From: a virus
Lineage: Duplodnaviria > Heunggongvirae > Uroviricota > Caudoviricetes
Direction: 5' to 3' (one strand)
Length of the DNA stretch: 40,186 bases
Virus record (IMG/VR): IMGVR_UViG_2728369554_000009
Span: 1 to 40,186 of that record
Part shown: positions 1 to 40,186 of the stretch, piece after piece
Layout of the letters: each line of letters opens with the position of its first letter
Position numbering within the stretch: the first letter of the stretch is position 1
Made by a program: the position numbers and the translations under genes
The notes under the pieces: model-generated
The model's input: only the letters and a program-made list of their open reading frames with translations
What the model was told of the DNA's origin: nothing
Databases searched by the model: none

Positions 1-1251
1 GTGCTTACCGATACAAAATTAAAAAACCTCAAGCCGCAGGACAAACTGTACAAGGTCTCCGATCGTGACGGGCTGTATGTAGCTGTGCTTACGTCAGGCA
101 CGGTCTCGTTTCGCTATGACTACCGTATCAACGGTCGCCGCGAAACACTGGTAATCGGGCAGTATGGGCGTGACGGTATCAGCCTGGCAGAAGCGCGAGA
201 AGAACTGATTGCTGCAAAGAAGCTGCTTAAAGCAGGCCAGTCACCGGCTGCGGCTAAACGTGACGGTATCAAAAAGATTCGTGGTGCCGAGACGTTTGCG
301 GTACATACCGACAGTTATATGAAACACGTCATCCTGGCTGACAGTACCCGCGCAATGAAGCAGGCGGTGATCGACCGTGACATACTTCCTGTTCTTGGTA
401 ACAAAATGATGGCTGAAATTACCACATCGATGGTTCGTGATTTGTGTGACCGGATTGTCGAACGCGGTGGCCGGGCAACAGCAGTGCAGGCCAGGGAGAT
501 CATCAGTAGCGTATACCGTCACGCCAATGACCGTGGTCATGGTTTGTTTAATCCTGCGGCTGACATTAAACCTTCGTCTATCGCCATATTTAAACCACGA
601 GAGCGAACACTGACACCAGAAGAAATTGGCCTGTTCTTCCGCACGCTGGATGCCATTGGTGCTATGGGCACTATGAAAATGGCTTTAAAACTGGTGCTTA
701 TCACTATGGTTCGTAAGGGCGAATTCACCAATGCAACGTGGGATGAAATAGATTTTAAAAAATGGACATGGACAATTCCTCCAGACCGCATGAAGGGAAG
801 CCGGGCGCACGTTATTTACCTGCCTAAACAGGCACAGGATATATTGGTCGGGTTGCAGATGTGCGCTGGTGGAAGTGAATATCTGGTTCCTGGTCGTTAC
901 AATTTCCGGAAGCCATTATCTAATGCCGCGCTGAACTCTCTGATCGACAGAACGGTGAAAATAATAAATGAAGATGGTGAGCATATTCAGGGCTTCACCG
1001 TACACGATATGCGCCGTACAGCCAGTACGTTGTTGCATGAGGCTGGTTATCCTTCAGACTGGATTGAAAAGGCTCTGGCACATGAGCAGAAAGGTGTGCG
1101 CGCCGTATATAACAAAGCGGAATACGCCAGACAGCGCGCCTACATGTTGCAGCAGTGGGCCGATATGATTGATTCATGGATTGACGGGGAGCATACGGAT
1201 CTGATTCCGTTCTCCCCGTCGAAGTTTGAGAAGTGGATGGCGGGGGAATAA
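1..1251 (+). CDS. int: tyrosine recombinase, P4/CP4-57-type phage integrase
   Basis: 416-aa ORF with GTG start at base 1. N-terminal 'KLKNLKP..KLYKVSDRDGLYV..FRYDYRINGRR' arm-type region. C-terminal 'HDMRRTASTLL..AHEQKGVRAVY' R..HxxR..Y catalytic signature. Confidence 0.9.
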   Translation: MLTDTKLKNLKPQDKLYKVSDRDGLYVAVLTSGTVSFRYDYRINGRRETLVIGQYGRDGISLAEAREELIAAKKLLKAGQSPAAAKRDGIKKIRGAETFAVHTDSYMKHVILADSTRAMKQAVIDRDILPVLGNKMMAEITTSMVRDLCDRIVERGGRATAVQAREIISSVYRHANDRGHGLFNPAADIKPSSIAIFKPRERTLTPEEIGLFFRTLDAIGAMGTMKMALKLVLITMVRKGEFTNATWDEIDFKKWTWTIPPDRMKGSRAHVIYLPKQAQDILVGLQMCAGGSEYLVPGRYNFRKPLSNAALNSLIDRTVKIINEDGEHIQGFTVHDMRRTASTLLHEAGYPSDWIEKALAHEQKGVRAVYNKAEYARQRAYMLQQWADMIDSWIDGEHTDLIPFSPSKFEKWMAGE

Positions 1252-1254
1252 CGT

Positions 1255-1449
1255 TTAATAGTTCTGCTGATTTTCTTCCATCTCTGCTTCTGCTGCCAGT
1301 GATTCAATTTTGTTTTCGAATATTGCTGACAGTGTTGCAAATTCAGCATCAGTGACAGCGGGAATTGGAACAAACCTGATCCCGCTGTGTGCAAGCATGT
1401 TTGCAGTTTCAAGGCATTTTCTTAAATCTGCTGGTGATGCCCTGTTCAT
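1255..1449 (-). CDS. small acidic hypothetical protein (64 aa), translationally coupled to methyltransferase
   Basis: ATG at 1449..1447 overlaps the TGA stop of the upstream methyltransferase (ATGA, + strand 1446..1449 = tcat). The ORF track shows a longer 104-aa frame; the coupled internal start is preferred. Confidence 0.4.
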   Translation of the reverse strand: MNRASPADLRKCLETANMLAHSGIRFVPIPAVTDAEFATLSAIFENKIESLAAEAEMEENQQNY

Positions 1450-2096
1450 GCAGCACGCTCCCGCCCCTGGATGTCTGTTGGTGACAGCGGAGCATTGCTG
1501 AATGCATTTGTTAATCCGCCAATATCCAACGCGTATCCAGGGTGTAGTTGCACTGCCGGGTCTTCGCACTGATTACCCCAAACATCGAAGCCATGAGACG
1601 TCTGGCGGGCGAACAGTTCAATGCGAGAAACATCGCCTAATAATTGCACAAGTTTTTCACGAACGATATCTGGCTTTCTTGAATGCTCAAGCCGCGGTGC
1701 GGTAAATGACTGAACGATCCCTGCATTAATGCGCGTAGGTAGTTTTCCCTTTACCGCAAACAGGCAATCTTCACTATTGGCGCGAGTCATGTGTCCCATA
1801 CCCATAACCAGTTTATCTGGTTGTCGACTACCACATTTTATCCACGTGAAGCCCTTCATCGTCATCAGACGAAATCCCCAGGCTTCAACAACTTTTAGTG
1901 CTTCGAGTGGTTGTGTTGGCACCCACCACATGGCCAACAGACAGTTTTCAGCGGTCAAATCCCACACAGGAAGGCGGCAGATATCCAGCACACTCATAAC
2001 TGGATATTTAAAACCGGCACCGCGATTACCATCTGCGGCTTTGTCCCGGTATACCCAGGGTGGATCTGCATAGATTAGTGTGTATTTCTTAGTCAT
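1446..2096 (-). CDS. MT-A70 family DNA N6-adenine methyltransferase
   Basis: 'LIYADPPW' (DPPW catalytic motif) near the N-terminus and 'FKYPVMS' AdoMet-binding-like region. ATG at 2096 preceded by GGGGTGG; the ORF track's GTG at 2108 is an alternative start. Confidence 0.85.
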   Translation of the reverse strand: MTKKYTLIYADPPWVYRDKAADGNRGAGFKYPVMSVLDICRLPVWDLTAENCLLAMWWVPTQPLEALKVVEAWGFRLMTMKGFTWIKCGSRQPDKLVMGMGHMTRANSEDCLFAVKGKLPTRINAGIVQSFTAPRLEHSRKPDIVREKLVQLLGDVSRIELFARQTSHGFDVWGNQCEDPAVQLHPGYALDIGGLTNAFSNAPLSPTDIQGRERAA

Positions 2097-2388
2097 AAAC
2101 CACCCCACAACATCCTATGCCGCTATAGTCGCCACGGCGAAGGCCGTTACCTTTTGTGATACATTGGTCCCTGCGAACCGCGATCCTTGCACGTTCAACA
2201 TCACCAGAAGCAACATCCATACACTGAAGCCAAAGGTGAGCGGCAATGCGGAACTGCCCTTTTTTCTCTCTTTCAATCGCGCGTTTTTCGATCTCTATCG
2301 CCGCAGGAGTAACGGCGACAATCTTTGACGGACTGCGCATTGAAACCTTATTCATGTGGTATTTTTCAAGTCGGCTTAACTTTCTCAC
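2089..2388 (-). CDS. hypothetical protein (start uncertain: GTG 2388, ATG 2355 or ATG 2340)
   Basis: 99-aa ORF. Only the ATG at 2340 has a reasonable SD (AAGGT). The stop overlaps the methyltransferase start by 8 nt. Confidence 0.35.
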   Translation of the reverse strand: MRKLSRLEKYHMNKVSMRSPSKIVAVTPAAIEIEKRAIEREKKGQFRIAAHLWLQCMDVASGDVERARIAVRRDQCITKGNGLRRGDYSGIGCCGVVYD

Positions 2389-2497
2389 TTAATCCAACCC
2401 TCTCTGAAAATTAATGCCAGCAGATAAAGCCATGCTGAAACAGAGGCCAGGAATAAGTACCATCCTGACCATTTGATCCAGTGCCTTAGCAGCGCAC

Positions 2498-2746
2498 TCA
2501 TGCAGCGTTGCTCACGGGACGATATACACGTTGCTGAACAGGAGGTTTTTTACCCTGGAACTCTGCCGGGCTTGCTGCCTGACGTTCATCAAGCCAACGC
2601 TCAACTTCGTCACGGTTCCATGCGCAGCGTTTATCGGTGATATACCAGCGTTTAGGAAATTCCCCTGCGCGCTCCATACGGTCGATAGTGCTCCATGACA
2701 GTGGCACCACCGCCAGGAGTTCCTTCTTACCTAATGCACCTTTCAT
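2498..2746 (-). CDS. AlpA-family phage transcriptional regulator / excisionase-like HTH protein
   Basis: 82 aa, 'LLAVVPLSWSTIDRMERAGEFPKRWYI..RCAWNRDEVERWLDER' matches the AlpA/Vis prophage regulatory family. SD AAGAGAGGTA 4 nt before the ATG. Confidence 0.8.
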   Translation of the reverse strand: MKGALGKKELLAVVPLSWSTIDRMERAGEFPKRWYITDKRCAWNRDEVERWLDERQAASPAEFQGKKPPVQQRVYRPVSNAA

Positions 2747-2795
2747 AAATACCTCTCTTGGTTGCAGTGCGGCGCGCGTGGCGCCGCGGTGGTGG

Positions 2796-3677
2796 TTACA
2801 TAGATGTTTCGTTTAATTCTTCCCGACGAACGCTGTAAACGTCGGTGGCTTTTGCCAGCAGTTCGTCATCATCTGAAAGTTTTTGTGCAATGTATTTGTA
2901 AGCCTTATCCAGTTCGGAGACAGTGCTGTAATTCATCGCTGCGCTGGTAAAGGCCATCAGCATTTCTTCTGGATCACGGCTATCCGCTTTACGAGTTTGC
3001 TCATCAGGCTTTTTCACTGGTTTAGCGTTGATCAGACTGTTCATTCCCGCAGCAGTAGTTGTTTGCGGAGTAATGTCTCGCTCAACGCGCGGTGCCGTTT
3101 CCTGTAATTCGTCAGGGGTGTAAACACCGAGAAGCACATCAGGAGCGTGCAGGCGAGCCCATCGTTTCGTGCAAAGATAGGCAAGCTGCTGGCGCGGATC
3201 CTGTTCCCACAATGGAGAGTTACGCACTCCGGCTTGCGCCATACTGATGGTAAGCTCACGGGGTTCTGTTTCACCTTTAAGAACTGCTGACACAGTTACC
3301 GTCAGATTCGGTGATTTATCTGTTTTGCCGTTAACATTCGACCAGTCACCGCTCCAGCGATAATTCAGGCGTGTCGCCAGCAGGCTGGAAGAGGATACGA
3401 CCGCGTTTACCAACTGTGCTTCGTAGCCTAACGTTCCGTTTACCACATGCGTTTTCTGCGCCACGGCGAAAGGGTTCATTCCCCACTGTGCCGCCTGCAT
3501 AGTCACCGCCAGGCAATCGGCAGGTTTGCCTTCAAGATGTTTCGGTACAGTCGCTTTGCTTTGTGACATCAACTCCGCGAAACGCACCAGTTGATTCATG
3601 CCCTCGGGGCTGAAGATTGCCGCAGCAGTGCCTACAGTTGCGCCTGGTTGTGATGTGATTGCGATATCATTGCTCAT
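2796..3677 (-). CDS. bet: Bet (Red-beta)-like single-strand annealing protein
   Basis: 293 aa. 'GMNPFAV', 'LGYEAQL' and especially 'ERDITP' recall lambda Bet (GLNPW.., ..PERDITP). ATG 3677..3675 overlaps the TGA of the upstream exonuclease (ATGA). Confidence 0.7.
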   Translation of the reverse strand: MSNDIAITSQPGATVGTAAAIFSPEGMNQLVRFAELMSQSKATVPKHLEGKPADCLAVTMQAAQWGMNPFAVAQKTHVVNGTLGYEAQLVNAVVSSSSLLATRLNYRWSGDWSNVNGKTDKSPNLTVTVSAVLKGETEPRELTISMAQAGVRNSPLWEQDPRQQLAYLCTKRWARLHAPDVLLGVYTPDELQETAPRVERDITPQTTTAAGMNSLINAKPVKKPDEQTRKADSRDPEEMLMAFTSAAMNYSTVSELDKAYKYIAQKLSDDDELLAKATDVYSVRREELNETSM

Positions 3678-4495
3678 ACATACATATCCTGTTTACGTGC
3701 CCAGTCAGGGCGTTTAATAATTTCCACGCCGCCCCATTCATCATTTATGCGGCATTCGTGATAGGTATTCAGATCCCGGCGGAACAGAGCGTGCCCGGCA
3801 TCGACATCCGGCGCATCCAACTCGAACACGCGTACCGGATACCGACCACAATCAATGCTTTCGCTCACGGCAAGAAAGAAAAAACCATGCGGTTGACCAG
3901 TAACCCTCGTTGCGCCTTCGCGGTACATTGCGTCCTGCACGTGGTAGCGGAATTCCTCGATGTGGCGTGCAAAACGGTCCATATCTGCAACCTTTTTCAC
4001 GTCGACGATCACGTTGTGCTCGTTCAGCCATTTGTCTGGACGAATTCGGCACAACTCACCCGTCTCTTCATCGTTCCAGTACATTGATGCTTCGCAGTAA
4101 CCAGGTGCTTCCAACATCCAGCGTGCCGCCGGATGAGCCATTGCGCTATCACGCATGAGCTCAAGTTTTCGCCACTGCTCGACATCAAGTACCGTAATAC
4201 CCATATCCGCCACATCACGAAGAAATGCTTCTTCGTCAGCTTTACCTTGTTTTGTCCGACGATCGAATTTCGGTGACACGATGAAGCGTTTGTCGAATTC
4301 TCCAGGTTCCAGAAGCAGGCAGTGCAATGCGGTTCCCATATCCAATGCAGACTTTTTCTCTTCGTCTTCTGGTGCTGCCTGAACCCATTTAAGAAGCGCC
4401 GGATTCTTGGCAACCATGTCCAGTTGCGACTTACTCACGCCGTCACCTGCGTGGTAGTCTTCGTTGCTGATGCCGAAATAAATTCCCGGTTTCAT
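3674..4495 (-). CDS. PD-(D/E)XK (YqaJ/RecE-C-like) recombination exonuclease, partner of Bet
   Basis: 273 aa. 'DGVSKSQLD', 'EASMYW..D..GELCRIRPD' and 'IVDVKK' (D..E.K nuclease core). Coupled on both sides by 4-nt overlaps. Confidence 0.7.
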   Translation of the reverse strand: MKPGIYFGISNEDYHAGDGVSKSQLDMVAKNPALLKWVQAAPEDEEKKSALDMGTALHCLLLEPGEFDKRFIVSPKFDRRTKQGKADEEAFLRDVADMGITVLDVEQWRKLELMRDSAMAHPAARWMLEAPGYCEASMYWNDEETGELCRIRPDKWLNEHNVIVDVKKVADMDRFARHIEEFRYHVQDAMYREGATRVTGQPHGFFFLAVSESIDCGRYPVRVFELDAPDVDAGHALFRRDLNTYHECRINDEWGGVEIIKRPDWARKQDMYV

Positions 4496-4791
4496 GCCGC
4501 GTCCTTCTGTCCATCAAGCTGATCCGCCAGATCCCAGCGGGCGATAATTGCCATTGCCTCTCGCCGATAGGCATCCATCAGTTCTTCGAACTCAGGGCTG
4601 TCTTTAGCAGCCTCCAGTACTTCCTGACGAACGCCTTTGCCTGTTACAACGTCGAAAGTTGATGACAGTTGATGAAGTCGGATGCTCTCAATCAGTTCAA
4701 CTTGTCGGTCATATAGCTGTTCTGACAGGTGGTAGTCCTTGTCGAATGCCTGCATGATTTTTTGAAGATTTTTCTGCTGATTAACGTTCAT
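4492..4791 (-). CDS. hypothetical early protein (99 aa from MNVNQQ)
   Basis: Preferred ATG at 4791 is preceded by GGGAGGG (7-nt spacing); the ORF track's ATG at 4806 lies inside that SD. Stop overlaps the exonuclease start. Confidence 0.5.
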   Translation of the reverse strand: MNVNQQKNLQKIMQAFDKDYHLSEQLYDRQVELIESIRLHQLSSTFDVVTGKGVRQEVLEAAKDSPEFEELMDAYRREAMAIIARWDLADQLDGQKDAA

Positions 4792-4793
4792 TA

Positions 4794-4946
4794 TCAGCCC
4801 TCCCATATCTCGTTATCGTTGGCCACATCGCGAGCTTCTTTGCTGACGAAAGCCCACTTAATGCCTTCCTGTAAGGTGCGGAACTTCCAGCTCATGAATC
4901 CGCATGCAGTAACGCAGTACCAACCGTTGATGATTTTCCACTGCAT
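4794..4946 (-). CDS. 50-aa hypothetical protein, first gene of leftward early operon (Kil-like position)
   Basis: MQWKIINGWYCVTACGFMSWKFRTLQEGIKWAFVSKEARDVANDNEIWEG. SD GAGG about 9 nt upstream. Not in the >=60-aa ORF track; found by reading the strand. Confidence 0.4.
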   Translation of the reverse strand: MQWKIINGWYCVTACGFMSWKFRTLQEGIKWAFVSKEARDVANDNEIWEG

Positions 4947-4965
4947 AATTTGTTACCTCGGTCTG

Positions 4966-4980
4966 TTACCGTTGAGGTAA
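4966..4980. promoter_or_regulatory. operator copy TTACCGTTGAGGTAA, overlapping the start of the leftward early promoter (pL-like); extra half-site TTACC at 4953
   Basis: Perfect TTACC-N5-GGTAA palindrome. On the minus strand it sits just downstream of TTGACA(5006..5001)-CATAAT. Confidence 0.7.
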
Positions 4981-5027
4981 TGATTATGCGTATCTGGTTT
5001 GATGTCAATAGATATGAGTTAAAAAAA

Positions 5028-5042
5028 TTACCCATAAGGTAA
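5028..5042. promoter_or_regulatory. operator copy TTACCCATAAGGTAA upstream of the leftward early promoter (pL-like) -35
   Basis: Perfect palindrome between the repressor terminator and the minus-strand TTGACA. Confidence 0.7.
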
Positions 5043-5054
5043 TCTTGCTGGCAA

Positions 5055-5078
5055 TAAAAAAGCCGCCATGAGGCGGCT
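5055..5078 (-). terminator. rho-independent terminator of repressor transcript
   Basis: Minus strand: AGCCGCC-ucau-GGCGGCU followed by UUUUUU (the + strand A-run is 5055..5060). Confidence 0.7.
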
Positions 5079-5099
5079 TACTTACTGAAAAATATGATT

Positions 5100-5684
5100 T
5101 TATTGTTTGTTTTTTTCGTTCTGGCTGATGACAAATTCAATGTAACTTTCGATCTTTGCCTTCTCTGTTTCGGGTAACAATGCGTAGCGCGAGCGGTCAT
5201 AGTTGATAGTCGCAGGGTCGTGCGGGTGAATCAGTAATTCATAGCCGTGACGCCCGAATGCGGATGCAACATTCTCCAGGGTGGAAATGGAAACGCTGAC
5301 CTCATTGTTTAACAGGCGGCTGATTGTCACCTGGGCGACGCCGGATGCGCGGTGAAGTTTTCCCTGTGTTGAAAGGTAGCGGCTTTCGCTCATCCAGCGT
5401 TCCAGGTTGTGAGCCGCCAGCTGACCAATGTCGCTTGGGCCGACAGGCTGAAAACCTTCCTGAGAAAGCGAGCGATCGATATCAAGCCAGTTACGGGGTT
5501 TATTGGCGGCAGCTTCAATTTTTCGCGCAACCTGGTCGCCGATAACCTTCTTGCCAAGAGCCCAGCGGTTTACCAGATTTGCCTGAGTTCCAAGTTTTTC
5601 TGCCATCCGCGTCTGAACACCATTGAATTCACGGTCGATCAAGTCGTTGAGATTTTGCCTGCGGACGTCCTGGATACTTTTCAT
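5100..5684 (-). CDS. phage repressor, HTH protein without LexA/S24 peptidase domain
   Basis: 194 aa. 'GVQTRMAEKLGTQANLVNRWALGKK' HTH and a second HTH-like 'GVAQVTISRLL'. No Ala-Gly / Ser..Lys autocleavage motifs. Divergent from the cro-like gene, with three operators in between. Confidence 0.65.
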   Translation of the reverse strand: MKSIQDVRRQNLNDLIDREFNGVQTRMAEKLGTQANLVNRWALGKKVIGDQVARKIEAAANKPRNWLDIDRSLSQEGFQPVGPSDIGQLAAHNLERWMSESRYLSTQGKLHRASGVAQVTISRLLNNEVSVSISTLENVASAFGRHGYELLIHPHDPATINYDRSRYALLPETEKAKIESYIEFVISQNEKNKQ

Positions 5685-5739
5685 TTTCTGGAAAATCGCC
5701 TCATATATGAATCAGTAGATGATTCAATTTAAAGCAATA

Positions 5740-5754
5740 TTACCCAACAGGTAA
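5740..5754. promoter_or_regulatory. operator TTACCCAACAGGTAA (OR-like site 1)
   Basis: Perfect palindrome in the repressor/cro intergenic region. Confidence 0.7.
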
Positions 5755-5756
5755 AT

Positions 5757-5771
5757 GCACCTCATAGGTAA
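5757..5771. promoter_or_regulatory. operator GCACCTCATAGGTAA (degenerate left half)
   Basis: Right half-site perfect, left half 3/5. Two bp from the previous site (17-bp centre spacing). Confidence 0.5.
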
Positions 5772-5787
5772 CTATCCTTGATTTTTG

Positions 5788-5802
5788 TTACCTTATGGGT
5801 GA
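5788..5802. promoter_or_regulatory. operator TTACCTTATGGGTGA (degenerate right half) inside spacer of rightward promoter
   Basis: Lies between TTGATT (5779..5784) and a TATTTA/GAATAT -10 upstream of cro-like ATG 5839. Confidence 0.5.
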
Positions 5803-5838
5803 ATATTTATTATCTGAAATAAATATCAGGCAATAGCT

Positions 5839-6069
5839 ATGAGCGATAACGGACATTTCGATTTCAAAAAGCACTGGCTTGCACTTACTCCGGATGAGCG
5901 TGAAGCCTTCGCACAGGAAGCCGGAACGACGAGTCACTATATCCAGACTCACTTAACAGGTAAGCGAAAAATGCCAGGTAAAGTATTGATGAATGGGCTT
6001 TTTAAAGCCTGTAAAACAAGACAATGGCTGCGCTCAAAAGCAGAACTGGCATACTTCTTCTACTCATGA
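5839..6069 (+). CDS. Cro-like small HTH regulator
   Basis: 76 aa. 'AFAQEAGTTSHYIQTHLTGKRKMP' is an HTH of the YdaS/Cro-like type. First gene downstream of the operator cluster. Confidence 0.6.
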   Translation: MSDNGHFDFKKHWLALTPDEREAFAQEAGTTSHYIQTHLTGKRKMPGKVLMNGLFKACKTRQWLRSKAELAYFFYS

Positions 6070-6090
6070 TATCCAGCTACAACCCTCTGT

Positions 6091-6114
6091 AGACCGCCAC
6101 CCGGCGGTCTTTTC
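6091..6114 (+). terminator. intrinsic terminator after cro-like gene
   Basis: AGACCGCC-accc-GGCGGTCT followed by TTTTCAT. Confidence 0.55.
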
Positions 6115-6124
6115 ATATCTATTC

Positions 6125-6139
6125 GTACCTCAAAGGTAA
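6125..6139. promoter_or_regulatory. operator-like GTACCTCAAAGGTAA (1 mismatch)
   Basis: Immediately after the terminator and upstream of the replication genes. Confidence 0.45.
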
Positions 6140-6218
6140 TAAAAAACCAAATCTGGTTGATCTTTTTTTGTGTCAGCACAAAATAACCGTAATCCCAATA
6201 CTAATAACAGGGCTTACC

Positions 6219-6419
6219 ATGGAAATCATTACACGTATTGATGCCGCAAAGCGCGGACTTAAACGCTACTACACCGGAAAACCATGTAAGCACGGACATG
6301 ACAGTGAACGCTGGGTTTACAACGGACACTGTGTTGAGTGCACCATGGAATCAAACCGTCGCATCAGGGCAGAGATTAAGCAGATCATGATTAATTCCAC
6401 CCCACAACATTCAAGCTGA
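6219..6419 (+). CDS. small Cys/His-rich (zinc-binding-like) protein
   Basis: 66 aa from MEIITR. Ligand pattern 'PCKHGHD..HCVEC'. The ORF track's upstream start at 6168 lacks an SD. Confidence 0.45.
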   Translation: MEIITRIDAAKRGLKRYYTGKPCKHGHDSERWVYNGHCVECTMESNRRIRAEIKQIMINSTPQHSS

Positions 6420-6434
6420 TAGCGGAGATTAATC

Positions 6435-7274
6435 ATGAGCAGACATGCAACAGATTGGGCCTGGGAGACAGATCCAGGTAGCTCGTCATTAAAGCTCATA
6501 CTGCTCTCGATGGCTGACAGAGCCGATGAATATAACCTCTGCTACCCCAGCATAGAACGCCTCGTTAAAGACACTTGCCTGAATAAAAAAACCGTGCAGG
6601 CCGGGCTTATATCACTCATGAAAATGGGGCTTATTTCAGATACCGGAGAGAGAAAGGGAGCGACGAAAAGAGTGCGGGTTTTCTCTCTTAATATAACCAA
6701 AAACGGGAACATTAAAGGCAACCGGGAAGGGGGTAATGAACCCGAAAACGGTAATGTTACCGAAAACGGGAATATACCCAAAAACGGGATGTTGAATGAT
6801 CCCAAAAACGGGATGTTGAATGATCCCAAAAACGGGATGTTGAATGATCCCAAAAACGGGATCCAGAACCAGTCATATAACCAGTCATTTAACCAAGAGA
6901 GGGAGAGCAGGACAAAAAGCGGGGATTCTGTGCCTAATGACCCCGGCGCAAACAACGCCGTGATGAATAACTTTGTTCCTCCTGGTGGGCCAGGGCAATT
7001 AGGCAAATTTGTCATGCATGAACAATGGCAACCATCAGATGACTTTCTTCGGAAAAGCTCATTGCAGGGGATCTACCTGGACAGTCTGCCAACGGCACAG
7101 GAACTTGCAGAGTTCAGAATTTACTGGATGGCTGAGGGTAAGGCATACCATCAGGCACAGTGGGAGCAGAAGCTGGCAAGGCGGCTGCAGATTAGCAGAC
7201 AGAAGCAATCAACATTACCTGATAACAACGTTCCGCACTGGAACAGCCCTGAAGCATGGGAGGATTTCTTGTGA
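6435..7274 (+). CDS. replication initiator, O-like (N-terminal HTH, C-terminal DnaT-like) with internal iterons
   Basis: 279 aa. N-terminal 'DWAWETDPGSSSLKLILLSMADRADEYNLCYPSIERL' is a replication HTH. C-terminal '..FRIYWMAEGKAYHQAQWEQKLARRLQ' resembles the DnaT C-domain. SD GGAG 7 nt upstream. Confidence 0.7.
   Translation: MSRHATDWAWETDPGSSSLKLILLSMADRADEYNLCYPSIERLVKDTCLNKKTVQAGLISLMKMGLISDTGERKGATKRVRVFSLNITKNGNIKGNREGGNEPENGNVTENGNIPKNGMLNDPKNGMLNDPKNGMLNDPKNGIQNQSYNQSFNQERESRTKSGDSVPNDPGANNAVMNNFVPPGGPGQLGKFVMHEQWQPSDDFLRKSSLQGIYLDSLPTAQELAEFRIYWMAEGKAYHQAQWEQKLARRLQISRQKQSTLPDNNVPHWNSPEAWEDFL
6695..6866. repeat. iteron array (about 8 copies of core AAAACGGGA, including 3.7 perfect 24-bp tandem units CCCAAAAACGGGATGTTGAATGAT); probable ori
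   Basis: Direct repeats read directly in the sequence, encoding the PKNGMLND x3 repeat of the O-like protein. Followed by AT-rich AACCAGTCAT x2. Confidence 0.7.
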
Positions 7275-8056
7275 ACAACGTTTTTACCGCGATACAAAAC
7301 CGTGACGGAGAAGCCCTTTCTCGCATGTCAGGTTATGAGCATCAGTACGTCAACAATGACAATGTGGTGAACATGTCAGCAGAGAGGCTTGTTGATGCCC
7401 TTTTCAAACAGCTGAAACAACTGTTTCCGGCGGCAGTGGTAACCAACCTGAAGACGCCAGAGCAGGAAGTTGCTGCAAAACAGCAGTGGATTGCTGCGTT
7501 TGCCGAAGGTGGGATCCGAACCCGTGAACAGGTTTCTGCTGGTATGCGCCACGCTCGCGCCAGTGAGTCTCCGTTCTGGCCGTCGCCAGGGCAATTCATC
7601 AAGTGGTGTAAAGACAGCAAGATGGTTCTTGGCGTCACCATTGACGATGTGATGGCGGAGTTTCACCGGTACAGCAAGGAAAAAAGTTTATATCCTGGTG
7701 GTCCCGAAAGATTCCCGTGGCGGCATCCGGTTATGTACTGGGTCGTATGTGATACCCGCCGTGCAATGTATCAGCGCCAGCTTAGCGAGATTGAGGTTGA
7801 GAAACACGCGCGCAGGTTGCTCGATGATTGGGCGAAAAAGGTGGCTTCCGGACAGCAGATACCCGATCCGGTGATCAGCATACAGGCAAAGCCAGAACCC
7901 ATGAGTACACCTCCGGACACAGGGAGAGACGTTTACCATCCACCAGGGCGAAGTTTCGGGTGCATGCCTAACGCCGCCACCCTGGGGGGAATAACACCGG
8001 CGCAGTGGCTGATGGAGGAATACAGGCGAGGAAAGGCAGCAGGATTTATCAAGTAA
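7271..8056 (+). CDS. lambda P-like replication protein (helicase loader)
   Basis: 'WIAAFAEGGIRTREQVSAGMRHARASESPFWPSPGQFIKWCKD' aligns to lambda P 'WVLAFRENGITTMEQVNAGMRVARRQNRPFLPSPGQFVAWCRE'. GTG start with GGGAGGA SD, overlapping the O-like TGA. Confidence 0.8.
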   Translation: MNNVFTAIQNRDGEALSRMSGYEHQYVNNDNVVNMSAERLVDALFKQLKQLFPAAVVTNLKTPEQEVAAKQQWIAAFAEGGIRTREQVSAGMRHARASESPFWPSPGQFIKWCKDSKMVLGVTIDDVMAEFHRYSKEKSLYPGGPERFPWRHPVMYWVVCDTRRAMYQRQLSEIEVEKHARRLLDDWAKKVASGQQIPDPVISIQAKPEPMSTPPDTGRDVYHPPGRSFGCMPNAATLGGITPAQWLMEEYRRGKAAGFIK

Positions 8057-8093
8057 TACCAGCGCGATAGCGCATTTTTTTACGCCTCAATAG

Positions 8094-8108
8094 TTACCCA
8101 ATGGGTAA
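8094..8108. promoter_or_regulatory. operator TTACCCAATGGGTAA
   Basis: Perfect palindrome. Confidence 0.65.
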
Positions 8109-8155
8109 CAAAATGTTCTTAGATCTATTGATTTCGTGTCTTATGTGGTTTTTAA

Positions 8156-8170
8156 TTACCTTAGAGGTAA
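8156..8170. promoter_or_regulatory. operator TTACCTTAGAGGTAA fused to -10 (TTTAAT|TACC) and overlapping the RBS of the next gene
   Basis: TTGATT-N17-TTTAAT promoter. The right half-site GAGGTAA doubles as the SD 4 nt before ATG 8174. Confidence 0.65.
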
Positions 8171-8173
8171 ATC

Positions 8174-8518
8174 ATGAGAAAACAGATACAGGCTCTTGGT
8201 CGACTCAAAACAGGCCAGATGAACAAAACAGAATCTGCGTATTGCCAGCACCTTGAGCTGCGTAAACGTGCAGGGGAAATCGCCTGGTATCGATTCGAGG
8301 GTATCAAGCTGCGGTTAGCTGACAACACGTTCTATACGCCAGATTTCGCTGTGATGCTCGCCACCGGAGAGATGGAACTGCACGAAGTGAAAGGTTTCTG
8401 GACCGACGACGCCAGGGTGAAAACCAAAGTCGCCGCAGATCAGTATCCGTTCCGAATCATCGGGGTAACGGTTAAACCAAAGAAAGCAGGTGGCGGCTGG
8501 AACATCGAAGAGTTCTGA
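8174..8518 (+). CDS. DUF1064-like PD-(D/E)XK nuclease-fold protein
   Basis: 114 aa. 'YTPDFAV..GEMELHEVKG' is a D..E.K motif. Confidence 0.5.
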   Translation: MRKQIQALGRLKTGQMNKTESAYCQHLELRKRAGEIAWYRFEGIKLRLADNTFYTPDFAVMLATGEMELHEVKGFWTDDARVKTKVAADQYPFRIIGVTVKPKKAGGGWNIEEF

Positions 8519-8579
8519 ATCGACGATCTTTTTAGTTATCAATGTAATCAATAAGTTATGTGGATAAGCGAGGGTAAAG

Positions 8580-9563
8580 ATGGAAAGTAATATCAAAGGG
8601 TTAGTTGCCGCCGGGCATGAGATGGCTTCGGAACTGAACGCAGAATGTGGTGCCGTTGATATGCGCAGTGTGGCAAAGCTGATCAGCGATTTGGCAACGC
8701 AACTGGAAGTGCAACTGGTGCGTGCTAATGCGCTGGCAGCGGAGAATGCTGGGCTTAAGGCCTTCAAAACCGCCGTTTATCAGCAGATGGGCGTCGGATG
8801 TGATGCTCCTGAATTCTCCATTACGACAGGTTTGAGTAACTTACGTCGTTTTGCTGACACACTCCACGCCATTGAACGTGAGTTCTTTACCAAAGAGCTA
8901 CCTGATGAAGAGCACGAAGGCGAAACATTCAATGAATGTCCACTTAGCTGGGGAATGAGCGTCGAACAGTACGTTTCCGAGTTTCGCAAATGCCTGGCTG
9001 AAGTGCGGGCGCAGGGCGTGGATGCTGCTATAGAAGCTGCAAAAAATCTGGTGGCCCAAGAATATGAGTATAAGGATTTCAAAGCGGCGCAGAGTGATTG
9101 CTGTATGCACCCTGGTTCAGACCTAGTAGGGAAGGTTGAAATGACTGAGTGGTTAGTTGACTTTGCTGCCCAGCTTCGCAAAGGAGGCAACCAGGCTGCC
9201 GAATCCAATCGCGGTAATGAGTGGACTGGCAATCCTGATATTGATAACGCCATCATCATGCTCGACCGCATAGATACGCTGGAAAATTGCGATGATGACC
9301 GTATTGAGGCTGTTAAGGCTGTTTTGCGTAGACTGGCTGGCAACTATCCGGTAATTCCGGATGGTTGGATAAGCTGTAGTGAGCGAATGCCGAAAGAAAC
9401 GGGTGACATTATTGTTGTTTCGGATGGCATTGTAATGTCCGGGATTTCTTATTCTCGTCGTGACGGGTTCTATATAGCCGCATTGGAGTACGACGACGAT
9501 GAGCCAATTGGCGGTGTAACCCACTGGATGCCGCTACCGAAACCGCCGCAGGAGGTGAAGTGA
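8580..9563 (+). CDS. hypothetical protein with C-terminal DUF551-like domain
   Basis: 327 aa. C-terminal 'WISCSERMP..GDIIVV..THWMPLPKPP' pattern. SD GAGGGTAAAG. Confidence 0.5.
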   Translation: MESNIKGLVAAGHEMASELNAECGAVDMRSVAKLISDLATQLEVQLVRANALAAENAGLKAFKTAVYQQMGVGCDAPEFSITTGLSNLRRFADTLHAIEREFFTKELPDEEHEGETFNECPLSWGMSVEQYVSEFRKCLAEVRAQGVDAAIEAAKNLVAQEYEYKDFKAAQSDCCMHPGSDLVGKVEMTEWLVDFAAQLRKGGNQAAESNRGNEWTGNPDIDNAIIMLDRIDTLENCDDDRIEAVKAVLRRLAGNYPVIPDGWISCSERMPKETGDIIVVSDGIVMSGISYSRRDGFYIAALEYDDDEPIGGVTHWMPLPKPPQEVK

Positions 9564-9847
9564 TGGACTCCTTCGCGAAATATACGATTATTGACTGGAT
9601 AGCATTCCTTCAGGTTTTGCTCATCTGGTTTTATATGGCTTACAGGAGTGGACAGTGGATTGTCAGTGTAGCCTGTAGCAAGGGATGGCGTTGGTGGAAC
9701 CGAAAGAATAAAAAAGCACTGGCCTTGGATTCGTTTTACGAAGCATTCAATCTTAACAGTCTTCAGCCTGGTTCTGTCGTTGTAGTCACCACTCAAAGCG
9801 GAATGACGATACAAATTCACAAGCCAAAGGAGGAAGGTCGTGGCTAA
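9560..9847 (+). CDS. small membrane protein (hypothetical)
   Basis: 95 aa with N-terminal hydrophobic helix. ATGA overlap with the previous gene. Confidence 0.4.
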   Translation: MMDSFAKYTIIDWIAFLQVLLIWFYMAYRSGQWIVSVACSKGWRWWNRKNKKALALDSFYEAFNLNSLQPGSVVVVTTQSGMTIQIHKPKEEGRG

Positions 9848-10121
9848 CCTGCAACTTGCCGTAAAAGGTGAATACTTCAATGCCATGATTCGCGGAGAGA
9901 AAACGGAAGAGTATCGCTTGTGTAATGACTACTGGAAAAAGCGAATTATGTTCCGGGAGTATGACCGCCTGATTATCACAAGGGGATATCCGAAGCGCGA
10001 CGACTTCAGTCGCAGAATTGACGTCCCGTATGAAGGGTATGAAATCAAGACAATCACACATCCGCACTTCGGCGATAAACCGGTAAAGGTGTTCGCGATA
10101 AAGGTAAATATTGATGGCTAA
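9840..10121 (+). CDS. ASCH/PUA-like domain protein (hypothetical)
   Basis: 93 aa. GTG start with AAGGAGGAAG SD. Confidence 0.45.
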   Translation: MANLQLAVKGEYFNAMIRGEKTEEYRLCNDYWKKRIMFREYDRLIITRGYPKRDDFSRRIDVPYEGYEIKTITHPHFGDKPVKVFAIKVNIDG

Positions 10122-10452
10122 ATCAGCAGCAGAGCGCAAAGCCGCTCAGAGAGCCAGACAAGCTGCATCTGGTGTGCGTAAGCTGGAGATTGTGCTTGAT
10201 GCTCAGGAAATTGAAATGCTTGAGCGGAACTGCGCCGCCCGGCGCCCTGGTCGCGATCCCTATGAAATGGCCGAGTACATCGCGCTGCTGATCCGCCAGG
10301 ATGATGCACGTGTGCGCGGGCGTATAAAATCGATCAGCAGAAAACTTTGCGGTAAGTGCGGCGAGAGAGTTCCCGTTAATTCATGCCCGTGTAATGGTGA
10401 CTCGCAATGCTGGGTGACTAAAGGCTGGCATGAAACGAAATTAATAGTGTGA
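10114..10452 (+). CDS. RHH-like N-terminus plus C-terminal Cys4 zinc-ribbon protein; candidate regulator of late operon
   Basis: 'LEIVLDAQEIEMLER' followed by 'CGKCGERVPVNSCPCNGDSQC'. Immediately upstream of a palindrome, a terminator and the late promoter. Confidence 0.45.
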   Translation: MAKSAAERKAAQRARQAASGVRKLEIVLDAQEIEMLERNCAARRPGRDPYEMAEYIALLIRQDDARVRGRIKSISRKLCGKCGERVPVNSCPCNGDSQCWVTKGWHETKLIV

Positions 10453-10460
10453 CATGTCAC
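10449..10460. promoter_or_regulatory. 12-bp perfect palindrome GTGACATGTCAC (copy 1)
   Basis: Read in the sequence. Overlaps the stop of the zinc-ribbon gene. Confidence 0.5.
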
Positions 10461-10501
10461 GAGTAGATTATGCATGATGAATTTGATGGGTTTTGAATAC
10501 T

Positions 10502-10527
10502 GCCGCCAACTATGGCGGCTTTATTTT
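10502..10527 (+). terminator. intrinsic terminator ahead of late operon
   Basis: GCCGCC-aactat-GGCGGC followed by TTTATTTT. Confidence 0.6.
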
Positions 10528-10538
10528 GCATGGTACTA

Positions 10539-10553
10539 TTACCACAACGGTAA
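10539..10553. promoter_or_regulatory. operator TTACCACAACGGTAA fused to -10 TACTAT upstream of terminase genes
   Basis: Perfect palindrome. Same TACTAT|TACC context as the copy at 32168. Confidence 0.6.
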
Positions 10554-10570
10554 CTATTACCACGGTGGTT

Positions 10571-11167
10571 ATGATGCCTGCTGAACCTAAAACCTATAAA
10601 CGCAAATCAACGCAATTTAAGCCACTAACAGCAATGCAGGAGGCTTATTGCCAGTCATACATCAAAACGCCTGAAAACCAGACTCAGGCAGCGATTAACG
10701 CAGGATTCTCCCCAAATACAGCGGCAGTTAAAGCCAGTGTCATGATGCGCGATGAACGCATTCAAAAACGGATTGCCGAGTTGATGGAGGAGCGCAACAA
10801 ACGAATGCGCGTCAGTGCTGATTACGTTCTCATGCGCCTGGTGGAGATCGACCAGATGGACGTGATCGACATCCTCAACGACGATGGGAGCCTTAAGCCA
10901 ATCCGCGAGTGGCCGAAAATCTGGCGCACTACGCTTAGCGGCTTTGATCTGTCATCGACCATCATGAACATGAACGAGGATTCGATAGAGACAATCCTCA
11001 AAAAAATTAAATGGCCTGACAAGGTGAAGAACCTCGAACTGATTGGTAAGCACGTCGACGTCAAAGCATTCAAAGAACGCCTGGATGTTAATGTGAATGT
11101 GACAATTGCTGATCGCATAGCAGCAGCCAGGAAGCGACTCAAAGAACGTCAGGATGGTAATCAGTGA
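10571..11167 (+). CDS. terminase small subunit
   Basis: 'AYCQSYIKTPENQTQAAINAGFSPNTAAVKASVMMRDERIQKRIAE' resembles the Terminase_2 family. Start at ATGATG after GGTGG. Confidence 0.7.
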   Translation: MMPAEPKTYKRKSTQFKPLTAMQEAYCQSYIKTPENQTQAAINAGFSPNTAAVKASVMMRDERIQKRIAELMEERNKRMRVSADYVLMRLVEIDQMDVIDILNDDGSLKPIREWPKIWRTTLSGFDLSSTIMNMNEDSIETILKKIKWPDKVKNLELIGKHVDVKAFKERLDVNVNVTIADRIAAARKRLKERQDGNQ

Positions 11168-12639
11168 CAGATACAGTGTTATCTCCTGAAGAGCAGTTGA
11201 TCGAGGATATTGCAGGGTTTACTCACGATCCGCTTGGTTATGCCCTCTATGCGTTCCCGTGGGGGGAAGAGGGGACTGAACTGGCACATGCTACTGGCCC
11301 ACGTCAGTGGCAGGCTGATGCGTTCCGAGAGATACGTGATCACCTGCAGAATCCAGAGACGCGCTATCAGCCGCTTATGCTGGCACGCGCTTCTGGTCAC
11401 GGTATTGGTAAATCCGCATTCATCTCAATGCTGATCAACTGGGGCATGTCCACTTGCGAGGATTGTAAGGTCGTGGTGACCGCCAACACCGACAACCAGC
11501 TACGAACGAAGACCTGGCCGGAAATTATCAAGTGGTCGAACCTTGCTATCACGGAAGACTGGTTTACCTGTACCGCTACCGCGATGTACAGCAATGACCC
11601 TGGGCACGACAAGCGGTGGCGTGCTGACGCAATACCCTGGTCTGAGCACAACACTGAGGCGTTCGCCGGACTACACAACGAGCGCAAACGCATCATCGTG
11701 GTGTTTGATGAAGCGTCGAACATTGCGGATCTGGTGTGGGAAGTTGCTGAGGGTGCGCTTACGGACGAAGACACTGAGATTATCTGGGTGGCGTTCGGAA
11801 ACCCGACGCGTAATACCGGACGTTTCCGTGAATGTTTCCGCAAGTATAAACACCGCTGGAAAACTGCGCAGATTGACAGTCGGACGGTGGAAGGTACCAA
11901 CAAACAGCAGTTGCAGAAATGGGTTGATGACTACGGGGAAGACAGCGACTTCGTTAAAATCCGTGTGCGTGGCATATTCCCTGATGCATCTGAATTGCAG
12001 TTTATCCCTACCGGTCTTACTGACGAGGCAATGAAACGGGTGGTAACCGCTGCGCAGGTTGCACATGCTCCGGTGATAATCGGCGTTGACCCGGCATACT
12101 CCGGCGTTGATGACGCTGTGATATACCTGCGGCAGGGGCTACACAGTAAGGTGCTGTGGACTGGCAACAAGACTACCGACGATCTGATTATGGCGAAGCG
12201 TATCGCTGACTTTGAAGACCAGTATCAGGCTGACGCGGTGTTCATCGACTTCGGTTACGGAACCGGTTTGAAGTCAATCGGTGACGGCTGGGGTCGTACA
12301 TGGCAACTTGTTCCGTTCGGTGGCGCGTCTACTGACCCGCAGATGCTTAACAAGCGTGGGGAGATGTTCAACTCATGTAAGACATGGCTGAGGCTGGGCG
12401 GCATGCTGGATGACCAGGAAACTGCAGACGACCTGTCGGCGGCAGAGTACAAAGTTCGCGTGGACGGTAAAATCGTTATCGAACCGAAGGAGGATATCAA
12501 GGAGCGGCTTGGGCGTTCGCCGGGTAAAGGCGATGCGCTACTGCTGACGTTTGCGTTCCCTGTGTCGAAGCGTCTGCGAATTCCCGGTCAGCAGAACCAG
12601 CAAGGCAAGGCCATCACAGATTACGATCCCTATGCTTAA
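11164..12639 (+). CDS. terminase large subunit
   Basis: 491 aa. Walker-like 'ARASGHGIGKS' and 'IIVVFDEAS'; C-terminal nuclease-like region. GTG start overlapping the small-subunit stop. Confidence 0.85.
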   Translation: MTDTVLSPEEQLIEDIAGFTHDPLGYALYAFPWGEEGTELAHATGPRQWQADAFREIRDHLQNPETRYQPLMLARASGHGIGKSAFISMLINWGMSTCEDCKVVVTANTDNQLRTKTWPEIIKWSNLAITEDWFTCTATAMYSNDPGHDKRWRADAIPWSEHNTEAFAGLHNERKRIIVVFDEASNIADLVWEVAEGALTDEDTEIIWVAFGNPTRNTGRFRECFRKYKHRWKTAQIDSRTVEGTNKQQLQKWVDDYGEDSDFVKIRVRGIFPDASELQFIPTGLTDEAMKRVVTAAQVAHAPVIIGVDPAYSGVDDAVIYLRQGLHSKVLWTGNKTTDDLIMAKRIADFEDQYQADAVFIDFGYGTGLKSIGDGWGRTWQLVPFGGASTDPQMLNKRGEMFNSCKTWLRLGGMLDDQETADDLSAAEYKVRVDGKIVIEPKEDIKERLGRSPGKGDALLLTFAFPVSKRLRIPGQQNQQGKAITDYDPYA

Positions 12640-12682
12640 TCCGCTGGTGGGGATAATATCGTTGATATCCTCTGGTGAGGAT

Positions 12683-12715
12683 AAAACAAAGCCAGCTCAT
12701 AGGCTGGCTGTTTGT
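12683..12715. terminator. bidirectional terminator between convergent genes
   Basis: AGCCAGC-tcatag-GCTGGCT. U-run on the minus strand (AAAACAAA on +), weaker GTTTGT on the + strand. Confidence 0.6.
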
Positions 12716-12725
12716 GACATGTCAC
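12714..12725. promoter_or_regulatory. 12-bp palindrome GTGACATGTCAC (copy 2)
   Basis: Read in the sequence. Confidence 0.5.
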
Positions 12726-12729
12726 GGTG

Positions 12730-13062
12730 TTATTTCGGTAGATTGTGTTTGGCATTCGACTCGTCTATCACGTAACGCATTGCAGTTCGACCGAGATTAC
12801 CAGGATCTTCATGCAGACTCACTCGTGCCTTTAGGAGCACACATTCAGCCTTGACATAGTTTGCTGGAATTATTCCTACCTCGGCATTTTTAAATGCCTC
12901 CTTCACCGCCTCACCGTTGTACTGACCGCCAAGCAACTCTGTACATGTCAGGTTGTTATGGATAATTGCAAGGAGATCTTTAATCTCTTCACGCAGGTTT
13001 ACAATCGCCATCGCGGCATTGATAGCTGCGGCATAGCGCTCAGCTGCAGTCTTCTCTTTCAT
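12730..13062 (-). CDS. moron-encoded hypothetical protein (110 aa from MKEKTAAERY)
   Basis: Strong SD AAGGTGA 5 nt before ATG 13062. An intrinsic terminator hairpin abuts the RBS. Function unknown. Confidence 0.5.
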   Translation of the reverse strand: MKEKTAAERYAAAINAAMAIVNLREEIKDLLAIIHNNLTCTELLGGQYNGEAVKEAFKNAEVGIIPANYVKAECVLLKARVSLHEDPGNLGRTAMRYVIDESNAKHNLPK

Positions 13063-13074
13063 GATTTTCACCTT

Positions 13075-13099
13075 AAAAAAATGCCCGGACGAACCGGGC
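13075..13099 (-). terminator. minus-strand intrinsic terminator/attenuator directly upstream of moron RBS
   Basis: GCCCGG-uucgu-CCGGGC followed by 7 U (the + strand A-run is 13075..13081). Confidence 0.6.
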
Positions 13100-13141
13100 G
13101 AATGATCAACGGAGTGCCTTCCTTGGCGGGTGATGCAGGGT

Positions 13142-13357
13142 TTACAGCGCAACGTCATCGGAATGGCGTTCTGCTGTAAAAAGGGCGGTGGTCAGAAGAA
13201 GGAGAACTGCCACCGCCAAAGCTACACGCATTGCCTGGTACTGCCGTATCACGGTCCTAACGTGATTGGGTTGTGGTGGCCGGTGCTGATCTCCGGCTTG
13301 AAATATGCTCAGTGTTAGCTGCCACTCTCTCAAGAGGATATGCGTCATGATTTTCAC
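13142..13357 (-). CDS. possible small membrane-anchored leader protein (71 aa; alternative 29-aa hydrophobic peptide from ATG 13231)
   Basis: C-terminal 'MRVALAVAVLLLLTTALFTAERHSDDVAL' is a TM-like segment. No convincing SD. Confidence 0.25.
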   Translation of the reverse strand: MKIMTHILLREWQLTLSIFQAGDQHRPPQPNHVRTVIRQYQAMRVALAVAVLLLLTTALFTAERHSDDVAL

Positions 13358-13803
13358 TGAGTTTGTTGGGTAACCCTGACTTCCGGCTATTCACGCAGCT
13401 TGTCTTCCAACTCAGGCTTATGCCTTACCCATTCCCCCACGTTCACGGGGTGCGCATCAGCCTGCGCATTCACCACAACGGAAAGAGCACTGACTTCGAG
13501 CAGACCTTGGGCCCAGGAACGACGATCAATCTCAATGCTCTTACCTGTTGCATCCTCGTCTCTTCCGAGGTGTCACACCTGATCGCCGGGATGGTGAATC
13601 CCCGTGCGCGGAATAAAACCGCTCGACTTGCACATTCCGGCTACCTGGTTCGTTTGCCCGAGCAAGGGAGGGTGCCCCTTAAACGTATCCAGACCGCTAT
13701 CGGCGCATGTGCCATACGCCGTACTGCTCAAAATAAAAGCTCACTCCACCTGTTCAATTTAACGACAAGCCAGTCAGGTTAGTAACCGGAATGAACTCTT
13801 TGG

Positions 13804-13818
13804 TTACCTGAAAGGTAA
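13804..13818. promoter_or_regulatory. operator TTACCTGAAAGGTAA upstream of head genes
   Basis: Perfect palindrome. Confidence 0.6.
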
Positions 13819-13908
13819 TAATTTGTGCGTTAAATGTCAACTACCTACGATAAATAAATCATATGTGGTTAAATTGGTAATAATTTAATTGCGTACGGAG
13901 TCATTGAT

Positions 13909-14115
13909 ATGTGCATGGGTAGCTCACCATCAGTGCCTGCAACACCAGAAGTTCAGGCAGCACCACAGGAGCAGGATGCCGCCGTTGTTGATGCCCGCGA
14001 CGAAGAAACTCGTCGCCGTCGCGCTGCTGCTGGTCGTAGTTCTACGCTGCTTACCGGTTCTCAGGGTGACACATCAACCGCTAATACCAGCGGTAAAACG
14101 CTGCTTGGTCAGTAA
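13909..14115 (+). CDS. small hypothetical protein preceding portal
   Basis: 68 aa. SD GGAG 9 nt upstream. A nearly identical initiation region (GGAGTCATTGA) also precedes the portal gene. Confidence 0.4.
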   Translation: MCMGSSPSVPATPEVQAAPQEQDAAVVDARDEETRRRRAAAGRSSTLLTGSQGDTSTANTSGKTLLGQ

Positions 14116-14129
14116 CCGGAGTCATTGAA

Positions 14130-15809
14130 ATGGCGGAAACAACTAAAGAGCGATTGAACAAACAGTTCGCACAACTTGAAAGCGAGCGTCAGTCGTTCGA
14201 GCCGCACTGGCGCGAGTTGAGTGATTACATCAACCCGCGTGGTTCCCGCTTTCTGACTTCTGAGGTCAACCGTAACGATCGACGCAATACACGCATTATT
14301 GATTCGACCGGGACTATGGCGGCGCGCACTCTCGCCAGCGGCATGATGTCAGGCATCACAAGCCCCGCGCGTCCGTGGTTTCGCCTGGCTACGCCAGATC
14401 CTGAAATGATGGATTATGGCCCTGTTAAGTTGTGGCTTGAGGCGGTGCAGAACCGCATGAACGATATGTTCAATAAGTCGAATCTCTATCAGTCGCTGCC
14501 GCAGTTATACGGAAGCCTCGGCACATACAGCACTGGTGCAATGGCAGTGCTGGAGGATGACGAGGACATCATTCGCACAATGCCATTCCCGATAGGCAGT
14601 TACTACCTGGCTAACTCACCTCGTGGCAGTGTGGACACCTGTTTTCGCAAGTTCTCTATGACTGTTCGTCAGCTTGTTCAGGAGTTCGGGCTAAATAACG
14701 TCAGCGAATCCGTAAAAAGCATGTGGGAAAGCGGCACCTACGAGAAGTGGATTGAAGTGATGCATTCGGTTTACCCGAACATTGACCGCGATACATCGAA
14801 GCTGGATAGCAAGAACAAGCCATTCAAATCGGTTTATTACGAGGTTGGTGGCGATAACGACAAGTTGTTGCGTGAGTCCGGATTCGATGAGTTTCCAATT
14901 ATGGCTCCGAGCTGGGAAGTTAACGGCGAAGATGTTTATGGATCATCATGCCCGGGTATGCTGGCGCTTGGACCTGTTAAGGCATTGCAGCTTCTCCAGA
15001 AGCGCAAGTCGCAGTTGATTGATAAAGCCACCAATCCGCCGATGGTTGCTCCGACTTCCCTCAAGAATCAGCGTGCCTCCCTTCTTCCTGGCGACATCAC
15101 GTATATCGATCAGATTACTGGTCAGGATGGTTTCAGGCCTGCTTATCTGGTTAACCCCAGTACAGCAGATTTGGTGGCAGACATTCAGGACACCCGTCAA
15201 ATCATTAACAGCGCCTACTTTGTCGATCTGTTCATGATGTTGCAGAACATCAATACCCGCTCGATGCCTGTTGAAGCGGTGATCGAAATGAAAGAAGAAA
15301 AACTTCTGATGTTGGGGCCGGTTCTGGAGCGTCTGAACGACGAATGTCTTAATCCTCTCATTGACCGCGCTTTCTCGATGATGGTGCGTAAAAACATGCT
15401 GCCGCCACCGCCTGACGCGATGGAAGGTATGCCCCTGAAGGTCGAATACATTTCCGTCATGGCTCAGGCGCAGAAGTCTATCGGCCTGTCCAGTCTGGCG
15501 TCCACGGTTAACTTCATTGGTCAACTTGCGCAAGCGAAACCAGAAGCTCTCGACAAACTCAACGTTGATCAGGCGATCGATGCATTCGCTGATATGTCCG
15601 GAGTGTCTCCAACCGTCATTGTTCCGCAGGAACAGGTTGAGCAGGCTCGCCAGCAACGGGCACAGCAACAACAGCAGCAACAAATGATGGCGATGGGGAT
15701 GGCGGCGGCACAGGGTGCCAAGACGCTAAGCGAAGCTAAAACTTCGGATCCGAGTGTTTTGTCAGCTATGGCGAATGCAGTTAGTGGTCAGGGTGGGCAA
15801 TCACAATGA
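14130..15809 (+). CDS. portal (T7 gp8-like head-to-tail connector)
   Basis: 559 aa. N-terminal 'LNKQFAQLESERQSFEPHWRELSDYINPR' and overall podovirus connector organisation. Confidence 0.8.
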   Translation: MAETTKERLNKQFAQLESERQSFEPHWRELSDYINPRGSRFLTSEVNRNDRRNTRIIDSTGTMAARTLASGMMSGITSPARPWFRLATPDPEMMDYGPVKLWLEAVQNRMNDMFNKSNLYQSLPQLYGSLGTYSTGAMAVLEDDEDIIRTMPFPIGSYYLANSPRGSVDTCFRKFSMTVRQLVQEFGLNNVSESVKSMWESGTYEKWIEVMHSVYPNIDRDTSKLDSKNKPFKSVYYEVGGDNDKLLRESGFDEFPIMAPSWEVNGEDVYGSSCPGMLALGPVKALQLLQKRKSQLIDKATNPPMVAPTSLKNQRASLLPGDITYIDQITGQDGFRPAYLVNPSTADLVADIQDTRQIINSAYFVDLFMMLQNINTRSMPVEAVIEMKEEKLLMLGPVLERLNDECLNPLIDRAFSMMVRKNMLPPPPDAMEGMPLKVEYISVMAQAQKSIGLSSLASTVNFIGQLAQAKPEALDKLNVDQAIDAFADMSGVSPTVIVPQEQVEQARQQRAQQQQQQQMMAMGMAAAQGAKTLSEAKTSDPSVLSAMANAVSGQGGQSQ

Positions 15810-16102
15810 CAGATTACGAAGACGATCAACTGAAAGAAGAAAACGCCCGTAAGCAACGTGACATGGCACAGCGTGAAATTGATGACATTTGCTTTGTCAT
15901 GAGCAGTGAACAGGGGCGTCGCGTTGTCTGGTCGGTGCTGGAGAAAGGCCGTGTGTTTTCCGCTATCTCACCGATGGACGCTATGGCAATGGCATTTAAT
16001 GAGGGGCAACGCAATCTGGCGCTGGAACTGTTTCAGCGCGTTATGGCGCATTGCCCTGAACAGTATTTGAAGATGGCCAAAGAGGCCAGTGAACAGGAGT
16101 GA
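15806..16102 (+). CDS. hypothetical head-assembly protein
   Basis: 98 aa. ATGA-coupled to the portal. Confidence 0.5.
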   Translation: MTDYEDDQLKEENARKQRDMAQREIDDICFVMSSEQGRRVVWSVLEKGRVFSAISPMDAMAMAFNEGQRNLALELFQRVMAHCPEQYLKMAKEASEQE

Positions 16103-16104
16103 TC

Positions 16105-16800
16105 ATGAATTTATTTGAGCGTTTGCTGTATCGCCGTCTTTGCAATGAGCAACCAGTCGATGGTGGAGCAGCTCCGGCTGCGTCAGAACCGTCAGCGCCT
16201 GCAGGTGATAACCCTGCTCCAGTTGGTGATCCATCACAACAGGAAGGTGATAAGCCACAACCTGTTGCTGATGGCGATAAACCTGATGATGAAAAAAAAT
16301 CTGAAAACGATAAGCAGGGTGAAAAAAAGGACGGCGATAAACCAGAGGGTGCGCCGGAGAAGTACGAATTTCATGCTGCCGAAGGCGTAGAGCTGGATAC
16401 AGAAGCGTTGAAGGAATTCGAGCCGGTGGCGCGAGAACTAAACCTGACCAACGAGCAAGCGCAAAAGCTGGTTGATGCTTATCCGAAGATTCTGGCAGGT
16501 GTGCAGCAGCGCCAGGCAGAAGCCTGGCAGAAAACAACCGAGCAGTGGGCTGCTGATGTAAAAGCTGACAAAGAAATTGGTGGCGACAAGTTGATTTCTA
16601 ACCTTAGCGCCGCACAGCGTGCGCTTGACCAGTTCGGGACACCCGAGCTCAAAGAATATCTGAACACCACCGGGCTGGGTAATCACCCTGATCTGGTCAA
16701 AACGTTCGTGAAAATCGGAAAGGCGATGTCTGAAGATGGCATGGTCACCGGTGGTAATGAAGGCCAGCGTAGTGCGGCCGAAGTGCTCTATGGCAAATAA
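16105..16800 (+). CDS. scaffolding-like protein (acidic, Pro/Asp/Glu/Lys-rich N-terminus, helical C-terminus)
   Basis: Composition and position between portal and capsid. SD AGGAG. Confidence 0.5.
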   Translation: MNLFERLLYRRLCNEQPVDGGAAPAASEPSAPAGDNPAPVGDPSQQEGDKPQPVADGDKPDDEKKSENDKQGEKKDGDKPEGAPEKYEFHAAEGVELDTEALKEFEPVARELNLTNEQAQKLVDAYPKILAGVQQRQAEAWQKTTEQWAADVKADKEIGGDKLISNLSAAQRALDQFGTPELKEYLNTTGLGNHPDLVKTFVKIGKAMSEDGMVTGGNEGQRSAAEVLYGK

Positions 16801-16814
16801 GAGAGGAAATGACA

Positions 16815-17801
16815 ATGGCTGTTAAAGGCTTAACTGCGCTAACGCTGGCTGACTGGGGTAAGCGCGTCGATCCAAACGGGAAAGTCGATAAGATTATCGA
16901 GCTTCTCAGTCAAACCAACCCAATCCTTCAGGATATGCCTTTTGTTGAAGGAAACCTTCCTACCGGACACCGAACCACCATTCGTTCTGGTTTGCCTTCC
17001 GCTACCTGGCGTTTGCTGAACTATGGCGTACAACCGAGCAAATCAACAACGGTGCAGGTCACTGATTCCATTGGCATGCTGGAAACCTATGCTGAAGTCG
17101 ATAAGTCTCTGGCTGATCTGAACGGTAATACTGCCGAATTCCGCCTGTCTGAAGACCGAGCATTTATTGAAGCGATGAATCAGGCGATGGCGCAGACGCT
17201 GTTTTACGGTGATTCCAGCGTTAACCCTCAGCAGTTTATGGGACTGTCCTCCCGCTATTCCAGCCTGTCTGCGGGTAATGCTCAGAACATCATTGATGCT
17301 GGTGGCACGGGTACAGATAACACTTCAATCTGGTTAGTGGTGTGGGGCGAAAACACCGTGCATGGCATCTTCCCGAAAGGGAAGAAGGCTGGCATCCAGA
17401 TGGAAGATAAAGGCCAGGTGACACTGGAAGATGCTAATGGCGGCAAGTACGAAGGTTATCGTACCCATTATAAGTGGGACAACGGGCTGACATTGCGTGA
17501 CTGGCGCTATGTTGTTCGCATTGCAAACATCGATGTCAGCAATCTTGACGATCCTTCTACTGCTGCGAATATCGCAAAACTGATGATTCGTGCCCTTCAT
17601 CGAATCCCAAATCGTGGGATGGGACGTCCTATTTTCTACATGAACAGAACCATTAACGAAGTGCTTGACCTGCAATCTCTGGAGAAGAGTTCTCTGGCGA
17701 TCAGCGTGAAAGAGACAGAAGGCGAATGGTGGACAGAACTTCGTGGTGTGCCGATTCGCGAAACTGACGCACTTCTGGAAACAGAAGCCCGCGTGGTGTA
17801 A
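16815..17801 (+). CDS. major capsid protein (HK97 fold-like)
   Basis: About 330 aa, directly before a decoration-like gene. Start chosen 9 nt after GAGAGGAAA. Confidence 0.75.
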   Translation: MAVKGLTALTLADWGKRVDPNGKVDKIIELLSQTNPILQDMPFVEGNLPTGHRTTIRSGLPSATWRLLNYGVQPSKSTTVQVTDSIGMLETYAEVDKSLADLNGNTAEFRLSEDRAFIEAMNQAMAQTLFYGDSSVNPQQFMGLSSRYSSLSAGNAQNIIDAGGTGTDNTSIWLVVWGENTVHGIFPKGKKAGIQMEDKGQVTLEDANGGKYEGYRTHYKWDNGLTLRDWRYVVRIANIDVSNLDDPSTAANIAKLMIRALHRIPNRGMGRPIFYMNRTINEVLDLQSLEKSSLAISVKETEGEWWTELRGVPIRETDALLETEARVV

Positions 17802-17816
17802 CGCCTGTTATTAACC

Positions 17817-17836
17817 TGTGGGCCGCAACAGGCCCA
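17817..17836 (+). other. stable hairpin GTGGGCC-gcaaca-GGCCCAC after capsid gene (no U-run)
   Basis: Read in the sequence. Possible mRNA stabiliser or attenuator. Confidence 0.35.
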
Positions 17837-17852
17837 CTAATGGAGAAAGAAG

Positions 17853-18290
17853 ATGATCACCGACAAACTGTTGATGTTCTCCGAAGCTCAGGCGGTTACG
17901 AATACCGCGGCTTCTACTGACGTAATCGATCTCGGTCCAATTGATGGAAACCGTCGCGATATCGGCGTGGGTTATCCGCTTGAGTTTTGGGCGCTGGTTA
18001 ACACAGCCGCCGCGGCAAGCGGTGATGCAACTGTAAACATCCAGTTGCAGACGAGTGAGAATAACAGCTCATGGACCACTATTTATGATAGTGGCGCACT
18101 GGCAAAGACCGCCCTGACAGCAGGTAAACGAGTTGTTTCTGCAAAGGTGCCTGCCGGTGTTCAGCGATATCTGCGTGTTAACTACTCCGTCGCAACTGGC
18201 CCACTAACGGCTGGCGAATTCACTGCTGGTATCAGTCTTGATGTTGATGCCAATACGCCGTATCCGATCCGCTCAAAAGTAACTGGTTAA
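17853..18290 (+). CDS. virion protein, possible head decoration
   Basis: 145 aa, Ala/Thr/Gly-rich. SD GGAGAAAG. Confidence 0.5.
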   Translation: MITDKLLMFSEAQAVTNTAASTDVIDLGPIDGNRRDIGVGYPLEFWALVNTAAAASGDATVNIQLQTSENNSSWTTIYDSGALAKTALTAGKRVVSAKVPAGVQRYLRVNYSVATGPLTAGEFTAGISLDVDANTPYPIRSKVTG

Positions 18291-18300
18291 GGTGATATCG

Positions 18301-18636
18301 ATGTCAGGTGAGAAACCAAGATACCGCGTTCTGCGCCTCTCTCATATCCATAACACTCTGTGGCCGGAGGGGGCAGAAATCGAATACGAAGGTGAGCCTG
18401 GTAGCGCACTGGAACCTGTTAACGATGCAGCCAGACAGGCAAAAGCAAAAGTTGCAGGAAAGGTGTCAATGGCAGCAACCAGCACCAAAATCATCAACGA
18501 TGTGTCAGATGATGGTGAACTGGATAAGCTCCGTGAAGAGTACGAATTGCTCTTTAACGAGAAGCCACACCATAATGCCAAAGCAGAAACGCTCCGCGAG
18601 AAGATCGCAGATAAGCGTAAAGAACTGGGCGTGTAA
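18301..18636 (+). CDS. hypothetical structural protein
   Basis: SD AAGGTGA 5 nt before ATG 18301. Confidence 0.45.
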   Translation: MSGEKPRYRVLRLSHIHNTLWPEGAEIEYEGEPGSALEPVNDAARQAKAKVAGKVSMAATSTKIINDVSDDGELDKLREEYELLFNEKPHHNAKAETLREKIADKRKELGV

Positions 18637-18653
18637 GCCTCGCGAATCAGACA

Positions 18654-18674
18654 AGGGGCTTCGGCCCCTTTATT
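18654..18674 (+). terminator. intrinsic terminator (UUCG tetraloop)
   Basis: AGGGGC-ttcg-GCCCCT followed by TTATT. Confidence 0.6.
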
Positions 18675-18686
18675 GCAGGAGTGTAT

Positions 18687-19010
18687 ATGGAACTCGTAAA
18701 CCTCAAAACCGGCACTGACAGCTACCAGGATGAGAGCGGAGAAACCAGAACTCGAGATGAATACCCGTGGGGGCTGTGCATCACTCTTAATAACGACACA
18801 TTGAATAAGCTGAAGGCGCAACCTCAGGGCGTCGGAACAGAAGTGATGATAACTGCAAAAGCTGTTATTCGAGGCCTGTCTGCCAGAGAAACTGACGATG
18901 GTGTTAATCGCAGCGCCGATCTGCAGATCACTGATATGGCGATCGCTCCTGTTTCCGGGGATGTAGAAAAATCAGCGGCTGAAACCCTGTACGGCAATGG
19001 GGGTGAGTAA
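18687..19010 (+). CDS. hypothetical structural protein
   Basis: SD GCAGGAG 5 nt before the ATG. Confidence 0.45.
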   Translation: MELVNLKTGTDSYQDESGETRTRDEYPWGLCITLNNDTLNKLKAQPQGVGTEVMITAKAVIRGLSARETDDGVNRSADLQITDMAIAPVSGDVEKSAAETLYGNGGE

Positions 19011-19615
19011 TGGCCTCTGTAGTAGAGATCTGCAATCGTGCGCTGTCCAATATTGGCAACAGCCGCAGTATTAACAGCCTGACGGAAGCCAGCAAGGAAG
19101 CGGGGGAATGTTCGCTGCACTTTGAGGCCTGCCGTGATGCTGTGCTTTCTGATTTTGACTGGAACTTTGCTACCAAACGCGTGGCGCTTGCAGATACGAG
19201 CAATCCACCGCCTGACTGGGAATATGCGTATCAGTACCCGTCCGATTGTCTGCGCATTACTGAAATTATGCTTCCTGGTGTACGCAATCCAACAGCAGCA
19301 ATGCGCGTTCAGTACGAAGTTGGTGCAGACACCAACGGAACAGGAAAGTTGATCTACACAGACCAGCCGCAGGCATGGCTCAAGTATGTCTCTCGCGTTT
19401 CAGATGTGAACATGTTTGATGCCATTTTTATGGAGGCGTTGGCCTGGCGTCTTGCGGCAGCTATTAACATGGCGTTGACTGGGAATGCAGACCTCGGTAC
19501 GTTTGCCCTCAATATGTACAATCGCGTGATTCTTAGTGCTGGCTCGCATAGCCAGAATGAATCACAGGAACCACTGCCACCGGTTGACGAGTTTACCATT
19601 GCGAGGTTGTCCTGA
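19010..19615 (+). CDS. tail tubular protein A (T7 gp11-like)
   Basis: 'VEICNRALSNIGNSRSINSL' and 'EACRDAVLSDFDWNF' resemble the gp11 N-terminus. Confidence 0.6.
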   Translation: MASVVEICNRALSNIGNSRSINSLTEASKEAGECSLHFEACRDAVLSDFDWNFATKRVALADTSNPPPDWEYAYQYPSDCLRITEIMLPGVRNPTAAMRVQYEVGADTNGTGKLIYTDQPQAWLKYVSRVSDVNMFDAIFMEALAWRLAAAINMALTGNADLGTFALNMYNRVILSAGSHSQNESQEPLPPVDEFTIARLS

Positions 19616-22086
19616 TGGCTATCAGTTGGATCCAGCCCAGCTTTGCCGGTGGTGAGATTGGACCGTCGTTGTACGGTCGTATTGACATGGCGAAGTACCA
19701 GGTGGCATTGCGCAAGTGCGATAACTTTATCGTGCGGCAGTATGGCGGAGTTGAGAATCGACCTGGTACGCGTTTTGTCGGTGCCGCCAAATACCCAAAT
19801 CGGAAATGCCGCCTGATCCCGTTCCAGTTCTCGACGGTTCAGACTTATGCTCTGGAGTTCGGACACCAGTACATGCGCGTTATCAAAGATGGTGCGTTGG
19901 TGCTGAACAGCAGCAATGTTATTTATGAAATTTCCACGCCATATACTGAAGCCGATCTGTTCCGAATTAAATTCACGCAAAGCGCAGACGTGCTTACGCT
20001 GGTTCATCCGGCATACCCGCCGAAAGAGTTGCGCCGCTATGCGCATGACAACTGGCAACTGGTTGATGTGGTAACGAAGAACGGGCCATTTGAAGATATC
20101 AATATTGACGAGTCAGTGACGGTTTATGCCAGCGCCAGCACCGGGACAATTACGCTAACGGCAAGCGCCTCTATTTTTGGCGCGGAGCAGGTAGGCAAAT
20201 TGTTCTATCTGGAACAGCCTGCAGTGGATTCTGTGCCGGTATGGGAAACCAGTAAGAGTACGTCGATTGGCGATATTCGCCGTGCAGACAGTAACTACTA
20301 TCGCGCCGTTACAGCAGGCAAAACAGGTACTTTGCGCCCTTCGCATACAGAAGGCACATCATGGGATGGCTGGGGCGGATCCGGTGATGATGATACTGGC
20401 ATTGAGTGGGAATATCTGCACAGTGGTTTTGGCATTGCCCGTATCACTGCTGCAAATGGAACTACTGCAACTGCCGAGGTGATTTCCTATATCCCTTCGC
20501 AGGTCGTGGGCGAGGATAATGCCAGCTATAAATGGGCTAAATATGCCTGGAACAGTGTTAATGGTTATCCTGGCACTGTTGTTTATTATCAACAACGTCT
20601 TTACTTCGCCGCATCGACTGCGTTTCCTCAGACTATCTGGGCCAGCCGTACCGGGGATTATAAGGATTTTGGCAAAAGCAATCCTACGCAGGATGACGAC
20701 AGAATTATCTACACCTATGCCGGACGTCAGGTTAATGAGATCCGCCACCTGATTGATGTTGGTTCTCTGGTGGCGCTGACTTCCGGAGGTGAGTACGTCA
20801 TCACCGGCGACCAGAACAAAGTGTTAACCCCATCATCATTTGCATTCAGCTCTCAGGGATCAAATGGCTCAAGCAACGTCCCGCCAATTGCCGTGGCGAA
20901 TATTGCTCTGTTCGTCCAGGAGAAAGGCAGCGTTGTCCGTGATCTGGCCTACTCATTCGATGTTGACGGCTATCAGGGGAACGACCTGACCATCCTTGCC
21001 AATCATCTTTTTCAGAAGCACAGCATTGTTGACTGGTGCTTCTCGATTGTCCCTTACTCCAGTGCCTTCTGCATTCGTGATGACGGTAAATTACTGGTGA
21101 TGACCTATTTGCGTGATCAGCAGGTTTTTGCATGGGCACCACAATCCAGTACCGGAAAATATGAAAGCACATGCAGTATCAGCGAAGGCAATGAAGATGC
21201 GGTGTATTTCGTCGTTAACCGAACCGTTAACGGGCAAACAGTGAGATACATCGAGCGACTGTCCAGCCGTTTATTTACCAGCGATGAAGATGCTTTCTTT
21301 GTTGATTCTGGCCTTAGCTATGATGGAAGAAATACGTCTGACAGAACGATGATCATCACTGGTGGTTCTGGCGAATGGGATTACCGCGCGGAATATACAA
21401 TCAGTGTTTCTGGTGGTGCGTACTTCACCAGTAGTGATGTCGGCGCGCAACTACAGTTCCCTTATACCGGAACGGATCCTGATACTGGCGATGAAGTGTC
21501 AAAAGAATTACGTTGCGACATTATTTCTGTAACCAGCAATACCGCTGTAGTGGTTCGTCCTAACAGGAACGTCCCGCCATCCCTCAGGAATGTGGCCACC
21601 ACGAACTGGCAGATGGCGCGCCGGGCATTTGGCGGCTTGTCTCATCTTGAAGGTCAGACCGTAAACATTCTCTCTGATGCGAACGTGGAACCACAGAAAG
21701 TGGTTTCCGGAGGTGCCGTCACGCTGGAATCTACGGGGGCTGTAGTGCACATCGGCCTGCCAATAACTGCTGAATTCGAAACACTGGATATCAACATTAA
21801 CGGACAGGAAACGCTGCTGGACAAAAAACAGGTGATCCCCTCCGTTACTCTGGTTGTGAATGCCAGTCGCGGCATCTGGGCGACTACGCCCGGCGGTAAA
21901 TGGTACGAATATCCACAGCGTGAATTCGAGTTCTACGATGATCCTGTTGATGATGCTACCGGAAAAGTAGAAGTGAAACTGGACAGTAACTGGGGCAAAA
22001 ACGGACGTGTAAAAATCCGTCAGCTTGACCCGTTGCCGCTGTCTGTTCTTGCCGTTATTCCTCGCCTTACTGTTGGGGGATTCTGA
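19615..22086 (+). CDS. tail tubular protein B (T7 gp12-like)
   Basis: 823 aa. The 'MAISWIQPSFAGGEIGPS' start parallels gp12. Confidence 0.7.
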   Translation: MAISWIQPSFAGGEIGPSLYGRIDMAKYQVALRKCDNFIVRQYGGVENRPGTRFVGAAKYPNRKCRLIPFQFSTVQTYALEFGHQYMRVIKDGALVLNSSNVIYEISTPYTEADLFRIKFTQSADVLTLVHPAYPPKELRRYAHDNWQLVDVVTKNGPFEDINIDESVTVYASASTGTITLTASASIFGAEQVGKLFYLEQPAVDSVPVWETSKSTSIGDIRRADSNYYRAVTAGKTGTLRPSHTEGTSWDGWGGSGDDDTGIEWEYLHSGFGIARITAANGTTATAEVISYIPSQVVGEDNASYKWAKYAWNSVNGYPGTVVYYQQRLYFAASTAFPQTIWASRTGDYKDFGKSNPTQDDDRIIYTYAGRQVNEIRHLIDVGSLVALTSGGEYVITGDQNKVLTPSSFAFSSQGSNGSSNVPPIAVANIALFVQEKGSVVRDLAYSFDVDGYQGNDLTILANHLFQKHSIVDWCFSIVPYSSAFCIRDDGKLLVMTYLRDQQVFAWAPQSSTGKYESTCSISEGNEDAVYFVVNRTVNGQTVRYIERLSSRLFTSDEDAFFVDSGLSYDGRNTSDRTMIITGGSGEWDYRAEYTISVSGGAYFTSSDVGAQLQFPYTGTDPDTGDEVSKELRCDIISVTSNTAVVVRPNRNVPPSLRNVATTNWQMARRAFGGLSHLEGQTVNILSDANVEPQKVVSGGAVTLESTGAVVHIGLPITAEFETLDININGQETLLDKKQVIPSVTLVVNASRGIWATTPGGKWYEYPQREFEFYDDPVDDATGKVEVKLDSNWGKNGRVKIRQLDPLPLSVLAVIPRLTVGGF

Positions 22087-22550
22087 TGATTGACGTTCAA
22101 ATTATTCCCGCTACCGAAGAGCATCTTCAGATGATTTTGCCGGATGTTCGTCAGGCTGATATTGACGAACTGTATGCGGTATCGCTGATGACTACCGAAG
22201 ATGCACTGCGTGTTGGCCTGCGTACTGCGACTATGGCTTGGTCAGGGTTCGCGAACGGAGAACTGGTAACCATGTTTGGTGTATCTCCGGCGTCAATGAT
22301 CGGTGGCAATGGTACGCCCTGGCTGGTCGGAACCAGCCGTATTGAAAAATATCAGAAGACATTTCTGCGCCACTGCCGCCCTGTATTGCAGCAGATGCTG
22401 GCAGTTTATCCGCGCCTGGAAAACTATGTCGACGAGCGAAACCATGTTGCCAAAGCATGGCTGCACTGGCTTGGATTCAGGCTTGAAGAAGCCGCGCCTT
22501 ATGGTGCTCTTGGTCTTAATTTCCACAGATTTCACATGGAGAGAAAATAA
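22086..22550 (+). CDS. hypothetical virion protein
   Basis: 154 aa, coupled to neighbouring genes. Confidence 0.45.
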   Translation: MIDVQIIPATEEHLQMILPDVRQADIDELYAVSLMTTEDALRVGLRTATMAWSGFANGELVTMFGVSPASMIGGNGTPWLVGTSRIEKYQKTFLRHCRPVLQQMLAVYPRLENYVDERNHVAKAWLHWLGFRLEEAAPYGALGLNFHRFHMERK

Positions 22551-23125
22551 TGTGCGATCCGGTTATTGCTGGTGGCGCAATGCTCGCCATGAGTGGCATT
22601 CAGGCATACACCCAGTACCAACAGGGAAAGTATGCCTCGAAGGTTGCAGAAGCGAACGCAGATATAGCCACTGCTCAGGCAAATGATGCAATAAACAGAG
22701 GTAACGCTGAAGCTGAGCAACGGCGCAGAGAGACCCGACAGCGGCTTGGTACACAGGCGGCGACAATGGGGGCTACCGGCGCTGATTTATCTACAGGTAA
22801 CGCGCTGGATATATTTGGCGACACTGCCCAGTTTGGCGCTCTTGATTCTCTGACGACGGTGAATAACGCGCAACGCGAGGCTTACGGTTATCAGGTTCAG
22901 GCTGCCAACTATAAAGCAGAAGCCAGTTCAGCCCGTAAACAGGGGAATGTGGGAGCAGCAACAACATTGCTCACTGCGCCTCTGAAGGCATACGGTGCGT
23001 ACCAGATGTTTGGTGGGACGTGGAGTCCGTTCTCTAAAGGAAGTACATCTAGTGGTGGGACGCCAATGTTATCTAACTCAGGTTTTATGAATTCTGACTC
23101 CCGATTCAAAATAGGAGGTTACTGA
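22550..23125 (+). CDS. internal virion protein (gp14-like)
   Basis: 191 aa, Ala/Gln/Gly-rich. Confidence 0.5.
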   Translation: MCDPVIAGGAMLAMSGIQAYTQYQQGKYASKVAEANADIATAQANDAINRGNAEAEQRRRETRQRLGTQAATMGATGADLSTGNALDIFGDTAQFGALDSLTTVNNAQREAYGYQVQAANYKAEASSARKQGNVGAATTLLTAPLKAYGAYQMFGGTWSPFSKGSTSSGGTPMLSNSGFMNSDSRFKIGGY

Positions 23126-25833
23126 TGCCTGTTGTTCCTACTACATCCGGACGCCAGGTGCAAAGTCGTGGTGTGCAAACCGGTGGTTTTCAAACCTTCG
23201 ATGTTCCTCAGGCAGGTCAGGTGCTGGCGAATGTCGCAGATCAGTATGCGGTGGCATATGGTGAAGCCAGGCAGAAAGCGAATGTTGCATTGTCTCAGGA
23301 TGCCATCCTTCAGCTTAATCAGCGCAGCAATGAACGTCTTTATAACCCTCAAACCGGTTTTTATGCACAACAAGGCAAAAATGCGATTGGTAAGGGGCAA
23401 GAGTACATATCTGGATTTGATCAGGATGTGGAAGAAATAGCTGCTTCATTGACTGATGAAGCAGCAAGAAATATGTTTTTGCAACAAGCCAGAACACAGA
23501 AAATTCAGTTCAGTACTGGAGTTCTCAGACATGAGATAGGGCAGACAAATGCCTATGAAGATGAGCAATATCAGGCAACGAGAAAATTATGGATACAAAA
23601 TGAAGCGGATGCCTGGAATGACCCGCAAACTGCCACTTTAGCCAGAAATTCCAGAATGGTAGCCATTGCCAGATATGGAGCAGCCAGGGGATGGTCACAA
23701 GAACGCATTCTGGAAGAAATAGAAAGTGATGATCGCAGTGCCACAGAAATGCGGGCGAAGAATTATGCCGCTGCTAATCCGGAAGGATGGTTAAATGGTC
23801 AGTTTCAGAAAAATGATTCTGGAGGCATGGACATGCGTGCCATACGCCTTGTTGAATCAGGTGATCGTCATTTTAATCCTGATGGTAGTATTCTTGAAGG
23901 ACCGAAAACATCTTCTGGAGAGAGGGCCCAGGGGAAATACCAGTTAATGCCGGGCACAGGGAAAGAACTGGCGGCCAAACGTGGCGTTGAATACAACCCT
24001 ACGGACGAACAACAGCATGAAATGCTCGCCAGTGACTATGTAAATCAACTGTATGGTAAGTACGGTTCCGAAATATTGACCGGAGCAGCATATAACTGGG
24101 GGATGGGTAACGTGGATAAACTGATCGCCAAAGTCGGTGATCCACGTAAAGGTGAAATATCAGAAGAAGAATTTATCCGAAATCTTCCATCAGAAACACA
24201 AGGGTGGCTTTCCCGATATAGAAAAAATAAAACTGGAATGGATCCGCTGACTATTTATCAAATAGATAACCTTGCTAATAGTCAGATAGAAAAGCAAAGG
24301 AAGTTAATATTAGAACAGCTTGAGCCAGCTATTAATAACACCATGGCCCAGCTATATAACGGTGAGGTTCCAGATTATATACCGGCTCAGGAGACCATCA
24401 TCAGGGGGTATGGAAAAAACGCAGATAAAATAATCAATCAACTGGATATAGCGATTGATAACGCGAGAATATTCCAGACAATTCAGTATTTGCCTCCTTC
24501 TCAGCAGCAAGAAGAAATGCAGAAAGTGAAGCCTGAGGTTAACGATCCTCACTATGCGTTAAAACTCGATGCTTACGGAAAATTGTCTGCATTGCTTCAG
24601 AGATCAAATGAAGCAATTCAGGCGCAACGGGATTCACGCAGATTTAATGAGGCGCTGACAATAGGTGAAAAATTAGACCCAAGCAACAAGTCAATGCAGA
24701 AAGCTGCTGATTACACAGAAATGGCGCAGAACTTTCGTATTAATGATGCCTCCACTCATGATGGGGTTGTTCGGCTTGTGGCTCAGACTGGCATAATGCC
24801 TTCGCAGGTCATCACGCAGCTTTCAGCAGTATCCCGATCCAGCAATCAGGAAGTGGTTAAAAATGCGGCGGAACTGTTTAGTCGGTTATATGAAACAGAC
24901 AATGCATCTATTGGAAATATGCCGAAGGATATGCAGGGTTTTTATCTGACTGTTAAGCAACTAACTGATGCAGGGATGTCTTCAGATGCTGCTATTGTGG
25001 AAGCGCAGAGTAAGACATACAACCAGACAGATGCACTAAGGGCGCAGCTCTCATCTGTTCAGAGTACAAGAGAATACAAAAAAGAGCGTGACAGCGCAGC
25101 CAATTCTGCTGTCAGTAATATGACTCACTGGCTTCGCTGGGATCCGTCTGCGGATGACCAGACACCGGAAGCAGCGCTCTTTCGCAATGACTATCAGATG
25201 CTGTATGACGTTAACTATCGCCTTGCTGGTGGTAACGCTGACGTAGCGAAGCAAATGACCAACCAGCAGATAGCCCGCACTTGGAGTATCAGCGAGGTCA
25301 ACGGGGAAGCACAGTTTATGAAATATGCACCGGAGGCGCTTTATCAATATGGGCCGTCAGGCTGGATTGCAGCGCAATGGAAGGCTGAAAAAGAAAAAAT
25401 CATGTATGGCGATGACTTACATAAACCGGCTCCTTCATTTAACCGACCTTCAACTGAGGCTGGTGCATTGGGACTGAATAAGCCACGCTCACTGGTTGGA
25501 GGTGAGTTGATTCTCGTTCCTGACTTATCAACTCCGAGAGATAAGCTTTATTCAGTTGTGATCAGAACAAAAGATAAAGATGGTATTACGAGGGATGATT
25601 TATTTTATGACAAGCATGGAAGACAGATGCGCTGGGGGCCATCACTAGAAGATTGGGAACCTTATAAGAAAATGCAGCAGGAACGGGAGCAGCACGAGCA
25701 GGAAGAAATTATGCGTGGACAGGCTATACGAAACTTCAAAGACAAGCATCGCGCTCTGGATGAGCAGTATCAGCGCCTGCATAACGAACGTATGGACAAA
25801 TTTAAAGATTACTTTTCGTGGGGATCTAAATAA
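23125..25833 (+). CDS. internal core protein with lytic transglycosylase domain
   Basis: 902 aa. 'ERAQGKYQLMPGTGKEL..EMLASDYVNQLY..AAYNWGMGNV' is an SLT-like catalytic region. SD AGGAGG. Confidence 0.75.
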   Translation: MPVVPTTSGRQVQSRGVQTGGFQTFDVPQAGQVLANVADQYAVAYGEARQKANVALSQDAILQLNQRSNERLYNPQTGFYAQQGKNAIGKGQEYISGFDQDVEEIAASLTDEAARNMFLQQARTQKIQFSTGVLRHEIGQTNAYEDEQYQATRKLWIQNEADAWNDPQTATLARNSRMVAIARYGAARGWSQERILEEIESDDRSATEMRAKNYAAANPEGWLNGQFQKNDSGGMDMRAIRLVESGDRHFNPDGSILEGPKTSSGERAQGKYQLMPGTGKELAAKRGVEYNPTDEQQHEMLASDYVNQLYGKYGSEILTGAAYNWGMGNVDKLIAKVGDPRKGEISEEEFIRNLPSETQGWLSRYRKNKTGMDPLTIYQIDNLANSQIEKQRKLILEQLEPAINNTMAQLYNGEVPDYIPAQETIIRGYGKNADKIINQLDIAIDNARIFQTIQYLPPSQQQEEMQKVKPEVNDPHYALKLDAYGKLSALLQRSNEAIQAQRDSRRFNEALTIGEKLDPSNKSMQKAADYTEMAQNFRINDASTHDGVVRLVAQTGIMPSQVITQLSAVSRSSNQEVVKNAAELFSRLYETDNASIGNMPKDMQGFYLTVKQLTDAGMSSDAAIVEAQSKTYNQTDALRAQLSSVQSTREYKKERDSAANSAVSNMTHWLRWDPSADDQTPEAALFRNDYQMLYDVNYRLAGGNADVAKQMTNQQIARTWSISEVNGEAQFMKYAPEALYQYGPSGWIAAQWKAEKEKIMYGDDLHKPAPSFNRPSTEAGALGLNKPRSLVGGELILVPDLSTPRDKLYSVVIRTKDKDGITRDDLFYDKHGRQMRWGPSLEDWEPYKKMQQEREQHEQEEIMRGQAIRNFKDKHRALDEQYQRLHNERMDKFKDYFSWGSK

Positions 25834-28800
25834 TGCCGTTCTATCCTGTATCTGAATCAAACAATAACGGATTTATTTCTGCTGGTCTCGCCATTCCTGA
25901 ACCTGATGAACAGAGTTTTGATGTGCATCCGCCAGAAGGTAAGAACCCTGAACCTCGTCCCAAAGAGCCTTCATTGCTTGCCGCAGCAATACGACAGAAC
26001 AATATTCTGGCTGGTTTTTTCCGTCCTGCCAGACAGTTTGAACCGGTCGAAGGTTATAACCCATATGCTGATAAAAATGAGTTGCACGGTTATGAATACT
26101 GGGGGGCGAAATTTGCAGATTCCCGATCGCCAGAGGAAACGGCGTGGATTAAGCAGCAGATAGATGATGAAAATGAAGACAGACGTTTATTGTCTGATGC
26201 TGGCGTAGTTGGAACTCTTGCCAGTATTGCTGCAGGAATGGATCCGGTTACCGTTGCGTCAATGTTTATCCCCGGTGCTCAAGGAGGGGCACTGGCGCGT
26301 ATTGGCTCACAGATTGCGATTGGTGCTGCCGGTACAGCATTAAGCGAGGTTGTGCTGAATAATCAGCAAATAACACGCTCATGGGGTGAAAGTGCCGCTC
26401 ACGTTGCAGCGGGTGCGATGATGAGCGGCGTGTTTGCCAGTGCTGGTGTTGCGCTTTCGCCATCCGTCCGGGCTGCAGCCACGCGTGAGGTTGCTGATGC
26501 TCTTGATAATATGAGCATTACATCAGCGACTGACAGGGCTGCCGCTTCGCTTTCTGATGGTGGTAGTGTTGGTGCTATGAAAATTGATACAGCGACTCTG
26601 GATGATTTAACCCCTGTTTCCGGTGGGTGGGTTGGAAAGGCTGCATGGAAAGCAGGGAGCTATCTTACTCCTTTGACAAGGTTAATGGAGTCTCCGTCCA
26701 AGACAGTGCGAAAAACAACGCTGGAGTTAGCCGAAAATAATTTCACCCTTAAAGGAAATGAAAGGGGGATTGAAACACCGGTAGCTGTAGAAACCCGTAC
26801 ACGTGGATGGCAGCGTGAAGAAGCTGCTGTTGTTGTCGGAAATAAACAGGCATACGCAAAGTATAAAGCTGATGGTGGTGACATGAGTTTTGATTCATTT
26901 CGTCAGCAGGTTGGGAATGCTATGCGAAGCGGTGATGTGCATGCTAATCCTGTTGTTCAGGAAACGGCGCAGGCGATGCGAACTGTATTAAATCGGGTGA
27001 AAGTTGAAATGCAAAAGCTTGGTTTATTGCCGCCAGATGAAGAACTGAAAGCATTAGGCCAGGCAAGCTATTTCCCACGCATATATAAAGTTGGAAAAAT
27101 AATCAGTGAACGCGATAAATTTCGACGTATTTTGGTTGACTGGTGGTCGAGAGGAAATAAAACACTGGATCCTGAGGATGCTGAAATTGCAGCGGATATC
27201 GTAATTAATAAAATTACTGGTGCTAAGGTTCCACAGGATTTTGTCAGCGTATTTTCTGTAAAAGCCGCAGGTAGTACGAAAGAAAGAACATTAAATGTTC
27301 CTGATAGTCTTATCGGTGATTATCTTGAAAGTGATGTGAATTACGTGCTGCAACGTCATATCCGTGAAGCGGCAGCAGAAATTGAGTTGATGAGAACATT
27401 TGGCAAACGAACTATGACTGAGCGTCTGCAATTAATTGAGGACGAATATGACAGTCTGTTACGGGAAGTGCCTGAAAAAATAAAGGCGAAATATGACGAA
27501 AGTGTGGCAAATCTGAAAGCACGTTATGAGAGCAATGGTGAAGTTGTTCCTCAGGGTAAACTCGATTCATTAATGCGAAAGTACGAAAAGGAATTACGGA
27601 AAGAACAGTCCAGACTTTCAAAATCAAGAGCAAATGATCTCAGAGACATAACAGCATTACGCGATCGTCTTGTTGGTACATATGGGATGCCTGATGATCC
27701 GTCTTCGTTTTTTGTTCGTGCTGGCGCTTTTCTGCGGGATGTGAACTTCACGACCAAACTCGGTGGAATGACAGTATCAGCTATTCCAGATCTGGCCAGA
27801 GGGGTTATGGTTAATGGTTTCCGTAACACCATGAAAGGCTATGCTTCTCAGATATCCCAATCACCGGCATTTAAGGCCAGCAAAGAAGATATGTTGAAGA
27901 TGGGGATTGGATTGGAAGCTGTACTACATTCACGTTCTCGTGCAATTGGTGATCTTGTTGACAGTTCTTCCAGGACAACAGCAGTCGAAGCAGGAATGGA
28001 GCGAATTACTGATGCCTTCGGCAAGCTGACACTCATGGATCGATTTAATGACATAAACAAATCCATGAACGGAATGCTCACGTCAGACGGTATTTTGTCC
28101 GGTGCGTTTTCTGCACGTCGCATGGCAAAACTCGGTATCAACGACAATATGGCTGCGCGTATTCGCAGTGAGTTCGAGAAACATGGTGAGGTAATTGATG
28201 GATGGCACATTGGTAACTTTGATAAATGGGACGATCAGTACGTTGCCGGAGTATTCCAGTCAGCGGTTCTGAAAGACGTTAATAACACTATCATCACCCC
28301 CGGTATTGGTGACACACCTTTATGGGCGAGTACTCCAATGGGGCGAACGATATTTCAGTTTAAATCATTCACAACGGCTTCATACAACCGTGCGCTACTT
28401 GGTGGGTTACAGGAAGGAACTGCGCAATTTTATTATGGCACTGCATTTCAGATTGCTCTTGGCTCACTGGTCTATGCGCTTAAAGAAGCATCGAAAGGGA
28501 AAAATGTTGACTGGTCACCAGAGAAGCTGGTGCTTGAGGGTATAGATAGATCCGGTATTCTTGGGCCATTGATGGAATATAACAACATGGCTGAAAAGGC
28601 GACTGGTGGTGCTGTTGGGCTGGGGGCTTTATTTGGCACTGGCACACAGTCCAGGTATGCCAGTCGTGGATTCGTAGGATCTCTATTCGGACCGTCATTT
28701 GGTCTTGCGGATAGCATCATTGATGTGACCTCAGGAGTGTTGAATGGTGATGCCGGTGATCGTATTGTGCATAATGTCCGAACCCTGATACCCGGCAATA

Positions 28801-28853
28801 ACCTGTTCTGGATTGCGCCACTAATAAACCAAGTGGATCCGGTGATGCGTTAA
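25833..28853 (+). CDS. large internal core / DNA-ejection protein (gp16-like)
   Basis: 1006 aa, coupled (TAAATAATG). Confidence 0.65.
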   Translation: MPFYPVSESNNNGFISAGLAIPEPDEQSFDVHPPEGKNPEPRPKEPSLLAAAIRQNNILAGFFRPARQFEPVEGYNPYADKNELHGYEYWGAKFADSRSPEETAWIKQQIDDENEDRRLLSDAGVVGTLASIAAGMDPVTVASMFIPGAQGGALARIGSQIAIGAAGTALSEVVLNNQQITRSWGESAAHVAAGAMMSGVFASAGVALSPSVRAAATREVADALDNMSITSATDRAAASLSDGGSVGAMKIDTATLDDLTPVSGGWVGKAAWKAGSYLTPLTRLMESPSKTVRKTTLELAENNFTLKGNERGIETPVAVETRTRGWQREEAAVVVGNKQAYAKYKADGGDMSFDSFRQQVGNAMRSGDVHANPVVQETAQAMRTVLNRVKVEMQKLGLLPPDEELKALGQASYFPRIYKVGKIISERDKFRRILVDWWSRGNKTLDPEDAEIAADIVINKITGAKVPQDFVSVFSVKAAGSTKERTLNVPDSLIGDYLESDVNYVLQRHIREAAAEIELMRTFGKRTMTERLQLIEDEYDSLLREVPEKIKAKYDESVANLKARYESNGEVVPQGKLDSLMRKYEKELRKEQSRLSKSRANDLRDITALRDRLVGTYGMPDDPSSFFVRAGAFLRDVNFTTKLGGMTVSAIPDLARGVMVNGFRNTMKGYASQISQSPAFKASKEDMLKMGIGLEAVLHSRSRAIGDLVDSSSRTTAVEAGMERITDAFGKLTLMDRFNDINKSMNGMLTSDGILSGAFSARRMAKLGINDNMAARIRSEFEKHGEVIDGWHIGNFDKWDDQYVAGVFQSAVLKDVNNTIITPGIGDTPLWASTPMGRTIFQFKSFTTASYNRALLGGLQEGTAQFYYGTAFQIALGSLVYALKEASKGKNVDWSPEKLVLEGIDRSGILGPLMEYNNMAEKATGGAVGLGALFGTGTQSRYASRGFVGSLFGPSFGLADSIIDVTSGVLNGDAGDRIVHNVRTLIPGNNLFWIAPLINQVDPVMR

Positions 28854-28874
28854 TCAATATTTATTGGAGTTCTT

Positions 28875-29402
28875 TCAATGGCTGTTTATGGCTTCTAAAG
28901 AAGCTTCTGCACTTATCGGCAAAGCAATAGTATCCTTGTTAGATGTGCTATTGCTTTCCAGAACTATGGAAATCCAATCCTCTTGGTTTTCATTAATTGT
29001 GCTGACAGCCATGATAGCATTCAAATCATTTTTATATATTTCTGATCGAATAAGACCTTTCCTGAATAATTTAGTTAAGTTTTCAGCTATCGACATCGCA
29101 CGAATGCTAACTTTACTAAGCTCAATTGCGTCACTACCTGCGACTTTGGCGTGTTGAGAAAGAGCCATCAAAGCTATATGTGAAAATGTTTCTTCTTTTG
29201 AAAAACCGTTACTTAAAGACATGAGTGATACACCAGCTCCGTATGGGGTGAGTTTATATCCTGATACATTCAGTGCATGCTCTACAAAGGTAAGATCATC
29301 AGTTGTAGAAACATGCATATCGTTACTTTTTTGTTTTTTTGCAATAAATAAAAAAACAAAATTAATAATCACGATGCCGACGATGATTAAGAAAACTTCC
29401 AT
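28875..29402 (-). CDS. single-pass membrane protein, superinfection-exclusion/abortive-infection candidate
   Basis: 175 aa with N-terminal TM 'VFLIIVGIVIINFVFLFIA'. AT-rich. Own operator-bearing promoter and AGGA SD. Confidence 0.5.
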   Translation of the reverse strand: MEVFLIIVGIVIINFVFLFIAKKQKSNDMHVSTTDDLTFVEHALNVSGYKLTPYGAGVSLMSLSNGFSKEETFSHIALMALSQHAKVAGSDAIELSKVSIRAMSIAENLTKLFRKGLIRSEIYKNDLNAIMAVSTINENQEDWISIVLESNSTSNKDTIALPISAEASLEAINSH

Positions 29403-29422
29403 TGCTTTTCCTCACAATAACA

Positions 29423-29437
29423 TTACCTTAAAGGTAA
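29423..29437. promoter_or_regulatory. operator TTACCTTAAAGGTAA
   Basis: Perfect palindrome upstream of the membrane-protein gene. Confidence 0.6.
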
Positions 29438-29462
29438 TATTTTGTGCTAATGTGATCAAGTG

Positions 29463-29861
29463 TTAAGTGTATACCTCCTGCTGTTCAGTCGTGATTTTAC
29501 CCGGCAACACCTTTTTAGCTTTGCGCGGGTTAACCACATGGCCTTTAGTCCAGTACTCGTAGAGCACATCATCACACTCTTCCTGATACTGGATTACCTT
29601 ATCGCGGATTTCAGGGCGGACTTTGTTTGGACTGATGCTGTTCAACCAAGCTGCCAATTTTCGTAAAGCCATACAAATCATGGCTTGCACCCCTCCGGCA
29701 GAAGGTATGGTGATTTCCACCATACCCTTCGAGAAGCGTTGAGAAATCTTCTTATGTTGAGATTTCCAGTCTAGACCCATTCCCTCAACGATAGGTTTCA
29801 TTGGGGTGTACGGTTCGCCGTTGTGATTGACAACATAAAGTTCTACGCCGTGGAATGGCAC
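29463..29861 (-). CDS. Rha/KilA-N (ORF6N)-like antirepressor-family protein
   Basis: 132 aa from GTG. 'GVELYVVNHNGEPYTPMKPIVEGMGLDWKSQ..AMICMALRKLAAWLN'. Weak RBS. Confidence 0.45.
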   Translation of the reverse strand: MPFHGVELYVVNHNGEPYTPMKPIVEGMGLDWKSQHKKISQRFSKGMVEITIPSAGGVQAMICMALRKLAAWLNSISPNKVRPEIRDKVIQYQEECDDVLYEYWTKGHVVNPRKAKKVLPGKITTEQQEVYT

Positions 29862-30008
29862 GTTGATAGTAGTGACAAGTTTGAAACATCGCTGGTTGTA
29901 AGCCAGCAGATGCTCGTTATTTTACATCGCGGTACAATTTCTCGCTGGTGGCTCTTTTATACACCTTAACCAAATATGGTTGATTTTGATATTTATCTTC
30001 GTCTATTA

Positions 30009-30023
30009 TTACCTTTTCGGTAA
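30009..30023. promoter_or_regulatory. operator TTACCTTTTCGGTAA fused to -10 TATTAT (module A promoter)
   Basis: TTGATT-N18-TATTAT|TACC. Confidence 0.65.
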
Positions 30024-30290
30024 ATTTACATCGCACTCCTCTTGTGCCATAGTAATCGGGCACTGGCAAAATCCAGTGCCGGGATTGGTCTCCCGGATTA
30101 CTACAGAGGCACATATGCCGCATAAGCGGTTTTTTTATGTGTAAAGCGCACCTATTCTATGGTGGGCTGTGTGGGGGCACCGAAAGGTGCGCCGGGTTCC
30201 TTTGTAGCCGGTAAGACCAACTCTGCACAGTTCACCACCATCTGATTGGTCTCAGCGGTGGTGATTAACCTAACTACAAAGGTGATCGCC
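30024..30290 (+). ncRNA. conserved structured 5' leader of antirepressor A (hairpins plus internal terminator 30118..30136)
   Basis: First 95 nt are identical to the inverted copy at 33197..33103. Hairpins 30059..30080 and CCGGGA-ttggtc-TCCCGG 30079..30096. CCGC-ataa-GCGG followed by 7 T. GNRA hairpin GCACC-gaaa-GGTGC with a compensatory variant in copy B. 8-bp stem TCACCACC/GGTGGTGA. Confidence 0.5.
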
Positions 30291-30983
30291 ATGAATACCA
30301 AACCTTCCATCTTTTCCTTTGAGTCATCCTGCCAGATCCGTATGTTCATGATTGACGGAGAACCTTGGTTTGTCACCAAAGATGTGTGCAATGCTTTGAA
30401 TATTGATGTTACACAAGCGAGAAAACTTGATAAAAAAGGCTGGAACAAAAAGGGGCTGTATTCAATACAGACCCCTGGTGGAATACAAGAACTATCCATC
30501 GTTTCAGAATCAGGTCTCTACATCCTTATTCTGCGTTGCAAAGAGGCAATGACTGAGGGAACGAGAGCATTCAGATTTCTTGAATGGGTTACAGGTGAGG
30601 TTCTTCCTCAGATCCGCCGCACCGGAAGTTACATTAAAAACTCGCTCCCGCAGGAAGAACGCATAAAGATGGTTGCCGACCAGGTAGCCAACGCCACGGC
30701 GTCAGCAGTAATGCAGGCGATGAAGATAGAGAACAAAACCTACAGTGCCCCGCTGAAGCCCGGCTACCGCAGCCTGATTCATTCTCCGTCTGGTGTTCTC
30801 GGCCTGACGGAGAACTCACTGCTGATGAATCTGCTGAACCAGTTACAGGAAGACGGGCACGATGTATCGGGCGCGGCGGCGGAGCTGACCACCATGTTCT
30901 GCTACATCGTCGGTGTGAGCAAATGCCTGCGTGATATCCAGACGCACGCGGAATACATCAACGACAAGGCAGGGTTCTTCTGA
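30291..30983 (+). CDS. antirepressor A: Bro-N domain plus shared antirepressor C-terminal domain
   Basis: 'MIDGEPWFVTKDVCNALNI..ELSIVSESGLYILILRC' is Bro-N. The C-terminal 85 aa is nearly identical to the C-terminus of gene 32255..32911. SD AAGGTGA. Confidence 0.7.
   Translation: MNTKPSIFSFESSCQIRMFMIDGEPWFVTKDVCNALNIDVTQARKLDKKGWNKKGLYSIQTPGGIQELSIVSESGLYILILRCKEAMTEGTRAFRFLEWVTGEVLPQIRRTGSYIKNSLPQEERIKMVADQVANATASAVMQAMKIENKTYSAPLKPGYRSLIHSPSGVLGLTENSLLMNLLNQLQEDGHDVSGAAAELTTMFCYIVGVSKCLRDIQTHAEYINDKAGFF
30742..30983. repeat. inverted repeat arm 1, about 97% identical to rc(32255..32496)
   Basis: Direct comparison of both strands. Encodes the shared antirepressor C-domain. Confidence 0.8.
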
Positions 30984-31020
30984 CAGAACGGCGGCACAGG
31001 GACGTGCAAAACGAAACTAG

Positions 31021-31032
31021 CGTGACATGTCA
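31021..31032. promoter_or_regulatory. 12-bp palindrome GTGACATGTCAC (copy 3)
   Basis: Read in the sequence. Confidence 0.5.
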
Positions 31033-31057
31033 CAGGCCGCTTTCGCGGCCTTGTTTT
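31033..31057 (+). terminator. intrinsic terminator after antirepressor A
   Basis: AGGCCGC-tttc-GCGGCCT followed by TGTTTTT. Confidence 0.65.
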
Positions 31058-31218
31058 TAACGAATGCCACCGCCACCCGGGCGGGAATCCGCAGAACGCC
31101 CACCGCAGCGGGAGCCGTCAGCAGCAGTGTCGCTGTCGTGCTGACAACGACCGGCAAAGGCCTGAGTTGAAGCTACCAGAGACAACAAAACGAACAGTGC
31201 AGCAAATGCTTTTTTCAT
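31057..31218 (-). CDS. small secreted Cys-containing peptide (signal peptide MKKAFAALFVLLSLVASTQAFA)
   Basis: 53 aa from the internal ATG of the 77-aa ORF. Predicted mature part is about 31 aa with 2 Cys. Confidence 0.4.
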   Translation of the reverse strand: MKKAFAALFVLLSLVASTQAFAGRCQHDSDTAADGSRCGGRSADSRPGGGGIR

Positions 31219-31299
31219 TGTGAAATTTCCATCTATAAACCACCTCAATGTGGCGTCAATGAGTGTAGCACTGACTTTTGTTTCGTCCATAAAAAACTA

Positions 31300-31812
31300 C
31301 TATGCAGGCTTTTTGGATTTGTACGAATAATCCCACGGATAAACATTTCTACTAAGTGGAGCTGTATTCGTTCGTTCATGAAATAATTTTGTGAAATTCA
31401 ATACGGAATCCATCCAAACTTTTGCGTTAGCTTTGGTGTGTGCGGGCGGGTCCCAATAAGCTAGTAAGGCTGCATCTCTTATTTCATTGACTGCATATAT
31501 GAGATATGCGTTACTGGTTGGTTTTGGCCTGTAATTTCCTTGTTCATCAATCAATCCATATGACCACTCATCCCAACACTGTTCAGTACATGAGTATGAA
31601 TATGATGCATATTCACCAATATTGACATGAACCTTTCTGAGATGGAAGCCTAATACTTCCTCTGGTCTTTCAAAAAGAGTATCTTTTCCCAGATCAGGAT
31701 GATGACCATGACGCCAGTGTTGTTTAAAAGCATCTTTTAGCGAAATCAGAAAGTCATCAGTTTTAAACTCACCAGTAGGTATAACCTTCCCGCTATACTC
31801 ACTCAAAAACAT
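31300..31812 (-). CDS. YafO-family toxin-like protein with N-terminal extension
   Basis: 'FHLRKVHVNIG' and 'AYLIYAVNE..AALLAYWDPPAH' align to E. coli YafO 'FERVAHIHLA' and 'AHLVYCQG..AWLLIAILKPEPH' (recalled from memory). SD GGAAGAGGA. 14-nt overlap with the upstream gene. Confidence 0.55.
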   Translation of the reverse strand: MFLSEYSGKVIPTGEFKTDDFLISLKDAFKQHWRHGHHPDLGKDTLFERPEEVLGFHLRKVHVNIGEYASYSYSCTEQCWDEWSYGLIDEQGNYRPKPTSNAYLIYAVNEIRDAALLAYWDPPAHTKANAKVWMDSVLNFTKLFHERTNTAPLSRNVYPWDYSYKSKKPA

Positions 31813-32125
31813 CGAATTCCTCTTCCTTCATATGCGTTTCTAATGAGTTAAGCTGGCGGAAAGATATCTCTTTTGATTCTGCAGATGAGAGCTTTTTTAT
31901 CCGCTTTATATTCTTTGTGATAGGAATAGACATTGTATGCACATCAGCGGATGCTCTTGGCTTTGTGCTGATAAAAATATGGCGCAATGCCGCATTTTCA
32001 CTATTGAACGAGCCAATAGCTGATTTACGTGCTACAACCTTACCAGTAAAAATACGACTCTTGCTACGCTTTGCATGAGTTCCGCTTCTTACCGGACCTC
32101 TCATCACGAATCCAAGTTTTGTCAT
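31799..32125 (-). CDS. basic 108-aa partner protein (candidate non-canonical antitoxin)
   Basis: SD GGAG 8 nt before ATG 32125. Acidic C-terminus. No similarity to Phd/YefM-type YafN. Confidence 0.45.
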   Translation of the reverse strand: MTKLGFVMRGPVRSGTHAKRSKSRIFTGKVVARKSAIGSFNSENAALRHIFISTKPRASADVHTMSIPITKNIKRIKKLSSAESKEISFRQLNSLETHMKEEEFDVFE

Positions 32126-32167
32126 CTTTAATCTCCGGTAAGTTACAGGTATAAAATAAAAACAGGT

Positions 32168-32182
32168 TTACCTTTAAGGTAA
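32168..32182. promoter_or_regulatory. operator TTACCTTTAAGGTAA overlapping -10 of TA-like operon promoter
   Basis: Minus strand: TTGCAG-N17-TACTAT|TACC. Confidence 0.65.
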
Positions 32183-32254
32183 TAGTACGCTATTCACCCC
32201 CGGTCTGCAATCTGTACAGAATTATTTAAAGGCACATCCCTGTGCCACCGCCCG

Positions 32255-32496
32255 TCAGAAGAACCCTGCCTTGTCGTTGATGTACTCCGCGTGGGTCTGG
32301 ATATCACGCAGGCATTTGCTCACACCGACGATGTAGCAGAACATGGTGGTCAGCTCCGCCGCCGCGCCCGATACGTCGTGCCCGTCGTCCTGTAACTGGT
32401 TCAGCAGATTCATCAGCAGTGAGTTCTCCGTCAGGCCGAGAACACCAGACGGCGAATGAATCAGGCTGCGGTAGCCGGGCTTCAGTGGGGCGCTGT
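32255..32496. repeat. inverted repeat arm 2
   Basis: As above. The arms flank about 1.27 kb containing the secreted peptide and the YafO-like pair. Confidence 0.8.
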
Positions 32497-32911
32497 ATTC
32501 TTTTTTGTCTTCCAGCTTGATCGCCTCCATTATGGCGGGCATGAAGCCTGACAAGACCTTCTCCACTTTTGTTTCTTGTTGTCTTAAACGTTTCTCGCAT
32601 TCAATGAAGTAGCGTCGCACCTGGCGACCTTTTTCGTTACGCTCGACCATCGCCAGCTCTTTGGCTGTATCAAGGGTGAGGTGGTACTCTTTGCGGTTGT
32701 GGCCGCCTCTACCAGATGTTTGCTTTCCCAAATTGGAAAGCAAAATATAGTCTTGATTTTCAATGAATTCGTATTCTGATATGCGATTTGTAATCCATGC
32801 TGCAAACACCTTTTTAACACCTAAAAAAGCGTGCAGATCGCGGGCATTACAAAGTAGGGCTGTTTCGTTAGATATAGTGCCGTTGAATACGGGGATGAGT
32901 TGAGCGTTCAT
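32255..32911 (-). CDS. antirepressor B: AntA/KilA-N-type N-domain plus shared antirepressor C-terminal domain
   Basis: '[29 protein letters not shown]' N-domain. C-terminal 85 aa is about 97% identical to antirepressor A. Confidence 0.7.
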
Positions 32912-33182
32912 GATGGCGTCTCCACTTAGCGAATTACATCACCACCGCTGAGACCAATCAGATGGTGGTGAACTGAACGGAGTTGGTCTTACCGGCCTAA
33001 GTGGTACCGGCGTCCTTTCGGACCCCCATTCAGCCCACCATAATTCTGGCATGACTGTGCTATACGCATAAAAAAACCACGTCTGGCGTGGTATGCGCCA
33101 CTTAGTAATCCGGGAGACCAATCCCGGCACTGGATTTTGCCAGTGCCCGATTACTATGGCACAAGAGGAGTGCGATGTAAAT
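32912..33182 (-). ncRNA. conserved structured 5' leader of antirepressor B (inverted paralogue of 30024..30290; internal terminator at 33070..33092)
   Basis: ACCACG-ccaga-CGTGGT followed by 7 U. The stem is retained despite sequence divergence from copy A. Confidence 0.5.
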
Positions 33183-33197
33183 TTACCGAAAAGGTAA
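33183..33197. promoter_or_regulatory. operator TTACCGAAAAGGTAA (module B promoter: minus strand TTGCAA-N17-TATATT|TACC)
   Basis: Perfect palindrome. Confidence 0.65.
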
Positions 33198-33228
33198 ATA
33201 TAAGCACTCCACTTGGTAATTGCAAACC

Positions 33229-33486
33229 TTATCTGGTTTGTTTTCGTAATTGTTCGGCACAATAGTCGAGATGTGTTTGCAGATCCTGCATAGACATCTG
33301 TGAGCTGGTGACGTAGTTAATCAGTGCAGTCAGTTCGGCAAGTGGGCCATCGACATTAAATCCATCCTTATCGAGATCCCGGAGTAATTTCATCAAGTGC
33401 GATCCCTCCACCAGTGACCTGACGCCTCCCGGCGTGTGAATCCTTTCGGTAAATCCGTCTTCCAGTGGATAGTGATACTGCTGCAT
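33229..33486 (-). CDS. stand-alone antirepressor C-terminal-domain protein (85 aa), LexA-controlled
   Basis: 'PLEDGFTERIHTPGGVRSLVEGSHLMKLL..DGFNVDGPLAELT..DLQTHLDY' parallels the shared C-domain '[50 protein letters not shown]'. SD GGAG. LexA box 22 nt upstream of the ATG. Confidence 0.55.
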   Translation of the reverse strand: MQQYHYPLEDGFTERIHTPGGVRSLVEGSHLMKLLRDLDKDGFNVDGPLAELTALINYVTSSQMSMQDLQTHLDYCAEQLRKQTR

Positions 33487-33507
33487 CTTATCTTCTCCAT
33501 GCAATAA

Positions 33508-33523
33508 CTGTATATTTATACAG
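33508..33523. promoter_or_regulatory. LexA (SOS) box CTGTATATTTATACAG
   Basis: Exact CTGT-N8(AT-rich)-ACAG 16-mer. Overlaps the TATAAA -10 candidate of the minus-strand gene. Confidence 0.7.
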
Positions 33524-33562
33524 TAGCAAATAATTTGTTTGCTATCCAGCACGTTTTGCAAA

Positions 33563-33577
33563 TTACCTGAAAGGTAA
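33563..33577. promoter_or_regulatory. operator TTACCTGAAAGGTAA in spacer of tailspike promoter
   Basis: TTGCAA-[operator]-TATCTA. Confidence 0.6.
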
Positions 33578-33681
33578 TATCTATTCGTATTTACAGCCTT
33601 TCTATCCATATGTGGTTTTCCAGGTAATAGAATAACCAGATATGCGGCGCAACGGGTGCTGCGACTATCTGGAGATTTAAC

Positions 33682-36600
33682 ATGACGGTCTCAACCGAAG
33701 TTGACCACAACGAATACACCGGTAACGGCGTTACGACATCGTTTCCGTATACTTTTCGAATTTTCAGAAAATCAGACCTGGTTGTTCAGGTGTCTGACCT
33801 GAACGGAAACGTAACAGAATTGGTTCTGGATACCGGTTATACGGTAACTGGGGCGGGCACTTATAGTGGCGGTTCTGTGGTTCTTCCGTCTCCGCTTGCT
33901 ACTGGATGGCGAATTACGATAGATCGTGTGCTTGATGTAGTGCAGGAGACAGACCTTCGCAATCAGGGAAAATTTTTCCCCGAAGTGCATGAAGATGCCT
34001 TTGACTACCTGACGATGCTGATCCAGCAATGTTTTGGGTGGTTCAGACGTGCATTGATGAAACCATCTTTGCTTGCAAAATATTACGATGCAAAGCAAAA
34101 CAAAATTTCTAACCTTGCAGATCCATCATTTGAGCAGGACGCTGTAAATAATCGCTCAATGCGTAATTATGTCGATGCTGCAATCGCCGGGGTTGTTGGT
34201 GGTTTTGGTTGGTTTATTCAGTATGGTTCTGGGGCTGTGTACCGAACGTTCCAGGATAAAATGCGTGATGCTATTAGCCCCAAAGATTTTGGAGCTGTTG
34301 GTGATGGTATAAATGACGATTCCACTGCAATAAGCGCGTGCCTTGAAGCCTCATCTCCAGGTTATAAAATTGACGGATTAGGGCTTACTTTTAAAGTATC
34401 AACTCTTCCGGATGTCAGTCGATTTAAAAATGCTCGTTTTTTATTTGAGAGAATACCGGGCCAGCCTCTTTTTTATGCTTCTGAAGATTTTATCCAGGGA
34501 GAGTTATTTAAAATTACAGATACACCGTGGTACAACGCCTGGACGCAGGATAAAACGTTTGTATATGACAATGTCATCTATGCGCCTTTTATGGCTGGAG
34601 ACCGCCATGGTGTAAATAACCTCCATGTTGCATGGGTTCGCTCAGGAGATGACGGGAAGACCTGGACAACGCCGGAATGGCTTACAGATTTACATGAAAA
34701 CTATCCCACAGTTAACTATCACTGCATGAGTATGGGGGTTGTCAGAAATCGCCTTTTTGCTGTAATTGAGACGCGGACCGTGAGCGGAAATAAACTGCAG
34801 GTTGCAGAGTTGTGGGATCGCCCAATGAGTCGCAGCCTTCGCGTTTATGGTGGTATAACGAAAGCAGCAAATCAGCAAGTCGCTTATATTCGCATTACTG
34901 ATCACGGATTATTTGCTGGTGATTTTGTCAACTTCTCAAACTCTGGTGTTACAGGTGTTACCGGGAATATGACGGTGACTACTGTTATTGATAAAAATAC
35001 TTTTACAGTTACGACGCAAAATACCCAGGATGTGGATCAGAATAACGAGGGTAGATACTGGAGTTTTGGTACATCATTTCACTCGTCACCATGGAGAAAA
35101 ACCAGTCTTGGAACTATTCCTTCTTTTGTTGACGGAAGCACTCCTGTTACTGAGATTCACAGTTTTGCGACGATTAGCGATAACAGTTTTGCTGTTGGCT
35201 ACCATAATGGTGATATTGGTCCACGCGAGCTTGGGATACTCTATTTCTCTGATGCTTTCGGTTCTCCTGGTAGCTTTATTCGCAGACGCATACCTGCAGA
35301 ATATGAGGCGAATGCATCTGAGCCATGTGTAAAATATTATGATGGCATTCTGTATCTGACGACCAGGGGGACATTAAGTACTCAACCCGGTAGTTCATTG
35401 CACAGAAGCTCTGATTTAGGTACATCATGGAATTCTCTTCGCTTCCCAAATAATGTTCATCACTCAAACCTTCCTTTTGCCAAAGTTGGCGATGAGCTGA
35501 TTATTTTTGGCAGTGAGCGCGCATTTGGTGAGTGGGAAGGAGGAGAACCTGATAACCGTTATGCAGGAAATTATCCAAGAACATTTATGACCAGAGTTAA
35601 CGTCAATGAGTGGAGTCTGGATAATGTAGAGTGGGTTAATGTTACTGATCAGATTTATCAGGGCGGAATAGTTAACTCTGCGGTTGGTGTTGGTTCAGTT
35701 TGTATCAAAGACAACTGGCTGTACTACATTTTCGGTGGGGAAGACTTTCTAAACCCATGGAGCATAGGGGATAACAACAGAAAATATCCTTATGTTCACG
35801 ATGGTCACCCGGCTGATTTATATTGTTTCAGGGTGAAAATCAAACAGGAAGAATTTGTTTCAAGGGATTTTGTCTACGGAGCCACTCCTAACAGAACGCT
35901 TCCTACTTTTATGTCGACGTCAGGCGTGAGGACGGTTCCTGTACCCGTTGATTTCACAGATGATGTTGCCGTCCAGTCACTGACTGTCCATGCAGGTACA
36001 TCAGGACAAGTTCGCGCGGAAGTCAAACTTGAGGGTAATTACGCCATTATTGCGAAGAAAGTACCGTCTGATGATGTTACCGCTCAGAGATTAATCGTTA
36101 GCGGCGGTGAAACAACGTCTTCAGCAGATGGTGCAATGATAACGTTGCATGGTTCCGGAAGCAGTACTCCACGTCGCGCGGTATATAACGCACTCGAACA
36201 TCTTTTTGAGAACGGAGATGTTAAACCTTATCTTGATAATGTAAATGCTCTTGGTGGTCCGGGAAACAGGTTCTCGACAGTTTATCTTGGCTCCAATCCT
36301 GTGGTTACCAGTGACGGAACATTAAAGACAGAGCCGGTCTCTCCTGACGAAGCATTGCTGGATGCCTGGGGTGACGTCAGGTATATCGCTTATAAATGGC
36401 TGAACGCTGTCGCTATAAAGGGGGAAGAAGGGGCGAGGATACATCATGGTGTAATCGCGCAGCAACTTCGTGATGTTCTTATTTCTCACGGACTCATGGA
36501 AGAAGAAAGCACAACATGCCGCTATGCCTTTCTTTGCTATGACGATTATCCCGCAGTATATGATGACGTCATTACTGGCCAAAGGGAAATGCCGCTGACT

Positions 36601-36801
36601 GATAATGAAGGGAGCATCATTGTTGATGAGGATGATAATCCAGTGATGGTAATGGAAGACATCATTGAGCGCGTTGAAATAACGCCAGCAGGATCTAGAT
36701 GGGGGGTCAGACCTGATCTCTTATTCTATATCGAGGCAGCATGGCAGCGCAGAGAAATGGATAAGATAAAAGAGCGGATTCAGTCTCTGGAAGAACGTTA
36801 A
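33682..36801 (+). CDS. tailspike: T7 gp17-like N-terminal adaptor, sialidase-like beta-propeller (endosialidase-like), C-terminal S74 intramolecular chaperone
   Basis: 'NEYTGNGVTTSFPYTFRIF' N-terminal motif. Asp-boxes 'SGDDGKTW' and 'SSDLGTSW'. C-terminal 'GVIAQQL..HGLMEEESTTCRYAFLCYDDYP' auto-chaperone. SD GGAG. Confidence 0.8.
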   Translation: MTVSTEVDHNEYTGNGVTTSFPYTFRIFRKSDLVVQVSDLNGNVTELVLDTGYTVTGAGTYSGGSVVLPSPLATGWRITIDRVLDVVQETDLRNQGKFFPEVHEDAFDYLTMLIQQCFGWFRRALMKPSLLAKYYDAKQNKISNLADPSFEQDAVNNRSMRNYVDAAIAGVVGGFGWFIQYGSGAVYRTFQDKMRDAISPKDFGAVGDGINDDSTAISACLEASSPGYKIDGLGLTFKVSTLPDVSRFKNARFLFERIPGQPLFYASEDFIQGELFKITDTPWYNAWTQDKTFVYDNVIYAPFMAGDRHGVNNLHVAWVRSGDDGKTWTTPEWLTDLHENYPTVNYHCMSMGVVRNRLFAVIETRTVSGNKLQVAELWDRPMSRSLRVYGGITKAANQQVAYIRITDHGLFAGDFVNFSNSGVTGVTGNMTVTTVIDKNTFTVTTQNTQDVDQNNEGRYWSFGTSFHSSPWRKTSLGTIPSFVDGSTPVTEIHSFATISDNSFAVGYHNGDIGPRELGILYFSDAFGSPGSFIRRRIPAEYEANASEPCVKYYDGILYLTTRGTLSTQPGSSLHRSSDLGTSWNSLRFPNNVHHSNLPFAKVGDELIIFGSERAFGEWEGGEPDNRYAGNYPRTFMTRVNVNEWSLDNVEWVNVTDQIYQGGIVNSAVGVGSVCIKDNWLYYIFGGEDFLNPWSIGDNNRKYPYVHDGHPADLYCFRVKIKQEEFVSRDFVYGATPNRTLPTFMSTSGVRTVPVPVDFTDDVAVQSLTVHAGTSGQVRAEVKLEGNYAIIAKKVPSDDVTAQRLIVSGGETTSSADGAMITLHGSGSSTPRRAVYNALEHLFENGDVKPYLDNVNALGGPGNRFSTVYLGSNPVVTSDGTLKTEPVSPDEALLDAWGDVRYIAYKWLNAVAIKGEEGARIHHGVIAQQLRDVLISHGLMEEESTTCRYAFLCYDDYPAVYDDVITGQREMPLTDNEGSIIVDEDDNPVMVMEDIIERVEITPAGSRWGVRPDLLFYIEAAWQRREMDKIKERIQSLEER

Positions 36802-36802
36802 A

Positions 36803-36835
36803 AAAAAGCCCGCAATATTTTGCGGGTATCAAAAA
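36803..36835. terminator. hairpin GCCCGCAA-tatt-TTGCGGGT flanked by A-runs
   Basis: The U-run falls only on the minus strand. For + strand tailspike readout it would be at best a weak terminator. Confidence 0.4.
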
Positions 36836-37107
36836 CGGAGTTTGTGAAAAGTTATCTTTGAATTCTATCATGAATCAGTACGTATTTTAAATACATGTTC
36901 AGGTTTATTACACCATAGCATTATTAAATACAAAATTAAGTCTATGGTTCCTGTACAACTGCCCCCACTCTGCTGGCTCGTTCTGTAAAATCATTAGTAC
37001 TTTTATTGAGATATATGATATGGAACAATAATGATTTATATATGGTTTACTATGCGGGTTTAGTCATCAATAATTGACTGGCTTATAGATAGTAAACAGG
37101 AGAAAGT

Positions 37108-37512
37108 ATGTCTGCTCAAGTAACAAGTGAGCAATTAAATCAGTTGCTTAGTTTTAGTTCTCTTGCTGCGGTTATTGCAGGTGCCCCTCCGGAGGTTGCT
37201 TTAGGGGCTTTGGCTGGGGCGGTAATTTTTGTTACCTCTGCAGTAGAGTACCCCATCCGTCGCCGGGTGCTCCTGTCGATGCTCAGCTTTCTTTGCGGCC
37301 TTCTCTTTTACAAACCAGCAGCATCAATTCTTATCGGCATAGCCAGCCTGATCCCTACCATCACGCAGGACTCTTTTGAAAAAGGGATTGTTTTCTCTGC
37401 AGGCGCATTCGTGTCAGCAATTGTCGCTGTGCGTATTGGTATATGGCTCTATCACCGTTCCGATAATCCACGCGAGTTAATTCTGGGGAGAAAAGACGAT
37501 GGTAACGCATGA
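37108..37512 (+). CDS. holin-like membrane protein
   Basis: 134 aa with multiple hydrophobic helices. SD AGGAG. AT-rich context. Confidence 0.55.
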   Translation: MSAQVTSEQLNQLLSFSSLAAVIAGAPPEVALGALAGAVIFVTSAVEYPIRRRVLLSMLSFLCGLLFYKPAASILIGIASLIPTITQDSFEKGIVFSAGAFVSAIVAVRIGIWLYHRSDNPRELILGRKDDGNA

Positions 37513-37807
37513 GTTTTTTTTGCTTATCACCAATGCAGTTATTTGCACTGGCATAGCAATTCGCGTTGTCACATTCCGGCGTAACGGCTCTCAACATCGA
37601 AGGTGGGGAGGATGGCTTGCTTATTTCCTGATTGTTGCTGCGGCCAGTATTCCTGTTCGAGTCGCCTATGCAATCTGGTTACGTACGCCAATGGCTGTGG
37701 ATTTATCTGAGGTCATTATCAACGCTGTCATGCTGGCTGCGGTTATTAAAACGCGCGGTAACGTCGTTCAAATTTTTAAAGTATCGAGGTCTAAACATGG
37801 AGATTAA
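37499..37807 (+). CDS. second small membrane protein (holin/antiholin-like)
   Basis: 102 aa with 2-3 TM segments. Overlaps its neighbours. Confidence 0.45.
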
Positions 37808-38426
37808 ACAATTCCAGCGAGCTGCTGGTATCAGCGAGGCACTGGCCGCACGCTGGTTCTCGCATATAACTTCTGCGATGAAAGAGTTTGGTATCAGCAA
37901 AGCAGAAGATCAGGCAATGTTTATTGCTCAAGTCGGGCATGAGTCTGGGGGCTTCACCAGGTTGCAGGAGAATTTCAACTACAGTGTCAGCGGACTGGCT
38001 AACTTCGTTCGGGCTGGGCGTCTCACTCAGGGGCAGGCTAATGCACTGGGGCGCCGTGCTGGTGAACCACCATTGCCACTTGAGCGCCAGCGCGTGATCG
38101 CAAATCTGGTATACAGCAAACGCATGGGGAACAATGCCCCTGGTGATGGCTGGAATTACCGAGGGCGCGGACTTATCCAGATTACCGGTTTGAATAACTA
38201 TCGTGATTGCGGAAACGGTCTGAAGGTTGACCTGCTGGAGAGCCCTGAACTGCTGGCGCAGGACGAATATGCGGCTCGTAGCGCGGCGTGGTTCTTCGCC
38301 AGCAAAGGATGCATGAAGTATACCGGCGATATTGCACGTGTAACTCTGATTATCAATGGTGGCCGGAACGGCATCGACGACCGGCGAGCGCGGTACATCA
38401 CTGCCAGTAAGGTGCTGGCGGTATGA
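37797..38426 (+). CDS. endolysin, GH19 (chitinase class I-like) family
   Basis: '[24 protein letters not shown]'. SD GAGG 8 nt before ATG 37797. The ORF track's upstream in-frame extension was ignored. Confidence 0.8.
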
Positions 38427-38920
38427 TCTGGGCATTCGTAAAAGCATACTGGAAACAGTTGCTTATCGTGGCAGTGCTTGCTGTTCTGGTCATATCAGGA
38501 GTGGTTGCCTGGAATATACACGGCAGTCGCCAGTACGATGCCGGGTATGCTCAGGCGAAGGAAGATCAGAAACAGGCTGATGATAAGTTAAGGTCACAGC
38601 GTGAACAGGAGAAAACACAAATTGAACGTGAAGCACAATCCCGTATCGATGCGGCGCGTGCTGATGCTGAGTATGCTAATTCCGCTGCTGACAGCATGCG
38701 CGCCGAGCTTGACAAAACCAGGCGGCTCGCCGAACACTATACCGGATCTTTCCTCCCTGGCACGCCAGCCAGCAAGGTCATCGGTGTGCTCGCCGACATG
38801 CTTGAAGAAAGCAACCGAGTTTACAACGCAACAGCAGCTGAGGCTGAAAAGTATCGTATCGCAGGGGAATTCTGCGAGCAGCAATACGATTCACTGAAGA
38901 AGCAAAAATCGTGGCACTGA
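38423..38920 (+). CDS. i-spanin (Rz-like)
   Basis: N-terminal TM '[18 protein letters not shown]' and a coiled-coil periplasmic domain. Confidence 0.7.
38649..38897 (+). CDS. o-spanin (Rz1-like lipoprotein) embedded in +1 frame of Rz
   Basis: '[17 protein letters not shown]' is a lipobox. Pro-rich. Confidence 0.55.
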   Translation: MRRVLMLSMLIPLLTACAPSLTKPGGSPNTIPDLSSLARQPARSSVCSPTCLKKATEFTTQQQLRLKSIVSQGNSASSNTIH

Positions 38921-39046
38921 TTTCCGGTGACGGTATATAAAACGGTACGGGAAAAGTTGAGGTTTGTAAAAGTGTTATCACTCAATTGGTTATGGTTGTC
39001 GTAAATAATAGAGTGGGAATGATTTGACCCTGCACTATGAATGAAC

Positions 39047-39077
39047 AAAACCCTCTGTTACTACAGAGGGTTTTTTT
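39047..39077 (+). terminator. intrinsic terminator after lysis cassette
   Basis: CCCTCTG-ttacta-CAGAGGG followed by 7 T. Confidence 0.75.
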
Positions 39078-39115
39078 ATCCTAAAGAATTATAGGTTTGA
39101 AGTTACTAACATCGT

Positions 39116-39655
39116 TTAGTTAAACCAGCTATCTGATTTATTCTCTTCTGCTTTACCCACGCTTTTCATCAGATCGCGACCGCCTTCAGTCATATTTCTG
39201 TTTGCGTCAGCTTCAGATTGCACCACATCGGTTTGCGCAGCTTTGTGCTTCAGTTCCTGATCGATAAATTCGTTTTCGCGCTTGACGCGGGCTTCTTCTT
39301 TCGCCAGCGCCAGTTTTTGTTTCTGAATCTCTAAGCTACGTAGCTCATCTTCATAACTTTGATCGCGTTTTTTGTCCGCAGTGGCTTCGGCGTCCAGTTT
39401 ATCCTGACGAGCTTTCTTATTCGCTGCTGCCGTTGCCGCTCTTTTATTAGCCGCGGCCTGGGCGTTTGCGCGACGTTGCTTCTCTTGCTGGATTTCCCTG
39501 TTGCGCTCCGCGACCCATTCGTCATGCTGCCTTTGCTCTTCATTTTTACCTTGCTGTTCCGCTTCTGCGACAGCCGAGAGTTGATCCTGCAATGATGAGG
39601 CGATAGCCGGATAGCTTAAGGAGGCTAAGATGGCGCAAAGAAAAACTTTCTTCAT
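39116..39655 (-). CDS. secreted coiled-coil protein (Lys/Glu/Ala/Gln-rich), cargo or host gene
   Basis: 179 aa. Signal peptide 'MKKVFLCAILASLSYPAIASS'. Confidence 0.55.
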   Translation of the reverse strand: MKKVFLCAILASLSYPAIASSLQDQLSAVAEAEQQGKNEEQRQHDEWVAERNREIQQEKQRRANAQAAANKRAATAAANKKARQDKLDAEATADKKRDQSYEDELRSLEIQKQKLALAKEEARVKRENEFIDQELKHKAAQTDVVQSEADANRNMTEGGRDLMKSVGKAEENKSDSWFN

Positions 39656-39670
39656 GACTCCTCCTGATTA

Positions 39671-40186
39671 TTAGCTCTTTTCAGGACATTTGGTATTTGG
39701 CTGAATACGCGTTTCGTTATACGTCGTGGTAATAACAACGGCTAAACCTGTCGTAAACTGGCACTCTTTACCCACCTGGGTGGAGGTATACACTTTGGTG
39801 CCTTCCTTATATGTTAAAGAAACACCTTCCACTAAGGTTTTATCATTCACCATAGAACCCGCTGCCGCGCCTACAGCTCCGCCGCCAACTGCACCTGCCG
39901 TCGTTCCGGAATTGCTGCCAGACCCGACGTTGTGGCCGATAACACCGCCAGCGACAGCGCCAATAAGCGCGCCGAAGGCTTGTGCGTTCCGTTTATTTTG
40001 GGCGTTGTCTACGGCAACTTTTGCGGGAAGAATGGAAATAATATTAACGGTTTTAGTTTCTTGTTTGGTATTCAGTTGATCGGTTTGATAAACATCGGCG
40101 GCATGATCATCAGCATTTGACTGGCATCCTGCCAGAGTGAATGACGCTAACATTGCCACAGGCAGAAGACATTTTTTAAATTTCAT
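39671..40186 (-). CDS. lipoprotein with glycine-zipper (GxxxG repeats) domain, cargo or host gene
   Basis: 171 aa. Lipobox 'LAGC'. 'GALIGAVAGGVIG' glycine zipper. Start at the window edge. Confidence 0.6.
   Translation of the reverse strand: MKFKKCLLPVAMLASFTLAGCQSNADDHAADVYQTDQLNTKQETKTVNIISILPAKVAVDNAQNKRNAQAFGALIGAVAGGVIGHNVGSGSNSGTTAGAVGGGAVGAAAGSMVNDKTLVEGVSLTYKEGTKVYTSTQVGKECQFTTGLAVVITTTYNETRIQPNTKCPEKS

Follow-up and report, generated by a model that had tools for sequence, protein, structure and literature searches.

Ribbon-helix-helix (RHH) regulators such as P22 Arc and Mnt, CopG, AmrZ and TacA bind classical operators, which sit at the 5' end of a gene, where they overlap the promoter under control. 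MatP, the host protein organising the Ter macrodomain, is an RHH reader of a longer site, matS (GTGAC-RNY-GTCAC). LacI bound to an operator in the 3' end of lacI reportedly forms a roadblock, which gives rise to stop-less lacI mRNA and tmRNA tagging, and the Q protein of phage lambda, which is encoded ahead of a terminator and the late genes, requires a binding element within a promoter and a promoter-proximal pause. Further palindromes to be considered are the SlmA binding site (GTGAGTACTCAC), a 12-bp palindrome with conserved GT-AG...CT-AC, and the CRP site (TGTGA-N6-TCACA), which has a 6-bp spacer.

Here we describe a palindrome that occurs in the window, i.e. the whole stretch of 40,186 nucleotides analysed in this study, a Uetakevirus prophage similar to epsilon15 and phiV10. 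The palindrome follows the general form GTGAC-N2-GTCAC, in which the spacer is strictly 2 bp long, and its copies in the window are located at the ends of transcription units.

Results

Exact copies of GTGACATGTCAC are present three times in the window, at 10449-10460, 12714-12725 and 31022-31033, compared to a chance expectation of 0.01 copies based on shuffled sequences, none of which (0/100) reached three copies. The first-pass annotation had listed the copies at 10449, 12714 and 31021; the count and the first two positions were correct, while the third was off by one. The near-copy search that it proposed retrieved a single sequence with one or two mismatches in the window, GTGACATGGCAC at 15858, which is located within a CDS. 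Each of the three exact copies lies at a distance of 0-41 nt from an intrinsic terminator, and the order along transcription is always stop codon, palindrome, terminator, which in the case of copy 2 applies to the minus strand. We consider the three copies to be real, conserved sites, which are predicted to be bound by a protein.

Copy 1 contains the TGA stop codon (10450-10452) of the plus-strand gene at 10114-10452, an overlap already recognised in the first-pass annotation, and is followed by an intrinsic terminator on the plus strand (10502-10519, or 10502-10527 in its longer extent), which is located ahead of the terS promoter/operator region. The adjacency to this terminator holds, with a gap of 41 nt instead of the 42 nt given before. 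Copy 2 is positioned between a terminator hairpin (12690-12709) downstream of terL, which is encoded on the plus strand, and a convergent moron-like gene on the minus strand (12730-13158, PHROG 27507), the stop codon of which lies 4 nt before the palindrome. It had been described as abutting a bidirectional terL terminator; the proximity was verified (4 nt to the hairpin), but its T-run is strong for minus-strand and weak for plus-strand transcription, and the terminator scan assigned the hairpin to the minus-strand gene 12730-13158. In the phiV10 record, the same hairpin is annotated as the plus-strand terminator of terL. Copy 3 directly abuts a plus-strand terminator (31034-31051, or 31034-31058 in its longer extent) at a site where the plus-strand Ant module and a minus-strand module converge; the last plus-strand gene before it is the Bro-N/Ant antirepressor gene (30246-30983), in agreement with the terminator after an antirepressor that had been noted there.

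None of the three copies represents an operator overlapping a regulated promoter. Promoter-like sites were absent at copies 2 and 3, and copy 1 shows a weak promoter match only (GTGACA-18-CATGAT), which is unconserved across clades. In epsilon15, Tyrion and the window, the palindrome could plausibly supply the -35 element of a small promoter, GTGACA-17/18-(TAAATT or CATGAT); this function was rejected, as the arrangement is not conserved in other clades. The palindrome is not part of an intrinsic terminator either; its own hairpin is weak (4-5 bp, -2.9 kcal/mol), and the terminators are separate neighbouring hairpins. As claimed previously, the motif is distinct from the TTACC operator, i.e. 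from the TTACC-type sites annotated as repressor sites in the epsilon15 record. With the SlmA site it shares 8 of 12 positions by inspection, and positions 5 and 8 (C/G) differ at SlmA-conserved bases, whereas the spacing equivalent to that of the CRP site is 4 bp (TGTGA-CATG-TCACA), and is found in some copies only; both candidates were discarded.

The palindrome is located at the same three positions in relatives from E. coli, Salmonella, Enterobacter and Klebsiella, in which the flanks have diverged or have been replaced. The three positions are conserved across these four host genera. The mean majority frequency amounts to 0.98-1.00 for the palindrome vs 0.60-0.74 for the non-coding flanks. 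In Uetakeviruses, the sites follow the early-right operon, the terS-terL unit where it meets the convergent moron, and the structural operon. The position of copy 1 is kept in epsilon15, SPN1S, Tyrion and Kp4865-1, and phiV10 and BUCT554 carry it with one mismatch; in some relatives, copy 1 is situated within a 12-nt gap inside an operon. Copy 2 is identical in all of the 7 Uetakevirus genomes, with a mosaic right flank, and is lost or mismatched in some close relatives, and copy 3 is identical in 6/6 genomes, where it marks the end of a structural or moron unit.

The gene that ends within copy 1 encodes a protein of 112 amino acids, a homologue of epsilon15 gp49 and N15 gp46 (PHROG 536), which is the candidate binder of the site. 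The gene closes the early-right operon and is immediately followed by the packaging genes; the PHROG annotation of the family is transcriptional regulator. According to a structure model, the protein is composed of a basic N-terminal helix, a domain with the RHH fold and a C-terminal Cys zinc ribbon. The latter does not belong to the TraR/DksA C4 zinc fingers (CxxC-x17-CxxC, Pfam zf-dskA_traR), to which the profile resemblance is weak (E = 0.06; hhalign probability 33%). A search of IMG/VR for distant family members (P0265) gave no matches.

In 10 complete genomes encoding a member of this family, GTGAC-N2-GTCAC occurs 28 times, with a chance expectation of about 0.04 per genome, and the next most common palindrome of the 5-2-5 type occurs 7 times. 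Spacers of 0, 1, 3 and 4 bp are represented by 0, 0, 1 and 0 copies in these genomes, and lambda, which served as the only control genome, has no GTGAC-N2-GTCAC site. Across 163 homologue-bearing loci (3.02 Mb), we found 278 exact sites vs 2.9 expected; the site contains the TGA stop codon of the regulator gene (offset -1) in 137 loci, and a site with up to one mismatch is located at -40 to +450 of the stop codon in 153 loci, a co-occurrence which partly reflects ascertainment, because most of the loci were gathered through the protein.

The family is also found in N15-type, P2-like, Vibrio and Aeromonas phages, with the motif present each time, and the linkage extends over podo-, sipho- and myovirus backgrounds. 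N15 and Klebsiella phage 020009 have three sites each, one of them on the stop codon of gene 46, as does Vibrio phage K233 with regard to the number of sites, and the motif is likewise linked to the family in P2-like phages of Yersinia and Aeromonas. The sites of N15 (28550, 33237, 39269) form a set separate from its SopB centromeres, which consist of a different palindrome, GCGACC-N2-GGTCGC (33481, 35932, 41126, 45563). In one clade, the site is encoded as 'VTGH' in the C-terminal tail of the protein, and it is also maintained within coding sequence as 'DMS' in PHROG 2479. This symmetric DNA site is genetically linked to the regulator gene, and many temperate phages that infect enteric bacteria, Vibrio or Aeromonas carry the putative regulator-site pair.

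A motif-first scan of IMG/VR with the pattern GTGACATGTCACGG, which covers a subset of the flanks and retrieves short stretches, yielded 119 stretches, in 45 of which a homologue is encoded within the short stretch. One motif-first group comprises 11 loci with N15-like tail modules, in which the palindrome lies on a gpM-like stop codon and is followed by a terminator. This group, covered by stretches of 15 kb or less, may count against the pairing. A search of the phage and E. coli collections for complete genomes with the palindrome on the gpM-like stop codon gave no close match; phi80, which is most closely related, has the terminator and is devoid of the palindrome, and the P2-like Aeromonas A051 is not a member of the group.

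Sequence variation of the motif is limited to the central 2 nt, with the flanking C and G (positions 5 and 8) being fixed, and the centre differs between phages of one host, E. coli (AT in Uetakeviruses, CA in N15). The alternate strand residues 23, 25 and 27 of the regulator, which are predicted to face the DNA, co-vary with this central dinucleotide: K-E-V is paired with AT, R-E-V/A with CG, E-R-K with GC/AC and R-D-V/P with CA, the last three each in two distant clades; this covariation comprises a handful of independent events, and the DNA-facing residues were deduced from the distribution of hydrophobic residues in a modelled monomer. Since the motif tracks the family, the model reveals an RHH fold and the residues co-vary with the site, the family of the 10114-10452 protein is predicted to bind the motif. 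The suggestion of the first-pass annotation that the palindrome is the target of a dimeric protein, with the zinc-ribbon protein as best candidate, is therefore supported at the level of sequence and model by the co-occurrence, the stop codon sites, the fold and the covariation.

Regarding the distinct sites, 24-31% are adjacent to a terminator, compared to 8% of ordinary gene ends and 3% of random positions. The sites of N15 and of Vibrio phages are located near a promoter or a start codon instead, i.e. about 24 nt upstream of the -35 element of the antirepressor-operon promoter in N15 and 20 nt before the terS ATG in Vibrio. The regulator-site pair is apparently undescribed: literature searches returned no paper on the 12-bp palindrome, and nothing relevant on the gp49/gp46 family, including N15 gene 46, or on terminators and palindromes of epsilon15 and phiV10.

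Discussion

We propose, with a probability of roughly 0.6, that GTGAC-N2-GTCAC is the operator of a dimeric RHH/zinc-ribbon protein of the phage itself, i.e. of the product of gene 10114-10452 and its relatives in the epsilon15 gp49/N15 gp46 family. In this model, the beta-ribbon would contact the central dinucleotide, and the basic N-terminal helix, which is conserved, would read the two GTGAC half-sites. As one RHH ribbon usually covers about 4-6 bp, recognition of the outer GTG/CAC by the N-terminal helix is an assumption of the model.

With regard to the consequence of binding, we tentatively suggest that the bound protein could act as a transcriptional roadblock or insulator at unit boundaries, with feedback on its own gene. 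Such a roadblock would strengthen weak or one-directional terminators and reduce the transcription that runs on from the early operon into the packaging genes. Since the stop codon of the regulator gene lies within the site, the protein might also feed back on its own expression via truncated, stop-less transcripts. This role leaves some positions unexplained, namely those in N15, in Vibrio phages and in the 12-nt operon gap. It is more speculative to regard gp49/gp46 as a MatP-like roadblock, which would mark unit ends, supply protein-dependent termination or insulation where hairpins work in one direction and autoregulate itself via its own stop codon, and the matS-like half-sites of which could mimic or evade the host MatP/MukBEF system.

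The same protein could also exert the opposite effect and serve as a late-gene switch in the position of lambda Q, being loaded at the site and activating a nearby promoter, or causing RNA polymerase to pass the adjacent terminators into terS-terL and the structural genes, which we regard as unlikely. The position of the regulator gene at the end of the early-right operon and its PHROG annotation are consistent with such a switch, as is the location of the site between a T-run and the terS start in locus L158 and Vibrio phage K233, and, in L088-type phages, of site and terminator within the late operon, upstream of the major capsid gene. The weak likeness of the zinc ribbon to the TraR/DksA zinc finger, an RNA polymerase-binding domain, points in the same direction. 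In comparison with lambda Q itself, no conserved promoter of the kind that Q depends on is seen at the phage motif, and N15 encodes its own Q-like protein (gene 40) besides gene 46.

It appears improbable that the operator is instead bound by a host factor, most obviously MatP, through which the phage would interact with chromosome organisation (MatP/MukBEF/ZapB). The phage motif corresponds to the matS consensus GTGACATTGTCAC minus its central base, but the spacer is strictly 2 bp (28 sites vs 1 with 3 bp in the 10 genomes), so that the motif does not conform to GTGAC[AG]N[TC]GTCAC, and the 13-bp matS (GTGACNNNGTCAC) is absent from the window, even with one mismatch allowed. Moreover, the central dinucleotide tracks the strand residues of the phage protein and differs among phages of the same host, and an alignment of the family profile to E. 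coli MatP (hhalign) recovered a generic RHH helix only (helix B, probability 0.2%). True matS sites are avoided by prophages (PMC3603311), which also counts against MatP as the binder.

Likewise, there is little to suggest that the palindrome is mainly a recombination junction, i.e. a short linker for the exchange of modules or morons without a regulatory role. Relatives do lose homology precisely at the palindrome: copy 1 is followed by more than 8 unrelated sequences and copy 2 by more than 10, divergence between the window and phiV10 sets in directly left of copy 3, and in L088 the gene 15538-16110 has a copy on either side, where L117 has a single one. However, no dedicated recombinase accompanies the motif, and junctions are forced onto the site because the intergenic gaps measure only 0-10 nt. 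A passive linker would neither show a strict spacer, conserved half-sites and covariation with a DNA-binding protein nor persist inside coding sequences, as in the case of 'DMS' and 'VTGH'. The breaks in homology probably result secondarily from the conservation of a functional site, which marks mosaic junctions and is therefore useful for annotating module boundaries.

A function as RNA, i.e. as a processing site for RNase III or another enzyme, which had been raised by the first-pass annotation, or as a 3'-UTR hairpin before the terminator, is very improbable, since, although the transcripts of three units carry the palindrome at their 3' end, beside terminator hairpins, and RNase III sites are annotated at other positions in the epsilon15 record, the fold of the lone hairpin is unexceptional (z = -0.18), the loop-side, unpairable positions 5 and 8 are conserved, non-palindromic centres (CA) are tolerated and an Rfam search gave no family at the sites.

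If the pairing with the operator is real, it names a function for a 'hypothetical protein / transcriptional regulator' of Uetakeviruses, N15-type telomere phages, P2-like phages and many Vibrio prophages, and provides a precise 12-bp site together with a simple residue-to-base code. For a phage regulator, it is unusual that the site occupies the stop codon of the regulator gene as well as operon ends next to terminators; this placement points to a control of transcription at unit ends rather than at promoters, which is little explored in phages. In addition, half-sites identical to those of matS, with a spacer shorter by one base, raise the question of cross-talk with, or avoidance of, the Ter-organising protein of the host.

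Among the described systems, MatP/matS resembles the phage pair in several aspects. The two share the half-sites GTGAC/GTCAC, matS is read by an RHH protein in which a basic helix directly precedes the beta-strand, with both elements entering the major groove, and the sites are few and dispersed, not clustered at one promoter. However, matS comprises 13 bp with a 3-bp spacer, whereas the phage motif strictly comprises 12 bp, of which 2 form the spacer; a C-terminal zinc ribbon is found in the phage family, a four-helix bundle and a coiled coil in MatP; and a sequence relationship between the two is undetectable (hhalign). The phage motif is located in phage genomes, which otherwise avoid matS, and it is carried by many kinds of phages, including the plasmid-prophage N15. 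The SopB repeats IR1-IR4 of N15 are similar in that few identical palindromes are dispersed in a phage genome near regulatory regions. With lambda Q, the phage regulator shares the position as last gene of the early-right operon, ahead of a terminator and the late/packaging genes, and a DNA site near a terminator, but it has no sequence or fold similarity to Q. The analogy to LacI is purely positional: the regulator's gene carries an operator at its 3' end, which provides the geometry needed for roadblock autoregulation. In contrast to pairs of the Arc/Mnt type, the best-conserved phage site lies on the stop codon of the regulator gene and the others lie beside terminators, and the regulator carries a zinc ribbon in addition to its RHH domain.

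Three palindrome copies in an epsilon15/phiV10-like prophage

The window contains exactly three copies of the palindrome GTGACATGTCAC, starting at 10449, 12714 and 31022 (0.01 copies expected from shuffles); all three copies listed in the first-pass annotation are present, and only its third coordinate was one base too low. The finding is real and non-random. Read along transcription, the order stop codon, palindrome, terminator is found at all three copies, including the terminator that had been placed beside each of them. Copy 1 (10449) holds the TGA stop (10450-10452) of the ORF 10114-10452, and the plus-strand terminator 10502-10519 begins 41 nt beyond its end. Copy 2 (12714) lies 4 nt from the hairpin 12690-12709, which carries a strong T-run on the minus strand, terminating the gene 12730-13158 there, and which is annotated in phiV10 as the terL terminator. 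Copy 3 (31022) adjoins the terminator 31034-31051, past the Bro-N/Ant gene. The proposed search for mismatched copies, run with two mismatches, added a single site, the one-mismatch copy GTGACATGGCAC at 15858 (15858-15869) within the CDS 15806-16102. Relatives conserve either GTGACATGGCAC or GTGACATGGCGC there, a pattern suggestive of coding constraint and not of a functional site. The exact copy of the Yersinia phage vB_YenM_42.18 (L160) also has GTGACATGGCAC beside it, 34 nt upstream.

The window represents a Uetakevirus prophage resembling epsilon15 and phiV10. The proposed comparison with relatives revealed that all three positions are shared with five complete phages of Salmonella, E. coli and Enterobacter hosts (epsilon15, phiV10, SPN1S, Tyrion and BUCT554), with a single mismatch in copy 1 of phiV10 and BUCT554. 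The Klebsiella phage Kp4865-1 keeps the positions of copies 1 and 2 and has its third copy in another context. Of 80 close IMG/VR relatives, nearly all have copy 1 and about two thirds have copy 2, which the others carry with one mismatch or have lost. In anchored comparisons, the mean majority frequency was 0.98-1.00 for the 12-mer versus 0.60-0.74 for non-coding flanks. The motif is annotated in neither the epsilon15 nor the phiV10 record; the sites annotated as 'repressor' in epsilon15 are separate TTACC-type sites, in line with the earlier distinction between palindrome and TTACC operator.

Several neighbouring features were observed in addition. In Kp4865-1 (L086, about 12709-12760) and many IMG/VR relatives (e.g. 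L090, L097, L100), the sequence TTGACT-15-TATACT directly follows copy 1 and is overlapped by a perfect LexA-box pattern (CTGT-N8-ACAG), which suggests an SOS-controlled promoter beside the palindrome in these phages. RefSeq phiV10 starts terS at a TTG equivalent to window position 10493, by which the terminator hairpin would fall inside the ORF; comparison with epsilon15 favours the ATG at about 10577 as the start. Two isrK + C4 antisense-RNA modules of the P1/N15 immI type (30060-30242, plus strand; 33146-32961, minus strand; Rfam bit scores 61-79) each precede an antirepressor-type operon, and both operons converge on copy 3. The minus-strand module ending there includes a 170-aa ORF (31303-31812, minus strand) with a weak YafO-toxin Pfam match (E = 7e-4, below the curated cut-off).

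The motif accompanies a small regulator family

The ORF with its stop in copy 1 is a member of PHROG 536 ('transcriptional regulator'); neither Pfam nor NCBIfam has a family for it. PHROG 536 is small (157 clusters at 50% identity) and is present in 153 INPHARED records, spread over Uetakeviruses, N15/phiKO2-type telomere phages, P2-like Yersinia and Aeromonas phages and 85 Vibrio phages. The literature search turned up no account of the motif or of what this family does. The general form GTGAC-N2-GTCAC recurs in loci fetched via distant homologues, with 278 exact sites in 3.02 Mb versus 2.9 expected and a site at offset -1 to the stop in 137 of 163 homologue loci, figures which refer to a survey collected mostly via the protein and subject to the redundancy of IMG/VR. 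Most often the motif overlies the stop codon as xxG-TGA-CATGTCAC; in one clade it lies just past the stop, as tag-CT-GTGACGCGTCAC, another clade encodes it as 'VTGH' 30 nt ahead of the stop, and in the Aeromonas-type clade imperfect sites occur in pairs, GTGTCCGGTCAC-N6-GTGACCGGACAC, 19-435 nt downstream. Ten complete genomes contain the motif 28 times, versus 7 times for the next commonest 5-2-5 palindrome, and spacers of 0, 1, 3 and 4 bp yielded 0, 0, 1 and 0 copies. The lambda genome has none.

A motif-first IMG/VR scan with GTGACATGTCACGG returned 119 short stretches, 45 of them with a homologue inside the stretch itself; several further ones are recognisable Uetakevirus copy-2 or copy-3 contexts. 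Eleven are N15-like tail modules (L254, at 5577; L171, L184, L202, L215, L219, L225, L227, L229, L239, L264), in which the TGA stop of a gpM-like minor tail gene is part of the palindrome and a terminator stands between the palindrome and the gpL-like gene; in phi80 the terminator is present and the palindrome absent. At six loci (L179, L180, L197, L208, L270, L278) the 12-mer results from the codons for C-V-T-C-H-G-K-G, a zinc-finger motif like that of DnaJ, through which chance copies unrelated to the regulator probably arise.

N15 (L159) has three GTGACCAGTCAC/GTGACTGGTCAC sites, one on the stop codon of gene 46, one 24 nt upstream from the -35 element of the isrK/C4 antirepressor operon and one within repA, and all three positions are retained in Klebsiella phage 020009. 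The isrK/C4 pair of N15 is the same as in the window and lies downstream of one GTGAC site. Four GCGACC-N2-GGTCGC palindromes of N15 (33481, 35932, 41126, 45563) are distinct from these sites and are presumably dispersed SopB centromere repeats. Vibrio phage K233 (L161) has three sites and, alongside them, a true 13-bp matS-type sequence, GTGACACCGTCAC, at 19491-19503. The Yersinia phage has one site, and Aeromonas A051 has a single exact site and three further ones that differ by one half-site mismatch, GTGTCCGGTCAC in two cases. Inside a 107-aa early-left gene (PHROG 2479; L091 1312, L087 3093, L088 1985, L094 1273, L136 3566) the palindrome stays intact, translated as '(C/G)DMS' amid variable neighbouring codons, which points to a DNA-level constraint within this CDS.

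Probable assignment of the site to the PHROG 536 protein

In the extended segment of the regulator (RKLEIVL in the window), hydrophobic positions 24/26/28 are conserved, and the alternate positions 23/25/27 vary along with the motif centre. K-E-V accompanies AT (Uetakevirus and lambdoid-type clades), R-E-V or R-E-A accompanies CG (L167 and the Aeromonas-type clade), E-R-K accompanies GC/AC (the L120 clade; L158 and Vibrio K233), and R-D-P or R-D-V accompanies CA (L087, which is otherwise close to the AT clade; N15 and 020009). This pairing, which comprises few independent changes and for which a monomer model served to deduce the side facing the DNA, would be expected if a beta-ribbon reads the central base pairs. 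Mainly because of this pairing and the motif-gene linkage, we infer that GTGAC-N2-GTCAC is the site of the PHROG 536 regulator, which supports the first-pass annotation's suggestion that the zinc-ribbon protein encoded at copy 1 is the binder. A host factor binding these sites fits poorly, since the centres differ among phages of the same host.

Possible role of the site

A terminator-like hairpin lies at most 15 nt away from 31% of 144 distinct-context sites versus 3% of random positions, and in a 26-locus subset from 24% of sites versus 8% of ordinary gene ends. The link between site and terminator thus exists, yet it is partial. At 47% of distinct sites, an open frame of 80 or more codons ends in the TGA of the motif; others lie near a promoter (N15), just ahead of a start codon (Vibrio K233, L158, N15 gene 47) or within genes (N15 repA, the 'DMS' motif of PHROG 2479). 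What stays constant is a site at the extreme 3' end of the gene for the regulator itself, a gene that lacks its own promoter. Since a dimer bound there would halt RNA polymerase short of both the stop codon and the following unit, we tentatively favour a roadblock or insulator with self-limitation (probability about 0.3). At copies 2 and 3, the bound dimer would reinforce hairpins that are efficient in one direction only.

A serious alternative to the roadblock is the reverse effect, activation or read-through in the manner of Q, as the regulator gene occupies the position of lambda Q and some phages have the site and a terminator ahead of essential late genes. Homology among relatives ends precisely at the palindrome, on the variable side, and the comparison locus L088 has a gene with a copy on each side where L117 has a single copy. 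We do not read recombination as the primary function, but the junctions as a consequence of a conserved site in minimal intergenic gaps, where the palindrome may favour exchange too. That the element acts as RNA is unlikely.

Comparison with matS and MatP

The phage motif equals the E. coli matS consensus GTGACATTGTCAC less its central base. It is ruled out as matS itself by the defining 13-bp spacing (GTGAC[AG]N[TC]GTCAC), and prophages have been reported to lack true matS (PMC3603311). The shortened spacer could reflect common ancestry, convergence or avoidance of MatP, and no sequence relationship was detected between the regulator family and MatP. MatP is a ribbon-helix-helix protein whose basic helix and beta-strand enter the major groove, and the same layout is seen in the predicted model of the regulator. 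We classify the pair as a ribbon-helix-helix regulator and its operator, unusual both in protein architecture and in site placement.

Follow-up and report, generated by a model that had tools for sequence, protein, structure and literature searches.

The window, that is, the entire 40,186-nt stretch of DNA that we analyzed, is an epsilon15/phiV10-like (Uetakevirus) prophage of E. coli, as judged by comparison with its relatives. Between its terL and portal genes lies a leftward unit with these features, listed from the candidate promoter down to the flank that faces terL:

13804 to 13840, minus strand: candidate leftward promoter, read from the sequence (TTGACA at 13840-13835, a 17-nt spacer, and TACCTT at 13817-13812)
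13804 to 13818: operator palindrome TTACCTTTCAGGTAA, overlapping the -10 of the candidate promoter
13554 to 13720, minus strand: leader module L, with a long-range helix from the invariant strings GGCACAUGCG.CG.UAGCGGUC and GGUAGCCGGAAUGUGCAAG
13483 to 13542, minus strand: module A, a 10-bp stem of AAGAGCAUUG (13542-13533) and CAGUGCUCUU (13492-13483) around a 40-nt variable loop
13270 to 13479, minus strand: module B, a scaffold RNA, with the closing stem GUUGUGGUG (13479-13471) and CACCACAAC (13278-13270) and the linker AAU
13452 to 13467, minus strand: hairpin 1 of module B, GCGCA-GGCUGA-UGCGC
13301 to 13451, minus strand: insert of module B, 151 nt
13279 to 13297, minus strand: hairpin 2 of module B, GCCGG-AGAUCAGCA-CCGGC, which abuts the closing stem
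13248 to 13266, minus strand: hairpin H, AUCACG-UUAGGAC-CGUGAU, present in the minimum-free-energy fold
13178 to 13238, minus strand: DicF-like element and terminator T1, with stem GGCGGUGGCAG / CUGACCACCGCC at 13217-13184, loop UUCUCCUUCUU, and U5 at 13182-13178
13100 to 13177, minus strand: inter-terminator stretch, conserved in the alignment, with a hairpin ACAGC...GCUGU in the minimum-free-energy fold
13060 to 13099, minus strand: terminator T2-SD-ATG junction, GCCCGG-UUCGU-CCGGGC, A, and U7 (13099-13075), then the SD AAGGUGA (13074-13068) and the ATG (13062-13060)
12730 to 13062, minus strand: cargo gene of 110 amino acids (ATG at 13062, stop at 12730); phrog_27507; RefSeq hypothetical protein WP_001561052.1
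12690 to 12709, minus strand: terminator-like hairpin on the right flank of the cargo slot, AGCCAGC-CUAUGA-GCUGGCU with a U-rich tail, from a terminator scan

An earlier note on this DNA described the block as a local moron insertion that interrupts the synteny of terS, terL, and portal. The interruption is real relative to other phage groups only: every Uetakevirus relative that we examined has the same gap between terL and portal, with this leftward unit in it. Judged by sequence comparison, the block is a conserved, genus-wide unit with an exchanged insert and an exchanged cargo gene, and not an insertion specific to this prophage.

We agree with the note that 13358-13800 has no gene, as open reading frames (ORFs) there had no match in Pfam, PHROGs, NCBIfam, or PADLOC. 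Across 12730-14115, the only matches of candidate ORFs to these databases were phrog_27507 (the 110-amino-acid protein) and phrog_831 (a gp3-like protein). A conserved gene hidden by a frameshift, which the note had named as the finding that would overturn its reading, is not what we see at 13358-13800: across the conserved flanks, relatives have different reading frames. The note's suggestion that this DNA holds a promoter and/or a non-coding RNA was borne out by conserved RNA modules there and by a candidate promoter at 13840-13812. What it had overlooked is that the whole stretch from 13840 to 13075 (minus strand) is kept as RNA modules. We favor RNA over protein because reading frames are not conserved across the flanks, because insertions and deletions break the candidate ORF, and because there are compensatory changes in modules B, A, and L and in T2. 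The non-coding DNA thus consists of conserved, predicted RNA modules in a row, with an exchangeable small gene after two terminators. Single-sequence folding is unexceptional (z of about -1.4).

The note had also proposed a small membrane leader ORF at 13142-13357. Relatives that are 79-93% identical there have indels of 1, 2, 5, and 14 nt, and the first 19 codons of the ORF fall within the hypervariable RNA insert. The supposed transmembrane segment, ALAVAVLLLLTTALF, is the translation of the G+C-rich terminator stem at 13217-13184. By this alignment, the ORF is an artefact of the DicF-like terminator hairpin and not a gene. Such DNA has been mis-annotated elsewhere too, as "hypothetical proteins" on the opposite strand in phiV10 and BUCT554 and as plp/upl in P1.

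The candidate promoter is the only good one that we found for the unit. Its -10 is weak (3 of 6 positions), the site scores below the threshold of the promoter scanner, and, from its sequence, transcription would start near 13805. The overlapping palindrome, TTACCTnnnAGGTAA, occurs 16 times in the window, versus 0.83 copies expected. In epsilon15, the homologous palindrome site is annotated as repressor-binding and the promoter layout is identical; the layout of promoter and operator is also present in K. oxytoca. We did not find operator data in the ZX5 paper. Because the -10 sits inside the operator of the phage repressor, the promoter at about 13840-13812 would be silent in a lysogen and would fire upon induction or infection.

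Module L contains covarying hairpins, the last of which is CCUCG-GAAGAGA-CGAGG at 13570-13554. Its identity to the trnI-ban intergenic stretch of P1 is about 79%, and it is also found in Stx2c phages and in PhiR63_1. RNAalifold predicted 27 pairs from 20 sequences of module L, of which 6 show compensatory changes, and strings of about 20 nt are 100% conserved. No Rfam family matched module L. Module A is the size of a tRNA, and in some relatives its loop holds the T-arm-like GGGUUCGAAUCCC; ARAGORN did not call it as a tRNA. At least 9 of the 10 stem positions pair in 116 of 166 distinct contexts, as compared to 15 of 166 when shuffled, and there are 68 variants of the stem, several of them fully compensatory. 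A homologue of module A sits within a Phapecoctavirus tRNA cluster.

Module B is the most widespread part of the array. We built a covariance model (R1) from B-type elements only, and it matches module B of the window with 78.9 bits (E = 5.5e-19). Across 98 distinct flank pairs, 94.4% of the cells are paired and 15 pairs are changed on both sides; G-U pairs are tolerated, and none of 500 shuffles reached the observed level of pairing. Within the closing stem, the inner 7 bp are paired in 88-99% of the sequences. The loops of the two hairpins contain mutually complementary sequences (GCUGA and UCAGC), and the evidence for a loop-loop pairing comes from loops that hardly vary, with one compensatory case (A-U).

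The flanks of module B, whose conservation is inflated on the bait side because the alignments were gathered by exact-motif scans, occur in more than 240 viral contigs and in 51 bacterial species representatives from several proteobacterial classes; a 25-nt motif of the scaffold is identical in 51 species, which span the alpha-, beta-, and gamma-proteobacteria and include a Geobacteraceae metagenome-assembled genome. A literature search with the motif string returned nothing. The flanks enclose at least 81 different inserts, which are roughly 10-280 nt long. The 151-nt insert of the window is present in just 2 of 5,426 E. coli genomes, and we found no similarity between it and the host. Compensatory changes occur in a related insert, that of L106 and L127, and one group of inserts reproduces nucleotides ~254-282 of 16S rRNA in the sense orientation. 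The invariant scaffold may serve folding, processing, and stability, and the hypervariable insert, which in the window is a unique domain of three predicted hairpins, might be the functional payload. Given the invariant loops and junctions, we considered a known ribozyme or riboswitch, which was rejected for lack of an Rfam match. Insert lengths near multiples of 37 nt suggested the repeats of a type III toxin-antitoxin system, which we dropped because no tandem repeat was apparent by eye.

Several observations connect module B to tRNAs. In phiV10, a tRNA-Arg(UCU) occupies the exact slot of module B, with the leader and the trailer unchanged. tRNAs adjoin the scaffold element in Massilia, in Aeromonas, and in a Geobacteraceae genome, and all 45 of the nearby tRNAs, in 17 loci, share its strand. 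The layout of module B is also tRNA-like: a 7-bp acceptor-like stem (7-9 bp overall) is followed by a short, 3-nt linker and a D-like arm, and hairpin 2 is a T-like arm that is contiguous with the 3' strand of the closing stem, with no spacer. After this 3' strand come an A and then CCC. Module B has no anticodon arm (an insert of roughly 10-280 nt is there instead), and its loops, GGCUGA and AGAUCAGCA, do not have the canonical D- and T-loop nucleotides. In a folded molecule, the payload would replace the anticodon arm, the T-like hairpin would stack on the acceptor stem, and the loop-loop pairing would form an "elbow." Neither ARAGORN nor Rfam RF00005 detected a tRNA in the window, and a minimal natural B-type element of 62 nt had no tRNA match. 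We also considered whether the variable insert might itself be a tRNA within a leader/trailer cassette, which was rejected as ARAGORN found none in L003, L004, L008, or L011.

Module B also resembles a known family of prophage small RNAs (sRNAs). PasD and STnc100 are described as prophage sRNAs with a common ancestor and different seed regions (PMC13192938). The Rfam consensus of STnc100 (RF02076) and module B share one layout, as supported by covariation and by R1. R1 matches two STnc100 sites that are below the Rfam threshold, one in P1 (35.9 bits) and one in the Qin prophage of E. coli K-12, next to dicF (34.4 bits), with E of about 1e-7; RF02076 matches both of these at 33-34 bits, which is below its own gathering score of 47. 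RF02076 had no match within 12600-14200 of the window even at E <= 10, and module B of the window did not reach any Rfam family at that cutoff.

Downstream of module B, hairpin H is kept in 16 aligned loci; one of these is phiV10, in which the tRNA-Arg precedes it. T1, which the earlier note had overlooked, is a second terminator at 13217-13178, with an 8+3 bp stem and U5; across the 16 loci its stems are conserved and its loop is variable. The Rfam model of DicF (RF00039) matches at 13230-13183 with 25.7 bits (E = 0.0059), as compared to a gathering score of 48 and to 76.7 bits for DicF of K-12. Like DicF, the element is predicted to be a 3' Rho-independent terminator-type hairpin in a polycistronic prophage transcript. 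In a crude test of pairing with the translation start of ftsZ, it scored -28.2 kcal/mol, versus a mean of -33.2 for shuffled sequences, and 88% of the shuffles were as good or better, so a DicF-type function is not supported. We found no promoter-like site at 13100-13177 or anywhere else between T1 and the ATG of the cargo gene.

The note had described a terminator hairpin joined to the SD of the minus-strand gene, and we found it as described: GCCCGG at 13099-13094, TTCGT, CCGGGC at 13088-13083, an A, and T7 at 13081-13075, and then the SD AAGGTGA. With 6 G-C pairs, a 5-nt loop, and U7, T2 fits the form of an intrinsic terminator, and epsilon15 has a compensatory version of it (GCCCAC-UUCG-GUGGGC). 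The note's deduction that the promoter must lie upstream of the terminator also seems sound, as there is no sigma-70-like site between the hairpin and the gene. Because the terminator lies directly against the SD, the gene would be expressed only via readthrough from the far-upstream promoter.

The junction of T2 and the SD is conserved through the ATG in 13 of the 16 aligned loci, and unrelated genes begin after it: at least seven, including members of the Gp49/Sf6 gp66 family and a Tad2-like protein. On the other side of the slot, the hairpin at 12709-12690 marks the end of the cargo gene, facing terL from its 3' side. The sequence at 12685-12735 is kept in relatives with different cargo, and phiV10 has a terminator annotated there. 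Because the SD and the ATG of the cargo belong to the conserved junction, different genes would have come into the slot by recombination between that junction and the terminator on the terL side. By these comparisons, the 110-amino-acid gene is a swappable cargo. It occurs in the prophages of the window and of K. oxytoca, and full-length homologues of its protein go down to 61% identity. The confidently predicted fold consists of a long N-terminal helix and, after it, an alpha-beta-beta-beta-alpha domain, for which we considered the dsRBD fold; the predicted fold of the family had no significant match among solved structures, and searches by family and structure gave no recognisable function. 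The protein is probably an early accessory or counter-defence factor. The label of moron fits it in part: the gene is variable and is replaced in relatives, but it does not have its own promoter, and expression in the lysogen is doubtful given the operator over the -10.

Overall, we think it rather probable that the region is a leftward accessory operon of epsilon15/phiV10-like phages, which combines a repressor-controlled RNA array with swappable cargo and in which module B belongs, as a divergent member, with prophage sRNAs of the STnc100/PasD kind. The primary transcript would be roughly 630-730 nt and would comprise independently folding, stem-closed modules: L, A, B, H, and the DicF-like terminator. 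It would probably be cut into stable small RNAs, by analogy with phage tRNA clusters, dicBF of Qin, and ban of P1. Most transcription would end at T1 or T2, and the cargo gene would be translated from the fraction that reads through.

We weighed this explanation against four others. The upstream RNA, and module L in particular, might act in cis instead of giving rise to trans-acting sRNAs, either as a put-like platform for antitermination or processing through T1 and T2 or by interfering with convergent late transcription that comes from terL. We consider this unlikely. L does lie just 3' of the promoter, with two terminators before the gene, its counterpart in P1 (between trnI and ban) is inside a repressor-controlled operon, and strings that are fully conserved over about 20 nt would suit such a role. 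However, modules A and B are widespread without L, without the downstream terminators, and without the cargo, for instance in tRNA clusters; in epsilon15, T2 and the cargo are retained although A, B, and most of T1 are gone; and the Rfam searches turned up nothing similar to a described antiterminator RNA. It seems less likely still that the non-coding DNA is what remains of a decaying phage tRNA cluster, along with recombination scars, and has no present function. The real tRNA-Arg in the phiV10 slot would fit this idea, as would the tRNA size of module A and its T-arm-like pieces, which ARAGORN and Rfam do not call as a tRNA. Decay is hard to reconcile with a 25-nt motif that is identical from alpha-proteobacteria to a Geobacteraceae genome, with compensatory changes that maintain all of the stems, or with flanks that are conserved around more than 80 unrelated inserts.

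We give very little credence to the two remaining explanations. One follows the earlier note in taking the gene as an inserted moron, here an autonomous one that is expressed in the lysogen and attenuated via a membrane leader peptide and the terminator next to its RBS. That terminator and SD do lie side by side, and this arrangement is conserved, the gene does differ between relatives, and an ORF does exist at 13142-13357. But this ORF is spurious, being broken by indels in close relatives and having a terminator stem as its hydrophobic part, and we saw neither an attenuator nor an alternative antiterminator pairing tied to an ORF. Furthermore, the unit is in all of the relatives examined, and its only good promoter is overlapped by a repressor operator. 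The other is that the inverted flanks are DNA-level cassette boundaries, exchanged like attC sites or MITE ends, and not RNA structure. The flanks are indeed imperfect inverted repeats around hypervariable inserts, and there is a fixed junction at which cargo genes, too, are swapped. Against this, G-U pairs are tolerated in the stems, the orientation relative to tRNA genes is always the same (45 of 45), no recombinase is associated with the element, and the order of the repeats is opposite to that of attC. The stems of the hairpins covary while their loops are fixed, which points to contact with RNA or protein.

Within the favored explanation of an RNA array with swappable cargo, a more specific proposal for module B is possible but tentative: it might be a tRNA-mimicking carrier in phage tRNA arrays that is matured by the tRNA machinery and in which a folded, hypervariable payload replaces the anticodon arm, as a programmable "RNA display." Payloads, some of which copy host RNA, could then serve as decoys, sponges, or regulators, with host factors or RNA-targeting defence systems as their targets; module B would share its early operon with exchangeable anti-defence proteins such as the Tad2-like one. 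Under this proposal, a larger class would contain STnc100 and PasD as one of its branches, an enterobacterial one.

A stretch that is routinely left blank or mis-annotated thus encodes conserved RNAs, and one scaffold, which has the same 25-nt core in Enterobacterales and in beta- and alpha-proteobacteria, carries a different insert nearly every time. If the scaffold presents variable payloads, then it would link STnc100 and PasD to phage tRNA clusters, add an RNA layer to early phage counter-measures, and offer a natural, portable chassis for the expression of stable RNAs. The fixed terminator-SD-ATG junction, with a Tad2-like protein among its occupants, is a hot spot in which to look for small, early phage proteins.

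Parts of this unit have counterparts in known systems. Stable non-tRNA RNAs are found within a phage tRNA cluster in T4 (the species 1 and 2 RNAs), and the scaffold element is similar in being co-oriented, stem-closed, tRNA-sized or larger, and located between or beside tRNA genes. It can be replaced by a real tRNA-Arg, and presumably it is released by the enzymes that process tRNA clusters. Unlike the tRNAs of these clusters, it is not detected as a tRNA and has neither an anticodon arm nor canonical D and T loops. The Y RNA YrlA mimics tRNA, and ROOL and GOLLD are large, ornate phage RNAs near tRNAs; like them, the scaffold element is a structured non-coding RNA of phages or prophages that borrows the geometry of tRNA or adjoins tRNA genes. 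Its topology differs from that of YrlA in that its free ends form the acceptor-like stem, it is far smaller than ROOL or GOLLD, and Rfam gave no match of the window to any of the three.

The closest parallels are among prophages. As in dicBF of Qin and in the "dicF-like region" of P1 ban, a repressor-controlled prophage operon has a terminator-hairpin sRNA (UUUGGCGG...CCGCCCUUUUU) within a longer transcript, an STnc100-like element adjoining it, and a small protein gene downstream; the 5' seed and the loop differ from those of DicF, and the order of the modules in Qin is reversed. STnc100 and PasD share with module B their location in prophages, the closing stem (..GGUG / CACC..), the AAU linker, the first hairpin, the variable middle, and a CCGG-type hairpin that abuts the closing stem. 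The sequences of hairpin 1, hairpin 2, and the complementary loops are different, the insert varies far more (from roughly 10 to 280 nt, with a folded domain of 151 nt in the window), and the family of the window's element spreads well beyond the Enterobacteriaceae. In the literature that we searched, we did not find the tRNA-like reading or the association with tRNA arrays. Finally, as in the morons and accessory hot spots of temperate phages, a small, variable gene lies on the opposite strand within the structural block, is bounded by terminators, and is replaced by different genes in relatives, one of them Tad2-like and anti-defence. Unlike a moron, this gene has no promoter of its own: its transcription would start about 740 nt upstream, at a repressor-controlled promoter that also serves an RNA array. 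The SD and the ATG of the gene are part of a conserved junction, and its slot is fixed in the genus.

The leftward unit between terL and the portal gene is a conserved, probably repressor-controlled operon, with an array of RNA modules followed by an exchangeable cargo gene. Because of its terS, terL, gp3-like, portal, and GP7 capsid genes, we assign the window to a podovirus prophage of the epsilon15/phiV10 type (genus Uetakevirus). The full region is rare: just 2 of 5,426 complete E. coli genomes have it (BCE049, with 100% identity, and C6, with 99.4%). A leftward unit also lies between terL and gp3/portal in phiV10, O157 typing phage 9, BUCT554, a Klebsiella phage, epsilon15, and K. oxytoca prophages, and variation among these relatives is limited to the terL-adjacent gene and the central stretch of the non-coding DNA. 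An earlier note took this block for a local insertion between terminase and portal, but all relatives that we compared have the unit at the same place. The main features are as follows:

10493-11167, terS (Terminase_2)
11164-12639, terL
13909-14115, gp3-like gene
14130-15809, portal gene (Head-tail_con)
13840-13835 and 13817-13812, minus strand, candidate promoter (-35 TTGACA, 17-nt spacer, -10 TACCTT)
13818-13804, perfect palindrome TTACCTTTCAGGTAA, containing the -10 and the start region
13720-13554, minus strand, module L
13542-13483, minus strand, module A (a 10-bp stem enclosing a variable loop)
13479-13270, minus strand, module B (closing stem, AAU linker, hairpin 1, 151-nt insert, and hairpin 2 abutting the closing stem)
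13266-13248, minus strand, hairpin H, directly downstream of module B

After module B, the order is H, a DicF-like terminator (T1), a conserved spacer, a second terminator (T2), the Shine-Dalgarno sequence (SD), and the ATG of the cargo gene.

The candidate promoter was missed by the promoter scanner because its -10 matches at just 3 of 6 positions. The palindrome (TTACCTnnnAGGTAA) has 16 copies in the window with up to two mismatches, versus 0.83 expected. These copies (4966-6139, 8094-8170, 10539, 13804, 29423, 30009, 32168, 33183, and 33563) cluster at the immunity region and also precede several other gene blocks. Epsilon15 has the same promoter geometry, and the annotation of its homologous site is that of a repressor-binding site; the leftward promoter would be repressor-controlled, by analogy with the ban operon of P1. 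The dispersal of the palindrome suggests that the prophage has many separately repressed transcription units. The window also contains two inverted pairs of isrK and C4 antisense RNA, at 30060-30242 (+) and 32961-33146 (-), which score 61-79 bits, in every case above the Rfam gathering score. These are a duplicated P1/P7-type immunity RNA, and putative operator palindromes adjoin both copies (30009 and 33183).

The features that the earlier note described are real. The 110-aa cargo gene (13062-12730, minus strand) matches phrog_27507 end to end, with full-length homologues as low as 61% identity and 43 representative clusters at E <= 1e-3 in a profile search. Its SD (AAGGTGA, 13074-13068) is preceded by the hairpin GCCCGG-TTCGT-CCGGGC, then A and T7 (13099-13075), exactly as that note placed them. 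None of the ORFs in 13358-13800 had a match in Pfam, PHROGs, NCBIfam, or PADLOC, in agreement with its view that this stretch lacks a credible ORF. What fails is the interpretation as a moron attenuated by a leader peptide, given that the unit is in all relatives compared and that the proposed membrane leader ORF (13142-13357) is broken by indels. Relatives that are 79-93% identical over the stretch have indels of 1, 2, 5, and 14 nt inside it, and its N-terminal part falls within a hypervariable insert. The supposed transmembrane segment, ALAVAVLLLLTTALF, is the translated G+C-rich terminator stem at 13217-13184, which Rfam scored as DicF-like. Reading frames across the flanks of module B vary between loci, so the conservation there is not protein-coding.

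The other modules also look like structured RNA. Module L is about 79% identical to a P1 stretch between trnI and ban and is found in Stx2c phages and others; across 20 sequences, its invariant strings form a long-range helix and its hairpins show compensatory changes. The module A stem, with 68 variants, has at least 9 of 10 positions paired in 116 of 166 contexts (versus 15 of 166 when shuffled), and a homologue sits in a Phapecoctavirus tRNA cluster. The minimum-free-energy fold of the putative, perhaps processed, 737-nt transcript recovers the modules, with a z-score of just -1.4.

Module B belongs to a large family. Each of two exact-motif scans found at least 120 stretches in viral contigs, and in one scan of species-representative genomes, a 25-mer from module B was present in 51 species. 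Its hosts include many Enterobacterales, Aeromonas, Marinobacterium, Moraxellaceae, Lysobacterales, four betaproteobacterial genera, Martelella, and a Geobacteraceae MAG. Across 98 distinct pairs of flanks, pairing holds in 94.4% of cells, and 15 of 24 base pairs have changes on both sides, values that none of 500 shuffles reached. Hairpin 1 variants, retrieved with the 3' flank as bait, are fully compensatory (for instance GCGAA/UUCGC, GACGG/CCGUC, and GCCAA/UUGGC). The loops GCUGA and UCAGC are complementary and almost invariant; one A-U double change supports their pairing. Hairpin 2 of one locus (GCCGGAGAUCAGCACCGG, L159 1242-1259) bears a weak resemblance to the E. coli sRNA RydB at positions 30-47 (13.7 bits, E = 1.5), which is probably chance; RydB has, to our knowledge, no known function.

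The conserved flanks enclose at least 81 unrelated inserts, which range from roughly 10 to 280 nt. Among E. coli genomes, the window's insert is confined to this prophage, and we found no resemblance between it and host sequence. A related insert in two viral contigs preserves three predicted hairpins by compensatory changes, so the window's insert seems to be a folded domain and not a linear seed. A different insert group (L079 4569-4688, L089, L100, L182, and L186) copies nt ~254-282 of E. coli 16S rRNA in the sense orientation (86-90% match over 29 nt, E down to 1.5e-5), and by eye the flanking helix appears paired despite changes on both sides. L014 and L160 have two further exact matches to 16S rRNA, each of 13 nt, which could be chance.

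Module B is associated with tRNAs. All 45 tRNA genes within 700 nt of an element (17 loci) are on the element's strand, often 8-13 nt away, and tRNAs abut the element in distant taxa too. In phiV10, a true tRNA-Arg(UCU) occupies the module B slot: the same module A and then "GUU" lie ahead of it, and its acceptor strand (GUGGCAU) can be aligned to GUGGUGA. Downstream of it, hairpin H, the DicF-like terminator, T2, and the junction are likewise the same. Given the closing stem of 7-9 bp, the 3-nt linker, the two 5-bp hairpins, and the lack of a spacer before the 3' strand, the architecture of module B would be that of a tRNA-shaped scaffold with a payload in place of the anticodon arm. The element was recognized neither by ARAGORN nor by the Rfam tRNA model, even in its natural minimal version of 62 nt. 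In the Geobacteraceae MAG (L245), the insert seems to contain a near-complete tRNA (D-arm AGCUCAACUGGUAGAGC, T-arm GGUUCAACUCC), which would be a tRNA nested within the scaffold; another tRNA begins directly after the element. "Hypothetical proteins" of 83 aa are annotated across the tRNA-Arg or module B, on the opposite strand in phiV10 (phiV10p04, L001 2025-2276) and BUCT554 (L003 2729-2980) and on the same strand in L004 (2643-2894); these calls are probably spurious and due to structured-RNA sequence.

At the other end of the unit, T2-SD-ATG is conserved in 13 of 16 aligned loci and conservation ends after the ATG, where at least seven unrelated proteins begin. In addition to Gp49/Sf6 gp66-family proteins (PF13876) and the 110-aa family, these are a Tad2-like protein (PF11195) and others of 61 aa, 138 aa (with a hydrophobic segment), and 123-144 aa (two proteins). 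The Tad2-like (Thoeris anti-defence 2) protein, of 173 aa, starts at about 1358 of L195, and E. coli PD23 has a RefSeq DUF2829 protein in the same slot. The slot's other flank, a terL-side terminator (12690-12709), is conserved too. Epsilon15 has a shortened unit (L006 1500-1720) that lacks modules A and B; there, the 3' half of T1 directly follows the promoter, the operator, and the 5' part of module L, while T2 (with compensatory stem changes), SD, and ATG are intact. A promoter scan found no promoter-like site between T1 and the ATG, so expression of the cargo gene would need readthrough, as the earlier note proposed.

Several modules resemble known RNAs. The DicF-like element shares the terminator hairpin of DicF but scores below threshold, and its complementarity to ftsZ is no higher than in shuffled controls. 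An Rfam scan of the window gave no match at module B, but the layout of module B is shared by the STnc100 consensus (RF02076). Our covariance model R1, which was trained solely on B-type elements, scores the window's module B at 78.9 bits and also finds sub-threshold RF02076 sites in P1 and in Qin of K-12. In P1, two tandem scaffold elements lie between tRNA-Thr and tciA (minus strand of L005, 3774-3875 and 3491-3614; R1 71.2 and 35.9 bits); the sub-threshold STnc100 match is the second of them. The opposite-strand P1 ORFs plp and upl ("unknown function") overlie these elements and therefore may be mis-annotations. In K-12, the dicF-dicB intergenic region is an STnc100-like scaffold element (L133 2455-2582; 34.4 bits with both RF02076 and R1) that begins about 20 nt after DicF and has no annotation. 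The function of STnc100 is still called unclear (PMC12370729). According to a 2026 preprint (PMC13192938), the prophage sRNAs STnc100 and PasD share an origin but differ in their seed regions. Because of the shared layout, the R1 matches in P1 and Qin, and this common origin, we file module B not under RF02076 but as a divergent branch of the STnc100/PasD kind, and a much wider one. The ban operon of P1, our analogue for the promoter control, is C1-controlled and likewise has a dicF-like region, tRNAs, and module L- and B-type elements; the genome-wide scatter of the palindrome also resembles that of the C1 operators of P1.

Follow-up and report, generated by a model that had tools for sequence, protein, structure and literature searches.

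Two probable P1-type immI cassettes with C4-gated antirepressor production in an epsilon15/phiV10-type temperate phage

We put at roughly 85% the probability that the window, a 40,186-nt stretch of caudoviricete DNA (IMG/VR record IMGVR_UViG_2728369554_000009), represents a temperate E. coli phage of the epsilon15/phiV10 type with two convergent P1-type immI cassettes, in which antirepressor production is gated by C4 RNA. By Rfam score, both leaders are isrK (RF01394) followed by C4 (RF01695), each above its gathering score (50 and 45, respectively); the c4-a1b1 model (RF03163) overlaps isrK at 30047-30099 with 39.9 bits (E 9e-8), below its gathering threshold of 46.7. Judged by these matches the leader is a real and known phage control cassette, no new kind of RNA, and it probably functions as one. 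The initial annotation had proposed an attenuator or small-RNA layer on antirepressor expression: a short RNA ended by a terminator, with a small-RNA layer, stands as a prediction, but the leader is not a novel one. Its role was rightly compared with that of P1 c4; the further statement that the two are unrelated in sequence was wrong, since they share family membership (scores in Table 1) and immI layout. What the data show directly is the RNA family, the complementarity of the sites, their covariation and the homology of the proteins.

Table 1. Features of the two modules and associated genes, in window coordinates
Feature	Position	Strand	Details
Rep repressor, 194 aa, HTH	5100..5684	-	PDB 5D50_A, E 1.4e-41, full length
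Truncated P22_AR_N-only antirepressor remnant	29463..29861	-	Pfam P22_AR_N 5e-44; divergent from module A
Palindromic operator A TTACCTTTTCGGTAA	30009..30023	.	adjoins module A -35; putative Rep operator
PisrK-A	30025..30053	+	TTTACA, 17 nt, CATAGT, TG-extended
IsrK-A	30060..30136	+	RF01394, 74.7 bits; hairpin 1, hairpin 2, a1, b1, terminator
a1-A GATTGGTCTC	30083-30092	+	displayed by IsrK-A hairpin 2
b1-A CTACAGAGG	30101-30109	+	part of IsrK-A
IsrK-A intrinsic terminator	30117-30136	+	GCCGC-ATAA-GCGGT + T7
C4-A antisense RNA	30155..30242	+	RF01695, 78.6 bits, full-length match; stems P1, P2, P3
C4-A P2, GAAA loop	30177-30190	+	within C4-A
b'-A CCTTTGTAG	30199-30207	+	C4-A P3 loop
a'-A AAGACCAAC	30213-30221	+	single-stranded in C4-A
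Alternative 8-bp hairpin A TCACCACC/GGTGGTGA	30232..30264	+	strands 30232-30239 / 30257-30264
a2-A GATTGGTCTC	30244-30253	+	loop of alternative 8-bp hairpin
b2-A CTACAAAGG	30274..30282	+	over ant-A Shine-Dalgarno; perfect 9-nt complement of b'-A
ant-A	30291..30983	+	Bro-N N-terminal domain (Pfam 1.8e-13); SPC32H-Ant-like C-terminal domain, residues 149-225
Terminator-like hairpin 3' of ant-A	31034..31051	.	
Cargo between convergent ant genes	31057..32182	-	includes small secreted/TM-like ORF
YafO-like toxin	31300-31812	-	cargo
108-aa phrog_5933 protein	31799-32125	-	cargo
Cargo's own palindromic operator	32168-32182	-	cargo
ant-B	32255..32911	-	AntA N-terminal domain (Pfam 4.2e-26); C-terminal domain of ant-A
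b2-B CTAAGTGG	32922..32929	-	over ant-B Shine-Dalgarno; complement of b'-B
a2-B hairpin	32939..32971	-	a2 at 32950-32959; B counterpart of 8-bp stem
C4-B antisense RNA	32961..33045	-	RF01695, 61.2 bits
a'-B AAGACCAAC	32990-32982	-	within C4-B
b'-B CCACTTAG	33004-32997	-	within C4-B
C4-B P2, GTCC-GAAA-GGAC	33023-33012	-	within C4-B
IsrK-B	33070..33146	-	RF01394, 67.7 bits
IsrK-B terminator	33092-33070	-	ACCACG-CCAGA-CGTGGT + T7
b1-B CTAAGTGG	33105-33098	-	part of IsrK-B
a1-B	33123-33114	-	part of IsrK-B
PisrK-B and operator TTACCTTTTCGGTAA	33153..33197	-	-35 33181-33176; -10 33158-33153; operator 33197-33183
Stand-alone 85-aa antirepressor	33229..33486	-	PDB 5D50_E, E 4.1e-47; phrog_450
LexA box TACTGTATAAATATACAGTT and palindromic operator, 5' of 85-aa ant	33506..33577	-	33525-33506; 33563-33577

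The inverted module pair is real, as first annotated, bar small numerical corrections. Three inverted repeats join the modules: 30004-30103 with 33103-33202 (100 nt, 98%), 30207-30265 with 32938-32996 (59 nt, 95%) and 30728-30984 with 32254-32510 (257 nt, 95%). The identity reported for the first 95 nt of the leaders holds as a match (95/95, 30009-30103), but that stretch is operator, promoter and just the first 44 nt of RNA. The last 242 bp of the ant genes, given as identical, match at 235 positions (97%), and the transcribed leaders, put at about 270 nt, measure about 231 nt for module A (30060-30290) and 235 nt for module B (33146-32912). Compared with shuffled sequences, the full leaders fold much more stably (z = -5.0 and -4.5). 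The leader was correctly taken to be non-coding: the ORFs that overlap it lack conservation, and small ORFs past the terminator vary from 2 to 81 codons among homologous loci, some of which have none. E. coli MS 196-1 carries the inter-leader segment in the opposite orientation, and in MLI109 the order of the modules is swapped.

Each module has the same promoter-like site, which in module A ends 7 nt before isrK model match position 1 (30060). The palindrome beside it, TTACC-N5-GGTAA, has 15 occurrences in the window where 0.8 would be expected, among them sites in the rep/cro intergenic region (5740, 5788), and this placement suggests that it is a site bound by Rep. Intrinsic terminators, differing in sequence, are kept in both leaders as the initial annotation stated, and the GAAA hairpins, the 8-bp stem and the decamer in loop regions were all located.

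These elements can be named by comparison with the known family. The decamer GATTGGTCTC, present in four copies (30083, 30244, and on the minus strand 32950 and 33114), is by complementarity the a1/a2 target of C4 a' (AAGACCAA). The GAAA hairpin corresponds to C4 stem P2, and the 8-bp stem to a conserved alternative pairing of the 3' strand of C4 P1. This stem forms part of the minimum-energy fold predicted for the whole leader, and loci elsewhere show compensatory changes in it (CCACCGCC/GGCGGTGG and CTGCCACC/GGTGGCAG). In that predicted fold a1b1 is paired with a'b' in cis and the C4 fold is disrupted.

The a and a' sites are common to the two modules, whereas b', b1 and b2 differ in concert between them. 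Duplexes of b'-A with b1-A and b2-A have energies of -14.1 and -12.0 kcal/mol, and those of b'-B with b1-B and b2-B have -12.6 and -12.4 kcal/mol. All cross-module b duplexes fall between -3.6 and -5.3 kcal/mol (b'-A on b2-B, -4.2; b'-B on b2-A, -5.3). With common a/a' sites and distinct, internally matched b triplets, either C4 is expected to act chiefly on the ant gene of its own module, and partial cross-talk is possible because the a/a' sites are identical in both modules.

The same concerted changes are seen in other phages; structural covariation among homologues had been named beforehand as a test, and was found in the C4 fold and in both the a/a' and b/b' pairings. In a set of 19 (b', a') variants on viral contigs, the b', b1 and b2 sequences vary together at fixed positions, as do a', a1 and a2 (AAGACCAA / TTGGTCT, ACGCCAA / TTGGCGT and AAGACTAA / TTAGTCT). 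Mean energies for cognate versus non-cognate pairs are -12.1 versus -6.1 at b2, and -11.7 versus -7.0 at b1. Formal pair counts over 14 leaders gave 94.3% pairing and 17 doubly changed pairs for the C4 fold (slid controls about 40%), 95.8% for each of a1:a' and a':a2, and 95.5% for the a2 hairpin; seven of the nine b1:b' pairs are doubly changed. In 11 of 12 further loci isrK lies immediately 5' of C4, and P1 and P7 differ in concert at all six sites. Every locus compared has b2 over the ant Shine-Dalgarno sequence, covarying with the C4 loop.

That last observation would go unexplained if the leader were purely a cis attenuator, with the terminator deciding ant transcription, the downstream structures stabilising or processing the mRNA, and no trans-acting RNA. 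A strong intrinsic terminator retained with differing sequences in both copies, and the predicted cis pairing of a1b1 with a'b', would suit such a device; but P1 c4 is a trans-acting immunity factor (P1 annotation; Weinberg 2010 supplement) and IsrK acts in trans in Gifsy-1 (PMC4825925), and we regard it as very unlikely. We give still less credence, as highly improbable, to the view that the leaders serve chiefly as recombination substrates or as mosaic joints for inversion and module exchange, with one or both RNA cassettes decaying relics. The rearrangements in MS 196-1 and MLI109 and the truncated ant pseudogene adjoining module A fit that view, but promoters, terminators, C4 folds and matched a/b triplets are complete in both copies, whose differences are compensatory, not degenerative.

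The proteins also count in favour of the main reading. Pfam agrees with the first assignment of Bro-N to A and AntA to B, and the ant genes are, as proposed, mosaics that join different N-terminal domains to one shared C-terminal module. That module is a homologue of SPC32H Ant, the Rep binder (5D50_E; E 9e-14 for Ant-A residues 149-225), and its 257 nt in ant-B are 95% identical to ant-A. The neighbouring 85-aa antirepressor is a homologue of SPC32H Ant and a paralogue of this C-terminal domain. Rep, for which Pfam gives HTH_3 only and no S24 peptidase domain, is the presumed antirepressor target and palindrome binder. Because the Ant-A/B C-terminal domain shares no more than about 39% identity with the resident stand-alone Ant, it could be directed at the repressor of a different phage. 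Cargo between the ant genes varies among E. coli strains, and in related E. coli prophages PGAP calls the P22_AR_N gene a pseudogene without its C-terminus.

We infer the RNA processing, direction of regulation, Rep-palindrome binding and induction cascade as follows. The operator beside the -35 is probably bound by the SPC32H-type Rep. From PisrK, transcription would yield IsrK, a 77-nt RNA with a1 and b1, ending at the intrinsic terminator; read-through would add C4, an antisense RNA that is tRNA-like, about 85 nt long and equipped with a' and b', and then a2 and b2, the latter covering the ant Shine-Dalgarno sequence. C4 released from the read-through transcript would pair its a'/b' with a2/b2 and block ant translation, and IsrK, or the a1/b1 segment in cis, would pair with a'/b', titrate C4 and lift the block. 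The threshold for making antirepressor would therefore depend on how many transcripts terminate relative to those that read through. Both Ant-A and Ant-B end in a homologue of SPC32H Ant, which binds Rep and takes its tetramer apart (PMC9638917). The likely order is SOS response, small LexA-controlled Ant, loss of Rep and derepression of both PisrK promoters, after which C4-gated Ant-A and Ant-B would reinforce or widen anti-repression. Points against this scheme are that C4 would be obtainable only through read-through of a strong-looking terminator (stem and U7), and that the minimum-energy prediction for the entire leader disrupts the C4 fold in favour of a1b1 pairing with a'b'.

The Gifsy-1 isrK-orf45-anrP locus (IsrK, STnc1160) shares with the window the element order isrK (at gathering score), C4, a2, a Bro-N-type antirepressor, and an intrinsic terminator giving short IsrK plus a read-through mRNA. 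There, the ~80-nt STnc1160 species needs PisrK, short IsrK raises anrP translation ~100-fold, and regulation is ascribed to orf45 translation and IsrK-aided ribosome binding, not to C4 antisense repression (PMC4825925). Carried over to the window, the published model has a silent read-through mRNA whose orf45 ribosome-binding site is opened by IsrK in trans, with orf45 translation coupled to ant and a C4-like fold without antisense role. It is backed in Gifsy-1 by genetics and biochemistry (PMC4825925), and the leaders are homologous, yet we hold it unlikely here. Neither orf45 nor its translational coupling is conserved in the window: the equivalent AUG opens 28 codons in module A, stopping 48 nt before ant, and 3 codons in module B, and leader ORFs span 0 to 81 codons across loci. 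The constant position of b2 and its covariation with the C4 loop also speak against it. Moreover, G28A/C162U and G31A/C159U, the compensatory mutants made in Gifsy-1 (PMC4825925), fall on pairs between a1 (UUGGCGU) and a' (ACGCCAA), and thereby demonstrate a1:a' pairing there. The window cassettes further differ in lying between virion and tailspike genes (podovirus), duplicated and inverted, behind a Rep-type palindrome and with other a and b sequences.

P22 immI (ant, arc, mnt, sar) is likewise a secondary immunity region adjoining the tailspike gene, with antirepressor translation limited by a small RNA. The sar comparison first drawn holds as a loose analogy only: sar is encoded opposite to ant, its transcript running over the ribosome-binding site of that gene, and it lacks C4 or IsrK homology, and the Rfam search of the window gave no match to it. 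The SPC32H Rep-Ant system (PDB 5D50, 5D4Z) shares with the window Rep and 85-aa Ant homologues (E 1e-41 and 4e-47), a LexA box before ant and the epsilon15-like phage type. The window differs in also fusing the Ant fold to the C-termini of larger Bro-N/AntA proteins under apparent IsrK/C4 control, fusions of which we found no mention in the SPC32H descriptions available to us.

In layout the window matches P1/P7 immI, with the same order and spacing for every RNA element. Annotated P1 immI has Oc4 over the -35, a1, b1, C4, a2 4 nt past C4, and b2 just ahead of a start codon; the repressor operator over the -35, the C4 fold (RF01695), a b2 site where ribosomes bind for the first gene downstream, and a terminator-like hairpin between b1 and C4 are all common, and the isrK model scores 35 bits on the P1 a1b1 region with that hairpin. 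Unlike P1/P7 immI (Oc4, a1 b1, c4, a2 b2, icd, ant1/2), the window lacks icd, and the ribosome-binding site that b2 covers is that of ant itself; its antirepressors (Bro-N or AntA with an SPC32H-Ant domain) are unrelated to P1 Ant1/2, its repressor is an SPC32H-type Rep where P1/P7 have C1, and it has two cassettes per genome. Specificity would come from concerted a- and b-site changes, as between P1 and P7, with the modest twist that each cassette copy has an internally matched recognition sequence of its own.

The two inverted antirepressor modules are further C4/IsrK control systems of the P1 immI type, combined with a repressor-antirepressor (Rep/Ant) switch of the SPC32H type. They form two paralogous, convergent transcription units in the region 30009-33197, and a repeat search resolves them into three inverted-repeat blocks: 30004-30103 with 33103-33202 (100 nt, 98%), 30207-30265 with 32938-32996 (59 nt, 95%) and 30728-30984 with 32254-32510 (257 nt, 95%). 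Together with exact counts of identities, this confirms in substance the inverted paralogous modules described in the initial annotation, with some corrections of extent. The first 95 nt of the leaders were given as identical; the stretch 30009-30103 does match module B at 95/95 positions, but only 44 nt of it are transcribed, the rest being operator and promoter. Over their last 242 bp, also given as identical, ant-A and ant-B agree at 235 positions (97%), and the transcribed leaders are approximately 231 nt (A) and 235 nt (B) long, not 270 nt. The coordinates of the a, b and hairpin features come from sequence mapping of both leaders.

Features of module A (+ strand) and module B (- strand), and palindrome locations in the window
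Feature	Module	Position	Sequence, score or remark
Palindrome	A and B		TTACCTTTTCGGTAA
Promoter PisrK	A and B		TTTACA-17-CATAGT, TG-extended
isrK (RF01394)	A	30060-30136	74.7 bits (gathering score 50)
isrK (RF01394)	B	33146-33070	67.7 bits (gathering score 50)
a1, loop of IsrK hairpin 2	A	30083-30092	
a1, loop of IsrK hairpin 2	B	33123-33114	
b1, in IsrK-A	A	30101-30109	CUACAGAGG; matches b'-A, one G-U pair
b1, in IsrK-B	B	33105-33098	CUAAGUGG; matches b'-B
Intrinsic terminator	A		GCCGC-ATAA-GCGGT + T7
Intrinsic terminator	B		ACCACG-CCAGA-CGTGGT + T7
C4 antisense RNA (RF01695)	A	30155-30242	78.6 bits (gathering score 45)
C4 antisense RNA (RF01695)	B	33045-32961	61.2 bits (gathering score 45)
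b', loop of C4 stem P3	A		CCUUUGUAG
b', loop of C4 stem P3	B		CCACUUAG
a'	A	30213-30221	AAGACCAAC
a'	B	32990-32982	AAGACCAAC
a2, 1 nt after C4 match	A	30244-30253	
a2, 1 nt after C4 match	B	32959-32950	
b2	A	30274-30282	CUACAAAGG; perfect complement of b'-A, over ant-A Shine-Dalgarno
b2	B	32929-32922	CUAAGUGG; perfect complement of b'-B, over ant-B Shine-Dalgarno
ant-A	A	30291-30983	Bro-N
ant-B	B	32911-32255	AntA
Palindrome locations		4966-6139, 8094-8170, 10539-10571, 13804-13818, 29423, 30009, 32168, 33183, 33563	

A scan of the window with all of Rfam yielded four matches at gathering level, all within the two leaders, isrK followed by C4 antisense RNA in each. Both C4 matches are full-length (model positions 1-87 of 87) and show the C4 architecture, a long stem P1 enclosing P2 (GAAA tetraloop in both copies) and P3, with covariation. 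Both isrK matches comprise two 5' hairpins and an intrinsic terminator, the terminators having been located independently of Rfam. The initial annotation had seen in the leader a small-RNA layer on the antirepressor, which was right, and had called it unrelated in sequence to P1 c4; that claim must be withdrawn given the isrK and C4 matches and the same order in P1. This removes a false lead: what was taken for a novel leader RNA is the c4 system of P1. In a permissive scan c4-a1b1 (RF03163) also covered the 5' part of both isrK matches at 39.9 bits (E 9e-8), below its gathering score of 46.7 in either module, on bases already covered by the above-threshold isrK; the same model scores 51.0 in P1 and 48.1 in Salmonella Gifsy-1. 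The a1b1 architecture is present: hairpin 2 displays a1 in its loop, b1 follows immediately on the 3' side, and both are complementary to a' and b' of the adjacent C4. RF01394, which belongs to no clan, and RF03163, of clan CL00128, fall on the same bases in the window (30047-30136 and 33070-33159), in P1 (318-412 of the sequence compared) and in Gifsy-1 (1482-1571 of the sequence compared). It appears that the two families describe a single element redundantly. The c4 and a1b1 motifs were both described by Weinberg et al. 2010 (PMC2864571), whose supplement presents a1b1 as a two-hairpin motif preceding c4, a1 being contained in it and b1 following directly on its 3' side, and reports an earlier proposal for P1 that a1/b1 and a2/b2 compete for C4. 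The leader is widespread: 225 phage records were matched by blastn, and isrK lay immediately 5' of C4 in 11 of 12 further loci tested.

The structural features noted earlier fall into place within this system. The decamer GATTGGTCTC is the a-site, whose core TTGGTCT pairs with a' (AAGACCAA); the GAAA hairpin (GCACC/GGTGC in A, GTCC/GGAC in B) is C4 stem P2; and the intrinsic terminator is the IsrK 3' end. The 8-bp stem TCACCACC/GGTGGTGA occupies the 3' strand of C4 stem P1 and is therefore an alternative pairing. Whole-leader folding gave z = -5.0 (A) and -4.5 (B), and in the predicted fold a1b1 pairs with a'b' in cis over approximately 30 bp, which would free the 3' strand of stem P1 so that the a2 hairpin forms. 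This cis conformer corresponds to ‘structure A’ of the Gifsy-1 study (PMC4825925); mapping that study's compensatory mutants G28A/C162U and G31A/C159U onto the Gifsy-1 sequence puts them exactly in a1 (UUGGCGU) and a' (ACGCCAA). A weak 4-bp anti-terminator with b1 was dropped, as other loci do not conserve it.

In both modules a' and b' are complementary to downstream a2 and b2, and b2 is located at the ribosome-binding site of the gene under control. Whole-sequence C4-target duplex energies ignore internal structure and were uninformative, so loop-only duplexes were used instead; the four cognate pairs gave -12.0 to -14.1 kcal/mol and the four cross pairs -3.6 to -5.3. The a/a' interaction is therefore common to both modules, while three separate b-type sites differ together. 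P1 and P7, the classical heteroimmune pair, are distinguished by 2 nt in every one of six a and b sites (a1, b1, b', a', a2, b2), a precedent for reading such changes as specificity.

The pairings covary in other phages. A search of viral contigs with the a' core yielded 120 stretches, 44 of them with C4 homologues, which sort into 19 (b', a') types. For all 19 types the best b' complement is found twice: downstream of C4 at a distance of 29-53 nt, where it covers the ribosome-binding site, and upstream of C4 at 47-117 nt. The a1/a2 sequence is TTGGTCT for a' AAGACCAA, TTGGCGT for ACGCCAA and TTAGTCT for AAGACTAA. Mean energies for cognate versus non-cognate pairs were -12.1 versus -6.1 at b2 and -11.7 versus -7.0 at b1, and the loop's own target was the best for 12 of 16 loops, the exceptions being near-identical loops. 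Formal pair counts were made on alignment A4, of 14 diverse leaders. The C4-fold conformer had 94.3% of cells paired and 17 doubly changed pairs, with slid controls at approximately 40%; a1:a' was 95.8% paired, the a2 hairpin 95.5%, and a':a2 95.8% with three doubly changed pairs. For b1:b' 7 of 9 pairs were doubly changed, the alignment register limiting the paired fraction to 73.6%. Compensatory variants of the a2 hairpin include CCACCGCC/GGCGGTGG and CTGCCACC/GGTGGCAG. Lack of structural covariation had been named beforehand as the result that would speak against a structured leader; the counts from the 14 leaders go the other way.

C4 of phage P1 is processed from the operon transcript, with a 5' end made by RNase P, and acts in trans. 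Gifsy-1 produces STnc1160, an RNA of approximately 80 nt that depends on PisrK (PMC4825925); its position is that of C4, and the start of orf45, a small leader ORF, is inside the C4 5' strand. By precedent of P1 and STnc1160 only, C4 in the window modules may be processed from the operon transcript and act in trans. Consensus scans found no separate C4 promoter between terminator and C4 and no sar-like antisense promoter in the leader, the sole minus-strand promoter-like site (30376-30348, inside ant-A) being no better than chance expectation. Hfq binding, and a short IsrK isoform that activates antirepressor translation, have been shown only for Gifsy-1 (PMC4825925). The orf45 frame is not conserved in the window: in A it has 28 codons and stops 48 nt short of ant, in B it has 3, and in other loci leader ORFs after the terminator range from 0 to 81 codons. 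On account of this range and of the early closing of the orf45 frame in both modules, a conserved leader peptide was rejected. Leader-peptide coupling is therefore improbable in the window; the simpler reading is that b':b2 directly occludes the ant ribosome-binding site.

An 85-aa ORF at 33486-33229 (-) matches the SPC32H antirepressor (PDB 5D50 chain E, phrog_450; E 4.1e-47) over its whole fold of approximately 85 aa. The mechanical ORF list gives 126 aa for this gene, but the start codon preceded by a Shine-Dalgarno is the ATG at 33486. Ant-A residues 149-225 match the same chain (E 9e-14), and Ant-B has the common C-terminal domain, its C-terminus being 95% identical to Ant-A in DNA. The heads are Bro-N (PF02498, 51.4 bits, cut-off 25.6) in A and AntA (PF08346, 91.8 bits, cut-off 27) in B, both at Pfam gathering level. 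This suggests that the C-terminus of many E. coli prophage ‘Bro-N/AntA antirepressors’ is the SPC32H Ant fold, which would be a concrete, testable repressor-binding module. A 194-aa HTH protein at 5684-5100 (-), without a peptidase domain, is a full-length match to the SPC32H repressor (5D50 chain A, E 1e-41). In SPC32H the Ant tetramer splits the DNA-binding Rep tetramer (PMC9638917); the Ant proteins of the window, where a Rep homologue is present, are putative agents of the same binding and break-up.

The window contains 15 copies of the palindrome TTACC-N5-GGTAA versus 0.8 expected; two of them separate rep from the cro-like gene, and each of the five transcription units at 28.9-33.6 kb is preceded by one. 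The palindrome is also found before scattered operons, including that of the terminase small-subunit gene. Taken together, the sites resemble a dispersed operator network of the SPC32H-type Rep, a scattered plan similar to that of the P1 C1 operators. The 85-aa gene is preceded by its own palindromic operator (33563-33577) and, 20 nt upstream of the ATG, by a near-consensus LexA box TACTGTATAAATATACAGTT (33506-33525); evidence of LexA control is confined to this gene. LexA control of ant-A and ant-B was considered and rejected: the only convincing LexA box precedes the 85-aa gene, and ant-A and ant-B lie behind IsrK/C4. Judging from homology and placement, the palindrome would be the Rep operator and the SOS response would release the small Ant; loss of Rep would then open both PisrK promoters, and C4 and IsrK would set the amounts of Ant-A and Ant-B.

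The phage is of the epsilon15/phiV10 type and has a K1 endosialidase as its tailspike. The tailspike (33682-36801) has an epsilon15-type N-terminal adaptor, the complete K1 endosialidase domain set and an S74 chaperone domain, a make-up by which the phage is probably K1-capsule-specific. At least part of the antirepressor region was matched in 1259 of 5426 complete E. coli genomes, approximately a quarter, and many relatives have two convergent cassettes flanking variable cargo. The cargo here (31057-32182, -) has its own palindromic operator and encodes a YafO-like toxin, whose Pfam match is weak (20.1 bits, below cut-off), along with a small secreted/TM-like ORF and a 108-aa uncharacterised protein; other genes replace it in other E. 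coli strains. Compared with window 28800-33800, E. coli MS 196-1 has the inter-leader segment inverted relative to its flanks, and E. coli MLI109 has module B at the position of module A; by this inversion and exchange, the inverted leaders act as recombination sites over evolutionary time. An antirepressor fragment at 29463-29861 (-), with a P22_AR_N domain only, is 95.7% identical to part of phage CUS-3 ant, and in related prophages PGAP calls this gene a pseudogene with its C-terminus missing. Next to this fragment, at 29916-29930, 15 nt of the PisrK -35 region recur as a partial copy, suggesting that an old recombination event left a scar here.

Partners differed in a', b' or both in all 12 two-module loci examined. 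By our estimate from observed type frequencies (about eight distinct combinations) this has a chance of roughly 1 in 7, and with so small a sample we do not claim selection for differing co-resident specificities. We give a probability of approximately one in four to the reading that the two cassettes are a deliberately split pair with common a/a' and separate b/b', in which each C4 would control just the fused antirepressor of its own cassette and the a-site would maintain a degree of coupling, both outputs would present the Rep-binding Ant fold behind different heads (Bro-N or AntA), and the inverted leaders would let the cargo segment flip. If so, Ant-A and Ant-B would extend anti-repression to different targets, or differ in thresholds or timing, and as a by-product the a1b1 anti-antisense decoy of C4 would turn out to be IsrK, joining two literatures that we found treated separately. 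The phage offers a clean natural case in which two C4 circuits differ in b specificity, and swaps between them could apportion C4 specificity between b and a. Of some interest are the two b specificities in one genome, the Ant fold on Bro-N/AntA heads and the equivalence of IsrK and the a1b1 decoy.

That equivalence was not found stated explicitly in the searchable open literature, where the two are only listed side by side; Rfam places isrK outside the C4 clan, and the Gifsy-1 paper makes no mention of P1 or RNase P (PMC4825925). A further C4 variant (b' CCTACTAG, a' ACGCCAA) occurs in the compared sequences of MLI109 (4463-4595) and MS 196-1 (5816-5948), before a two-gene unit in which a 507-bp ORF overlaps an ORF6N-domain gene, an arrangement that recalls P1 icd-ant coupling. 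The P1 annotation has Oc4 over the -35, a1, b1, C4, a2 4 nt past C4, and b2 before the first start codon, the same order as in the window, and the isrK model finds the a1b1 hairpins and a terminator-like hairpin on P1 DNA (35 bits). Gifsy-1, where IsrK has been studied experimentally, has isrK (79 bits), then C4 (69 bits), then a2, and its IsrK genetics and the P1 a1b1/c4 model concern the same pairing.

Follow-up and report, generated by a model that had tools for sequence, protein, structure and literature searches.

Among the small genes in the antirepressor region of a temperate phage are two that overlap and face the same way; do they encode a toxin and its antitoxin, and if so, at which stage of the phage cycle would they be expressed? 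The pair lies on the minus strand of a viral record of 40,186 nucleotides (IMGVR_UViG_2728369554_000009), which was analyzed over its whole length and is called the window below. The coordinates of the two open reading frames, of 170 and 108 aa with a 14-nt overlap, were verified. Judged from the sequence, this E. coli prophage probably carries a divergent YafO-type RNA-cutting toxin beside a partner that would be its antitoxin. The pair and its immediate surroundings comprise the following features.

31057–31218, minus strand: gene for a 53-aa signal-peptide protein (open reading frame), immediately 3' of the toxin-antitoxin pair and outside it
31300–31812, minus strand: toxin gene, 170 aa, assigned by homology to a divergent branch of the YafO family (RelE/ParE superfamily, BECR fold)
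31799–32125, minus strand: partner gene, 108 aa, putative antitoxin (open reading frame), with 14 nt at its 3' end shared with the start of the toxin gene
31805–31885, minus strand: conserved C-terminal amphipathic acidic helix of the partner (residues 81-107), the predicted toxin-binding element (AlphaFold2 and conservation)
31813–31829, minus strand: Shine-Dalgarno-like GAAGGAAGAGGA for the toxin gene, within the partner 3' end (sequence reading), suggestive of translational coupling
32133–32136, minus strand: GGAG, putative ribosome-binding site 7 nt 5' of the partner ATG (sequence reading)
32221–32246, minus strand: terminator-like hairpin GGCACAGGGATGTGCC followed by TTTAAATAAT (sequence), a divide between the pair and the antirepressor gene upstream of it

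The YafO protein of E. coli K-12, a member of the RelE/ParE BECR superfamily, has been validated as an mRNA interferase that depends on translation, and it is encoded in antitoxin-toxin gene order (PMC2814082, PMC11980606). By profile homology, the 170-aa protein is a divergent toxin of this family. Its pairwise identity to K-12 YafO is insignificant (BLASTP E 0.55), its match to the Pfam profile YafO_toxin (PF13957; 20.1 bits, E 7e-4) covers positions 7-100 of 101 and lies below the gathering threshold of 25 bits, and an NCBIfam scan of the protein gave no YafO match. The kinship emerges at the level of the family: hhalign of the 43-sequence toxin family against K-12 YafO returned a probability of 95.9% (E 5e-9, 110 columns), PF13957 was matched by 28 of the 43 relatives at E <= 0.01 (best E 7e-23), and the homologue in phage TL-2011b (33% identity, E 1e-27) exceeded the Pfam threshold with 26.3 bits. 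The PGAP name for WP_001555163.1 is likewise YafO family toxin. Profile searching thus upholds the family assignment proposed in the earlier note, and the residue pairing quoted there (FHLRKVHV/FERVAHIHL, AYLIYAV/AHLVYCQ and ...PPAH/...PEPH) is the same as in the hhalign output.

The same alignment refutes the proposal, likewise made there, of about 40 additional residues at the N-terminus. Residues 19-144 are paired with YafO residues 11-128, so that the two proteins are collinear from about residue 19, and the PF13957 domain starts at residue 36 in the 170-aa toxin versus residue 27 in YafO. The 38 surplus residues consist of an insertion of ~20 aa (roughly 66-90, with W80 and W83 inside) and a C-terminal tail of ~25 aa. 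Residues F29, G42, H62 and H125 are invariant in the toxin family, and D44, S100 and Y106 nearly so; these seven align with YafO F25, G39, H62, H109, D41, N81 and Y88, respectively. Motifs common to the 170-aa toxin and K-12 YafO are FG[KR]D, HxH, T[SN]D..L.Y and a His near the C-terminus, although we know of no catalytic role established for any of the conserved YafO-family motif residues. The structure model of the toxin is of low confidence (pLDDT 60), and the fold matches are therefore only moderate.

The sub-threshold Pfam score, together with the small size of the family (57 representatives in 1.84 billion proteins), could be taken to mean that the locus is a decaying or non-functional remnant, in which an inactive YafO-like protein follows a fortuitous open reading frame. 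This is very improbable in view of the invariant motif residues and of the distribution of the pair: both reading frames are intact and co-conserved in Escherichia, Enterobacter, Serratia, Salmonella, Klebsiella, Citrobacter and Raoultella, the pair occurs in 69 complete E. coli genomes, and a related pair is carried by the isolated phage EC.W1-9.

The partner is, as the earlier note described it, a basic protein with an acidic tail. It contains 21 Lys and Arg residues and has a pI of 10.6 overall, of 12 in the N-terminal 80 residues and of 4.5 in residues 81-108. No match to it was found in Pfam, NCBIfam or PADLOC, and none to its profile in the PDB. It matches PHROG 5933 (E 2e-73), to which no function is assigned there, and among 5.8 billion proteins its relatives form about 24 clusters, every one of them named hypothetical. 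In AlphaFold2, helix 81-107 reached a block-mean pLDDT of 86-91, and the rest of the protein was low; a fold search from this low-confidence model gave generic beta-sheet and NTF2-like matches only and was uninformative. Among the alternative partner variants, Pfam yielded nothing but one sub-threshold RHH_8 match (E 0.03), and a known DNA-binding domain was absent from every variant checked.

The partner is also unrelated to YafN and the Phd/YefM antitoxins, as had been stated: the Phd/YefM profile PF02604, which matches YafN, does not match the partner, and BLASTP found no alignment between the two. Both toxins are preceded by a small protein whose C-terminal tail is acidic and aromatic, and by eye the tail of the partner (..HMKEEEFDVFE) is akin to that of YafN (..DMTDDDFNDFKE). 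Profile tests did not bear out this likeness: the hhalign probability was 0.1%, and the HMM score, at -1.1, was surpassed by 1037 of 2000 full shuffles and by 481 of 2000 C-terminal shuffles.

Support for an antitoxin comes from the related loci. Each of the 32 has an overlapping gene upstream of the toxin gene, as have EC.W1-9 and TL-2011b; the locus thus displays the generic features of a type II system, namely adjacent, co-oriented small genes, overlap and co-occurrence across genomes. The last ~35 residues of the partner are kept across loci, with a C-terminal motif whose type (FDVFE, FDGPE or YDDAE) goes with the clade of the toxin; one of at least six unrelated sequences can stand in front of them as the N-terminal part. 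Toxin identity is 69-79% where partner identity is 32-39%, in the three loci for which both values were measured. A conserved C-terminal helix that changes in step with the toxin clade, joined to an N-terminal part that is exchanged, fits the usual modularity of type II antitoxins. On the same grounds, the suggestion of a different two-gene logic is unsupported.

These comparisons also bear on the idea that the pair is no functional toxin-antitoxin system at all, the YafO-like RNase being a lytic effector (for host mRNA shut-off or transcript processing) and the partner its cofactor, specificity factor or regulator, the last of an RNA- or DNA-binding type rather than an inhibitor. Such an arrangement would suit the very basic N-terminal region (pI 12) with no antitoxin domain, the consistent setting of the pair within the antirepressor region, and the repressor-operator control described below, which would put expression in the lytic or early phase. 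We nevertheless regard it as improbable: the gene order, the overlap and the fast evolution of a partner that keeps an acidic C-terminal helix are what an antitoxin typically shows, and free exchange of the N-terminal part would be unexpected for a specific cofactor.

The second part of the question concerns the time of expression, for which three further features are relevant.

32182–32210, minus strand: putative sigma-70 promoter TTGCAG-N17-TACTAT, whose -10 abuts the operator (sequence and other loci)
32167–32183, no strand assigned: repressor operator ATTACCTTAAAGGTAAA, core TACC-N5-GGTA at 32169-32181, agreeing with the epsilon15 consensus at 16 of 17 positions
5100–5684, minus strand: gene for a 194-aa HTH repressor (HTH_3 E 1e-9), the likely trans-acting factor for the operator

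The operator consensus of epsilon15 is ATTACC-N5-GGTAAT. Exact TACC-N5-GGTA sites number 13 in the window against 0.18 expected (about 70-fold enrichment), and the epsilon15 record NC_004775.2 annotates the same motif as "protein_bind: repressor", an annotation that is a site label only; the operators are not defined in the paper on vB_EcoP_ZX5. A phage operator at the promoter of the pair, as first read from the sequence, is thereby substantiated. The repressor/cro intergenic region holds one exact and two one-mismatch copies, and two more lie downstream of the repressor gene, so that copies at 4967, 5029, 5741, 5758 and 5789 flank this gene in OR-like and OL-like positions. The repressor is a homologue of the phiV10 p40 and epsilon15 gp38 repressors, with no other family type among its Pfam hits; the search for its homologues in divergent viral contigs gave near-identical copies only, among the matches listed.

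At the pair itself, TTGCAG (32210-32205), a 17-nt spacer and TACTAT (32187-32182) are followed directly by TACCTTAAAGGTA (32181-32169). This fusion of promoter and operator, pointed out previously, is present in the sequence and recurs in divergent loci; the hexamers, however, share only 7 of 12 positions with the sigma-70 consensus and were missed by a generic promoter scan. It is the comparison with other loci that supports them. A TTGCA-N17/18-TAnnAT-operator layout precedes divergent homologous pairs as well, and the operator stands beside the -10 also where the N-terminal parts of the partners differ. Within the window, 10 of the 13 operator sites abut a -10-like hexamer, against a background of 4%, which marks the arrangement as a recurrent promoter design of this phage. 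The operator is the only palindrome at the promoter of the pair. Binding by the partner, in the manner of classic autoregulation, was considered and set aside as the principal model, because the operator is dispersed throughout the genome and remains constant while the N-terminal parts of the partners change. Because the operator adjoins the -10 of the pair in the window and in divergent phages alike, it is plausible from the sequence that the pair is expressed only on derepression.

Lysogens express most of the prophage toxin-antitoxin and abortive-infection modules that have been characterized, and the pair could accordingly be a conventional module of this kind (toxin-antitoxin, abortive-infection or addiction), constitutive in the lysogen, that guards against other phages or stabilizes the prophage. 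The operator would then be weak, partly occupied or modulatory, and expression could also arise by read-through from the upstream antirepressor gene. The intervening hairpin is found again with compensatory changes in related loci (GGCGCAGGGAAGCGCC and others), and its T-tract is poor, so that termination may leak; moreover, the proximal promoter in two of the related loci (L034 and L036) has no abutting operator, and a third locus (L005) has a degenerate copy only. Against these points stand an operator whose core is perfect, its recurrence (exact or with 1-2 mismatches) 0-13 nt past the -10 in 10 of the 14 divergent loci shown and in EC.W1-9, and the lack of any match, at E <= 1, between either protein and the defence models of PADLOC-DB 2.0. 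On balance, constitutive expression in the lysogen seems a doubtful reading, if a more credible one than that of a lytic effector.

The reading that we prefer, with a probability of about 0.6 for the explanation as a whole, is a translationally coupled, antitoxin-first, type II toxin-antitoxin-like cassette under a phage-operator promoter in a phiV10/epsilon15-like (Uetakevirus) prophage. The cassette would be accessory cargo of the antirepressor region, where it is flanked by two convergent P1-type cassettes that match Rfam C4 and isrK, with an ant gene after each. By homology, the toxin would be an mRNA endoribonuclease of RelE/HigB fold that cuts mRNA, most probably while it is being translated on the ribosome, and thereby blocks protein synthesis. 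Conservation and the structure model suggest that helix 81-107 of the partner binds and neutralizes the toxin, whereas its basic, largely disordered and interchangeable N-terminal 80 residues may, more speculatively, serve as a protease handle or bind nucleic acid. Transcription would start from the weak sigma-70 promoter, its -10 fused to a copy of the operator. The position and conservation of the operator predict a pair that is off or low in the stable lysogen and co-expressed with the neighboring antirepressor cassettes on infection or derepression. During lytic or early growth, the pair might shut off host translation, exclude competing phages or act as a fail-safe for stalled development.

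A stronger version, offered only tentatively, would make the pair a repressor-gated RNase-inhibitor device of the lytic or early phase within the Uetakevirus-like antirepressor circuit, rather than an addiction or abortive-infection module of the lysogen. In that case derepression through Ant would turn on the pair together with both antirepressor cassettes, and the device might shape lytic commitment, stop translation in the host or kill cells whose induction or infection has stalled; the alternative N-terminal parts of the partners could represent different sensors or degradation handles that time toxin release.

Comparison with known systems places the type II-like cassette close to YafN-YafO of the K-12 dinB-yafNOP operon, with which it has in common a homologous, collinear toxin and the antitoxin-first order. 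YafNO is LexA-linked and chromosomal, whereas the pair in the window is on a phage and bears the operator of the phage repressor. Its phage counterparts, TL-2011b gp44/gp45 and EC.W1-9 WYA78250/WYA78249, are known from sequence alone and are also located in the antirepressor region of Uetakevirus-like genomes; the TL-2011b pair occupies the same slot, with an antirepressor gene on its upstream side and a gene for a small secreted protein on its downstream side. Both have an upstream overlapping partner with the same type of C-terminal motif and an operator adjoining the promoter. The toxin of EC.W1-9 is 47% identical to that of the window, compared with the lower value for TL-2011b given above, while the N-terminal parts of the partners are unrelated and their lengths differ (59 aa in TL-2011b and 139 aa in EC.W1-9, versus 108 aa).

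Ribosome-dependent mRNA interferases of the HigB/RelE type have no detectable sequence similarity to the toxin and are shorter (about 90-120 aa versus 170 aa), and the gene order of HigBA is reversed. The immI operon of P1 and P7 (c4 RNA - icd - ant) offers a parallel in position, Icd being, like the toxin proposed here, a growth-inhibiting protein of the antirepressor region. Primary-repressor control is presumed for both, via Op51 in P1 immI and by deduction for the pair in the window. Icd, however, is a lone cell-division inhibitor without a cognate antitoxin, in contrast to a cassette of two genes with its own promoter and a toxin of an RNase family.

The pair is a variant of a known system and introduces no new principle; the toxin had already been named by PGAP, and YafO partners of no known kind are already listed in surveys (PMC10790755). 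YafO-family toxins have been reported as chromosomal only, with Phd-type antitoxins (PMC3141249), and the divergent clade described here is all but confined to the antirepressor region of a single temperate phage lineage. The combination of one conserved C-terminal helix with at least six unrelated N-terminal parts appears, at the sequence level, to be a clear instance of antitoxin modularity in nature, and the helix itself is a small candidate neutralizing peptide. The fusion of promoter and operator predicts expression at derepression and not in the lysogen; such timing, if true, would be unusual for a type II pair and would tie modules of this sort to the lysis-lysogeny circuit.

The 53-aa signal-peptide protein encoded next to the toxin is 84-100% conserved 3' of different YafO-like pairs, that of TL-2011b included, and its gene may be co-transcribed with the pair.

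The pair consists of two minus-strand open reading frames that overlap by 14 nt; the ORF listing and a reading of the sequence bore out the coordinates and gene description in the earlier note.

31300–31812, minus strand: toxin, YafO-like, 170 aa
31799–32125, minus strand: partner, putative antitoxin, 108 aa

A Shine-Dalgarno-like GGAG lies 7 nt 5' of the partner ATG, and that of the toxin (GAAGGAAGAGGA) is located within the 3' end of the partner, ahead of the toxin ATG. Sequence comparison points to a type II toxin-antitoxin-like cassette that couples a divergent YafO-family toxin to an antitoxin from an uncharacterised family; control by the prophage repressor is predicted.

Taken alone, the toxin matched the Pfam YafO_toxin profile over positions 7–100 of 101 (E 7e-4) at 20.1 bits, short of the 25-bit threshold, and BLASTP against K-12 YafO was not significant (E 0.55). 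An exhaustive profile search of 1.84 billion proteins gave a small toxin family of 57 representatives (E ≤ 1e-3). In a 43-sequence alignment of this family, F29, G42, H62 and H125 were invariant and D44, P50, W80, S100 and Y106 nearly so. When this alignment was compared with K-12 YafO by hhalign (probability 95.9%, E 5e-9), toxin residues 19–144 were paired with YafO 11–128, the conserved residues mapping to YafO F25, G39/D41, H62, T80-N81-D82, Y88 and H109. The motif alignment proposed in the earlier note is the one that hhalign returns, and the profile-level YafO match is also carried by the relatives, 28 of the 43 matching PF13957 individually (best E 7e-23). The homologue from TL-2011b (33% identity, E 1e-27), found at the equivalent genomic position, exceeds the Pfam threshold. 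The N-terminal extension of ~40 aa described earlier is absent: toxin and YafO are collinear from about residues 19 and 11, respectively, and the additional length represents a C-terminal tail of ~25 aa and ~20 aa inserted between motifs HVH and PTSN. No solved structure of any toxin relative was detectable by sequence. PGAP already names the protein 'type II toxin-antitoxin system YafO family toxin'.

The partner is basic overall (21 Lys plus Arg, pI 10.6), with residues 1–80 at pI 12 and the last 28 residues at pI 4.5, in agreement with its earlier description as Lys/Arg-rich with an acidic tail. The reported lack of Phd/YefM features also held, with no match in Pfam, NCBIfam or PADLOC and nothing in common with YafN by BLASTP; the same was true of BLASTP against the 59-aa partner of TL-2011b. 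The profile check against the PDB found no relative, and a resemblance noticed between the partner and YafN tails was unsupported when tested. The protein falls in PHROG 5933 (function unknown), and its profile search recovered only ~24 clusters, every one 'hypothetical', from Citrobacter, Serratia, Klebsiella, Enterobacter and E. coli.

In all 32 related loci compared (one Serratia genome and 31 viral contigs, with L labels below), the toxin start was overlapped by an upstream gene. The N-terminal and middle parts of the partners were of unrelated types (MTKLGFVMRG-basic, MSMSKIVALIA, MHRTKRAGPN, MSTKKPLPPPP and MSIKKSLAPP, with a further type, MQHLRKSEKNK, from phage EC.W1-9), and a C-terminal motif of ~35 residues was common to all (alignment A4). 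The motif ends in FDVFE, FDGPE or YDDAE according to toxin clade; L026–L030 and L031–L033, of one toxin clade, share the same partner C-terminus and differ in the N-terminal part. Toxin identity was 69–79% versus 32–39% for the partner in the three loci with both measured (L005, L019 and L020). Because the C-terminus is conserved with the toxin clade and the N-terminal parts are unrelated, the partner appears to have the usual type II antitoxin layout, a conserved toxin-binding element joined to an exchangeable second module. The alternative raised previously, a different two-gene logic, found no sign in this comparison.

The window is a 40-kb E. coli prophage of the phiV10/epsilon15-like (Uetakevirus) type; phiV10 itself lacks the pair. 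A chromosomal segment of APEC E18055, within an integrase-to-lysis prophage, is 99.7% identical to the 1.5-kb stretch around the pair; of 5,426 complete E. coli genomes, 69 cover at least 80% of this stretch. A comparison with 50,697 deposited phage genomes matched the toxin only to EC.W1-9 (47%) and TL-2011b (33%) and gave no match for the partner. The L035 viral contig has two distinct genes for YafO-like toxins, at 1597–2055 (minus) and 4001–4423 (plus), in the same antirepressor region, one ~35% and the other 44% identical to the window toxin; the two genes suggest that YafO-like cassettes have been acquired repeatedly at this region.

The operator, a TACC-N5-GGTA palindrome, was observed 13 times in the window versus 0.18 expected.

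5100–5684, minus strand: repressor gene, 194 aa, two HTH motifs
4967, 5029, 5741, 6126, 8095, 8157, 10540, 13805, 29424, 30010, 32169, 33184, 33564: exact TACC-N5-GGTA sites

The interval between the divergent repressor and cro-like genes has three copies, one exact and two with a single mismatch; two more lie just 3' of the repressor gene, and others at both antirepressor promoters and further intergenic positions. Sites also precede the replication genes and, at 10540, the terminase/late region, where TACTAT again abuts the operator; another (13805) is close to the tRNA region. In the curated epsilon15 RefSeq record, seven sites are annotated 'protein_bind: repressor, lysogeny', all ATTACC-N5-GGTAAT, and many promoters seem to be silenced directly by the repressor, as that annotation also implies. 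Pfam matches of the repressor were confined to HTH-type families (YdaS-like at residues 21–61, HTH_3 at 106–147). Ant-driven induction of the prophage is plausible and, since no peptidase-type domain was detected, induction would probably proceed via antirepressors rather than RecA-mediated cleavage.

Upstream of the pair, on the minus strand, TTGCAG-N17-TACTAT is followed directly by TACCTTAAAGGTA; this operator, at 32167–32183, fits the epsilon15 consensus at 16 of 17 positions. The -35/-10 hexamers are weak (7 of 12 consensus matches) and were not reported by a generic promoter scan. Two comparisons lend them support. Ten of the 13 window operators abut a hexamer with at least 4/6 matches to TATAAT (background 4%), a count partly built in, as the operator's leading AT forms the last two -10 bases; a -10 fused to the operator is the phage's recurrent design. 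TTGCA(N)-N17/18-TAnnAT, with the operator or a one-to-two-mismatch copy within 0–13 nt, recurs before homologous pairs whose partners differ in their N-terminal parts (L019, L020, L023, L026–L030, L035 and EC.W1-9), so that the promoter-operator fusion claimed in the earlier note is supported both in sequence and in recurrence. The TL-2011b operator lies ~60 nt upstream of its pair, and L034 and L036 have a proximal promoter without the operator. In L005 (Serratia aquatilis NZ_CP173186.1; toxin 69% identical) the only copy is degenerate (TACCTTTATGGTG), and the 8.5 kb fetched contain no exact TACC-N5-GGTA; its pair may belong to a remnant prophage or to a phage of different operator specificity. 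The partner was considered as the operator's binder, but the operator is unchanged while partners change and is dispersed genome-wide; a common phage factor is therefore predicted to bind it, the repressor being the simplest candidate. With good support, we infer that the pair would be repressed in the lysogen.

The two arms of a large inverted duplication enclose 1,269 nt of unique sequence that holds the pair, and each arm contains one of two convergent P1/P7-type immI cassettes.

30004–30265, plus strand: immI cassette, one arm
32938–33202, minus strand: immI cassette, other arm
30728–30984 and 32254–32510: 257-nt inverted repeat, 95% complementary, encoding the antirepressors' common C-terminal domain
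33229–33609, minus strand: third copy of this domain, in an ORF
31057–31218, minus strand: 53-aa signal-peptide protein (MKKAFAALFVLLSLVASTQAFA/G...), directly downstream of the toxin

Each cassette comprises, in order, operator, promoter (TTTACA-17-CATAGT), c4 a1/b1 targets, isrK-like RNA (74.7 and 67.7 bits), terminator, C4 antisense RNA (78.6 and 61.2 bits) and antirepressor gene; the c4 targets of both score below the Rfam threshold. The antirepressor N-terminal domains differ (Bro-N and AntA). The 257-nt repeat brackets the cargo segment and could thus promote its exchange or an inversion. The placement of the pair is conserved, with an antirepressor gene upstream of it in most related loci and the 53-aa secreted-protein gene behind it in about half of them. 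The secreted protein is 84–100% conserved across related phages irrespective of the YafO-like pair ahead of it, and its gene may be co-transcribed with the pair. The inverted duplicate immI of this Uetakevirus-type prophage may merit its own study.

In K-12, YafO, whose antitoxin is the Phd-type YafN, has been validated as an mRNA interferase that depends on translation (PMC2814082). Among the 25 YafO-superfamily members found by Leplae et al., the antitoxins were Phd-type or unknown and no phage or plasmid copy was present (PMC3141249). A 2023 E. coli survey reported 13 partner clusters for YafO_toxin, 8% of them known (PMC10790755); YafO partners of unknown type are thus on record, none of them characterised. 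What seems new here is that the toxin clade occurs almost exclusively in the antirepressor region of a single phage lineage, that the partners join a conserved C-terminal helix to shuffled N-terminal parts, and that the promoter-repressor operator fusion is itself conserved.

Two further genes adjoin one another in the same part of the prophage.

28875–29402, minus strand: 175-aa ORF, no family match; exact operator (29424–29436) right after a promoter-like site
29463–29861, minus strand: 132-aa protein with a P22_AR_N domain

An Arc-family gene takes the corresponding position in the near-identical APEC prophage, and this stretch is thus mosaic.

Follow-up and report, generated by a model that had tools for sequence, protein, structure and literature searches.

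The window analysed here, the whole 40,186-nucleotide stretch of phage DNA, carries on its minus strand a small gene (33229..33486) whose 85-aa product is supported, on sequence comparison, as a LexA-controlled small antirepressor directed against a repressor that does not cleave itself, and as a member of an Ant/Rep pair orthologous to that of phage SPC32H. We are highly confident that the core of this arrangement is the published LexA, Ant and Rep switch. We also consider it very probable that the whole arrangement combines this switch with two larger antirepressor-like proteins that act as separate, RNA-gated inputs. The initial annotation of the window had proposed that SOS induction proceeds indirectly by way of an antirepressor, and this is borne out by the orthologues of SPC32H Ant and Rep, by a conserved LexA box and by a repressor in which no S24 domain was found.

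By its sequence, the window is a temperate podovirus of the phiV10/epsilon15 type, genus Uetakevirus, and it carries a K1-capsule-specific tailspike. The 800 bases around the LexA box and the small gene, hereafter ant, share 99% identity (99.1%) with Escherichia phage phiv142-3 and 91-94% with phiV10 (91%), ZX5, HEMP4 and TL-2011b, all of which belong to Uetakevirus. The ant gene lies after the internal virion/injection genes and is divergent from the tailspike gene, a location which is the same in SPC32H.

The ant gene starts at ATG 33486, ends with the stop codon at 33229-33231 (included in its coordinates), and is preceded by a ribosome-binding site GGAG on the same strand (33495..33498; read from the sequence), 8 nt before the ATG. 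PhiV10, SPC32H, Tyrion and BUCT554 all keep the block GGAGAAGA...ATG. Many E. coli Uetakeviruses encode proteins that are 97-100% identical to that of the window, the 85-aa Ant of ZX5 being identical, and the identity to SPC32H Ant is 88% over residues 2-84 (tblastn; 87% in the alignment). The protein of the window also matches the PDB chain 5D50_E, 'Anti-repressor protein', with E = 4e-47. The minus-strand gene with its GGAG and its ATG at 33486 therefore stands as first described. Pfam returned a sub-threshold DUF724 hit only and no significant family, and no Tum or DinI-like homology was found in the Pfam scan; the PDB and database searches gave only Ant-type proteins. The orthologues are labelled "ant: anti-repressor protein" in SPC32H and SPC32N, and "hypothetical protein" in the related E. 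coli phages; in most records, including those of ZX5 and phiV10, the gene is either "hypothetical" or mis-called as 126 aa.

This longer call amounts to an alternative reading, in which the real product is the 126-aa ORF from ATG 33609 and the 'LexA box' is then coding sequence, not an operator. The reading frame is open from 33609 in the mechanical ORF list, and a 126/127-aa form is called in many database entries, e.g., P0003 with 833 members. However, the crystallised and annotated Ant of SPC32H has 86 aa, the GGAG 8 nt before ATG 33486 argues against a start at 33609, and the extension found in Klebsiella homologues is different and shorter. Furthermore, the conserved blocks upstream of 33486 are regulatory motifs, namely a palindrome and the LexA box, with divergent stretches between them. 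On the 86-aa orthologue, the GGAG and this block-wise conservation the 126-aa reading was dropped, and we regard it as very improbable.

Upstream of ant, CTGTATATTTATACAG at 33508-33523 contains, in the plus-strand reading, the CTGT-N8-ACAG core of a LexA (SOS) box. The full box (33506..33525, no strand assigned) agrees with the 20-nt LexA consensus TACTGTATATATATACAGTA at 18/20 positions, with 2 mismatches, and 0 matches were obtained in 100 shuffles. An alignment places a LexA box at the same position in phiV10, phiv142-3, SPC32H, Tyrion and BUCT554, and ATGT...ACAG occupies this position in two Klebsiella phages and one distant relative. The perfect LexA core that had been noted upstream of the small gene thus holds on its consensus match, on the shuffles and on its conservation in relatives, and we infer that LexA binds the box at 33506-33525. 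Across the whole window there are 2 copies of CTGT-N8-ACAG against 0.44 expected; the copy at 17816 has a GC-rich core and was dropped as a LexA site.

A natural variant bears on the same site. Over the 111 bases upstream of ant that were compared, the GenBank records of SPC32H and SPC32N show a single difference, CTGTATGTTTATACAG versus CTGTATGTTTATAAAG, a change of ACAG to AAAG inside the homologous LexA box, and the SPC32H box that carries the SPC32N change aligns exactly with the LexA box of the window. The abstract by Kim and Ryu (2013) reportedly states that the LexA site overlaps the ant promoter, and that a one-base change there renders Ant constitutive, converting SPC32H to the lytic form SPC32N. 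In the window, promoter candidates read by hand at the box are TAGCAA-18-TATAAA and the better conserved TGGATA-17-TACTGT; both are weak, and no promoter was predicted at the box by a sigma-70 scan. That the box overlaps a -10, as the initial annotation has it, is consistent with the hand-read hexamers and with SPC32H homology, and is less well served by the sigma-70 scan; we place it there as a probable arrangement and claim no mapped -10. The intergenic space that separates ant from the tailspike gene also holds the repressor-type palindrome TTACCTGAAAGGTAA (33563..33577, no strand assigned), some 55 bp upstream of the centre of the LexA box, with its half-sites ATTACC and AGGTAA kept in 7/7 aligned phages. 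Its candidate target is the promoter of ant or that of the tailspike gene.

The probable target of Ant is Rep, a 194-aa prophage repressor encoded on the minus strand (5100..5684) and flanked by palindromes at 4966, 5028, 5740 and 5788. Over residues 1-190, Rep matches the PDB chain 5D50_A, 'Repressor', with E = 1.4e-41. The repressor had been described as lacking the S24 autopeptidase signature, and the Pfam search agrees, with matches to HTH_3 and related HTH families only and no S24 domain. Rep is 99% identical to the Rep of phiV10 and of ZX5 and 42% identical to that of SPC32H, or 52% in the N-terminal 75 residues. Because Rep is 42% but Ant 88% identical to the SPC32H protein, binding of Ant to Rep in this phage is a transfer by homology only, and is expected on that footing.

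The palindrome TTACC-N5-GGTAA occurs at 15 sites in the window against 0.8 expected, nearly all of them intergenic and in promoter-like positions. Pairs of palindromes 62 bp apart bracket promoters at 4966/5028 and at 8094/8156, and both the half-sites and the 62-bp pair recur in SPC32H, where the pair adjoins rep. These palindromes are very likely Rep operators.

In a lysogen, host LexA would occupy the SOS box at the ant promoter and keep ant off. DNA damage would give rise to active RecA and hence to self-cleavage of LexA, the 85-aa Ant would be made, and Ant would split the DNA-binding Rep tetramer into dimers with weak DNA binding, whereupon lytic promoters with TTACC-N5-GGTAA operators would be freed from Rep. 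The papers on the SPC32H switch are said to be those of Kim and Ryu in 2013, J Virol 87:11775, and of Kim et al. in 2016, PNAS 113:E2480. Structures of the SPC32H system are available as PDB 5D50 (Ant + Rep) and 5D4Z. According to the later literature, SOS/LexA-controlled Ant inhibits the repressor by protein-protein contact (Kim and Ryu 2013, as cited in reviews; PMC7380047), tetrameric Ant associates with two dimers of Rep and disrupts the Rep tetramer (PMC9638917), and Rep binds DNA as a tetramer, its tetramerisation domain (CAD) also being responsible for the interaction with Ant (PMC9986798).

The window resembles SPC32H in its genus, in the position of ant divergent from the tailspike gene, in an Ant of 88% identity, in full-length Rep homology without S24, in a LexA box at the same place and in the TTACC-N5-GGTAA palindromes around rep. 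It differs in its host, E. coli, and in a Rep of 42% identity. Furthermore, the window has features which SPC32H lacks in its ant region, namely two larger Ant-domain genes behind isrK/C4 leaders, a YafO-like module and a P22-type Ant N-domain fragment. According to the abstract of its paper, the Ant of SPC32H is reportedly structurally distinct from the antirepressors of 186 (Tum), Gifsy and Fels-2. The system of the window is like 186 Tum and the Gifsy-1/-3 and Fels-2 antirepressors in that LexA would repress a small antirepressor that binds a non-cleavable repressor (Shearwin 1998; Lemire, Figueroa-Bossi and Bossi 2011, PMC3121763), but we detected no sequence relationship to the 186 Tum or Gifsy GfoA type; it would be alike in working, and not a member.

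The two larger proteins are modular. The one encoded on the plus strand (30291..30983; 230 aa) joins a Bro-N N-domain (Pfam Bro-N, 51.4 bits) to an Ant-like C-domain (~30729-30980), and the one on the minus strand (32255..32911; 218 aa) joins an AntA N-domain (Pfam AntA, 91.8 bits) to an Ant-like C-domain (~32258-32509). The 85-aa protein had been described as homologous to the C-termini of both, and this was confirmed: it shares 39% identity with the last 85 residues of both in an alignment and 42% over 74 residues with the AntA protein in BLASTP (E = 6e-16), and residues 149-225 of the Bro-N protein match 5D50_E with E = 9e-14. Both genes belong to an inverted duplication, with 95% identity between the C-domains (257 nt) and 98% between the leaders (30004-30103 and 33103-33202; 100 nt).

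A profile search of 1.84 billion representatives found the Ant-type domain in only 64 clusters, both as stand-alone proteins of ~85 aa and as C-terminal fusions whose heads are AntA, Bro-N, Phage_pRha or ORF6N. The fusions came from this profile search of representatives only, and a word-indexed protein search with the 85-aa query returned close stand-alone homologues only. On these sequence searches the Ant-type domain is a narrow family that has been shuffled onto the usual phage DNA-binding heads. ORF4 of phage ZX5 is 82% identical to the Bro-N protein of the window and has the same C-domain. Overexpression of ORF4 reduced lysogens from ~1e9 to 1e6, i.e., ~1000-fold (Li et al. 2022, PMC9782041); in that paper the 85-aa gene is annotated as hypothetical, and the words LexA and SPC32H are absent from the text. 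ZX5 and the window are thus alike in an 'anti-repressor' ORF4 of this identity, in Rep and in the 85-aa Ant. Most likely the larger proteins use the shared domain to bind the same repressor as Ant does. They would present the same Rep-binding type of domain on interchangeable N-terminal modules, Bro-N or AntA, and might serve in anti-immunity on superinfection or in SOS-independent or stress-linked induction.

Each of the larger genes is preceded by structured RNAs. In the Bro-N leader, on the plus strand, an isrK-like RNA with a terminator (30060..30136; Rfam RF01394, 74.7 bits against a gathering score of 50) is followed by a C4 antisense RNA (30155..30242; Rfam RF01695, 78.6 bits against a gathering score of 45). 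The AntA leader, on the minus strand, has the same two elements, an isrK-like RNA with a terminator directly downstream of ant (33070..33146; RF01394, 67.7 bits against 50) and a C4 antisense RNA (32961..33045; RF01695, 61.2 bits against 45). A promoter-like TTTACA-17-CATAGT lies just 5' of each isrK match (30025-30053 in the Bro-N copy), and at the end of each isrK there is a terminator hairpin (30117-30130 in the Bro-N leader) or a terminator-like one (33092-33076 in the AntA leader). In each cassette, a palindrome-flanked promoter would be followed by the isrK-like RNA with its terminator, then by the C4 antisense RNA, predicted to bind the ribosome-binding site, and then by the gene.

The predicted C4/RBS pairing is specific to each cassette. 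In the Bro-N cassette the C4 loop CCUUUGUAG (30199-30207) is complementary to CUACAAAGG (30274-30282), the Bro-N ribosome-binding site, and in the AntA cassette the loop CCACUUAG (33004-32997) is complementary to CUAAGUGG (32929-32922), the AntA ribosome-binding site; the pairing loop is that of the second C4 hairpin. Predicted duplexes have energies of -12.0 (Bro-N) and -12.4 kcal/mol (AntA) for the cognate pairs, compared with -4.2 and -5.3 when the cassettes of the window are crossed. Loop and target co-vary among the cassettes of six phages: CCUUUGUAG with CUACAAAGG is found in the Bro-N cassette here and in Tyrion and Kp4865-1, CCACUUAG with CUAAGUGG in the AntA cassette here and in phiv142-3, and a loop CCUUUUAG with the target CUAAAAGG in phiV10 and ZX5. 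A second pairing, AGACCAA/UUGGUCU, co-varies too, in phiV10 and Kp4865-1. The co-variation was scored by an all-against-all duplex energy matrix instead of an alignment-based pair count because MAFFT put the divergent AntA cassette out of register. On this analysis, it is most likely that each larger gene is RNA-gated after transcription by the RNAs of its own cassette.

Both isrK promoters also carry a repressor-type palindrome, at 33183..33197 for the isrK-C4-AntA unit, where its centre lies ~43.5 bp before the isrK 5' end, and at 30009..30023, inside the 100-nt inverted duplication, for the isrK-C4-Bro-N unit (no strand assigned to either). Its position relative to isrK is kept in phiv142-3, ZX5, Tyrion and Kp4865-1. 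The palindrome abuts the -35 hexamer of the isrK promoter without covering it, and at the AntA unit the palindrome also borders the end of a second, upstream promoter-like site, TTGCAA-17-TATATT (33225-33197). Rep could then repress one of the two promoters while leaving the other alone or even assisting it. The immI region of P1 has two promoters as well. As the palindromes are very likely Rep operators, it is right, as stated earlier, that phage operators are found close to the larger genes. The stronger statement that they are under the operator is correct as regards the palindromes at both promoters, but had missed the isrK terminator and the C4 RNA, which also intervene.

In the immI region of P1 and P7, c4 RNA blocks translation of, and read-through into, ant. 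This region, with its c4 antisense RNA, icd and ant, was reportedly reviewed by Heinrich, Velleman and Schuster in 1995, FEMS Microbiol Rev 17:121. The larger genes of the window are like P1/P7 immI in having a leader RNA of the C4 family, with two short stretches complementary to the downstream mRNA, one of them over the ribosome-binding site, in a specificity that differs between cassettes and in a repressor-type operator at the promoter. They are unlike it in that an isrK-like RNA precedes the C4 and that no conserved icd-like ORF was seen, and their products are much smaller than the P1/P7 antirepressors and have the SPC32H-type Ant domain. A search for icd-like ORFs found, by eye, a 28-codon ORF in the Bro-N leader, of which the counterpart in the AntA leader stops after 3 codons, and in ZX5 a 38-aa 'ash family' ORF is annotated there; a conserved small ORF comparable to P1 icd or Gifsy-1 orf45 was not evident upstream in the two leaders.

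The second relevant system is the isrK-orf45(STnc1160)-anrP locus of Gifsy-1, in which a long transcript is made but remains untranslated until the short IsrK acts, resulting in SOS-independent prophage induction (Hershko-Shalev et al. 2016, PMC4825925). The larger genes share with this locus an isrK promoter, an IsrK RNA with a terminator (leaky in Gifsy-1), a structured leader and an antirepressor-like gene. They are unlike it in that the orf45 equivalent is not conserved, in that there are two cassettes with different C4 loop specificity, and in that the cassettes coexist with a LexA-controlled small Ant aimed at the same repressor type.

Given these leaders, the position of the larger proteins in the circuit can be weighed. 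The initial annotation had proposed a two-tier feed-forward, that is, a serial circuit in which LexA cleavage yields the small Ant, Rep is inactivated and the operator-controlled larger antirepressors then lock in induction. The parts of this proposal that stand are the TTACC-N5-GGTAA palindromes at both large-gene promoters, each preceded by a promoter-like site with a -10 that runs up to the palindrome, the conservation of the palindrome position in related phages, and the Ant-type domain in both larger proteins; in addition, a close homologue, ZX5 ORF4, favours lytic growth when overexpressed. What does not fit is the step from derepression to protein. With an isrK terminator and a C4 RNA before each larger gene, loss of the repressor alone is probably insufficient for expression, and the equivalent mRNA in Gifsy-1 is transcribed but not translated (PMC4825925). 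Moreover, the palindrome sits near -43.5 of the isrK promoter without hexamer overlap, so that it could equally activate. A comparison by tblastn and annotation found no second Ant-domain match, and so no large paralogue bearing the domain, in SPC32H, epsilon15 or BUCT554; a second tier is probably not needed, since SPC32H, the reference phage of the switch, is without a large paralogue in its ant region. We therefore consider the serial circuit unlikely, and on our analysis the larger proteins are more likely to be separate, RNA-gated, parallel inputs to the same repressor than simple second-tier targets.

A relay at the RNA level would bypass Rep altogether: SOS transcripts from the ant promoter would enter isrK-C4-AntA and, by raising IsrK RNA or outnumbering C4, allow translation of the AntA protein. 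The gene order invites this reading, as ant, isrK, C4 and the fused gene lie next to one another and in the same direction here, in phiV10, ZX5 and Tyrion, and in a distant relative with a small Ant of 43% identity and a Rha head on its fused gene; there is no predicted terminator between the ant stop (33229) and isrK (33146), and in Gifsy-1 extra IsrK lifts AnrP translation more than 100-fold (PMC4825925). The case for it is purely positional, however, and the Bro-N cassette is 3 kb off and in the opposite orientation, some 1.3 kb separates ant from isrK in Kp4865-1, and adjacency may just reflect a common insertion hot-spot. We find such a relay doubtful. A broader and equally speculative reading, which we hold to be improbable, is that the LexA-gated small Ant and the isrK/C4-gated fused Ants belong to a single conserved hub through which several antirepression inputs reach one repressor; in such a hub, read-through from the ant promoter or mixed tetramers of short and fused proteins could turn a brief LexA derepression into committed induction, with each of the two C4 specificities providing a further, separate input for anti-immunity or stress. 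The combination of the Ant-type domain with AntA, Bro-N, Rha or ORF6N heads would, in this reading, suggest a portable repressor-binding module. The preferred reading remains the LexA, Ant and Rep switch with the larger proteins as parallel inputs.

The LexA/Ant/Rep system is already known, having been published and its structure solved in SPC32H (PDB 5D50), and the core finding adds an E. coli member to a switch known genetically and structurally from that phage. It is also of use for annotation, as it fixes a gene that has been called "hypothetical" or 126 aa. It is new, in a modest way, that larger antirepressors of the Bro-N, AntA, Rha and ORF6N types have the SPC32H-type Ant as their C-terminal module, and the isrK/C4 RNA leaders with cassette-specific pairing in front of the larger genes are new too. 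If confirmed, this would help to explain which part of the "Bro/AntA antirepressor" proteins contacts the repressor. With a shared Ant-type domain and isrK/C4 leaders, one repressor may take both SOS and RNA-gated inputs through one binding domain.

Palindromes of the form TTACC-N5-GGTAA, each of 15 nt, occur 15 times in the window where 0.8 would be expected, at 4966, 5028, 5740, 5788, 6125, 8094, 8156, 10539, 10557, 13804, 29423, 30009, 32168, 33183 and 33563. Two pairs (4966/5028 and 8094/8156) are spaced by exactly 62 bp, with a promoter-like site between the members. Salmonella phage SPC32H shares these half-sites and also carries two sites 62 bp apart adjoining rep (L010 2156/2218), even though its repressor is only 42% identical to the window Rep. 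These palindromes are probably the operator set of Rep, with the paired sites serving a tetramer.

The two larger antirepressor genes are contained in a large inverted duplication, in which 30004-30265 and 30728-30984 correspond to 32938-33202 and 32254-32510, covering both the leaders, which share 98% identity across 100 nt, and the C-domains, which share 95% across 257 nt. The parts in which the two cassettes are unlike are the N-terminal domains and the pair formed by the C4 loop and RBS. This suggests that cassettes have been exchanged through recombination inside the conserved flanks. Nearby, a stand-alone P22-type antirepressor N-terminal domain of 132 aa (29463-29861, minus strand; P22_AR_N, 150 bits) is the fourth antirepressor-related gene within 4.5 kb; at the DNA level it shares 95.7% identity with a portion of ant from the K1 prophage CUS-3, and it is probably a remnant of recombination. 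Between both antirepressor cassettes lies a two-gene unit (31300-32125, minus strand) preceded by the Rep-type palindrome at 32168-32182, and comprising a 108-aa ORF and, after it, the gene for a YafO-like toxin of 170 aa, which has a weak Pfam match and homologues named 'type II toxin-antitoxin system YafO family toxin' in RefSeq. The tailspike (33682-36801, plus strand) has End_beta_propel (774 bits) and End_tail_spike domains and a Peptidase_S74 chaperone, which make it an endosialidase; this phiV10-like temperate phage should therefore target K1-capsulated E. coli.

The whole layout is retained in a distant prophage (L011 9601-10960; GCA_047784855.1), in the order tailspike, divergent mini-Ant (43% identical), palindrome with a TTTACA-17-CATAGT promoter, isrK, C4 and a Rha-headed protein with an Ant-type C-domain, the RNA leader having been merged into a 319-aa ORF by the gene caller. 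In this relative (L011 9555-9580) and in Klebsiella Uetakeviruses (L007, L008), the box 5' of ant reads ATGT-N8-ACAG rather than CTGT-N8-ACAG; regulation by LexA may be weakened or changed in these genomes. In phiV10, the 'anti-immunity' Bro-N protein p23 (L002 3376-3960) is shortened within the Ant-type C-domain compared with its homologues in E. coli phage ZX5 and the window; because the alignment diverges after ...LLMN and stops early, the p23 of the type phage may lack activity.

Between the window and SPC32H (L003, L010) Ant is 88% identical, far above the 42% of its presumed target Rep, the C-terminal half of which, reported to be in contact with Ant (PMC9986798), is 32-43% identical. 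Either a small conserved surface suffices, or Ant works across related prophages in the manner of the Gifsy antirepressors.
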